Positions 1 to 30,541 of a stretch of 30,541 bases of DNA are shown piece by piece. This DNA comes from an uncultured Planctomycetales bacterium. GTDB lineage: Bacteria > Omnitrophota > Gorgyraeia > Gygaellales > Profunditerraquicolaceae. The translations under genes were made by a program, and so were the position numbers. The stretch is from assembly GCA_964554825.1 (NCBI GenBank), contig CAZKQC010000001.1:1-30541 (forward strand). Direction: 5' to 3'. The stretch's first letter is position 1. Each line of letters begins with the position of its first letter. Under the pieces are notes generated by a model that saw only the letters and a list, made by a program, of their open reading frames with translations, had not been told where the DNA came from and ran no database searches.

Positions 1-704
1 AGATTAAGAGATTGTCGATAGTTATCCCTATCTATAACGAAGTAGAGTTTGTCCTGGACACTATACGAGATATAGTAAAGGTAGCCTCCGCAATGATCGA
101 AGACCTTGAGGTTATTGCGGTAGATGATAATAGTTCAGATACCACTGCGGCTATCCTGCGTAACTTGGCCGCGCAAGAGAAACGATTGCGGGTGGTCAAC
201 AACCGCAGAAAGAGAGGGTTGGGTAATGCCCTGCGTACCGGATTTTGCCATGCCGCCAAAGAAGCAATCCTCTATACCGATGCCGATATGCCCTGTGACC
301 TCGGAGAGTTAAGAAAGGCAATTACCTTAATGGAAGAAGAGGACGCAGATATAGTTTCTGCCTACCGCCTGAATAATAAGCAGGGCGGGCTCAAGCGCTA
401 TCTCTATTCCAGGGTATTCAACTTCTTTATGCGTACCTTGTTTCATCTGGGCGTCAGGGATATCAATTTTTCTTTTAAGCTTTTTAGAAAAAACCGGCTG
501 GACGCCTTACGGCTAGAATCACAGGGCTCTTTTATTAATGCCGAATTATTCGCCAAGGCTGTTAAGGCGCAGTATAAGATTGTTCAGTTTCCGGCGTTCT
601 TTCTGCTTCGACAGAGGGGTAAATCTAAGCTGGATAATATCGGTAATATCGCGACGATTATCTGCGAGTCGGTTCTTTTTCTGTGCAAACAGTGGCATTC
701 CTGA
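1..704 (+). CDS. GT2 glycosyltransferase, polyprenol-phosphate glycosyltransferase (DPM1/ArnC-like); probably 5'-truncated by the window edge
   Basis: SIVIPIYNE, VDDNSSDTT, GLGNALRTG, DAD (YTDADM), ADIVSAYR and DINFSFKLFR are typical DPM-like GT2 motifs. The frame is open to the window edge (att aag aga ttg = IKRL before SIVIP), so the true start probably lies upstream of the TTG at 12. Confidence 0.9.
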   Translation, partial: IKRLSIVIPIYNEVEFVLDTIRDIVKVASAMIEDLEVIAVDDNSSDTTAAILRNLAAQEKRLRVVNNRRKRGLGNALRTGFCHAAKEAILYTDADMPCDLGELRKAITLMEEEDADIVSAYRLNNKQGGLKRYLYSRVFNFFMRTLFHLGVRDINFSFKLFRKNRLDALRLESQGSFINAELFAKAVKAQYKIVQFPAFFLLRQRGKSKLDNIGNIATIICESVLFLCKQWHS

Positions 705-721
705 CCAGGGACTGTTAATCG

Positions 722-1381
722 ATGAGAGAATTGAGAGGGGGCAGTTTCCGTGAATTTTATGCTGCGCTTCCCTGGCGCTACAAGCTTTATGTTAACCTGC
801 GTTTAAGCAGCTGTCCTTTTGAAAAGATCGAAAAGGCGGTGCCTGCTGCAGGTAGGATCCTTGATCTTGGCTGCGGAGTGGGATTATTCTCATTTTTCCT
901 AACTTCAGGCTCTAAGCAGCGGGATATCCTGGGAGTTGATTGCAGGAGAGAACGTATCCTTCTGGCCCGCAAGATTAATGCCGAGAGAGGCTCTGCGGGG
1001 ATTGATTTTAGGCATGCCGATATTGTTTCCTGGGAGTACGGCAGCGATTATGACTGCATACTCTTAAGCGATGTCCTCTATCAGCTTCCGCTGGCGGACA
1101 AAAAGAAGGTTTTAAAGAAGAGTTTTTCTGCTTTGAGCAGCACAGGGGTGTTGGTGGTTAAAGAGGTTGAGCTCGGGCCCTCCCTGAAGATGCTCTGGTG
1201 TTATCTGCAGGAATGTTTTATGGCGCGCATAGCTGGTTTAAATACCAGGCGGGTAGAGGCTATGAGTGCCAACGGCCTCTGTGCAATTATCCGCGAGGCC
1301 GGGTTTCGGGTCAGAAGCGAGAAGATAGACCAAGGCTATGCCTACCCTCATATTCTCTGCGTAGGTAGAAAAGATGGGTAA
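722..1381 (+). CDS. Class I SAM-dependent methyltransferase
   Basis: Motif I ILDLGCGVG, acidic residue after strand 2 (LGVD), YDCILLSDVLY and GVLVVKE. Confidence 0.9.
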   Translation: MRELRGGSFREFYAALPWRYKLYVNLRLSSCPFEKIEKAVPAAGRILDLGCGVGLFSFFLTSGSKQRDILGVDCRRERILLARKINAERGSAGIDFRHADIVSWEYGSDYDCILLSDVLYQLPLADKKKVLKKSFSALSSTGVLVVKEVELGPSLKMLWCYLQECFMARIAGLNTRRVEAMSANGLCAIIREAGFRVRSEKIDQGYAYPHILCVGRKDG

Positions 1382-2771
1382 ACAGTTAAAGGTCCTCCTT
1401 GTTAATCCTCCTTCAGAGCAGCCCTGTATAAGGGATTACTACTGCAGTTTCTCGTCACAAGCTAGTTACTACTGGCCCCCTCAGGACCTGGTGCTTTTAA
1501 GCGGCACCCTGAAAGATATTACGCAGGTTGAGTATTTAGATCTGCAGGGGCAGCGGCTGGGCGCGAAAGAGGGACTGGAACGCATCGCCAGGAACGCTTA
1601 TGACGCCGTAGTGTTTACCAGCGGTTCGCTTAGCCTGGAGACAGACCTTTTGTTTATAAAGATGGTAAAGGAGCGCTTGCCGCAGGCTAAGACTATTGTC
1701 AGCGCCGCGCCTTTTATCTTTATCGGAGAACAGGTTATCCGGCAATCGCCTTTCTTAGATGGCATACTGCTCGATTTTACCAACGCAGACCTGCTTTATT
1801 TTCTGAGTAGAGAGTATGATTGTATAAAAAATATGTTCTACCGCCGCGAAGACGGCGGAATAATCTTAGAAAACAGGCCTTTAGCTGATAGTTTCTCTCT
1901 ACCTGCCCCATATCATGGGCTTTTCCTTTCCGGTTTACACCGGATGCCTCCTTTTGTTTTTGGCCATAAGCCATTTCTGACTACCATTGCCTCCACCGGA
2001 TGTCCTTTTAAGTGCACCTTTTGTGTTGCCGGACGGGTTAAATACAGATACAGGGAATTAGACAATCTTATTGCTGAGCTTAGAGAGATGCACTCAAGGC
2101 TAGGAGTAAGGAATGTGTTCTTTGCCGACTGCCATTTTCTTGCTAACCCCATCCGTAGTTCGGCTATCTGCTCAGAGCTTATCTCTAATTTTTCCGGAAC
2201 CCTGAGCTGGATCTGTAATAGCCGTATCGAGCCACTCCTTGATGAAAAGATGGTGATCTCGCTCAGCAAGGCAGGATGCAAGATGGTTATGATAGGTGCG
2301 GAGAGCGCTTCTTCCGAGATGCTTGACCGCTACGCCAAGGGTCTCTCGGCGCAGGACGTAGAGAAGGCAGTCCGTTACTGCCGCAGGCAGGGGATTTATA
2401 CCCTTCTTTATTTTATCCTCGGCCTGCCTGGTGAAGATGAGATTTCCCTGCGGCGCACCAGAGAATTCATTGACCGGACTGCCTGCGATTTTATATCGCT
2501 TAGTTTTGCCATGCCGGATTTTGGTACTGCGCTCAGAGATGTTGCAATCGATGCCGGGTTGTGTGATAACGAGCTTGGGGGCTGGGACCACACACGCAGT
2601 CCCTACCTTAAAAGCACGTACTCCCCTGATGAGCTTATCGGGATCAGGAAGAGTATTTACCGCAGATTTTATTTTAAGCCCCGCAGGCTGCTAGAGAGGG
2701 CAAAGGATATAAGATCGTTAAGATTTGTTGACCTGGAAGAGGGGGTGAGATTATTAAAAAGCTGGTGGTGA
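1374..2771 (+). CDS. Cobalamin-binding-domain radical SAM protein (COG1032-like, class B type) #1
   Basis: N-terminal LLVNPP...WPPQDL, then STGCPFKCTFC (CxxxCxxC), FFADCHF, WICNSR, GAESAS, FILGLPGED and PDFGT. Overlaps the upstream gene by 8 nt. Confidence 0.85.
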   Translation: MGKQLKVLLVNPPSEQPCIRDYYCSFSSQASYYWPPQDLVLLSGTLKDITQVEYLDLQGQRLGAKEGLERIARNAYDAVVFTSGSLSLETDLLFIKMVKERLPQAKTIVSAAPFIFIGEQVIRQSPFLDGILLDFTNADLLYFLSREYDCIKNMFYRREDGGIILENRPLADSFSLPAPYHGLFLSGLHRMPPFVFGHKPFLTTIASTGCPFKCTFCVAGRVKYRYRELDNLIAELREMHSRLGVRNVFFADCHFLANPIRSSAICSELISNFSGTLSWICNSRIEPLLDEKMVISLSKAGCKMVMIGAESASSEMLDRYAKGLSAQDVEKAVRYCRRQGIYTLLYFILGLPGEDEISLRRTREFIDRTACDFISLSFAMPDFGTALRDVAIDAGLCDNELGGWDHTRSPYLKSTYSPDELIGIRKSIYRRFYFKPRRLLERAKDIRSLRFVDLEEGVRLLKSWW

Positions 2772-3610
2772 ATGCGGATGACTTTGGCCTTGCCTCCGGG
2801 ATGAACCGGGGGATCATGGAATCGGTCGGGGGCGGATATGTCTCGAGCGTTTCTCTGTGTGTCAATGGCAGGGCTTTTGAAGAAGCGCTGGCCTTGATAA
2901 GGAAGAATCCCCGTCTTGATATCGGACTGCATATTGTCCTGGTTGGGGAGAGGCCGGTGAGCGAGCCCGAGCTTATAAAAAGCCTGGTAGATAGAGGAGG
3001 GAATTTCCATAAAGATGCCTTTATTTTTCTTGGGCGTTACCTTCTACGCAGGATTAATGCGCAGGAGATCGAAAGCGAAATCTGCGCCCAGTTTCAGAAA
3101 GCCAGGGAGGCGGGCCTTAATATTTCCCATGTGGATAGTCACCAGCACCTGCATATGCTGCCGGGGATTTTAGATATTATCATCAGGATGTGTAAGCGTT
3201 ATCGCGTCTCTTTTATCCGCACACCCCGTTGTCCTGTGGTCAGGCATTGGCGTTTTGCCAGAAAGAAAAAGATATTTGCTCAGCTGGGGCTGAATATATT
3301 AGCAGCGCTGGCCAGAAACAAGATTAATGCCTCTGGGTTACGCACCGTCGATGTTACCAGCGGGACGCTATACTCCGGCGCGCTGAATGAAGAGCGTTTT
3401 TCAGCTTTCGTCTCTTCACTGGAAGACGGAATTGCAGAAATTATCTGCCACCCTGCTTTCGTAGATACCTTTGTTTCAGAGCGATACGGAGACTGGCACT
3501 ACGATTGGGAGGGTGAGCGCAGGTTTTTGGCTTCAGATAGGCCCGGGGTGTATATGAAGCGCCGTGAGGTTACCCTGACTGATTTCTCTAGCCTGGCCAA
3601 TGGATTTTAA
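2753..3610 (+). CDS. YdjC/ChbG/HpnK-family carbohydrate deacetylase (start ATT 2753, or GTG 2765 as in the ORF track)
   Basis: VNADDFG, IGLHIVL, HVDSHQHLH and EIICHP are the family metal-binding and catalytic motifs. The start codon is discussed under findings. Confidence 0.9.
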   Translation: MKKLVVNADDFGLASGMNRGIMESVGGGYVSSVSLCVNGRAFEEALALIRKNPRLDIGLHIVLVGERPVSEPELIKSLVDRGGNFHKDAFIFLGRYLLRRINAQEIESEICAQFQKAREAGLNISHVDSHQHLHMLPGILDIIIRMCKRYRVSFIRTPRCPVVRHWRFARKKKIFAQLGLNILAALARNKINASGLRTVDVTSGTLYSGALNEERFSAFVSSLEDGIAEIICHPAFVDTFVSERYGDWHYDWEGERRFLASDRPGVYMKRREVTLTDFSSLANGF

Positions 3611-3621
3611 GGGTGGTTACC

Positions 3622-5052
3622 ATGGTTGAGTCTAAAACTGGCTGCGTTAAGAGGGCGCTGTTAATTAATCCTCCGACAGGGTTATATGACCGCTATGAGC
3701 GTTGTCAGGCATTGACGGAATCAGAGTCTGTGAATATAATCCGGCCGCCCCTGGACCTTATGTATCTAGCTGCTATATGCAGGAGGCAGGGGGTGGAGGC
3801 GGTAATCCGCGACTACCCCGCCCAAAAGGCAGGATGGCAGGAGGTAGAACGGGATATCGCAGGCTTACGGCCGGATTTTTTACTGGCTAGTTTAACGCTG
3901 GCTACTTATAAAGATGATATGCGTGCTTTTGCGATAGCTAAGAAATTTAATCACCTGACTTTGACCGTAGCCAAGGGGATTCTTACCCGGACAGGCGAGG
4001 AGTTGTTTGCGCATTATCCCGGGATAGACCTTCTCCTGCGCCAGGAGCCGGAGCTGGCCTGGGAAGAGCTCTTGGCCGGAAAGCCCCTTGGTGAGATTCA
4101 GGGATTGACCTGGCGCAAGGGGGCTAGAGAGGTAGTTAATCCCCCGCGGCAAAGAGACGCAGATCTGGATTATCTGCCTTTTCCTGAACGGAACCTTACA
4201 AACAACTCTTTCTACAGGATGCCGGATAATGGCAGAAAAATGGGGCTGGTTTTGACGAGTAAGGGGTGTCCTTTTCCTTGTACCTTCTGTCTTGCCCCTC
4301 TGGCAGATGGCAGCAAGGTCAGGAAGCGCAGCCCTGTTTCCCTGGTCAATGAACTGGAAGAATATGTAAGGGAGTGCGGTATTCGTGATTTCTGGTTACG
4401 CGCCGATTGTTTTACGCTTGATAAAAGATGGGTTATGGAGATATGCCAGCGTATCATCGATGGGGAGCTTCCGATACGCTGGGCTACGAACGGCCGCGTA
4501 GATAATGTTGATGAAGAGATGTTGATTGCCATGAAGAAAGCAGGATGTTTTGCATTAGGGTTTGGTGTTGAGAGCGGAAGTACAGAGACCCTGCAGCGGA
4601 TCAAGAAGGGGATAACCAGAGAGCAGGCTAAGGCAGCGGTTAGGCTCTGCCGCAGGCTGGGGATTCAGACATACCTTTTCTTTATTATCGGATTTCCCTG
4701 GGAGCGCGAGTCGCATATTATGTCAACCCTTGATTTTGCTGAAGAGTTAAACGGAGACCTCTTTAATTTCTCCTTAGCTGTGCCTTTTCCCGGCACTCCT
4801 CTCTTTACCGAAGCAAAAGAGCTGGGGCTTCTGGGGGAGGAGGGCTCTTACGCAGATTTTAATTATTCCTCTGCCGCTATGGATACTCTTTATCTCAAAA
4901 GAGAACGATTGCTTGAGCTTGAGCGGATGGCTTATCGCCGCCTGATCCTTCGGCCTTCATATATCCTGCGTCAGGCAGGTAAGATTAAGTCTTGCCAGAT
5001 GCTTGGGGGTTATCTGAAGGCTGCCTGGCATATGTCCAAGATGTTATTCTAG
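3622..5052 (+). CDS. Cobalamin-binding-domain radical SAM protein (HpnJ/COG1032-like) #2
   Basis: LLINPPTG...RCQ, PPLDLMYLAA, TSKGCPFPCTFC, WATNGRVD, FGVESGS, FIIGFPWE and PFPGTPL. ATG 3622 is preferred over GTG 3613 on RBS spacing. Confidence 0.87.
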   Translation: MVESKTGCVKRALLINPPTGLYDRYERCQALTESESVNIIRPPLDLMYLAAICRRQGVEAVIRDYPAQKAGWQEVERDIAGLRPDFLLASLTLATYKDDMRAFAIAKKFNHLTLTVAKGILTRTGEELFAHYPGIDLLLRQEPELAWEELLAGKPLGEIQGLTWRKGAREVVNPPRQRDADLDYLPFPERNLTNNSFYRMPDNGRKMGLVLTSKGCPFPCTFCLAPLADGSKVRKRSPVSLVNELEEYVRECGIRDFWLRADCFTLDKRWVMEICQRIIDGELPIRWATNGRVDNVDEEMLIAMKKAGCFALGFGVESGSTETLQRIKKGITREQAKAAVRLCRRLGIQTYLFFIIGFPWERESHIMSTLDFAEELNGDLFNFSLAVPFPGTPLFTEAKELGLLGEEGSYADFNYSSAAMDTLYLKRERLLELERMAYRRLILRPSYILRQAGKIKSCQMLGGYLKAAWHMSKMLF

Positions 5053-5062
5053 GAGCATGTTT

Positions 5063-6418
5063 ATGGAGTCAGAGAAGATACTGTTGATTACGTCCTCACC
5101 TCACAGGCAAGGCGATTATATAAATCACCTCCCGCCTCTGGGGATTTTGTACCTGGCTGCGTACCTACAGCAGAACGGTTTTTTTGTTGATGTGGTTGAT
5201 GAAAACGTCAGTAGGCTGGATATAGCGGCGCTAGGTAACTATCGCCTTATTGGTTTTAGCATCAATGTCGCCAATATTGAAAACAGCATGAATTTGGTCT
5301 ATAGGATCCATAGCCTTTACCCCCACATACCCCTTGTTATCGGAGGGCCGCTTCCTACCACCCTGCCTGAGTTTTTCTTTGCCTGGCCGCTAGAGGCTAT
5401 CTTTATATCTGAAGCAGAAGAGAGCTTCCTGGGTTATCTTGCGGGAGGAGATTCTGCGCAGGAGCTCGGGTACTACTTTAAGAATCCTTCCACAGGTGCC
5501 TGGACTTTTAAAGGTCCTGCTCCTTATATTAAAGAGTTAGACCGCCTGCCTTTCCCTGCCCTAGAGAAAGTTACCCTGGAGCGTTATTACACGCCGGTAA
5601 AGAGGAAGGTTCCGGTATCCAGCCTTATATCATCACGTGGTTGTCCATTTACCTGTACTTTCTGTTCGAAGACTTTGGGAAATAAGCTCCGGGTCCGCTC
5701 AGCGGAAAATGTGGTGAAAGAAATAGAGTGGCAGACGAAGGTTCTGGGCGTAAGGGAGATTGCCATCTATGACGATAATTTTACCCTGGATGCCAAGCGG
5801 GCAGAGGAGATCTGCGATTTACTGATAGAAAAAGATATCAAGGTCAGCTTACAGCTTACCAACGGGGTGCGCGCTGATACCATGCGCCGGGAGCTTATCT
5901 TTAAGATGAAAAAGGCTGGGTTCTGGATGATTGCCTTTGCGCCGGAGAGCGGCAGCGAGGTAACCTTAAAGAGGTTGAAGAAGGGGTTAGAACTTAAACA
6001 GGTAGAAGATTGCGTGGCCTGGTGCAGGGAGGCTGGTATTAAGAGCTGGGTTTTCTTTATGGTGGGATTCCCCTGGGAAGATCATCGGATGCTTGGGCAG
6101 ACGATCAGGGTTGCCAAGAGGATACGCTCAGAAATTACGCATTTCTCTAATTTCACCTGCTTGCCGGGTAGTGAATTATACCAAGAGGCATGCGGGAGGG
6201 CAGATGGGTGGAGGGCTCAGGACGTAAATCTCTTCAGTAATAGGGGCAGGCTAGGCTCTTCTCGTGAAAGGTTACCGGATAAAAGAATAACAGCCAAAGG
6301 TTATGCTGCCGTGTATCTGGCAGACCCCTTAAGGATGATTAATCTTTTTTCCGTATTATCGCTTAAGGACCTTTTTGCCGTTATCTGGTACGCAGCCAGG
6401 AGCAGGAACATTTTTTAA
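5063..6418 (+). CDS. Cobalamin-binding-domain radical SAM protein #3
   Basis: PPLGILYLAAYL, IGFS, VIGGP, SSRGCPFTCTFC, IYDDNFT, NGVRAD, PESGS and FMVGFPWE. AGGAG at 5051-5055 fits ATG 5063 better than ATG 5057. Confidence 0.88.
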   Translation: MESEKILLITSSPHRQGDYINHLPPLGILYLAAYLQQNGFFVDVVDENVSRLDIAALGNYRLIGFSINVANIENSMNLVYRIHSLYPHIPLVIGGPLPTTLPEFFFAWPLEAIFISEAEESFLGYLAGGDSAQELGYYFKNPSTGAWTFKGPAPYIKELDRLPFPALEKVTLERYYTPVKRKVPVSSLISSRGCPFTCTFCSKTLGNKLRVRSAENVVKEIEWQTKVLGVREIAIYDDNFTLDAKRAEEICDLLIEKDIKVSLQLTNGVRADTMRRELIFKMKKAGFWMIAFAPESGSEVTLKRLKKGLELKQVEDCVAWCREAGIKSWVFFMVGFPWEDHRMLGQTIRVAKRIRSEITHFSNFTCLPGSELYQEACGRADGWRAQDVNLFSNRGRLGSSRERLPDKRITAKGYAAVYLADPLRMINLFSVLSLKDLFAVIWYAARSRNIF

Positions 6419-6438
6419 AAAGCGGTTTTTAAATTAAC

Positions 6439-9400
6439 ATGCAGACAAATATCAAGAAAAAGACAGACGTAATCTTTATACTTTTTTTGGCCTTTTGCGG
6501 TTTATATATTGTGCACAATATCGTCTTTCTGCGGCTGGATAATTACTTTAATTTTCTGGAGCAATCTCTTACCTCTTCCGTACGAAAGTATTATTCCATA
6601 TACGACTTCCCTAGCCAGCTTACTAATATCAAAAATTTACAACAAACCTTCGGGTCGCGCGCCCCTGACAGGGCAATTTACGATGTGTTTACCTGGCCGT
6701 TCTTTTATTTGTTTGGCGTATCCATAGATACAGCCGTGTACCACAATTTTATTTTTCTTATTATACTTATCTTCTTCACATATAAGATAGGCACCATGAT
6801 CAAAGACAGGTATGTAGGGATGCTGGCTGTCTTCTGTCTGCTGATGTATCCTGGCACGTTCGGGTACCTGCGCATTTATTTTACGTCTATTGCTACCGTG
6901 GCCTTTGTGAGTTTAGGGGTATATGCCCTTCTCTCATCGGATTACTTTAAGAAGACTAAAAAAGTCCTTCTCTGGGTTTTTTCCTGTATTATATTGCTTA
7001 AACTTAAATCCGAGAAGCCGGTTGTGTTTCTTTTTGTTCCTACCCTGATTTATCTCTACCAATCCTTCGTTCTTAACAGAAAAGATCCCGTGCATATAAG
7101 AGCCTACTACCGCAATATGCTCATCTCCTTTATGGTTTTTCTGGCATTCCTTTTATTGCTTTTTGACACCAGCGCCATGGCATTACGGTTTAATTATTAC
7201 CTAAACGAAGTCAGCGGGATATCCCATACTATGAGGGTTAGCCAGGATAAGATCGGCGTAAATATCCTGCTCATCTATCTTAAAGAATTGTTTAATAACC
7301 AGCTGGCTAACCTGGGTTTTTTCCTCTTTGCAGTAGCCCTTCCATTTTTTCTACAGTCTAAGACAAGGCATAAGGCCATTATCATCTCCTGGTTTTTGTT
7401 CCCCTACGTATTCCATTCAGTGTATTACTATGTCTGTGGGATACGCGCGACGTACTATACGATATGCTATCTGCCTGCCATTGCGCTGATGACATCCTGC
7501 GGTATATATAAAATTTTACCCGTTGTCCGGCGCAGCCTCAGGGTTATCTTCCTGGCAGTATGCGTGGCGTTGTTTTTGATGAATTATATGTATATGAGTC
7601 ACTTGAATAAACAGTTTTCCTTGGTTTGGGGCACTGCGTATACGCCTTTAATGGGAAAGATCGCCCTTACCAGGGTAAGCCCGAACAAAGGGATCCTTGA
7701 AGAGACGCAGAGGATTATCGATATCCTTGTTGAGGCGAAGGATTCAGCCGGGGTTGTCTTTGTAAACCACTATCCCACGCTGCACACTGTTTACAGCAGG
7801 ATTAGGTTAAAGAACGCTATCAAACGAAACAAGATTTTAGCCTATGACTTCTCCATTAAATTATTTAACATTGAGCCAGCTGATTCCGAGGGATACGTCA
7901 GGGACAAATTAACCCAGGCCGATCTCGTTATTAACGGAAATCGTTTTTACCCTGTGGAATCCAGCCCTGCGCTTAAAGAGTATAAACAATTTGGTACCTG
8001 GTATGACTTCAGCAGCTATATGCAAAGAGAAGAGAGGGCATACAACGCCGTTAAAAATAACCTTGTAGAGTTAAAAACAATCAAGACCAAGAATTATGAC
8101 GCCACCGTGTATCTCAGTAAGGGCGCAAGAGAGCTTTTGGAGAAAAAAGTTTCCCACCCGGTTAATTTTGACAGGATAAAAAATGAGCTTGATTTGCTAA
8201 GAGAATTACAAGACCTCCGCTATGTAGAGGAAGGCCCCCTGCGGTTATTCTTTGCCCAGGGGTGCGCCAGGATATTCTGGAAAGACCAAGAGTTAACTGG
8301 GAAAAAAGGGCTTGGGACCTCCTTTTCTGCTGGCGGTATCGGTTATAGCGGAGCAGATTTCTCCTGGGAAATTGAGAAAACATCTCCTCGAGAGATAATC
8401 GCCACTGGGTACTCTCCTGTTTTGGCTTTAAAGCAGGTGTGGAAATTTACTATAAACGAAGGGCGGCTGAGTTGGCAGATTGCATTGGAGGCAGGTAAGA
8501 TTATTAATATATATGATTTCGATGTTAATTGTCCCTTGAGGCGCGGGTATCGTAAACAGGTAGGGATGTATGGTAAAAGGGACGCCCCTTTTTTAGCTCC
8601 TCCAAGAAACAGCTTGGGTAATCTTGATCAAGAACACGCTGTTTTTCCCTGGGTTTTTCTGGATCTTGGGGATAAGGGGGTCCTAAACAGATCCTCAGCG
8701 CGCATAACAAAGGGTTTCTTCAGGGAATCCGTTTCTCTGGTGGGGTTCGGTCCCCGCCGCCTATCGCTTGCTCCAGGCAGATACGAATTTTTTCCCGGCA
8801 TCCTCTCCTTTTTTGACACAGAAGACGGATTGGCTGAATACCTACGCAAGACACAGGCTTCTCAGGAGATAAGTAAGGGCAAAGTGAGATTGTTTTTCGA
8901 TGGGGGAAGGGTAAAAATATTTTCGAGAGAGAAGGAGCTAACAGCCAAAGAAGGAGTTTTTCTCATGATCCTTTCTGCTGGCAGATGGTATTTTTCTTCA
9001 CTAGATGCCCTATGGACCGTTAAAAAAGAAACTCCTCAAAGGTTTATTCTTGAAGGCACCTGGAAAGAGCTGGCTATTTCCAGCCTCTGGGAATTCCAGG
9101 TAGAAGAGGGAGGAGTTGTTCACTACCGCCTCGATCTTAAGGCGCAGAAGGAGCTTAACCCGGAGCATGTTTTGTTTGTCGTTATGCTGCCAGATAGGTA
9201 TGGCTCTTACCTTATTCCTTCTAAAAAGGAGATAAAGAGATTCCCCTGGTTCCATCCTGATACTGAAGGATGGGATACCATTTGGGATGCGAATACTAAG
9301 CGTATTTCCAGGATAGGAGTTATGGATAGCAGAAGTAAGGAAAATGTCATTCTCGATTGCAACTTGTCTTTGGATGACTCCAACTCCGTAATCTCGAATA

Positions 9401-9534
9401 CGCACAGAAGAACCTTTGCGCGGGCATTGATTTATGATAGAATAGGCAAAAATAATAAGCCATTATCAGTCGGTAATTACACATTTTTTGCAGGCAGCAT
9501 AGAGGTAAATGCCAAAGAGTATTTTAATAAATAA
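6439..9534 (+). CDS. Large membrane protein: N-terminal GT-C (ArnT/PMT-like, GT39/GT83-type) multi-TM domain plus C-terminal duplicated ~215-aa soluble domain
   Basis: About 10-12 hydrophobic segments in the first ~400 aa with ArnT-like patterns (FTYKIG...YVGMLAVFCLLMYP...YLRIY; RYTICYLP-like YYTICYLPAIAL). Two similar segments start at PLRLFFAQG.ARIF...ELT and KVRLFFDGG.VKIF...ELT. Confidence 0.7.
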   Translation: MQTNIKKKTDVIFILFLAFCGLYIVHNIVFLRLDNYFNFLEQSLTSSVRKYYSIYDFPSQLTNIKNLQQTFGSRAPDRAIYDVFTWPFFYLFGVSIDTAVYHNFIFLIILIFFTYKIGTMIKDRYVGMLAVFCLLMYPGTFGYLRIYFTSIATVAFVSLGVYALLSSDYFKKTKKVLLWVFSCIILLKLKSEKPVVFLFVPTLIYLYQSFVLNRKDPVHIRAYYRNMLISFMVFLAFLLLLFDTSAMALRFNYYLNEVSGISHTMRVSQDKIGVNILLIYLKELFNNQLANLGFFLFAVALPFFLQSKTRHKAIIISWFLFPYVFHSVYYYVCGIRATYYTICYLPAIALMTSCGIYKILPVVRRSLRVIFLAVCVALFLMNYMYMSHLNKQFSLVWGTAYTPLMGKIALTRVSPNKGILEETQRIIDILVEAKDSAGVVFVNHYPTLHTVYSRIRLKNAIKRNKILAYDFSIKLFNIEPADSEGYVRDKLTQADLVINGNRFYPVESSPALKEYKQFGTWYDFSSYMQREERAYNAVKNNLVELKTIKTKNYDATVYLSKGARELLEKKVSHPVNFDRIKNELDLLRELQDLRYVEEGPLRLFFAQGCARIFWKDQELTGKKGLGTSFSAGGIGYSGADFSWEIEKTSPREIIATGYSPVLALKQVWKFTINEGRLSWQIALEAGKIINIYDFDVNCPLRRGYRKQVGMYGKRDAPFLAPPRNSLGNLDQEHAVFPWVFLDLGDKGVLNRSSARITKGFFRESVSLVGFGPRRLSLAPGRYEFFPGILSFFDTEDGLAEYLRKTQASQEISKGKVRLFFDGGRVKIFSREKELTAKEGVFLMILSAGRWYFSSLDALWTVKKETPQRFILEGTWKELAISSLWEFQVEEGGVVHYRLDLKAQKELNPEHVLFVVMLPDRYGSYLIPSKKEIKRFPWFHPDTEGWDTIWDANTKRISRIGVMDSRSKENVILDCNLSLDDSNSVISNTHRRTFARALIYDRIGKNNKPLSVGNYTFFAGSIEVNAKEYFNK

Positions 9535-10633
9535 TACAGGCAGGGCGATTGGCAAGCTTGTTTTTTCTTTAAGCAGTCTTCTGATTTTTTTTGGCGTGCT
9601 GGAGTTGTGTTTGCGGCTCGCGGGGTTTGGCAATACCAGAGAAGAAAACCCGGGGATCAAAAGGCCGCTTTTTCAGATGGGAGGTCCCCTGCGGCCGGTG
9701 GATCCTCCATCCTTCGGGTCTTACTATAGGGATAACGTTTTATTCTGGAGGTTGAAACCAAATGAGGATGAAGATGTTAATATCAGGGGGTATCGCGGGA
9801 CGCTGTGCGACTACCAGAAACCTCAAGGGGTCTATAGGATCATTCTGCTTGGAGACTCCTGTGTTTATGGGATGAATTTTAGGCATAAGGATACCTATGC
9901 CTATCTCCTGGAAGAAAAGCTTAATGCCTTGTATGGGGGCCGCGTAGAGATAATTAATGCCGGCGTTCCCGGATACTCTTCTTTGCAGGGATTGAGGTAT
10001 TTGAAGAAAGAGTTGATCAGATATAAGCCGGATATGCTCCTGGTAGGTTTCGGTTTTAATGACCTCTGCGAAGCGCTGGGTTCTCCCGATAAAGATATCC
10101 GTTTTCTTCCGGAGTTTTTGGTTGGGCTCGATAATAGCTTAAGCAGATTACGGCTCTATGTTTTCCTGAAACAAATAATTTTTAATCTAAAAAGCGCCGT
10201 AATTCCCAAATACAGGTTTAGTGCGGCTGGAGGTAGGCCAAGGACTTTTGTGCGAACATGCCAAGAGAGCAGGGAATTAGAGCAATTAATTCAGGAGTAT
10301 ACCCTGGCCTTTGATGCCCCGGCAAGAAGGGTCTCACCCAGGGATTTTGTCAGTAATATACGGGAGATCATTAAATTTGGCGCTAAAAATCATATTCGCG
10401 TTGTTTTATTGGCCCAGCCTTCGGTAGAGTCATCTTTTGTATACGAACCGGTACTTAGCATATTAGCCAAAGAGTATAACATAGGGCTTGTTGACCTCGT
10501 CGAGGAATTCAAAAAGAGAAAAGCGAATCGGCAGGAATATTTTCTCGATAATAACCACTATAATGAAAAAGGCCACCGGCTCATTGCCGATATATTATAT
10601 GATCGCCTGCACGCACTGGTCTTTGCTGATTAA
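9509..10633 (+). CDS. Membrane-anchored SGNH/GDSL hydrolase-family protein (esterase or O-acyltransferase)
   Basis: N-terminal TM segment (LLIFFGVLELCLRL), block I LLGDS, block II INAGVPGYSS, block III GFGFND and block V DNNH. The catalytic S/G/N/D-H set is intact. Confidence 0.88.
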   Translation: MPKSILINNTGRAIGKLVFSLSSLLIFFGVLELCLRLAGFGNTREENPGIKRPLFQMGGPLRPVDPPSFGSYYRDNVLFWRLKPNEDEDVNIRGYRGTLCDYQKPQGVYRIILLGDSCVYGMNFRHKDTYAYLLEEKLNALYGGRVEIINAGVPGYSSLQGLRYLKKELIRYKPDMLLVGFGFNDLCEALGSPDKDIRFLPEFLVGLDNSLSRLRLYVFLKQIIFNLKSAVIPKYRFSAAGGRPRTFVRTCQESRELEQLIQEYTLAFDAPARRVSPRDFVSNIREIIKFGAKNHIRVVLLAQPSVESSFVYEPVLSILAKEYNIGLVDLVEEFKKRKANRQEYFLDNNHYNEKGHRLIADILYDRLHALVFAD

Positions 10634-10636
10634 CCG

Positions 10637-11704
10637 ATGACTATGGATAGAAAAAAAGCACTGAAAAGAAACGTGGGTTTTTGGCTCTCCAGGAAAATTA
10701 ATTACCCTCTCCTCCCTCCAGACACTTTGCAGCTTTCATTAACCAGCAGGTGTAATTTACGCTGCAAGATGTGCAACGTCTGGGAAGCTGCCCGCAAGGA
10801 AGAAGAACTGAGCCTTCATGAAATAAAGTCTGTTGTCGATCAGTGCCGCCAGTGGGGAGTGGAAGAGGTGAACCTTTGCGGCGGAGAGCCTCTGCTCAGC
10901 GATATCTGCCTGGATATTATCTCCTATGTCAAAGAGAGCGGCATGCGGGTGATACTTACTACCAATGGCACATTGTTGAACGAAGAGATGGCAAAAAAAC
11001 TGGTTGATCTTAAAGTAGATATTATCACGGTTTCTCTTGACGGGGCCAGGCCTCAGACCCACGATAATATCAGGGGGCAGGAAGGCTCCTACGCTAAGAT
11101 AATCCAGGGTATAAAGAATCTGAACTATTTCGGGAAAGGGGCTGGCCCTGTTAAGGTACTCATCCTGACTATCTCGAATTATAATTTAGACGAACTGGAA
11201 GAATACTTCTCCCTGGCCAAGAGTATCTCCGTAGATGCCCTGTATTTGACCCCCGTAGTCCTGGATAATGTCCGGCTTTATATGCAAGGCGAAGAGGATA
11301 AGAAACAAGATCTCTGGATCAGCGGGGAGCGCCTGCGTAAACTCGATGAAGTGGTGGATAGGCTTATCATTCTTCAGAAGGAGCGCTACGGACTTAACTA
11401 CCCCAGCTTTAGTTTGCTTAAGAAGTATTTTCGCGGTCAGGTTACTGCTAAGGACTGGGTTTGTTTTGCCGGTTACCGCAGGTTTGTCCTGGTGCCTTCA
11501 GGTACGGTGCAGATGTGCGGGGAGGCAGTGGGTAATATACGCAGCACCCCGGATATACGAAAGATCTGGACCTCTGCCGCAGCTCGTAAAAGGAGGATAT
11601 GGATTAAGCGCTGCCGTCACTTCTGTCTTCAGGATTGCCACGCTAGGCAGGAATCAGCTACTATGCGGAATATTTTACAGCATACTTTTTCTAAACAAAG
11701 ATGA
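10637..11704 (+). CDS. Radical SAM protein with C-terminal SPASM/twitch-type domain A
   Basis: LTSRCNLRCKMC, GGEPLL, TTNGTLL, SLDG and C-terminal C-x17-C...CRHFCLQDC. Confidence 0.88.
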   Translation: MTMDRKKALKRNVGFWLSRKINYPLLPPDTLQLSLTSRCNLRCKMCNVWEAARKEEELSLHEIKSVVDQCRQWGVEEVNLCGGEPLLSDICLDIISYVKESGMRVILTTNGTLLNEEMAKKLVDLKVDIITVSLDGARPQTHDNIRGQEGSYAKIIQGIKNLNYFGKGAGPVKVLILTISNYNLDELEEYFSLAKSISVDALYLTPVVLDNVRLYMQGEEDKKQDLWISGERLRKLDEVVDRLIILQKERYGLNYPSFSLLKKYFRGQVTAKDWVCFAGYRRFVLVPSGTVQMCGEAVGNIRSTPDIRKIWTSAAARKRRIWIKRCRHFCLQDCHARQESATMRNILQHTFSKQR

Positions 11705-13065
11705 GGATAGCCTTAGTATTCCCCCCGCTCTATGGTGTTGATATGCCTCCGCTGGGCATTGCCTATATCGCTGCCCAGCTGTTGAAAGACGGCCATGAAG
11801 TGAAGGTATATTGTTTTAACTCTCAGCTTTACCAGGAGAATGCCGCTAAGAGGTTCTTGTGGGATTGGGATCAGTCAGGTGCGTGGTCTGGCATTGAGCG
11901 GCTCAATCGGCATTTTGACATAAGCCGGTTATTAGAAAAATGGGTAGAGGAGATCCTGCGTTTTAATCCTAAGCTGGTAGGCTTTAGCGTAAACAGCCAT
12001 TCCAGGCTCTTGGCAGATCTCTTGGCAGATAAGCTGAAGGAAAAAAGAAAAGATATCGCGGTTGTCTTCGGCGGCCCCTGGTGCGTGGAGCTGCTGGAGG
12101 AATCCCTCTTCAATAAGAATGTGGATATATACGTAAAGGGAGAAGGGGAGCTTATCGCCAGTAAGATAGCAGAAAAGATATCCCGCAACGAACCAATCAG
12201 CGATTTAAATATGCCGGGCACAGTGGTAAATACCGCAGCTGGATTTCGCGATAACGGGTGGGCAGAGAAGCCGCTAGATATAAACTCTCTGCCTTATCCT
12301 GCCCTTTCTCTTTTTAGCCCCGACAACTACACCAATAAAACAGAGATACCGATTATTTTCAGTCGGGGCTGTAATTACCATTGCAGGTTTTGCACCGATA
12401 AGCCGATGTGGGGCAATTATAGGATGCGCAGCGCCGAGGATATTCTCGGAGAGATGCGCCAACATAGCGGGCTTTTTGGTAGAGTGAGGTTTAAGTGCAA
12501 CGATTTGATGGTGAATGGAGACCTGAAGGGCTTAGAGGCATTTGCCGACGCCGTCATTAAGGAAGGGCTGCCTTTCGAGTGGGGCGGGATGGCCAGGGCC
12601 AGGCCAGAGACCGGCCAAGAGATTTTTAACAAACTAAGAAAAGCAGGGTGTATATATTTTACCTACGGCATAGAGAGCGGCGCCCATAAGGTCCTTTCCC
12701 ATATGGGGAAGCCTCCCAAGGGCGCTATATCCCGTGCGCTTAAGATGACCAGCCGGGCAGGTATTAAGGTAAATACCCTCTGGATGGCGGGGTATCCTAC
12801 GGAGAGCTGGATAGATGTTTTTGAAACAATGCTTTTCCTGTTTTTTAATAGAAGGTATATAGATGAATTCGTAAGCGTAAGCTCCTGCTATATACCGCGG
12901 CAGTCATGGATAGGAAAACAGCAGAGGGAACTGGGGATAGAGTATAATGATAAATCCGAATGGTATATCAAAGGGGTAAATACTCCTTTTAGAAGAGAGC
13001 TGCGCAGGAGATGGCTGTTATCCCTGGCTAGCCTCTTGGGTATTTACCGGGGAGGAATACAGTAA
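11701..13065 (+). CDS. Cobalamin-binding-domain radical SAM protein #4
   Basis: VFPPLY..DMPPLGIAYIAA, VGFSV, FGGP, FSRGCNYHCRFC, WGGMARA, YGIESG and MAGYPTES. ATGA overlap with the upstream gene. Confidence 0.87.
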   Translation: MRIALVFPPLYGVDMPPLGIAYIAAQLLKDGHEVKVYCFNSQLYQENAAKRFLWDWDQSGAWSGIERLNRHFDISRLLEKWVEEILRFNPKLVGFSVNSHSRLLADLLADKLKEKRKDIAVVFGGPWCVELLEESLFNKNVDIYVKGEGELIASKIAEKISRNEPISDLNMPGTVVNTAAGFRDNGWAEKPLDINSLPYPALSLFSPDNYTNKTEIPIIFSRGCNYHCRFCTDKPMWGNYRMRSAEDILGEMRQHSGLFGRVRFKCNDLMVNGDLKGLEAFADAVIKEGLPFEWGGMARARPETGQEIFNKLRKAGCIYFTYGIESGAHKVLSHMGKPPKGAISRALKMTSRAGIKVNTLWMAGYPTESWIDVFETMLFLFFNRRYIDEFVSVSSCYIPRQSWIGKQQRELGIEYNDKSEWYIKGVNTPFRRELRRRWLLSLASLLGIYRGGIQ

Positions 13066-13066
13066 G

Positions 13067-14332
13067 ATGGATGCTAAGATGAACCCTAAGACACGTGAGT
13101 ATATGACAGATTTAATAACCGACTACCGTTTTTATTTTTCTCGTGCCCTAAACAGGGTCATGGTAGCTCCGGATATGATCCAGATCATGCTGACCTCTAA
13201 ATGCAATATCCGCTGCAAGATCTGCGATGTATGGAAGCAGGATTTTAATCCGCAGATGACCACGGAAGAGGTCAAGCGCTTAATCGATCAGGCGATTGAG
13301 CTGGGGGTCAGGACCATCTATTTTACCGGAGGGGAGGCTTTTCTGCGCCAGGATATATTCGAGCTTATCGATTATGCCTCTCGGCCGGGCATAATTACTA
13401 CGGTTAACACCAACGGGAGCATTATTACAGACGAGATGGCCCGTAAGATCGTTGGCTCTAGGCTCAGGAATATCACTTTTTCCATCGATAGCGCCCAGCC
13501 AGAATTGCATAATTCAATAAGAGGCAAGGATGTTTTTGAAAAAGCAATCAAGGGAATAGGGTTAGTTAACCATTATAAAAAGGAGCTGCTTAGAAGGTTT
13601 GAGGATAATCCAGAAGGCCGGTTAGATGTAGGGATGGTGAGCGTAATTATGAAGCACAACATCGCAGAGCTGCCTGGGCTGGTAAAATTAGCTCAAGATA
13701 TGCAGTGCGGATATATAGCCTTTCAGCCGCTGGTATATAATGGGAGCCTGCTTGATAATGCTAATTTTCAGTCGGATTTTTGGCTGGATGAGCAAGACAT
13801 CATCCGGCTAGAAGCTGTTTTCAAAGAACTAGAGGCCATTAGGGAAAAGATGTTTACGCAGGGATTTTATCCATTTGGTATTGACTTTATGCCGGAGAAG
13901 ACGATACAGCATTTTCGTAAAGAAAGAATAGTAAATACCTGTTTTGTCGGTTTCAGCAGGATTTTTGTAAATCCTCAGGGAGATATAAGTTTTGTGTGTT
14001 TTGAGCCATTAGGGAACATCAGAAATAGCTCCCTAAAAGAGGCATGGTTATCCCAGAAGGCATATGAGATTCGCTCCCGGATCAAGGAATGCAGGGTAAA
14101 TTGTACTCAGTTTTGCTCTGAACGTCCCGAGTCAGAGGATATAGGGCGTATACACAAAAGATTTATACAAGAGACAGATGCGCTTTTCGAAGCCGAATCA
14201 GCCTTTTTGCAACATATGGCCCAGGAAACGAAGATTGCCGCCCAGGCCAATAATAACGACTTCCAGGTATTTCTCGAACAAATAAAAGATATATTAGAAT
14301 CAACGAAAAGCCGTCCAAGACAGAATGGTTAA
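13067..14332 (+). CDS. Radical SAM SPASM/twitch-type protein B with C-terminal extension
   Basis: LTSKCNIRCKIC, TGGEAFL, NTNGS, FSIDS and C-terminal CFVG...VC...CRVNCTQFC followed by a ~65-aa helical tail. GGAGG RBS upstream. Confidence 0.88.
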   Translation: MDAKMNPKTREYMTDLITDYRFYFSRALNRVMVAPDMIQIMLTSKCNIRCKICDVWKQDFNPQMTTEEVKRLIDQAIELGVRTIYFTGGEAFLRQDIFELIDYASRPGIITTVNTNGSIITDEMARKIVGSRLRNITFSIDSAQPELHNSIRGKDVFEKAIKGIGLVNHYKKELLRRFEDNPEGRLDVGMVSVIMKHNIAELPGLVKLAQDMQCGYIAFQPLVYNGSLLDNANFQSDFWLDEQDIIRLEAVFKELEAIREKMFTQGFYPFGIDFMPEKTIQHFRKERIVNTCFVGFSRIFVNPQGDISFVCFEPLGNIRNSSLKEAWLSQKAYEIRSRIKECRVNCTQFCSERPESEDIGRIHKRFIQETDALFEAESAFLQHMAQETKIAAQANNNDFQVFLEQIKDILESTKSRPRQNG

Positions 14333-15269
14333 CCCAGAGATAGAGGATAGGGCGATGATGCGCTTTAAGCAATTCTACATTGCTATGACAAACAGGTGCA
14401 ATCTAAAGTGCCGCATGTGTACTACTACTACGCATCCTCATCAGCTGGAGGAAGAGCTCTCGTTAGACCAGTGGGAAGGCATCATTGATAATATTACCCG
14501 TTTCCAGGTAGAAAGCGTTGGTTTTGGCGGAGGAGAACCGTTAGTTCGTCAAGAAGATCTTATCAGGTTGGCAGGCTTAGTTGCAGCCAGGGGCATAACC
14601 GTCAATATCATAACCAATGCTACGTTACTAAAAACAGATTTTCTGGAAGCAGTCCTTCCTTACCGGGAAAAGATTATATTCTTGTTTTCCCTGGATGGCC
14701 TGGAGGCAGAAAATGACAGAATACGCGGTGAGGGTGTTTTTAAAAAGGTCATTGAAACGGCCGACCTGCTGCAGAAATACCAGTGGCCATTTTATATCAC
14801 CTCTGTCCTGCAGCCGGATAATTTTTTAGGATTTGTGTCGTTTTTGACATTCGTAAACAAACGCTATCCGCAGGTGCAGATAGATATTCAACCAATCATA
14901 CCCCATAATGAAATTTATTACCGCAGAAAGAAGTTTGAGCTTGGTGAGGAGCAGCTGGAAGCCCTAAAGGGCATATTGAACTTTCTCCACGATAACGAAG
15001 GAATAATCAGGCTTTGTCGTTCTTTGAAAATAATAGATAAATATTGGGATTATTTTAACAATACGCTTCGTTCAGAAAATCAGTGTAAGATGGGAACGGA
15101 GAGTTTTAACATCAATCTGCGGGGTAATCTCTGGATCTGCGGTAAGGAGCTGGAGTATCCGCTCTATCGTTATCCCCTGGAAGAGGTATTTCGTTCTAAC
15201 GAGTACCTGGGCGAGATGGAAAGAGTAAAGCGTTGTGCCTCCCCCTGCCTGGCGGGATTAGTTATCTAG
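14325..15269 (+). CDS. Radical SAM SPASM/twitch-type protein C
   Basis: MTNRCNLKCRMC, GGGEPL, ITNA, FSLDG and C-terminal CKMG...IC...CASPC. Confidence 0.87.
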   Translation: MVNPEIEDRAMMRFKQFYIAMTNRCNLKCRMCTTTTHPHQLEEELSLDQWEGIIDNITRFQVESVGFGGGEPLVRQEDLIRLAGLVAARGITVNIITNATLLKTDFLEAVLPYREKIIFLFSLDGLEAENDRIRGEGVFKKVIETADLLQKYQWPFYITSVLQPDNFLGFVSFLTFVNKRYPQVQIDIQPIIPHNEIYYRRKKFELGEEQLEALKGILNFLHDNEGIIRLCRSLKIIDKYWDYFNNTLRSENQCKMGTESFNINLRGNLWICGKELEYPLYRYPLEEVFRSNEYLGEMERVKRCASPCLAGLVI

Positions 15270-15282
15270 TAAAGGAGTATCT

Positions 15283-16482
15283 ATGTCCCCTGTTAATTTT
15301 TTAAGGCCAGCCCTGGAGTTTAAATACAACCCCGAAGCTGTAACTAACTGTATGGCGGAATATCTGTATACTTTAAGGCAAGATGCTGCGGTAAAACCAA
15401 TGAGGCTGTTTGTGTATCCTACCGGACTATGTAACGATTCATGCCGCTATTGTTCGGATGGTTCGCGTGCTGGCGGGGGTGACTATGGCGCCTTTCTGAA
15501 ATGTGACCCCAAGAGAGATTTCTTCAATAATAAAGTTTTTATCGATAAGCTGGTCGCGGATATCAAGAATTTAAGAATAAGGGACGTTCATCTTTTCGGG
15601 GGCGGAGAGCCGTTTTTTTATAAAGAGCAGACCTTCTATTTCTTAGAACAGCTTAAAGAAACGGATGTTTTTATAAGGGTTATCACTAACGCAAAGAATC
15701 TGGGCAGAGAAGATATGTTTAAGATCATCAAGGGCGGCTTAATCAGCCAGCTGAACATCAGTTTTAATACGGAATCCCGCCAGACAGCAGAGAAGCTTTA
15801 TGCGGATTCCTCCCGCCACCAACACTCGGTAGATGCGCTCGGAGCGATTACAGAATATAAGGGTAAATATAAAGTAGAGTTTCCCAAGATTGACATTATG
15901 TTTACCATTTTAAATATAAACTACAACCGGGTTACAGAAATTATTAATCTTCTCAAGGGGCATAGTATAAACTATTTTATGTTTCAGCCCTTGAGGTGTT
16001 ATACGAGTAAACAGAAGGAATTTGCGTTAACGAAAGAACAGGAAGAAGAGTTCTCGGCCCAGGTACCGGCTATTGAGAGAATGCTGCATGAGCTTGGGGT
16101 ACGCTCAAATATAGGAGAGTTCAAAAAAAATGAACAAAGAGGCCCATCGGGCACGAATCCTGCCGTCTCCTCTCGGTATCCGGAGCTGGTAAATAAGCAC
16201 GGCTTGCGCCTGGGCTGCTATATCCCGCTCACTACATTATCAATATGTTACAACGGAAATATCCCGCTTTGCCAATTCAAATACGATCAGCAATACAAAC
16301 AGAATTACTTCGAACTCAAAGAGCTCAAAGAATTTATCAAAAGCGAAGATTATTCTTCTTTTGTGAGGAGCTTTATTGACACAAGGCCCCCGGCAACCTG
16401 CAGCGTCTGCAACTTTTGCGTACCGTTTGAGCTGGAAATTATGAAACAAAGATTTCTGGCCTTTACCCAGAAAAAACGATAA
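15283..16482 (+). CDS. Radical SAM SPASM/twitch-type protein D
   Basis: PTGLCNDSCRYC, FGGGEPF, ITN and C-terminal CYIP...ICYNGNIPLC...CSVCNFC. AAGGAG RBS upstream. Confidence 0.85.
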   Translation: MSPVNFLRPALEFKYNPEAVTNCMAEYLYTLRQDAAVKPMRLFVYPTGLCNDSCRYCSDGSRAGGGDYGAFLKCDPKRDFFNNKVFIDKLVADIKNLRIRDVHLFGGGEPFFYKEQTFYFLEQLKETDVFIRVITNAKNLGREDMFKIIKGGLISQLNISFNTESRQTAEKLYADSSRHQHSVDALGAITEYKGKYKVEFPKIDIMFTILNINYNRVTEIINLLKGHSINYFMFQPLRCYTSKQKEFALTKEQEEEFSAQVPAIERMLHELGVRSNIGEFKKNEQRGPSGTNPAVSSRYPELVNKHGLRLGCYIPLTTLSICYNGNIPLCQFKYDQQYKQNYFELKELKEFIKSEDYSSFVRSFIDTRPPATCSVCNFCVPFELEIMKQRFLAFTQKKR

Positions 16483-16487
16483 CCCAG

Positions 16488-17588
16488 ATGGATTACCGCA
16501 CAATCGAACGCGTTAGGCAGGGGATAAGTGATCCTCTGGTTGGCCCAGAGACAATAGCCCTCATGCTGACCAAGGCATGTAACCTTCGTTGTATTTATTG
16601 CCGTGGAGGCAGGGCAGACGAACAAGTCAATAGGCCGTCTGATATTTCTGATGAGTTATCTACGCAGGAACTCTTCGGCATCTTTGAAGATGCAAAAGAG
16701 TTCAGGGTGCAGGAAATCAACCTAGGGGGCATGTTTGGCGAACCTTTGTGTAAAAAAGATGCCACCAAGATTATCGAAAAAATTAAGTCTCTTGAGCTAG
16801 TGGGGGCTATGACTACCAACGGCAGCCTTTTGAATGCCGAGATGGCTAAGTTCCTGACTGACGTACGCTGGGATATCCTATTACTCAGTCTTGACTCAGC
16901 CGAACCGGCAACACAGCATGCCCTGCGTCCGGCATACAATAAAGAGCCTTATTTTGGAAATATTATCCAGTTTCTGGAGAGCTTAAACGCCATGGATAGT
17001 AAATTAAGGATACTGGTGAATGCGGTGATTACTAGATTAAATTACCGGAAATTACCGGAACTGGTTGCCTTTGCCAACAGGTATAGAAATATAGAATCCA
17101 TCAATGTGCTGAAGATGCTTGGCATGGGTTTGGTTAATTGCGCAGATATAGAGCTTAATAATGAGGAACTCAAAGAGTTTAAGTCACTTCTTATCGGCTT
17201 AAAGGGAGAGAAAAAAATAACTTACATGGGTAACTGGCTTCAGCCGCAAGGCCACCGGGCTGGGGCAGGGGCGGGCGCAGACATGAACCCAGTCCTTGCA
17301 TGCGGACAGAGGAAAAGGTGCTTTACCAATTATTACATTCTTTCCATCGACGCAAACGGGGATATCATTAAATGCCCTCAATACCAGTCCAGCGTAGAGG
17401 GGTTAAATATCAGGAAGAGGTCGCTTGGGGAATTATGGAAGAATGAACACCTGCGTTTTAGGGCGGAGCTGGCTGAAGAAGCGCCTTGCTTTGATGGCTG
17501 CTGTACCATATTGAAAGAGCAAAATAGACTGATAGATGGTTATCTAGTCTCCGGGGAAGATGCGCATCCCGGGCGGACTCCTCTATAA
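16488..17588 (+). CDS. Radical SAM SPASM/twitch-type protein E
   Basis: GPETIALMLTKACNLRCIYC, GGMFGEPL, TTNGS, LSLDS and C-terminal CFTN...IDANGDIIKC...CFDGCC. Confidence 0.85.
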   Translation: MDYRTIERVRQGISDPLVGPETIALMLTKACNLRCIYCRGGRADEQVNRPSDISDELSTQELFGIFEDAKEFRVQEINLGGMFGEPLCKKDATKIIEKIKSLELVGAMTTNGSLLNAEMAKFLTDVRWDILLLSLDSAEPATQHALRPAYNKEPYFGNIIQFLESLNAMDSKLRILVNAVITRLNYRKLPELVAFANRYRNIESINVLKMLGMGLVNCADIELNNEELKEFKSLLIGLKGEKKITYMGNWLQPQGHRAGAGAGADMNPVLACGQRKRCFTNYYILSIDANGDIIKCPQYQSSVEGLNIRKRSLGELWKNEHLRFRAELAEEAPCFDGCCTILKEQNRLIDGYLVSGEDAHPGRTPL

Positions 17589-17598
17589 ACTATACGGC

Positions 17599-19032
17599 AT
17601 GGGCAAGCGGACTATCATAACGTTTTTACTTATCATTGTATTCGCCCTTTCTTTGAGGCTGTATTTTTTGGGGCAGGATAATCTAACTACATATGAATTC
17701 GGCTCTATCTTCGTAGCGCACAACTAGTTAGCAAATGCAAGCTATTTCAGCGCGCAAACGTCGCACCACCCCCTTTACTACTATTTTCTTTATTGGTGGA
17801 TGCGCCTGTGGAATTCGGGATATACTGCGGGAAAACTACTATCTGTAGTCTGGGGTACATTGCTGGTCATAGCTATTATTCTGAACGCTTTCTTGAAAGA
17901 AGGGATATTAACTAAAGGGGATGCGCTGTTTGCCTCTTTTGTTGTCGCGGTTTCTCCGATACATATATTTTTCTCACACTACATCTCTCTTTATGCGTTT
18001 TTTACGCTTATCGTTTTCTTATCGAATATTTCGTTCATGTTGTTTTTAAAAAAAGATAAGCTGCGTTATAGCATAGGGTACGTATTTTTCACTACCCTCA
18101 TGCTTTATACACAAATCTGTGGGTACATCATGCTTATGATCCAGGCAGTATCATTTTTGTTTATGGGAAGGAAAGTAAAGAAATGGCTCGCGGTAATCCT
18201 GGTTATTATCGGGCTATACCTGCCCTGGTACGCCTTAGCCTTTCCTTATCAGATGCGTGTTTGGCAGACGGGGTCTCCGGGCATGAAGGCAGCAGTCAGG
18301 TATGACCCCCCCTTGCCTACTCTAGAGACGGTTTGGCAGACGCTCATAGATTATAGCGCCGGCAGTTCGTTCCTTTTGTTCTTGTTCTTTTTGGTTATCC
18401 TTTACGGTATAATAAAAAATCGACGAGATCTAAGCACCAGTTTATTTCTTCTGTTTTGGTCTACAGTTCCCATTCTCGCCTTATATTTAGTCTCGCTTCA
18501 CGTAGATTCAATATATAAACACAAAGAACTTCTTTTTGTTTCTGTGCCGATTTTCCTCTTGGTTGGCAGGGGGGTTGCGTATTGCAATAAGGGCATCAAG
18601 GCGGTTATTATTATAGCTATTGCCTCTGCCTCTACTTTACAGTTAATCAGTATTTCTTATCGCCAGGCCCCTGAGCGGTGGCGAGAGCTGGTTTCGGCGG
18701 TTTCAAAGATAAGGGCGCCCTCGGATTTAGTCATAGCCCTACAGGACCAGGAACCGCTGCGTTATTATTACCGGGATAGATTTCGCACCGCCGGGTCTAT
18801 TACTAGCCTTAAAGTTGCGGTAACTGCTGAAAAGGGAAAGTTTGACAGGCTGCTTTTGATTATGCGCCTGGATAATCCAGCTGTTAACAATGAGGCTATC
18901 GAGTACCTGAAGAGCGGCTATACCCTGCTTTCACAGCAAGAATATACATATGATAAACCTAAATACGGAGAAAGCTGCGCGATTGCGTATTATCTGTTCG
19001 GCAGAAAAAAGAAAACAACTCGTACGGACTAA
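17599..19032 (+). pseudogene. GT-C (PMT/ArnT-like, GT39-type) membrane glycosyltransferase interrupted by an in-frame TAG at 17725-17727 (nonsense allele, read-through or sequence error)
   Basis: ATG 17599 is in frame with the ORF-track start at 17800. Manual translation gives MGKRTIITFLLIIVFALSLRLYFLGQDNLTTYEFGSIFVAHN*LANASYFSAQTSHHPFYYYFLYWWMRL, which is gap-free colinear from RLYFL to HHPFYY with the N-terminus of the paralog at 19035. Confidence 0.8.
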
Positions 19033-19034
19033 CG

Positions 19035-20444
19035 ATGAATAGAAAAACGGCCATCTTATTAGCGGTCATTGTGTTCTGCGCTATTCTGGCCAGGATTTAC
19101 TTCCTGGCAAGAGCAGAATTAAGCACCTATGAGTATAATGTTATATTGCTGGCAGCGCGCACCATAACAGAAATAGTCCCTAATACTATGGCTATCGCAC
19201 ACCATCCGTTCTATTACTACGTGCTTCATTGGTGGTTGTTTCTGGTCAGGCCGATGGATATTTCCGGGAAATTATTTTCAATGCTCTGCAATACCGCATT
19301 ACTTGTCGCAATACCGCTTTTCTCTTTGCATAAGAAAGCCGTATTCAATAAGGAAGTCGCTTTGTTAACCGCGCTAATTATTGCCGTTTCTCCCTCGCAT
19401 ATATTTTATTCGCATTACGTCTCGCTATACGGATTTTTCACGCTCATTGCATTTCTCTTCAACCTCTCGTTCCTTTTGTTTGCCGAGAAGGAAAAGCTGC
19501 GCTATGCAGTATGGTATGCGGTCTTTACAACAATAATGCTCTATACGCAAATCTGCGGTTACATTATGTTTTTTATCCAGGCCGTATCTTTTGCATTTAT
19601 AGGCAAGAAGGTTAAAAAGTGGGCTGTAGTGACCTCCATTATCTTCGCGCTTTATTTACCCTGGCACATTCTGGTTTTTCCCGCACAGATGGCATCTTGG
19701 CAGGGTGGCTCTGCGGGCATGAGGGCCGCGGTTAAGCATGATCCACCTGTGCCTACGCTACAGACGCTTGGGCAGACATTCATAGATTTTAGCGCTGGAA
19801 GTCCCCAGTTGCTTTTTTTATTGATCTGGATAATGCTCTACGGAATGATTAAGAACAGAAACGAGGTCAGGGTAAACCTCTTCCTGACTGCCTGGCTTCT
19901 CCTGCCCCCTTTTATTTTGTATTTAGTCTCTCGGAATATAGACCCTGTTTATAAATCAAAAGAACTATTTTTTGTTTCCGTGCCGTTTTTCATTCTTATC
20001 GCTAAAGGAATAACGTGTTTTAGCAGGGCGATTAAAATATCCATCGTAGCGGTTACTGTGCTTGTTTCTTCTTTAGCCCTGTTGGATAAATTTTACCTTG
20101 AGCCTCCTGAACGCTGGAGCGAATTGGTTTCCAAGATAAAAAGTATTCGCTTGAGCTCGGATATCGTGATATCCTTTAATTCGCAAGAGCCGTTTAATTA
20201 CTATTATAAAGATACCCATTACGTCAGCTATAGTATCAGGGATATCGAAGATATAGTTTCCAAGATTAAGAATGAAGACAGGTTTTTTGTAGTTGTCAGG
20301 GCTGATGACCCGGTACTTAACACGCAGACTATCGAGTATCTAAAGGAAAAGCACCCCTTCCTTTCAGAAAAGCAATATGGCTATGCCAGGTCCAGATACG
20401 GGGAGAGCTGCGGGGTCGGGTATTATTTATTCCGCAGAAATTAA
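19035..20444 (+). CDS. GT-C (PMT/ArnT-like, GT39-type) membrane glycosyltransferase; intact tandem paralog of 17599-19032
   Basis: Multi-TM protein with RIYFL...HHPFYYYVLHWW, AVSPSHIFYS..VSLYG, LYLPW and a C-terminal soluble domain (PERW.ELVS.....R..SD.VI). These blocks are shared with the upstream copy. Confidence 0.82.
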   Translation: MNRKTAILLAVIVFCAILARIYFLARAELSTYEYNVILLAARTITEIVPNTMAIAHHPFYYYVLHWWLFLVRPMDISGKLFSMLCNTALLVAIPLFSLHKKAVFNKEVALLTALIIAVSPSHIFYSHYVSLYGFFTLIAFLFNLSFLLFAEKEKLRYAVWYAVFTTIMLYTQICGYIMFFIQAVSFAFIGKKVKKWAVVTSIIFALYLPWHILVFPAQMASWQGGSAGMRAAVKHDPPVPTLQTLGQTFIDFSAGSPQLLFLLIWIMLYGMIKNRNEVRVNLFLTAWLLLPPFILYLVSRNIDPVYKSKELFFVSVPFFILIAKGITCFSRAIKISIVAVTVLVSSLALLDKFYLEPPERWSELVSKIKSIRLSSDIVISFNSQEPFNYYYKDTHYVSYSIRDIEDIVSKIKNEDRFFVVVRADDPVLNTQTIEYLKEKHPFLSEKQYGYARSRYGESCGVGYYLFRRN

Positions 20445-20468
20445 ACTTATAAAAAGAGCAGATTGTTA

Positions 20469-21500
20469 ATGCGAGATTTACTTTTGTGGTTATCGAGAAA
20501 AATTAATTACCCCTTCCTGCCGCCGCAGGTAATGCAGATCTCCCTTACCTATCGTTGTAACTTGCACTGTAAAATGTGCAATATCTTTGGCCTCTTGCCC
20601 CAGGAAGAAGAATTAACTACCGCGCAGGTCTTTCATGCTATTGACGAGGCGCGCGCCTATAATATAGGAGAGGTGCTTCTTACCGGAGGAGAGCCCCTGG
20701 TCAGAGAAGACCTGGGCGCGATATGCCGGCATTGTGCCGAGCAGGGACTCAGGAGCATCATCACCACTAACGGGGCCCTGATTGATGCGAGAATGGCCCA
20801 GGAGTTATCCGCCTGGGGGGTGAGCCATATCCATGTTTCTCTTGATGGCCTGGAGGCAACCAATGATTTCTTCAGGGGTAACAATGCCTTTAAGAAGGCT
20901 GTTGAAGGGATTGTCATTCTCAATAACAAGAGAAAAAACACCCGTTTTTTTTCACTCGGGGTCGCCTGTACCGTAATGGATAATAATGTGCAGGAATTAT
21001 CCGAGCTGCTTAAGATGGCGGATAGCCTCGGAGTAGACGTAATTAATTTTCAGCCGTTAGTAAGCGACAATGCCAACTTTCTAGACAAGAAGCTTCCTTC
21101 CTTCTGGGTACGGCAAGAGAAGATCCCTCTCCTAGAAGAGGAGATAAAAAAGATACGGCATTACCAGCCTCTTCATATTACCGTTTATGAAGAACCGCGC
21201 CTGGAGCTCTTGGTTGACTATTATCAGCGCAGGCTTTTGCCGAGGGACTGGGTTTGTTTCGGAGGATTTAAAACAGTTTTTATCTGTTATGATAAACGCA
21301 AACCTTTGATTTATAGTTGTCACGGCATATGCGGGGATCTGGAGGAGGTCACCTTAAAGAAGGCCTGGCTTTCCAAGGATGCCCGTAAACTTCGCCTGCA
21401 CTCCGGTGCCTGCAGAGAATTATGCATGCAGAGCTGTTATTCTCAGGAGTCTGCTCAAAGTTTAAAGCGGATTTTATTCCGCGGCAAAAGGAAGAAGTAA
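20469..21500 (+). CDS. Radical SAM SPASM/twitch-type protein F (close paralog of 10637-11704)
   Basis: WLSRKINYP..PP, LTYRCNLHCKMC, TGGEPL, TTNG, SLDG and DWVCFGG...CRELCMQSC. ATG 20469 is preferred over TTG 20463. Confidence 0.88.
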   Translation: MRDLLLWLSRKINYPFLPPQVMQISLTYRCNLHCKMCNIFGLLPQEEELTTAQVFHAIDEARAYNIGEVLLTGGEPLVREDLGAICRHCAEQGLRSIITTNGALIDARMAQELSAWGVSHIHVSLDGLEATNDFFRGNNAFKKAVEGIVILNNKRKNTRFFSLGVACTVMDNNVQELSELLKMADSLGVDVINFQPLVSDNANFLDKKLPSFWVRQEKIPLLEEEIKKIRHYQPLHITVYEEPRLELLVDYYQRRLLPRDWVCFGGFKTVFICYDKRKPLIYSCHGICGDLEEVTLKKAWLSKDARKLRLHSGACRELCMQSCYSQESAQSLKRILFRGKRKK

Positions 21501-21501
21501 T

Positions 21502-22782
21502 ATGGATGCTCTATTAAAGAAGGCGTGTATAGATTTTGCGGATAAACTAGGTTTTTATCTGGGGAGAAAATTTTCTGCGCCCTTTACGCCTGCGGAACAC
21601 GTATATTTTTCCCTCACCAACAGATGTAATCTCAGTTGTCAGATGTGCGAGATCTCCCGTAATCCCAGCCGCAAGGAAGATGAACTGAGCACTGCCCAGA
21701 TAAAAGATATTATCCTGCAGATTAAAGATATGGGGATACGCCATGTTATATTCTCAGGAGGAGAGCCGCTGTTGCGGGAGGATCTTCTGGAGATCGTGGA
21801 GTTTGCGACTGCGCAGGGCCTTGCCATGGTGGATATTATTACTAATGGTGCGCTCTTAGATGATAGTATTATCGAGAAGTTAATACGGGCCCGCGTCAAC
21901 CATATAACCATCTCTTTAGATGGCATGGGAGAGGTCAACGATTTAATCCGGGGATCAGGGGTCTTTGAGAAAGCCGCCAGGAACATAGATAAAGTAAATT
22001 TCTACAAGGCCAAGCATCACTCTTCCTCTCCAAGCGTAGGAATAAACTTTACCGTCATGGACAAGAATATAGACGATATTTTACCTATGGTTTCATTCGC
22101 CCGCTCCAAGGGGTGCAATATCGTGGTCTTTCAGCCCATACTTTTCAATAATACTAAAATGTACGAGAAGAAGACTAATGCGTTATGGGTTTCCAGGCCG
22201 CATATCGTAAAATTAAAGAAAATCATAGCCAGGGTTATCGAACTTAAACACAGTCTGGATGACCTTTATATTTATACCGATACCCAGGTCTTGAAGGCGC
22301 TCCCCGGTTATTTTAGAGGCAAAAGGCCTAAGGGGAATTTTAAATGCTATGAAGGTATCAAGAGGATAGTGATTACCTGCAGCGGAACGCTATGGAGCTG
22401 TTTAGGCCTGTACGGAGACTTGCGGACGCAAGGGCTGAAAGAAGCCTGGTTTTCAGCGGAAATGAGCCGCTTGCGCAAAGAGAGTAAGCGGTGTAAGGAG
22501 CACTGCTTGCAGGATTGCGTATATTTTCCTTCGGATATCCATCGTGAGTTTGCCGGGGTGTTAGATAGAATCAGGGGGGCATCCAGGCAAGAGAAGGAGC
22601 AATTAAGAGAGATATTGCTAAGCCGCATAGATGGGTATGCGCGCATATTGTCCGGCAAGGCAGATACGCAGTCCCCGGGCCTCTTCCAGAGAATAAAGTT
22701 ATTATATGAGCTCAATAGGCTTAGAGGCATGAGAAGGAAGGTATCGGGTATAAAATCGCTTGCCTCAGACAATCTCTTGTGA
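21502..22782 (+). CDS. Radical SAM SPASM/twitch-type protein G with C-terminal extension
   Basis: LTNRCNLSCQMC, SGGEPLLR, ITNG, ISLDG and CYEG...C...CKEHCLQDC followed by a ~80-aa helical tail. Confidence 0.88.
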   Translation: MDALLKKACIDFADKLGFYLGRKFSAPFTPAEHVYFSLTNRCNLSCQMCEISRNPSRKEDELSTAQIKDIILQIKDMGIRHVIFSGGEPLLREDLLEIVEFATAQGLAMVDIITNGALLDDSIIEKLIRARVNHITISLDGMGEVNDLIRGSGVFEKAARNIDKVNFYKAKHHSSSPSVGINFTVMDKNIDDILPMVSFARSKGCNIVVFQPILFNNTKMYEKKTNALWVSRPHIVKLKKIIARVIELKHSLDDLYIYTDTQVLKALPGYFRGKRPKGNFKCYEGIKRIVITCSGTLWSCLGLYGDLRTQGLKEAWFSAEMSRLRKESKRCKEHCLQDCVYFPSDIHREFAGVLDRIRGASRQEKEQLREILLSRIDGYARILSGKADTQSPGLFQRIKLLYELNRLRGMRRKVSGIKSLASDNLL

Positions 22783-22794
22783 TAGTTTATTAAC

Positions 22795-23817
22795 ATGAAT
22801 AGAGCCGTTATTTTATTGCTGTTAGCGTTTTTTCTAGCAGGCTGTGCAACCTATAAATTCCATCACGGTCAGGCCCCCTACGATAAAGGGTACGTGGCCT
22901 CAAGGGATAGCTATACTATCCCGGGATATACCCTAGGCAAAGACAATAGTGTCCCCGCTGATCTGGCCCTGGCAAAGCAGCGTTTCTCAAGACGCCGCAG
23001 AGTAGTCGAGGACTACTATAAAAAGATGGGAGCTATCGAAAACCGTTTTAAGATGGCGGTCTATGATCCGGCGGTTATGTTCATAAAATTAATCGGCGGG
23101 GTATTCCGCCTGCCTTTTATCGCCATATCGGATTATAAATACGACCACAATCCAGCATATAGAGAGAAGGTCAGGAAGCTGGAAGAGGAGAAAGACCTAC
23201 GGGAGGAAGCCAGGATCGCCCGGCTCAGGGAGAAGCTAAGCGCCTATATTAATAAGACCCTGGATTCTGAGAATTATCCGGTTTCGGCAAAACAAGGTAA
23301 ATCTGCTAAGACCCTGCCGAAAGCAGAATTGGTTGCAAAAGAGCTTTCGCAGATAGAGGCTTCATCGAGTCAGGCAGCCACCGGGGTTTCTGGCCAAGCT
23401 ATCCCTGTACAGAGCCCTACCGCAGTAAGCGCAGAGCTGGATAAGGTACAGCGCGAGCAAAAGATGGCCCAGACAATGCAGCGGCTACCGCAGGAAAAAC
23501 CAGCGAAAAAAGTAGCGCAACCCAAGACGCCTGCGCCATCCGGACAACCCAGGGCCATAATTATAGCTAAACCGCAAAAGGGTTTTTCACCGCTGGCCGT
23601 GCATCTGTACGGATCCAGGTCCACCAGTCCGCAAGGCGCTATTGTATCCTACTCCTGGGATTTTGGAGACGGGGATACCTCCGAAAAAGCGAACCCGGTA
23701 AATACCTACTATAGTGGCTCTTTCCAACCGCAACAGTTTACTGTTACCCTGACTGTTAAAGATAGCAGAGGCAACACCGCTACTACCAGCAGCGTTATCG
23801 AGGTTTTAAACAGGTAA
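22795..23817 (+). CDS. Lipoprotein with C-terminal PKD domain
   Basis: Signal peptide II with lipobox FLAG-C, a helical/low-complexity Q/A/P-rich linker, and PKD motifs YSWDFGDG...ANPVNTY...VTLTVKD. Confidence 0.82.
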   Translation: MNRAVILLLLAFFLAGCATYKFHHGQAPYDKGYVASRDSYTIPGYTLGKDNSVPADLALAKQRFSRRRRVVEDYYKKMGAIENRFKMAVYDPAVMFIKLIGGVFRLPFIAISDYKYDHNPAYREKVRKLEEEKDLREEARIARLREKLSAYINKTLDSENYPVSAKQGKSAKTLPKAELVAKELSQIEASSSQAATGVSGQAIPVQSPTAVSAELDKVQREQKMAQTMQRLPQEKPAKKVAQPKTPAPSGQPRAIIIAKPQKGFSPLAVHLYGSRSTSPQGAIVSYSWDFGDGDTSEKANPVNTYYSGSFQPQQFTVTLTVKDSRGNTATTSSVIEVLNR

Positions 23818-23892
23818 TAAGTAATTCAAAACGCCCCGCCCAATCCTAATAAATAACGCAGGATGCCATTACAGCCCTAGTTTTACTTAGCC

Positions 23893-23921
23893 TTGTGTTT
23901 TTGCTGTGCCCGTGTTATTAT
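23893..23921 (+). promoter_or_regulatory. Candidate sigma70-type promoter with extended -10
   Basis: TTGTGT (23893-23898), 17-nt spacer, TATTAT (23916-23921) with TG at 23913-23914. It lies in the only long (157-nt) intergenic gap of the window. Confidence 0.55.
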
Positions 23922-23961
23922 AAAAACAAAAGTAAATAGAATTCCGGTTTTATTCAAGGCA

Positions 23962-23968
23962 AAGGAGG
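23962..23968 (+). promoter_or_regulatory. Shine-Dalgarno site for 23975
   Basis: AAGGAGG ending 6 nt before ATG 23975. Confidence 0.75.
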
Positions 23969-23974
23969 CAGGAG

Positions 23975-24295
23975 ATGATTACCATCGAGGACTTCAGGAA
24001 ATTAGAACTTAAGGTAGCGCAAATCCTCCAAGTCAGCGATCATCCCGATGCGGACAGGCTCTATATAGTTACTTTGGATTTAGGCGACAAGACCAAACAG
24101 GTGGTAGCCGGGATCAGAGGCTTTTATCAAAAAGAAGAACTTGTAGGCAAACAGGTGGTGGTGGTGGATAATCTAGAGCCGGCGGTTTTAAGAGGTGTTG
24201 AAAGCCAGGGGATGCTTTTGGCTGCTTCCGACGATACAGGGATAGTGATTATCAGTCCCCAGAGGAAGGTTAAGCTAGGCAGCGTTGTGAAATGA
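23975..24295 (+). CDS. Stand-alone tRNA-binding OB-fold protein (MetG C-terminal / Trbp111 / CsaA family)
   Basis: ITIEDFRKLELKVAQI...HPDADRL...VDLG...QVVAGI...LVGKQVVVV.NLEP..LRGVESQGMLLAA is a near-consensus match to this family. Confidence 0.92.
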   Translation: MITIEDFRKLELKVAQILQVSDHPDADRLYIVTLDLGDKTKQVVAGIRGFYQKEELVGKQVVVVDNLEPAVLRGVESQGMLLAASDDTGIVIISPQRKVKLGSVVK

Positions 24296-24792
24296 TAAAG
24301 CAATTAGTTACTGAAGCCTTTTGCCTCAACTGCCATGGTTGTTGTCGTTTTTTAACTAAGAACTCTGTTTGGGGCCCGGTTCTTCTTAAGGAAGAGGCAA
24401 AGGCCTTATCCGCAGACAGGCTTTTAAATGAAACAATTACCTCGGCCGGTAAAATCCCGTTGGTTAAAAATACGGGCAAAGAGAGTAATTTTATCTGCCT
24501 ATTTTTTAATGAAGGGCTTAATCAATGCAGGATACACAAGAGAAGACCCTTTGAGTGTCAACTCTACCCCTTCCTTCTTAATCGCAAGGGGAGCCAGGTC
24601 TTCCTGGCGGCGGATTTTAATTGTCCTTTTCTTAAAGACAGCTTTGGCACACAGGCGTTTAGAGAGTATGTTTCATTTTTAACCGCATATTTAAATGATC
24701 CTCCTTGCCTGGAAATCTTAAATAACAACCCCCAGCTGGCGCAAGCGTATGAGGGAGTCACTAATCTTTCAGAGTTGAACCTTGTCTTATGA
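24292..24792 (+). CDS. YkgJ-family cysteine-cluster (CxxCxxCC) protein
   Basis: CLNCHGCCRF...CLFF....QCRIHKRRPFECQLYPF...C. Confidence 0.85.
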   Translation: MIKQLVTEAFCLNCHGCCRFLTKNSVWGPVLLKEEAKALSADRLLNETITSAGKIPLVKNTGKESNFICLFFNEGLNQCRIHKRRPFECQLYPFLLNRKGSQVFLAADFNCPFLKDSFGTQAFREYVSFLTAYLNDPPCLEILNNNPQLAQAYEGVTNLSELNLVL

Positions 24793-25688
24793 AACTCAAT
24801 ACCCTCTTCCTCAAAGATAAAGAAATATTTTCTAGGTTTCTCAATCTTAAACAACACACATTATCCACGTATGCCTTTGAGAATATCTATATCTGGAAAA
24901 AACTTTTTCGGATAAGCTGGGCTATAATTGAAGAGAATCTTTGCGTATTCTTTCGGGATAAAACCGGATGTTTTCTGTACCTGCCTCCGCTGGGAGAACC
25001 AAATAAAGATACGGTTATCGCTAAGGCCTTCTCTGTTATGGACAGCTTCAATAAAAATAAGGAGATATCGCGCATAGAGAATATTGAAACGGAAGATATC
25101 GGGTTTTTTAGGGCCCTGGGGTATGTTTGTCAGGAGAAATCCCGGGATTATCTTTGTCTCAGAGAAGACCTGGCTAGCCTTAGGGGAAATAATTTTAAAA
25201 CCAAACGTTCCTGCCTGAACTATTTTATCAAGCATTACCGTTTCCAATACCGGGAATTCTGCGGCAGCGATGTTGATAGCTGTCTAAATTTATATAATAC
25301 CTGGAAAGAGCAACGGAGTCAAAAAAAAGCCCCTCCTTTTTATTACTGGATGCTTAGCGATAGCCTTACCTGCCTGAGGGTGTTATTGAAAGATTACCGC
25401 AGTTTAGATGTTACGGCCAGGGTTGTTAAAATAGAAGGGAAGATTAAAGGATTTACCTTTGGTTTTCTCCTTGCCCCCGACACATTCTGTATTTTATATG
25501 AAATAACCGACCTTTCCATAAAAGGCCTGGCGCAATTCATCTTTCAACAGTTCTGCCGGGAATTAAAAAGGTATAAATATATAAATATTATGGACGATTC
25601 AGGATTAGATAATCTTAAACGGGTAAAGCTTTCCTATCATCCGGTAAGATTAATACCGGCCTATATTGCTAAGAGAGGCAATGCATAA
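24789..25688 (+). CDS. DUF2156 / phosphatidylglycerol lysyltransferase C-terminal-like (GNAT-fold aminoacyl-transferase) protein, soluble
   Basis: YAFENIYIW, YLPPLG, RDYL...DL..L.G..FKTKR, KIKGFTFG and YIN..DD.G...LK..KLSYHP. No TM segments. Confidence 0.82.
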   Translation: MKLNTLFLKDKEIFSRFLNLKQHTLSTYAFENIYIWKKLFRISWAIIEENLCVFFRDKTGCFLYLPPLGEPNKDTVIAKAFSVMDSFNKNKEISRIENIETEDIGFFRALGYVCQEKSRDYLCLREDLASLRGNNFKTKRSCLNYFIKHYRFQYREFCGSDVDSCLNLYNTWKEQRSQKKAPPFYYWMLSDSLTCLRVLLKDYRSLDVTARVVKIEGKIKGFTFGFLLAPDTFCILYEITDLSIKGLAQFIFQQFCRELKRYKYINIMDDSGLDNLKRVKLSYHPVRLIPAYIAKRGNA

Positions 25689-26502
25689 GAGCTTAGACGA
25701 GATAGAGTTTGTTATCTTCGATACCGAAACCACCGGTTTATCCCCGGAGTCAGGCGACAGGGTGGTGGAGTTAGCTGCGCTCAGATTCAAAGGCCAGGAA
25801 AGGAAGGGGGTGTTTCAGACTTTGCTGGACCCACAGCGCCCGATTTCCGAGGCTGCCTTTGCAGTCAATCATATCAGCCCCGAGATGCTCGAAGGAGCGC
25901 CTACCATAGATATGGTAATGCCCGGGTTCCTGGAATTTATTAAAGCAAGCTGCCTATGTTCTTATAATGCCGGATTTGACCTGGCCTTTCTGAACAATGA
26001 GTTGAAGATTGCCGGAGGCGATTTTCCTTCCGGGGTCATGGTGGTGGATATACTCAAGATGGCTAGGCGGCTCCTGCCTCAACTGGAGCGTTATGCGCTC
26101 TGGTTTGTGGCGGAAAGACTCGGCATTAAGGCAGTGCAGCAACACCGTGCCTTTTCCGACGTAGAGTTGACTTTGGAAGTATTTAATAAATTAAAAGAGA
26201 TTCTAAAAGCCAAAGAGATATCTGATTTTGGTAATTTCTTAAGCCTGTTTGGCCTGCCCTCCGGCACGCTTGAAGATATAAACAATCAGAAAATCTCCAG
26301 GATACAGGAGGCGATAGGCCTGGGCGTTAAGCTTAAAATAAAATATATTTCCAGCGCTAGCGCGCAGGTTTCTGAAAGAGAGGTAGTTCCGAAAGAGGTA
26401 AGGCAGGAGAGGGGCCGCAGCTACTTGATAGCTCATTGCTGTGTAAAAAAAGAAGAAAGGTCGTTTAGAATAGACGGTATATTGTCTCTTGTGATTGTTT
26501 GA
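25681..26502 (+). CDS. DEDDh 3'-5' exonuclease (DnaQ/PolC-exo-like) fused to a C-terminal WYL domain
   Basis: Exo I FDTETTG, Exo II YNAGFD and Exo III HRAFSD. The last ~70 aa read IKY......SEREVVP...RSYLIAHC..KKEERSFRIDGI (WYL pattern). ATG 25681 has an AGAGG RBS. Confidence 0.87.
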   Translation: MHKSLDEIEFVIFDTETTGLSPESGDRVVELAALRFKGQERKGVFQTLLDPQRPISEAAFAVNHISPEMLEGAPTIDMVMPGFLEFIKASCLCSYNAGFDLAFLNNELKIAGGDFPSGVMVVDILKMARRLLPQLERYALWFVAERLGIKAVQQHRAFSDVELTLEVFNKLKEILKAKEISDFGNFLSLFGLPSGTLEDINNQKISRIQEAIGLGVKLKIKYISSASAQVSEREVVPKEVRQERGRSYLIAHCCVKKEERSFRIDGILSLVIV

Positions 26503-26506
26503 CCAG

Positions 26507-27628
26507 ATGGAGCTAAAAAGAATAACTCTGCCTTTTGTAGTCAGGGAGCCGGTTTTAGCGCTCGGGGCGCAGACTAAAAATACCCTCTGTTTCACGCAGG
26601 GCAGCTCTGCTTATTTAACTGGCTTGCATCCTGACTTGAGCAACCCAAAAGACTTCGCTGATTTTAAAAAAGACCTCTCTGTTTTGCTGAAGAAAGATCC
26701 GCAAGTCATTGCTTATGATTTGCATCCAGAGTATCAATCGACCAAAGAGGCCTTTAAGTTATCGGCTTATGGGTATCGCATAGTAGGCGTGCAGCATCAC
26801 CATGCCCATCTCACCGCCTGTATGGCGGAAAATGGGGTAAGAAATCAGCGTGTAATCGGAGTGGCTTTTGACGGTACGGGGCTGGGGGATGATAACTCTC
26901 TCTGGGGAGGGGAGTTTTTAGTTTGCGATTACGGCTTATTCAAAAGGAGGGCGCACCTGAAAGAGATCCCCCTGTTAGGCTTGGCGCAGGCAATAAGAGA
27001 GCCTTGGAGACTCGCTGCAGCCTGGCTCTACCAAATATATAAAGACAGATTTCTAGAACAAAGGATCAATTTTATAGAAGGCGTAGATAAGAGAAAATGG
27101 CGCGTTTTGAAAAATATGTATGCAGTCGGGATTAATTCCCCGTTGACCAGCAGCATGGGCAGGCTTTTTGACGCAGTCGCCAGCCTGGTTTTAAGAAAGT
27201 ATAAGGCAGGCTTTGAGGCAGAGTTAGCTTTGGAGCTGGAGAGGCTGTCGCTCTCTTACAGAGGGAAAGCACGGCCGTATCTTTTTAGGATCAGCTTAAG
27301 GCAAGGCAGATATATTATCGACCCTGCGCCGCTTTTCAAAGAGGTAATTAAAAACCTAAAGTCCGGGGTCTTGAAAGAAGAAATTGCCTACAGGTTTCAT
27401 TTAGGCGTAGCCGGGATGGTAGAAAAGGTAGCAGGGTTATTAAGAAAAGAATCCGGTATTAATAAAGTCGCGCTTTGCGGTGGAGTTTTTCAAAACAATC
27501 TCCTGACGCGCTTGAGCCAGGAGTCGCTAGAGAGAGCTGGTTTTGCGGTTCTTGGGCCCAGGAAATTATCGCCTTCGGATTCCGGTATTTCTCTGGGGCA
27601 GGCAGCCGTAGCGCATTTTAAGGAGTGA
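26507..27628 (+). CDS. hypF: HypF carbamoyltransferase, C-terminal Kae1-like portion only (lacks acylphosphatase, Zn-finger and YrdC domains)
   Basis: VLALGAQTKNT, AYDLHPEY, QHHHAH, AFDGTG.G.D...WGGE, TSSMGRLFDA, GGVFQN and ISLGQA. Only ~373 aa, against ~750 aa for canonical HypF. Confidence 0.88.
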   Translation: MELKRITLPFVVREPVLALGAQTKNTLCFTQGSSAYLTGLHPDLSNPKDFADFKKDLSVLLKKDPQVIAYDLHPEYQSTKEAFKLSAYGYRIVGVQHHHAHLTACMAENGVRNQRVIGVAFDGTGLGDDNSLWGGEFLVCDYGLFKRRAHLKEIPLLGLAQAIREPWRLAAAWLYQIYKDRFLEQRINFIEGVDKRKWRVLKNMYAVGINSPLTSSMGRLFDAVASLVLRKYKAGFEAELALELERLSLSYRGKARPYLFRISLRQGRYIIDPAPLFKEVIKNLKSGVLKEEIAYRFHLGVAGMVEKVAGLLRKESGINKVALCGGVFQNNLLTRLSQESLERAGFAVLGPRKLSPSDSGISLGQAAVAHFKE

Positions 27629-27631
27629 TCT

Positions 27632-27841
27632 ATGTGTCTTGGTATCCCGATGAGGGTAAAAAAGATAATGGGAGATTTTGCCCAAGTAGAGGCTGGTACG
27701 CTTGTGCGTACCGCTAATATCCAAATGCTCTCAGGCCTGAAGGAAGGCGACTATGTTATTATTCACGCAGGTTTCGCCATAGAAAAAGTTGATCCGGACA
27801 GGGCCAGGGAGACGCTTAAAATAATCCATGAAATACATTGA
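27632..27841 (+). CDS. hypC: [NiFe]-hydrogenase maturation chaperone HypC/HupF
   Basis: N-terminal MCLGIP and GDYVIIHAGFAI. Confidence 0.95.
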   Translation: MCLGIPMRVKKIMGDFAQVEAGTLVRTANIQMLSGLKEGDYVIIHAGFAIEKVDPDRARETLKIIHEIH

Positions 27842-28919
27842 TGAATTCCGCAATGCGAAGTTAGTGCGTAGGGTTGCCCAGAGGATAAGCCTTTGCGCTC
27901 CCGAGGATAAGCTACGCATCATGGAAGTATGCGGCAGCCATACCCACAGCTTTTACAGATTTGGGTTGGCGAAATTGCTGCCGCAAAACATTGAATTTAT
28001 CTCTGGGCCAGGCTGTCCGGTCTGCGTGTCAGCTCCTGCCTATATTGATAACGCGATACGCTTTGCGCAGGATGAAAATACCATCGTTCTGACGTTCGGA
28101 GATATGCTGCGGCTGCCGGGCGAAAAGTCTTCTCTGGAGTCAGAAAGGGCTGAGGGCGCCTTTGTGCTGGTGGTTTATTCCGTATTAGAGGCGATTCGCC
28201 TAGCCAAAGAAAACCCTGACAAGAGAGTCATTTTCTTAGCGGTGGGTTTTGAGACTACAGCGCCCACCATTGCCCTGGCCGTTATCCGTGCCAAGAAAGA
28301 AAATATACGCAACCTCTTCTTTTACTCTTCGTTAAAACTTATTCCCCCTGCCCTGGAATACCTGGCCAGAGATAAGAAGTTGGATATCTCTGGTTTTCTT
28401 CTGCCCGGGCACGTCTCTGCTATTATTGGAACAAAACCCTATGAATTTATCCCTAAAAGATATAAAATAGGTTGTTGTGTCAGCGGGTTTGAGCCTCTAG
28501 ATATGCTGGAGGGTATTTATCTGCTTATAGAGCAGGTAGTTAAAAGAAATCCGAAAGTCCAGAATCAGTATAGTCGGGTAGTAAAAAAGGGGGGCAACCT
28601 CAGGGCAAAGAAGCTGATCTCGCAGGTATTTAAGGTCTCTGCTGCTAACTGGCGCGGGTTAGGCCGCATACCCGCAAGCGGGCTTGAGTTACAGGAGGAA
28701 TTTCTGCGCTTTGATGCCCGAAGGCTTGGGGATTGCGGCCGGGAAGGTAATGTTATCAGCCGGCCGCAGGAAAGATGCCGTTGTGCAGACGTAATCAGGG
28801 GGTTGGTTGGACCAGCGCAGTGTGTTTTGTTTCGCAAGACCTGCAATCCAGAGCATCCTTATGGTCCGTGTATGATTTCCAGCGAAGGTGCATGCAATGC
28901 GTATTATAAGTACCGTTAG
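27828..28919 (+). CDS. hypD: [NiFe]-hydrogenase maturation protein HypD
   Basis: MEVCGSHT, GPGCPVC, GFETT, PGHVS, GFEP and C-terminal Fe-S cysteines ending GPCMISSEGAC. Confidence 0.96.
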   Translation: MKYIDEFRNAKLVRRVAQRISLCAPEDKLRIMEVCGSHTHSFYRFGLAKLLPQNIEFISGPGCPVCVSAPAYIDNAIRFAQDENTIVLTFGDMLRLPGEKSSLESERAEGAFVLVVYSVLEAIRLAKENPDKRVIFLAVGFETTAPTIALAVIRAKKENIRNLFFYSSLKLIPPALEYLARDKKLDISGFLLPGHVSAIIGTKPYEFIPKRYKIGCCVSGFEPLDMLEGIYLLIEQVVKRNPKVQNQYSRVVKKGGNLRAKKLISQVFKVSAANWRGLGRIPASGLELQEEFLRFDARRLGDCGREGNVISRPQERCRCADVIRGLVGPAQCVLFRKTCNPEHPYGPCMISSEGACNAYYKYR

Positions 28920-28923
28920 AAAA

Positions 28924-30541
28924 ATGAAACCGATAATCGGCCTGCTAACCGTTGTTTTACTGGCCGGATGTAATCAGGATCCAAAGGCCCGGCAGGCAAA
29001 AGATTATGCTGCCCAGTCCCAGGTTCAGTATGAGCGCGCGGTAAACCTCTATAAAGATTTAATTACAAAAGGCAGAGGCCTGGACGGGATTTATCTTGAA
29101 TTGGGCCAGCTTTATTACAGGCATGGTGATTTTACTCAGGCAATAGCGCAACTGCGCAATGTCAGGGCAGATCAGGCAAAAAAGCTTCTGGCAATTGCCT
29201 ATTACCGGCTGGGAGATTTCACCGATGCCCTGGGGGCTTTTGATAAAAGCGAGAATATCGACGATGAAGGACTGTATTACTACGGCCTTACCTGTGAAAA
29301 GCTTAATCTTTTCGACCAGGCGATAGAGGTCTATAAAAAGATAAAAGCTAAGGAATGGGCTGTTCTGGCTTCAGGGCGGATGAATAGCATCGAGAGGCAG
29401 GTTAATACGTTCAACATAGTAAACATAAGTCCTGAAACCGCAGACATTATCTCCAGGGCCCCCAGCGAAGAGCTCTATCCTCAAGCAGGCGCGCTTATCC
29501 TTGCCTGCAACGAAAAGATAGAAGTAAAGTCAGATAATACCCAGGTTTCAACCCTGCATTATATCGTCAAGATTTTAAATGAACGGGGGAAAGAGAGTTT
29601 TTCCGAGAGCCATATAGAATACGATTCTACCTATGAAAAGGTAGAACTGGAATACGCGCGCACCATAAAACCGGACGGCACGTTCTTTGAAGTCGGCAGC
29701 CGCCATATACGCGATGTCTCAAGGTATTTAAACTTCCCGCTTTATAGCAATGCGCGCATTTTTATCATCTCTTTCCCCGAGATTACCGAAGGGGCGGTAG
29801 TGGAGTATAAGATCAGGATCTCCCGCAGCCAGCTTATTAATAAAAAAGATTTTGTATTCAGTTACCCCCTGCAGGCACAAGAACCGATCATTACGGCAAG
29901 CTTCAGCGTTACTTTTCCCGAGACGAGAAATTTCAATATAAAGAACATCAACGATAACTACAACGGTTTCAAGGCAGATTTGAAACCTATCATACAAGAA
30001 AATGCTAAAGAGCGGATTTACAGCTGGCAGTTTAAAGATATCCCCCAGATAGTCCCGGAGTCAAATATGCCCCCCGGGGTAGAGATAAACCCGGCTATGC
30101 TCATCTCTACATTCAGAAGCTGGAAAGAGGTATATGACTGGTGGTGGCAGCTCGCCAGGGATAAGATCAAGGCAGACGCTGCTATTAAAGAAAAAGTTAA
30201 AGGACTGACAGCCGGTATGCGTTCCGAAGAAGCCAAGGCCAGGGCAATATATAATTTCTGCGCGCAAAAGATACGTTACGTGGCCGTAGAATACGGACAG
30301 GCAGGCTATGAGCCGCATAAAGCCGAGGACATTTTTAGAAATAAATACGGCGATTGCAAGGACCAGGCGATACTTTTGGTCACCATGTTAAAAGAGGCAG
30401 GGCTCACTGCCTGGCCCGTGCTTATCCCGACCAAAGAATGCTATAATCTGGACGAAGATTTTCCGGCCGTACTCTTCAATCACTGCATTGCCGCGCTCTC
30501 GCTAAGAAACGATGTTATTTTCCTCGACCCTACTGCCGAGA
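28924..30541 (+). CDS. Lipoprotein with N-terminal TPR-like repeats, DUF3857 and a transglutaminase-like domain (3'-partial; not in the ORF track)
   Basis: Manual translation from ATG 28924: MKPIIGLLTVVLLAG-C lipobox; TPR-like LGQLYYRHGDF..A and LAIAYYRLGDF..A; DUF3857-like KILNERG...YARTIKPDG...FPEITEGAVVEY; IRYVAVEYG...GDCKD (Cys 30355), FNHC (His 30481), FLDPT (Asp 30526). The checkpoints I translated stay in frame and no stop was seen before the edge. Confidence 0.88.
   Translation, partial: MKPIIGLLTVVLLAGCNQDPKARQAKDYAAQSQVQYERAVNLYKDLITKGRGLDGIYLELGQLYYRHGDFTQAIAQLRNVRADQAKKLLAIAYYRLGDFTDALGAFDKSENIDDEGLYYYGLTCEKLNLFDQAIEVYKKIKAKEWAVLASGRMNSIERQVNTFNIVNISPETADIISRAPSEELYPQAGALILACNEKIEVKSDNTQVSTLHYIVKILNERGKESFSESHIEYDSTYEKVELEYARTIKPDGTFFEVGSRHIRDVSRYLNFPLYSNARIFIISFPEITEGAVVEYKIRISRSQLINKKDFVFSYPLQAQEPIITASFSVTFPETRNFNIKNINDNYNGFKADLKPIIQENAKERIYSWQFKDIPQIVPESNMPPGVEINPAMLISTFRSWKEVYDWWWQLARDKIKADAAIKEKVKGLTAGMRSEEAKARAIYNFCAQKIRYVAVEYGQAGYEPHKAEDIFRNKYGDCKDQAILLVTMLKEAGLTAWPVLIPTKECYNLDEDFPAVLFNHCIAALSLRNDVIFLDPTAE

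Follow-up and report, generated by a model that had tools for sequence, protein, structure and literature searches.

Extracytoplasmic three-component glycosylation systems are known from GtrB/GtrA/Gtr* and from the polyprenyl-phosphoribose synthase/MATE/GT136 system of Citrobacter (PMC11127046). In these systems a cytoplasmic enzyme charges polyprenyl phosphate with a single sugar and a GT-C glycosyltransferase attaches it to an extracytoplasmic glycan, and auxiliary enzymes may alter the lipid-linked sugar. Furthermore, they are accessory, mobile and serotype-converting.

Here a gene block is described in which glycosyltransferases (GT) of the families GT2 and GT-C occur together with 11 radical SAM (rSAM) enzymes. 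It lies in a DNA stretch of 30,541 nucleotides (the window) from an uncultured Omnitrophota bacterium with a small genome. A published description of such a locus was not found in the literature. Judged from its genes, the locus most likely serves to make a surface sugar that is unusually modified and varies between strains.

Organisation of the gene block

Positions 1-23817 of the window are filled by 19 genes, all on the plus strand. The 18 junctions from the first gene to the PKD lipoprotein gene range from -26 to +20 nt (with the start of GTCa taken as 17599), which bears out the co-orientation and tight spacing described in the first-pass annotation. The first real gap, of 157 nt, follows after 23817; the left edge of the window is the end of contig C1. 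A Pfam search of the window finds PF04055 in 11 plus-strand open reading frames, each with exactly one CX3CX2C motif. Four have a B12-type N-domain and seven are of the SPASM/twitch type, the latter all with a C-terminal cluster of about five cysteines. This is the number and the division first proposed, and most of the proposed start positions agree as well; those of three genes were off by 6-9 nt, a matter of start codon choice. Only two of the four B12-type enzymes (B12c and B12d) pass the Pfam threshold of PF02310 (32.1 bits).

In the whole genome (1.199 Mb), 46 rSAM matches were counted; assuming a uniform spread about 0.8 would be expected in 21.4 kb, where 11 are seen (Poisson about 1e-9). 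None of the 11 reaches an NCBIfam cut-off and every match is far below; the enzymes fall outside the known cofactor and peptide subgroups. The GT2, methyltransferase, YdjC, SGNH enzyme, PKD lipoprotein and three GT-C proteins named before were likewise recovered by Pfam, lipobox and fold. The block is composed of two accessory cassettes, modules A and B, with the following genes:

Module A (1-9534)
3..704, plus strand: GT2, short soluble polyprenyl-phosphate-sugar-synthase type (PF00535, 103 bits), 5' end cut by the contig end
722..1381, plus strand: class I SAM-dependent methyltransferase (Methyltransf_31/23/25)
1374..2771, plus strand: B12a, rSAM with degenerate B12-type N-domain, HpnJ/BchE-like (PF04055, 78 bits; PF02310, 22.5 bits)
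2765..3610, plus strand: YdjC-family carbohydrate N-deacetylase (PF04794, 215.6 bits)
3613..5052, plus strand: B12b, rSAM with B12-type N-domain (PF04055, 82 bits; PF02310, 30.2 bits)
5057..6418, plus strand: B12c, cobalamin-domain rSAM (PF02310, 55 bits, above cut-off)
6439..9534, plus strand: GT-C-fold membrane glycosyltransferase, 1031 aa, about 10 TM helices (fold and language-model features)

Module B (9509-23817)
9509..10633, plus strand: SGNH/GDSL hydrolase (PF13472, 64 bits), N-terminal TM anchor at residues 17-35
10637..11704, plus strand: rS1, rSAM of SPASM/twitch type (PF04055, 108 bits, and SPASM)
11701..13065, plus strand: B12d, cobalamin-domain rSAM of the row (PF02310, 48.6 bits)
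13067..14332, plus strand: rS2, rSAM/SPASM, own orthogroup
14325..15269, plus strand: rS3, rSAM, twitch-like, own orthogroup
15283..16482, plus strand: rS4, most divergent rSAM (PF04055, 44 bits)
16488..17588, plus strand: rS5, rSAM/SPASM, own orthogroup
17599..19032, plus strand: GTCa, PMT_2-like GT-C with in-frame TAG at 17725-17727 (translation)
19035..20444, plus strand: GTCb, intact PMT_2/GT39-like GT-C (fold)
20463..21500, plus strand: rS6, rSAM of SPASM/twitch type, own orthogroup
21502..22782, plus strand: rS7, rSAM/SPASM, most widespread member of the row
22795..23817, plus strand: lipoprotein with C-terminal PKD domain (PKD_4, 54 bits) and LAGC lipobox, last gene of the block

Genes of module A

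The closest solved relatives of the GT2 are ArnC (E 4e-16), the Pyrococcus DPMS and GtrB, and the protein stays below all NCBIfam cut-offs; an orthologue with 50% identity starts module A in L007-L011 and L037. The methyltransferase, whose top NCBIfam match is CpaM (49 bits, cut-off 180), is syntenic in the module A relatives. The YdjC protein is the sole YdjC match genome-wide, has a chitooligosaccharide deacetylase as closest solved relative and reaches 183.8 bits with HpnK (cut-off 232.6). B12a (motif CPFKCTFC, orthologues with 48-52% identity) and B12b score 133 and 186 bits with the HpnJ model, respectively (cut-off 577.6). The nearest solved structure to B12b is AprD4 (PDB 6fd2, E 2e-32); its 804 homologues belong chiefly to Omnitrophota, Auribacterota and Sumerlaeota, and one of them is fused to GT2 and NTP_transf_3 domains. 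B12c, with the Sden_1168 P-methyltransferase family as top NCBIfam match (133 bits against 575), appears the likeliest methyltransferase among the three B12-type rSAMs of this module.

For the 1031-aa protein no Pfam or PDB sequence match was found, and its assignment to GT-C is based on the agreement of language-model features and predicted fold. The language-model (Atlas) features match PMT_2 clusters at 0.99, and the 15 best Foldseek matches of the AF2 model (pLDDT 64) are all GT-C enzymes (STT3, ArnT, AglB, AftA, ALG9, Emb). A conserved soluble domain reaches to about residue 555 and is followed by a variable C-terminal region; E41 after TM1 is invariant.

Genes of module B

The eight rSAMs of module B fall into seven SPASM/twitch orthogroups and one set of B12 orthologues, each conserved one-to-one. 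Every one of rS1-rS7 forms a separate orthogroup with 100% support, and these seven and the B12 set are all old. The rS1 orthogroup shared with L084, L095 and L096 shows 62-91% identity (support 100/100), and rS6 is 97% identical to the L084 copy. B12d has orthologues in L095 and L096 (64-65% identity) and, among 300 genomes sampled from the phylum, matches of at least 50% identity in three; its top NCBIfam matches, far below cut-off, are ApyD and RiPP C-methyltransferase models. The rS4 family is very small, with only five clusters at E<=1e-30 in a set of 1.84 billion representatives; orthologues exist in L095 and L096 (48-50% identity) and none was found in 40 relatives searched. By contrast, rS7 has more than 100 homologues (45-69% identity), for the most part labelled Omnitrophota, and BlsE as closest solved relative. 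In L094, L095 and L096 it is surrounded by a row of rSAM and GT2 genes, to which L094 and L096 add Wzy_C. The SGNH/GDSL hydrolase is present in L084, too, as is the PKD lipoprotein, which is absent from L001, L095 and L096.

The TAG codon of GTCa is seen by alignment with the intact 479-aa orthologue of L084 and with GTCb, and nothing in the read-level data contradicts it; GTCa is probably inactive or restarted at 17800. GTCb is 51% identical to GTCa and has distant PF13231 homologues at E 2e-19, but only about four close homologues in 5.8 billion proteins. Its Atlas model has a pTM of 0.83 and a TM of 0.84 to PMT_2 clusters.

Distribution and strain variation

Module A is syntenic at 45-53% identity in at least seven other Omnitrophota contigs (L006-L011 and L037); in L037 it is preceded by GT2s, an FAD amine oxidase and the permease and ATPase of an ABC-2 transporter. 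Module B is absent from the closest relative. In L095 and L096 its rSAM orthologues lie in order (48-65% identity), flanked by orthologues of genes of contig C5 of our own genome. Elsewhere the eight rSAMs belong to a longer row, which is anchored by a conserved GT2::rSAM fusion on one side and continues with more rSAM and GT2 genes on the other, and in L096 a GT2 occupies the slot held by the GT-C pair in the window. Contig C5 carries a GT4 (WecA-like), an ABC-2 permease, a GT2::rSAM-SPASM fusion, GT2s and DegT, and contig C4 carries Wzy_C and a GT2. Of 300 genomes sampled from the phylum, 11 have the GT2::rSAM-SPASM fusion in full length. Together with the synteny of module A and the GT2/NTP-transferase fusion of a B12b homologue, this fusion extends the proposed linkage of rSAM and GT genes beyond this genome.

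In other respects the first-pass annotation went too far. Gene content and the rSAM-GT link stand, but 'one assembly line in one operon' claims too much: the cassettes are separable, other genomes have the module B rSAMs in a different place, and the linkage of GTCa/GTCb, one of them with a stop codon, to the row is confined to this genome and a single near strain. The module A GT-C and the B12d orthologue were each found in at most about 1% of the sampled genomes, and these are partly different genomes. Modules A and B, adjacent in the window, are separated by about 4 kb on the contig that carries L002 and L095 and share one contig in G155. A search for an assembly chimera gave no sign of one; an independent contig spanning the A-B junction (9509-9534) was not found. 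Two genomes of the same genus have half as many rSAM matches, and both cassettes were not found in them. In DNA comparison with L084, the part right of about 19.0 kb is 96% identical and the part left of it 71-80%; the locus is a mosaic between strains (71-96% DNA identity), like surface-antigen loci.

Proposed function

The best reading of the locus, to which we give slightly better than even chances, is the tailoring of an envelope glycan, whose sugar may be C-methylated, oxidised or rearranged. We infer all substrates, products and reactions, as well as any product common to both modules; in view of their separate occurrence in other genomes, modules A and B may not share one. Module A would be a periplasmic glycosylation pathway of the three-component type into which radical tailoring steps have been inserted. 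The short GT2 would charge polyprenyl phosphate with a HexNAc at the cytoplasmic face, and YdjC would take off the N-acetyl group. The three B12-type rSAMs and the methyltransferase would then tailor the lipid-linked amino sugar without oxygen, plausibly by AprD4-like deoxygenation or by methylation at C or N. A putative flippase would export the product; no candidate was seen among the window genes, and the 88% complete genome gave no match to the GtrA family. Finally, the 1031-aa GT-C would move it to a periplasmic acceptor, possibly LPS, as LpxC and a Wzy_C ligase are encoded in the genome.

Module B may be a displaced segment of the recurrent Omnitrophota rSAM row. Its rSAMs would modify a sugar or glycan intermediate by radical chemistry, one step after another, and the GT-C pair in the window or a GT2 in other genomes would pass on the product; in the window module B has no polyprenyl-P GT2 of its own. 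The copy of the flanking row in the same genome also has a WecA-like initiator and an ABC-2 exporter. Counting against a glycan are the stop codon in one of the two GT-C genes of module B and the top family matches of the SPASM rSAMs, which are tetrapyrrole, cofactor and peptide maturases, far below cut-off.

SPASM rSAMs are classically peptide maturases. The row might mature a peptide or protein of the ranthipeptide or sactipeptide RiPP type, perhaps a secreted one like the PKD lipoprotein, and the GTs would then glycosylate it. The weak NCBIfam matches include WgkB, StsB, PapB and ApyD, PMT/STT3-type GT-C enzymes are able to glycosylate proteins, and automatic mining has labelled a 44-kb Omnitrophota cluster ranthipeptide-like RiPP (PMC12016038). 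However, the junctions in 1-23817, all of at most 20 nt, leave no space for a precursor, and a search of the window, L084, L094-L096, C5 and C4 gave no conserved small ORF for one. A peptidase or RiPP recognition element is missing among the genes scanned, the cut-offs of peptide maturases are not reached, the PKD gene is missing in L095 and L096 though all eight rSAMs are kept, and the fusion partner of the rSAM domain is a GT2 instead of a peptide-binding domain. We regard a peptide product as unlikely.

Even less probable is a lipid substrate (polyprenyl carrier, membrane-spanning or ether lipid, glycolipid tail) for which the GTs supply the head group. The Tes model is matched by rS6 and rS7 (64-77 bits), GDGT-MAS is among the closest solved relatives, B12-type rSAMs weakly match ladderane-type and HpnR lipid models, and Mss and Hbs homologues have been reported from Omnitrophota MAGs. 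Yet these scores are far below cut-off (450 for Tes), lipid-synthesis genes are absent from the window and the syntenic rows, a squalene-hopene cyclase was not found in the genome, and the neighbours are GT2, GT4, GT-C, YdjC, DegT, an ABC-2 exporter and Wzy_C. In Elusimicrobia up to 13 rSAMs adjoin NifHDK paralogues (10.1101/765248), and a modified tetrapyrrole or other cofactor, as proposed there, would make the glycan genes neighbours by chance. AhbD, AhbC, NirJ, MoaA and a tungsten-cofactor maturase are top NCBIfam matches of several row members, but these matches cover the shared rSAM core alone, far below cut-off. Neither a nitrogenase paralogue nor a tetrapyrrole gene was found in the window or the L094-L096 rows. 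The row is accessory and strain-variable, unlike a cofactor pathway, and the GT2 fusion also speaks against it; a cofactor product is very improbable.

Comparison with known systems

A surface-glycan function can be set beside several described pathways. The wider row (C5, C4 and relatives) resembles O-antigen and teichoic-acid-type ABC pathways (WecA, Wzm/Wzt, WaaL) in having an initiator of family GT4, an ABC-2 permease, GT2s and a ligase with Wzy_C. However, more than half of its genes encode rSAMs, including the GT2::rSAM fusion, and no characterised ABC pathway is like that. In aminoglycoside tailoring, too, rSAMs act on a de-N-acetylated hexosamine: GlcNAc transfer, deacetylation and radical dehydration by AprD4, the nearest solved structure to B12b, as well as C-methylation by GenK-type B12 enzymes. 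Those substrates are soluble pseudo-oligosaccharides of secondary metabolism instead of lipid-linked envelope precursors, and the locus has no 2-deoxystreptamine genes.

The hopanoid enzymes HpnI/HpnK/HpnJ (BHT glucosamine, cyclitol ether) form the same triad of GT2, YdjC and B12-type rSAM acting on a freed glucosamine, and HpnJ and HpnK are the top NCBIfam matches of B12a/B12b and YdjC, respectively. Against this likeness stand the scores below cut-off (186 vs 577.6 and 184 vs 232.6) and the squalene-hopene cyclase not found in this genome; moreover, a ring-contracted cyclitol would not serve as GT-C donor. The Arn pathway (ArnC, ArnD, ArnT) has the logic proposed for module A, from an Und-P-linked N-acylated amino sugar over deacylation to periplasmic GT-C transfer. 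The GT2 has ArnC as its closest solved relative, and the fold matches of the 1031-aa GT-C include ArnT. However, the GT2 reaches 66 bits against an ArnC cut-off of 529, the deacylase is YdjC and not of the ArnD type, ArnA, ArnB, ArnE and ArnF are missing in the window, and the rSAMs have no Arn counterpart. With the three-component systems module A has a GT2 and a GT-C in common, although a flippase gene was not found for it. It places three B12-type rSAMs, YdjC and a methyltransferase between loader and transferase, an arrangement that has not been reported from a characterised representative.

Gene content and organisation of the block

Nineteen co-oriented genes lie within 3–23817 according to the ORF listing and Pfam matches. 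Seven of them (1–9534) are referred to here as module A, the others (9509–23817) as module B. The radical SAM (rSAM) enzymes comprise four proteins with a B12-type N-terminal domain (B12a–B12d) and seven of the SPASM/twitch type (rS1–rS7); GTCa and GTCb form a tandem GT-C pair.

Genes of the co-oriented block
3–704, GT2 glycosyltransferase
722–1381, methyltransferase
1374–2771, B12a
2765–3610, YdjC
3613–5052, B12b
5057–6418, B12c
6439–9534, 1031-aa membrane protein
9509–10633, SGNH enzyme
10637–11704, rS1
11701–13065, B12d
13067–14332, rS2
14325–15269, rS3
15283–16482, rS4
16488–17588, rS5
17599–19032, GTCa, PMT_2-like membrane protein
19035–20444, GTCb, PMT_2-like membrane protein
20463–21500, rS6
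21502–22782, rS7
22795–23817, PKD lipoprotein

With eleven rSAM genes among these nineteen and all junctions between −26 and +20 nt, the rSAM-rich, co-oriented block described in the first-pass annotation is borne out. The first true gap, of 157 nt, is found 3′ of the PKD gene; scans of the window for consensus promoters and terminators gave nothing above background. Each of the eleven rSAM proteins contains one CX3CX2C motif. The genome itself, an Omnitrophota MAG of 1.199 Mb in 144 contigs (88 % complete), has 46 rSAM matches, and the eleven within 21.4 kb represent about 13 times its average, which is itself high. About 25 of the 46 sit in glycan-type clusters of this incomplete genome of ~1.2 Mb. 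The window is the entire contig C1, and its left edge is the contig end.

Directly 3′ of the block, a trio with 4-nt overlaps (23975–25688) encodes a tRNA-binding domain protein, a CxxCxxCC (YkgJ-type) protein and a soluble LPG_synthase_C-domain protein; it is kept in two relatives' loci, L001 and L084. Further to the right, a HypF consisting of the Kae1-like C-terminal half only (26495–27628, 377 aa) is followed by a 69-aa HypC-like ORF (27632–27841) and then by HypD, a layout which is identical in L084.

Placement of the radical SAM enzymes

All four B12 enzymes are predicted to combine an N-terminal B12-type domain with an rSAM core carrying CX3CX2C. With the B12-domain profile PF02310, B12c (55 bits) and B12d (49 bits) score above the Pfam cut-off, B12a (22.5) and B12b (30.2) below it. 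A SPASM domain (PF13186) was detected in rS1, rS2, rS5 and rS7, and about five C-terminal cysteines, mostly arranged as C-x17-18-C…C-x3-C-x3-C, are present in rS1–rS7 without exception. All matches to NCBIfam models remain far under the curated cut-offs.

Best NCBIfam models of the rSAM enzymes (score against cut-off)
B12a and B12b, HpnJ: 133 and 186 against 577.6
B12c, Sden_1168-type P-methyltransferase: 133 against 575
B12d, ApyD, RiPP C-methyltransferase: 97 against 750; 89 against 281.85
SPASM enzymes, AhbD, NirJ, MoaA, W-cofactor maturase, StsB and WgkB: 60–114 against 265–650

Since every score falls this far short, none of the enzymes is assigned to a known cofactor or peptide subgroup, and on this point the earlier proposal of a glycan-directed enzyme set stands. 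The nearest solved structure to B12b is AprD4 (E 2e-32), the radical diol-dehydratase of apramycin biosynthesis. For rS7 the nearest ones are BlsE, GDGT-MAS, SkfB and MoaA, with only the N-terminal core aligned. P0116, a B12b homologue with 41 % identity, carries fused GT2 and NTP_transf_3 domains. Most homologues of B12b and rS7 bear the label Omnitrophota; some are labelled Auribacterota, Sumerlaeota, Elusimicrobia and others.

Two side observations belong here. By language-model features, the Atlas clusters nearest to rS4 (15283–16482) consist of rSAM/SPASM proteins whose labels point to tailed phages (Uroviricota) and DPANN archaea, which is a lead only. In addition, some relatives possess very long ORFs (1440–3331 aa), a part of them with two or three rSAM domains per polypeptide (G025:C1:294525–298319, P0294, P0313, P0305).

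Module B and a recurrent row of rSAM genes

Module B is found in the same order and with the same right-hand neighbours in L084, a second, independent assembly, which has an extra methyltransferase gene between the two GT-C genes. It is absent from L001, where module A (82 % DNA identity) ends with the GT-C gene and is followed by a gene for a secreted 504-aa protein, whose orthologue is on a different contig of our genome, and then by a tRNA-binding gene, the counterpart of the gene 3′ of the PKD gene in the window.

The neighbourhoods of three rS7 homologues (L094, L095 and L096) are rows of 11–13 rSAM genes. All eight rSAM enzymes of module B recur in L095 and L096 with 48–65 % identity and in almost the same order; in L096 the slot of the GT-C pair holds a GT2. 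To the left, these eight are flanked in both loci by the orthologue of a GT2::rSAM-SPASM fusion, present in L095 as two separate adjacent genes. In our genome this fusion is a single 644-aa ORF on contig C5 (13934–15868, minus strand, locus L091), and full-length copies were found in 11 of the 300 Omnitrophota genomes sampled, which belong to several families. To the right follow orthologues of further C5 genes (two rSAMs, a GT2, a B12-rSAM and a GT2). C5 contains a WecA-like GT4, a FAD amine oxidase, an ABC-2 permease, the fusion, about nine further rSAMs, three GT2 domains and a DegT aminotransferase, and by synteny with L094 and L096 contig C4 continues the row with B12-rSAMs, a GNAT, Wzy_C, a GT2 and two Ddl-like ATP-grasp genes. 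Gene order thus predicts module B to be a displaced piece of a recurrent Omnitrophota rSAM row.

In a maximum-likelihood tree each of the seven SPASM enzymes forms its own orthogroup with its counterparts in L084, L095 and L096 (support 100 %, stems of 0.76–4.6 substitutions per site), and rSAM paralogues within our genome are 25–35 % identical. A locally expanded paralogue family was therefore rejected; the seven are old, distinct enzymes kept one-to-one.

The single members are distributed unevenly. Of 300 sampled genomes, 3 have a B12d orthologue with at least 50 % identity. Among 1.84 billion representatives, the rS4 family accounts for only five clusters at E≤1e-30, and no rS4 orthologue was found in 40 relatives. 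G155, a genome of the same family, retains the row in shortened form (fusion, B12d, rS6, rS7 and so on). The 40 sampled relatives have from 10 to more than 66 rSAM matches per genome of 0.9–2.5 Mb, and two same-genus genomes have 22–23, compared to 46 here; a high rSAM count is a trait of the lineage.

Module A and its GT-C protein

The order GT2, methyltransferase, B12a, YdjC, B12b, B12c, GT-C recurs at 35–53 % protein identity in L007–L011, L037 and partly in L006, all on contigs of Omnitrophota-type MAGs; L007 belongs to Candidatus Undivivens industriae (Candidatus Omnitrophota in the NCBI taxonomy). In L002 and L003 the methyltransferase, the three B12-rSAMs and the GT-C are kept and GT2 and YdjC are lacking. 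Immediately upstream of module A, L037 carries GT2s, an ABC-2 permease with its ATPase, another GT2 and a FAD amine oxidase, the counterpart of which lies in our genome on contig C42, away from any contig end; downstream a nitroreductase and a carbamoyltransferase follow. In G155 (Ca. Undivivens industriae; loci L114–L116) module A is located at 67.8–78.2 kb of contig C4, flanked by the orthologues of two neighbouring genes of our contig C141. The cassette therefore moves as a unit and is inserted at different chromosomal sites. Apart from our own genome, only one of 300 sampled from the phylum gave a match to its GT-C core profile, and none was found in either of the two same-genus genomes.

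The GT2 has its best solved relatives among the polyprenyl-phosphate glycosyltransferases ArnC, DPMS and GtrB, by homology only and with no equivalog cut-off reached. YdjC enzymes remove the N-acetyl group of GlcNAc-type sugars, and the best solved relative of the YdjC protein is a chitooligosaccharide deacetylase.

The 1031-aa protein gave neither a Pfam match nor a PDB sequence match. It has about ten N-terminal transmembrane (TM) helices, its first 560 residues are kept in orthologues, and a glutamate after TM1 (E41) is invariant. By Atlas language-model features it resembles PMT_2 clusters (0.99, 197 of 256 shared). In a Foldseek search with its AlphaFold2 model (pLDDT 64, pTM 0.64) the best 15 hits were all GT-C proteins (STT3, ArnT, AglB, AftA, ALG9, Emb), with TM-scores of ~0.4, as expected of a middling model. 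The C-terminus after about residue 555 (8221–9534) is unconserved: L002, L010 and L037 lack it, and L007–L009 have a different one.

Of the tandem pair in module B (51 % identical), GTCb has distant PMT_2 homologues (E 2e-19), and its stored model (pTM 0.83) superimposes on PMT_2/GT39 clusters with a TM-score of 0.84. GTCa contains an in-frame TAG at 17725–17727. The intact 479-aa L084 orthologue and both GTCb sequences can be aligned across this region, and Logan contigs do not contradict the codon. In our strain GTCa is probably either a broken pseudogene or restarted at 17800 without TM1.

Linkage of the modules and strain variation

In the window modules A and B are adjacent with a translational overlap of 26 nt. 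L002 and L095 belong to one contig, on which the end of a module A-like unit is separated by ~4 kb from that of the row, the two being convergent, and in G155 both modules are on one contig, ~32–45 kb apart. G102, another relative's genome, has the row and lacks the module A GT-C, and no row was found within 10 kb of module A in L007–L011 and L037. A coupling of the two modules is possible.

As to the assembly, L001 corroborates module A and its exit, and L084 corroborates module B and the right junction. Depth in two DNA runs, which may be the assembly's own source, is even (2–8x) over 5.5–25 kb without joints at the module borders. For the A–B junction (9509–9534) no independent spanning contig was found in the metagenome collection by an exact 58-nt pattern and the SGNH protein as query, the Logan contigs being too short. 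Inside the block, several Logan contigs run out into dissimilar sequence, as would be expected if divergent strains co-exist; searches with these loose ends gave no match. The DNA runs containing the window are freshwater and freshwater-sediment metagenomes.

DNA identity to L084
9819–14140, 79.5 %
14364–19013, 71 %
19022–29534, 96 %

The leap from 71–80 % to 96 % at ~19.0 kb coincides with the GTCa/GTCb border, and protein identity likewise falls from 97–99 % (rS6 to HypD) to 62–69 % (rS2, rS4, rS5, GTCa). This step indicates a putative recombination breakpoint inside the locus. Surface-antigen loci typically show such allele replacement within a locus, and in this block it argues against a housekeeping cofactor role.

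Possible functions of the locus

The locus is best read as a strain-variable envelope-glycan system whose rSAM enzymes substitute for, or add to, the usual steps of sugar tailoring; we lean towards this view, if only slightly. The genome encodes LpxC, and Wzy_C is present on C4. That every rSAM enzyme acts on a sugar is rather doubtful. Similarly tentative is the wider proposal of an oxygen-independent radical sugar-tailoring toolkit, in which at least eight old rSAM orthogroups and the three module A enzymes would each perform their own radical step on a lipid-linked glycan, resulting in surface sugars without known counterpart. Such steps could include C-methylation, deoxygenation, epimerisation and C–C bond formation, and the shuffling of cassettes between strains would diversify the surface of very small, possibly host-attached cells against phages or partners.

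Modification of RiPPs or proteins by the rSAM row is unlikely. Automatic mining has labelled an Omnitrophota cluster as 'ranthipeptide-like' (PMC12016038), but no conserved small ORF which could serve as precursor was found in the window, L084, L094–L096, L114, C5 or C4, and junctions in the block do not exceed 20 nt, although a precursor encoded further away is conceivable; furthermore, maturase models such as PapB, StsB, WgkB and CcpM reach 40–106 bits against cut-offs of 340–855, and the PKD gene lies outside the conserved row. Weak similarities to Tes and GDGT-MAS, together with the Mss and Hbs homologues carried by Omnitrophota, would suit a modification of lipids, for which the gene context is wrong; we regard it as quite improbable. 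Cofactor or tetrapyrrole synthesis, as proposed for Elusimicrobia, is hardly credible for an accessory locus from which a nitrogenase paralogue is absent, and the Elusimicrobia-type rSAM suite with nitrogenase paralogues was rejected on account of its different gene context.

If the envelope-glycan reading is true, these loci would offer new anaerobic carbohydrate chemistry and rSAM reactions of new types, they would mark surface variation in an abundant uncultured phylum, and they would give warning that automatic miners class such loci as RiPP clusters. The same rSAM orthogroups, with conserved glycosyltransferase-rSAM fusions, recur across Omnitrophota, and module A with its seven genes is compact and suited to heterologous expression.

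Comparison with known glycan pathways

Module A may be read as following the logic of three-component extracytoplasmic glycosylation, which is also that of the Arn pathway. Three-component systems can include auxiliary enzymes that modify the lipid-linked sugar (PMC11127046). Their polyprenyl-phosphate sugar synthase, a GT2 of the GtrB/ArnC/DPMS type, has a putative match in the module A GT2, and the GT-C transferase encoded alongside is matched by the 1031-aa protein on the grounds of the Atlas and Foldseek comparisons and E41. No flippase candidate was detected by Pfam in the window, nor the GtrA family (PF04138) in the 88 % complete genome. The Arn pathway differs in that the ArnC model gives the GT2 only 66 bits against 529, and ArnA-, ArnB- and ArnD-type domains were not detected by Pfam in the window. 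A B12-type rSAM acting after glycosyl transfer and N-deacetylation is known from HpnI/K/J in hopanoids and from the step leading to AprD4 in aminoglycosides. The hopanoid pathway itself was rejected (HpnJ 133–186 against 577.6, HpnK 183.8 against 232.6), with no squalene-hopene cyclase (PF13243) found in the 88 % complete genome.

No published description of such loci was found in the literature on Omnitrophota/Omnitrophica radical SAM enzymes or on rSAM with GT-C or O-antigen. To our knowledge, sugar-acting rSAM enzymes are known only singly, from antibiotic pathways and hopanoid head groups, and we know of no characterised envelope-glycan pathway with rows of them.

Follow-up and report, generated by a model that had tools for sequence, protein, structure and literature searches.

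A conserved seven-gene cassette from an uncultured freshwater bacterium with a putative role in radical SAM tailoring of a lipid-linked amino sugar

The modification of lipid A with amino sugars is carried out by FlmF2-NaxD-FlmK of Francisella/Acinetobacter and LgmA-LgmC-LgmB of Bordetella, where an ArnC-like GT2 glycosyltransferase, a YdjC deacetylase and a GT-C glycosyltransferase work together and carrier-linked HexNAc is the substrate of the deacetylase (for the roles of NaxD and Lgm, see PMC10927774 and PMC4993483). In the making of bacteriohopanetetrol cyclitol ether, HpnI, HpnK and HpnJ (reviewed in PMC13459092) bring a GT2, a YdjC enzyme and a B12-domain radical SAM enzyme to bear on an amino sugar, with no GT-C step. 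All of these enzyme types are found together in the locus described here, which occupies positions 1-9534 of the window (the whole 30,541-nucleotide stretch that was analysed) and comes from an uncultured freshwater bacterium. Seven close-packed or overlapping genes on one strand, 9.5 kb in all, encode a GT2, a class I methyltransferase, radical SAM a, a YdjC deacetylase, radical SAMs b and c, and a 1031-residue protein (Table 1). This is the order given in the original prediction, and it was borne out by Pfam and, for the GT-C, by homologues and predicted fold, although every score of the cassette proteins is far below the curated NCBIfam equivalog cut-offs. We consider it probable, at about 60%, that these seven genes make up a self-contained and horizontally mobile operon whose products tailor an amino sugar linked to a lipid, all of the chemistry being read from sequence.

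Table 1. Positions of the features discussed, numbered from the first letter of the window
Feature	Coordinates	Strand	Basis or content
GT2 glycosyltransferase	3-704	+	ArnC/DPMS/GtrB/PpgS type; Pfam PF00535 2.8e-29
Class I SAM-dependent methyltransferase	722-1381	+	Pfam Methyltransf_31/23/25; Methyltransf_31 5e-15
Radical SAM a	1374-2771	+	Radical_SAM 1.3e-21; N-terminal B12-binding-like domain, 22.5 bits (below the gathering score of 32.1)
YdjC-family deacetylase	2765-3610	+	PF04794 1.5e-63, 215.6 bits
Radical SAM b	3613-5052	+	Radical_SAM 5.9e-23; B12-binding-like domain, 30.2 bits (below the gathering score)
Radical SAM c	5057-6418	+	Radical_SAM 1.3e-22; B12-binding domain, 55.1 bits (passes the gathering score)
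1031-residue protein	6439-9534	+	
GT-C domain (residues 1-440)	6439-7758	+	Homologues, AF2 fold, conserved acidic pair
Two tandem beta-supersandwich domains of about 215 residues (590-795 and 806-1029)	8206-9525	+	blastp, HMM, AF2, Foldseek
Separable 'module 2' (context, outside the cassette)	9509-23817	+	
PKD lipoprotein	22795-23817		

The gene order is not due to chance. At least six other lineages (L012, L014, L020, L022, L031 and L045) have all seven genes in this order, as one-to-one orthologues with 42-57% identity, and the uncultured lineages that bear the cassette come from freshwater, sediment and sludge. Elsewhere the cassette either stands alone, as in L014, L031 and L045, or adjoins a group of additional radical SAM genes. 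In its own genome it is flanked by a Wzt/TagH-like ABC ATPase on one side and by such a group, the glycan block called module 2, on the other. Besides eight radical SAM genes, this block encodes a membrane-anchored GDSL esterase, two PMT_2-like GT-C paralogues and a PKD lipoprotein. Module 2 occurs without the cassette in L068 and L069, where it is headed by Wzm and a three-repeat Wzt and contains a GT2-radical SAM/SPASM fusion. The original prediction had described the radical SAMs and the methyltransferase as inserted into a GT2-YdjC-GT-C core, but they are old members of the module, conserved one to one, and what has been set into a larger cluster is the whole cassette and not its single genes. 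Variation within the cassette takes the form of fusions (GT2 with the methyltransferase in L008, L020 and L022; a B12-type radical SAM with YdjC in L008) and of losses, radical SAM c being missing from L032 and L019 and the methyltransferase and YdjC both from L021.

The GT2 is 236 residues at full length, of which the contig end removes only 3, and its start was recovered from L012 and from contig C106 of its own genome. Contig C106 is a strain variant that overlaps the start of the window. The best PDB matches of the GT2 are ArnC (9HWJ/9BHC/8VXH, 4e-16), followed by DPMS 5MLZ and GtrB 5EKP. Its best NCBIfam matches are ArnC, PgfS, PgaC, AglJ, PpgS and a dolichyl-P hexose transferase, most of them polyprenyl-phosphate sugar synthases (ArnC, AglJ, PpgS and the dolichyl-P hexose transferase), and since all are under the equivalog cut-offs the likeness holds at the family level only. 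A hydropathy scan found no hydrophobic segment and thus no transmembrane helix in this protein. We propose that it acts as a polyprenyl-phosphate HexNAc synthase and that the methyltransferase N-methylates the freed amine.

In the YdjC protein, the motifs NADDFG and DSHQHLH are both intact. With this enzyme, the type of GT2 and the GT-C fold, the carrier-lipid logic of the original prediction fits the locus. The best NCBIfam model of the deacetylase is HpnK (183.8 bits; cut-off, 232.6), the ChbG model giving 151.5 bits (cut-off, 227), and HpnJ is likewise the top model for radical SAMs a and b. These matches would suit a route of the HpnI/HpnK/HpnJ type, in which the GT2 glycosylates a membrane lipid, YdjC deacetylates it and a radical SAM enzyme contracts the ring to a cyclitol ether, the GT-C being separate. 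We regard such a route as highly improbable. All of the scores are far under the cut-offs, the HpnJ model giving 133, 186 and 125 bits for radical SAMs a, b and c where 577.6 is needed, and HpnJ itself shares 31% identity with radical SAM b over 326 residues. In a tree that took in HpnK and ChbG and left out NaxD and LgmC, the cassette YdjC proteins form a clade of their own (support, 90/89), separate from the HpnK clade (100/100) and also from ChbG; grouping with ChbG is what the original prediction had named as speaking against it. In a tree of the radical SAMs, HpnJ, too, falls in its own clade (100/100), outside those of radical SAMs a, b and c. For squalene-hopene cyclase (shc; PF13243), the genome, which is 88% complete, was without a match, while control genomes were positive, and Mycetohabitans HpnI gave no blastp match to the window GT2 at E<1e-3, nor is there an HpnI model among the NCBIfam matches of that protein. 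Finally, the GT-C and the remaining cassette genes are inherited strictly together. Membership in the HpnI/HpnK/HpnJ system was therefore rejected, and of the double logic proposed originally, the part that resembles Flm/Lgm fits while the hopanoid part fails.

The three radical SAM enzymes all carry the CxxxCxxC cluster motif in the form CPFxCTFC (CPFKCTFC at residue 210 in enzyme a), whereas a B12-binding Pfam match above the gathering score is found in enzyme c alone. They are putative class B enzymes by architecture and may use cobalamin; AprD4, to which all three are closest among solved structures, has a B12-binding domain but is not known to use cobalamin. AprD4 (6FD2) is the best PDB match of radical SAM a at 3e-22 and matches b at 2e-32, while the best NCBIfam match of c is the Sden_1168 P-methyltransferase (133 bits). 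In the radical SAM tree, a, b and c form three clades, each with 100/100 support, whose congruent inner topologies indicate co-inheritance. Radical SAM b is the most conserved enzyme of the cassette, and 17 of 401 genomes of the phylum have relatives of it at E<=1e-80. NCBIfam lists AprD4 as an AprD4-family radical SAM diol-dehydratase, and its substrate is an aminoglycoside amino sugar. Together with the methyltransferase, the deacetylase and an ABC exporter, this likeness could be taken to mean that the locus makes a soluble aminoglycoside-like secondary metabolite. That reading is scarcely credible, since the GT2 belongs with the polyprenyl-phosphate enzymes and a GT-C takes its sugar from lipid-linked donors, no cyclitol synthase or aminotransferase is encoded in the window, and the nucleotide-binding domain of the ABC protein is of the Wzt/TagH glycan-export type.

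The last gene of the cassette encodes a GT-C enzyme. The 1031-residue protein has no Pfam or NCBIfam match of its own, but 60 of its 66 best homologues carry PMT_2, and it belongs to a rare divergent subfamily, for which 1.84 billion representatives yielded only 7 clusters at E<1e-30. The AF2 model of its N-terminal domain (pLDDT, 88.8; pTM, 0.90) has only GT-C enzymes as top structure matches, namely, STT3, ArnT (5F15/5EZM), PglB, ALG12 and Pmt4, with STT3, ArnT and PglB at TMq values of 0.53-0.58, and the acidic pair after TM1 (D34 and E41) is conserved, in keeping with the acidic residue that GT-C enzymes have in the first periplasmic loop. AF2 helices, hydropathy and K/R-rich loops in the sequence predict about 11 transmembrane helices and a periplasmic C terminus. 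The beta-supersandwich domain present twice in its C-terminal part (AF2 pLDDT of the region, 89.7) is found three times in the Wzt/TagH-like ATPase encoded directly upstream (blastp, 8e-29), and Foldseek matches it to the GH36 N-terminal domain, YidC P1 and galactose mutarotase. The nucleotide-binding domain of this ATPase is nearest to TagH and galactan Wzt. Because a domain present in two predicted periplasmic copies in the GT-C recurs in three cytoplasmic copies in the Wzt-type ATPase, the most likely acceptor in this genome is the glycan that the adjoining Wzm/Wzt-type, radical-SAM-rich cluster builds and exports. The GT-C of L022 is without the shared domain although its cassette sits inside the larger cluster, so the argument describes a tendency and not a rule.

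Comparison between strains bears on the same question. Nucleotide identity drops from 96-99.8% to 69-88% at about position 6400, and the low-identity region begins at the start of the GT-C gene and persists to the end of the aligned stretch. Such a drop between otherwise near-identical strains is as expected for a surface-specificity determinant and points to this end of the locus as the one that fixes surface specificity, perhaps in response to phages or predators. A different acceptor would be lipid A, an ArnT-like GT-C placing the modified amino sugar on the lipid A phosphate as in Flm/Lgm. The cassette has the three enzyme types of those systems, with a polyprenyl-phosphate-type GT2 and a co-encoded GT-C, ArnT is within the top fold matches, the GT-C gene of L019 is followed by BamD-like and LptE genes, and LpxC in the genome means that lipid A exists. 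The search for lpx genes suggested in the original prediction thus leaves lipid A possible as an acceptor, but the domain shared with Wzt and the hypervariability between strains point elsewhere. We find this alternative unlikely, as the oligosaccharyltransferase and PglB match the GT-C fold equally well as ArnT, the carbohydrate-type repeats are common to the Wzt-like exporter, and a GT-C gene that is hypervariable between strains would be unusual for a lipid A enzyme. Also, there is no known lipid A sugar for which three radical SAM steps would be required. The PMT and PMT_2 families among the GT-C homologues, and the long low-complexity linker and PKD domain of the lipoprotein with which the cluster ends, might instead suggest protein O-glycosylation, with the tailored sugar placed on a secreted or lipid-anchored protein such as this one. 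This is very unlikely, since the PKD gene is missing from the three stand-alone cassettes and nothing specific ties the lipoprotein to the GT-C.

Taking the exported glycan as the acceptor, a pathway can be proposed in which we infer the carrier, the flippase, the acceptor and every chemical step. The soluble ArnC/DPMS-like GT2 would make polyprenyl-phosphate-HexNAc at the inner membrane face, the YdjC enzyme would take off the acetyl group, and the methyltransferase, often fused to the GT2, would methylate the product, probably on the freed amine. The three old and distinct radical SAM enzymes would each alter the sugar ring, with C-methylation, deoxygenation or epimerization as likely outcomes because the anomeric phosphate must survive. 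A ring contraction to a cyclitol is improbable as long as the sugar has yet to be transferred by the GT-C, since it would presumably destroy the anomeric center that this enzyme needs. The carrier-linked sugar would then be flipped, with the neighboring Wzt-like ABC system as a candidate flippase, and transferred by the GT-C onto its periplasmic acceptor. No flippase or Wzm permease gene stands beside the cassette in its own genome, where the sole ABC2_membrane gene is on another contig. A more specific version, which we offer only tentatively, is that the radical SAMs and the methyltransferase turn a hexosamine on polyprenyl phosphate into a heavily remodelled, novel sugar, for example, a multiply C-methylated or deoxygenated and N-methylated one, and that the beta-supersandwich domain acts as a 'reader' on both sides of the membrane, coupling the export of a glycan built by radical SAM enzymes to the decoration of that glycan in the periplasm.

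No description of such a pathway was found in the literature searched. If the proposal is true, radical SAM enzymes would for the first time be seen to tailor a sugar bound to a carrier lipid, and class B radical SAM chemistry would gain a new class of substrate. Action on the carrier-bound sugar would also give anaerobes an oxygen-independent route to new surface sugars. The compact cassette and its natural variants make it tractable for heterologous reconstitution, with the variants that have lost enzyme c, or both the deacetylase and the methyltransferase, as natural controls.

Several described systems share parts of this arrangement. In GtrA/GtrB/Gtr*, GacI/GacL and mycobacterial PpgS/Rv3779, as proposed for the cassette, a GT2 makes a polyprenyl-phosphate sugar that a GT-C adds to an exported polymer. 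The PpgS system is similar in further respects, as its GT2 is likewise small and without a transmembrane helix and it lies beside the Wzm/Wzt galactan exporter, just as the cassette is linked to a Wzt-type exporter. In contrast to the cassette, these three systems have neither radical SAM tailoring nor a deacetylase, and, unlike in the Gtr systems, no GtrA-type flippase was found in the genome that carries the cassette. AprD4, GenK and GenD1 provide a precedent for amino-sugar deoxygenation and C-methylation alongside class I N-methyltransferases, but they work on soluble pseudo-oligosaccharides in actinomycete antibiotic pathways, whereas the sugars of the cassette are putatively linked to a carrier lipid. 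The lipid-carrier decoration systems compared here go no further than a synthase, a flippase and a GT-C, with a deacetylase in some of them. Flm/Lgm have the same three-step logic, but the GT-C of the cassette is of a divergent PMT_2 subfamily with extra beta-supersandwich repeats and an acceptor that is probably not lipid A, and between loading and transfer the cassette adds a methyltransferase and three conserved radical SAM enzymes of the class B type.

The gene order that the original prediction had read at 1-9534 (GT2, methyltransferase, radical SAM, YdjC deacetylase, two radical SAMs, and GT-C) is indeed present, as established by ORFs and Pfam and, for the GT-C, by homologues and fold. 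The window spans the full length of a 30.5-kb contig from a MAG of 1.2 Mb and 88% completeness; all of its genes lie on the plus strand, and the seven ORFs of the cassette are closely packed or overlapping, with the GT2 lacking only Met-Arg-Lys, which is cut off by the contig end. The CPFxCTFC motif was found in all three radical SAM proteins (a, b, and c), and their B12-binding matches scored 22.5, 30.2, and 55.1 bits, respectively, of which only that of c passes the Pfam gathering score of 32.1. The YdjC protein retains the NADDFG and DSHQHLH motifs, and the best match of the methyltransferase is CpaM ("corrinoid protein-associated").

Genes of the cassette and the ABC ATPases compared with it
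Feature	Sequence	Position	Strand	Basis or type
GT2	window	3-704	+	Pfam
Class I methyltransferase	window	722-1381	+	Pfam
Radical SAM a, Radical_SAM core and N-terminal B12-binding match	window	1374-2771	+	Pfam
YdjC deacetylase	window	2765-3610	+	Pfam, 215.6 bits
Radical SAM b, Radical_SAM core and N-terminal B12-binding match	window	3613-5052	+	Pfam
Radical SAM c, Radical_SAM core and N-terminal B12-binding match	window	5057-6418	+	Pfam
1031-aa protein (GT-C)	window	6439-9534	+	no Pfam match; homologue and fold search
903-aa Wzt/TagH-like ABC ATPase	L016 (own contig C106)	84-2795	-	three-repeat type
Wzt/TagH-like ATPase counterpart	L068	1602-4319		three-repeat type
Wzt/TagH-like ATPase counterpart	L069	1469-4201		three-repeat type

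The seventh gene encodes a GT-C. Pfam and NCBIfam gave no match to the 1031-aa protein, whole or split, at E values up to 10, and its identity therefore comes solely from the homologue and fold searches. A phmmer search of the full database with residues 1 to 440 returned 921 relatives, with an E value below 1e-30 in just 7 cluster representatives, which points to a rare subfamily; among the best 66 relatives, PMT_2 was found in 60 and PMT in 36. The AF2 model of the same residues (pLDDT 88.8, pTM 0.90) matches the folds of STT3/OST, ArnT (5F15 and 5EZM), PglB, ALG12/9, Pmt4, and the Emb enzymes, and D34 and E41, immediately past TM1, are conserved. We infer about 11 TM segments and a C terminus on the outside from the number of hydrophobic helices that the model shows and from the loops rich in K and R.

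The cassette is a genuine, portable unit. The identical seven-gene order was found in a strain variant of the window (L012), in GCA_030153525.1 (L014/13/15), in two Logan assemblies (L020 and L022), in a MAG labelled "uncultured Planctomycetales" (L031), and in G155, a genome of the same family and a different genus (L045). Every gene has one-to-one orthologues at 42 to 57% identity, while the three radical SAM paralogues share just 24 to 30% with each other. In a maximum-likelihood tree, a, b, and c resolve into three clades, each with 100/100 support; every cassette contributes a single member to each clade, and the inner branching is congruent, so the triplet is old and co-inherited. Radical SAM c is missing in variants L032 and L019, and the methyltransferase and YdjC are both missing in variant L021, where the radical SAM a orthologue (877-2261) is broken up into two ORFs that lie in different reading frames, owing either to a frameshift or to faulty assembly. 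L008, from a genome of the same order, carries a minimal version with a GT2-methyltransferase fusion, a B12-radical SAM-YdjC fusion, a GT-C of the PMT_2 family, and a GDSL esterase; the first of these fusions also occurs in L020 and L022 and hence in three lineages.

The distribution of the cassette is patchy, and YdjC is missing from both same-genus genomes. Proteins resembling radical SAM b at an E value of ≤1e-80 occur in 17 of the 401 genomes of the phylum, and when the contexts in 10 further genomes with a b-like radical SAM were inspected (12 loci), the full cassette was seen in G155 only; the b family thus extends beyond the cassette. Sequencing runs that contain the stretch derive from metagenomes of freshwater, lake, sediment, and sludge origin. 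At L014:13943-19696, in GCA_030153525.1, carotenoid-type genes are found some 2 kb away from the stand-alone cassette and encode a CrtI-like oxidase, SQS_PSY, two lycopene cyclase subunits, and a polyprenyl synthase.

Nucleotide identity between the window and L012 is 96 to 99.8% up to about position 6000 but 69 to 88% from about 6400, where the GT-C gene starts, and it stays low to the aligned end, with the low-identity stretch (window 6400-9650) reaching into the GDSL gene. The drop seems to mark a boundary of recombination or diversification, and its extent from the GT-C gene onward is a pattern typical of surface-specificity determinants. Contig C106 of the same genome is a strain variant that overlaps the window start and provides the upstream genes. 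Over the ~100 bases compared, its sequence agrees with that of the L012 strain, and in the ~60-nt overlap (window 1-60, end of C106) it is about 90% identical to the window; two strains thus seem to be mixed in the MAG at the cassette locus.

Upstream of the cassette, C106 encodes a secreted Methyltransf_24 protein and the 903-aa ABC ATPase, the nucleotide-binding domain of which is closest to TagH and galactan Wzt. The ATPase C terminus has three cytoplasmic copies of a ~215-aa domain, and the GT-C end has two; within the genome, the domain is confined to these two proteins. The relationship was detected by local BLAST and HMM, and a word-based search with the C-terminal repeats gave near relatives only. 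The AF2 model of the domain (pLDDT 89.7) is a beta-supersandwich resembling the GH36 N-terminal domain, the YidC P1 domain, and galactose mutarotase. Downstream of the cassette is module 2, with a GDSL esterase, eight further radical SAM genes, two PMT_2-like GT-Cs, and a PKD lipoprotein. Module 2 comes after the cassette in L020 to L022 and occurs without it in L068 and L069, where it is headed by an ABC2_membrane permease and the three-repeat ATPase; the permease gene is immediately upstream of the ATPase in both, and none is so placed in the window's genome. Both module 2 and the repeat domain are missing from L014, L031, and L045, where the cassette stands alone. Membership of the Wzt-like ATPase in the cassette was rejected, since in L068 and L069 it goes with module 2, and the stand-alone cassettes lack it. 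Given that module 2 is separable, that stand-alone cassettes lack the repeat domain, and that ATPase and GT-C have it in common, our reading of the window is that a portable amino-sugar cassette has been wedged into a glycan cluster of the Wzm/Wzt type that is rich in radical SAM genes. The GT-C would have gained the exporter's glycan-reading domain to decorate the exported glycan in the periplasm.

In L068, one 639-aa protein (4320-6239) is a GT2 domain fused to a radical SAM/SPASM domain, which argues that the SPASM-type enzymes of module 2 act on sugars rather than peptides. The PKD-domain protein (window 22795-23817) opens with LLAFFLAGC, a lipoprotein signal, and contains an extended linker of low complexity in which Q, P, A, and K abound; it may be an acceptor exposed on the surface or simply a neighbour with no connection to the cassette. 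LpxC is present in the genome, and lipid A is a possible acceptor. A GtrA flippase was looked for here and not found. The sole Wzm-like gene of the genome is in another glycan locus (C5:9000-20200), together with genes for a glycosyltransferase, an FAD enzyme, a 644-aa GT2, a radical SAM, and a membrane protein that, guessing from the sequence start only, may be a WecA/MraY-type transferase. This ABC2_membrane permease is the only one in the genome and has no adjoining ATPase; a possible partner for it is the orphan Wzt-like ATPase encoded on C106.

The nearest solved relatives of the GT2 are ArnC, DPMS, and GtrB, and its NCBIfam neighbours include ArnC, AglJ, PpgS, and dolichyl-P hexose transferase. 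These types are polyprenyl-phosphate sugar synthases, to which the cassette GT2 is most likely akin. The joint absence of YdjC and methyltransferase in L021, together with the GT2-methyltransferase fusions, suggests that the methyltransferase targets the freed amine of the GT2 product. That it instead recharges cobalamin for the radical SAMs is not our main reading, as L021 has radical SAMs without it and it is fused to GT2 in three lineages. The closest solved relative of all three radical SAMs is AprD4, which dehydrates an amino-sugar diol. Since a GT-C requires the anomeric phosphate intact, the radical SAMs would methylate, deoxygenate, or epimerise the sugar, and the contraction to a cyclitol raised in the original prediction is disfavoured on these grounds.

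A full-text literature search for the YdjC/radical SAM/B12/glycosyltransferase combination found no paper, and we regard the system as known logic with undescribed additions, the new elements being the conserved radical SAM triplet, the two separable modules, and the domain common to exporter ATPase and GT-C transferase. The amino-sugar logic of GT2, YdjC, and GT-C resembles that of the NaxD and Lgm systems: NaxD acts on GalNAc linked to undecaprenyl phosphate, removing the acetyl group before the sugar is passed to lipid A (PMC10927774), and Bordetella LgmA, LgmB, and LgmC provide an equivalent route for GlcN (PMC4993483). The Hpn parallel holds for shared logic and not for membership, because every test of the latter was negative. 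No squalene-hopene cyclase domain was found in the 88%-complete genome, authentic HpnI did not match the window GT2, and HpnJ shares just 31% identity with radical SAM b. The HpnK model scored 184 bits on the cassette YdjC against a cut-off of 232.6, and the HpnJ model scored 125 to 186 bits on the radical SAMs against 577.6. In a YdjC tree built without NaxD and LgmC and with an unresolved backbone, the cassette YdjCs form their own clade, separate from HpnK and from ChbG, the grouping with which had been named as the outcome that would speak against the prediction, and in the radical SAM tree HpnJ branches as a clade of its own, apart from a, b, and c. HpnJ is proposed to contract the ring (PMC13459092), whereas the radical steps of the cassette would differ.
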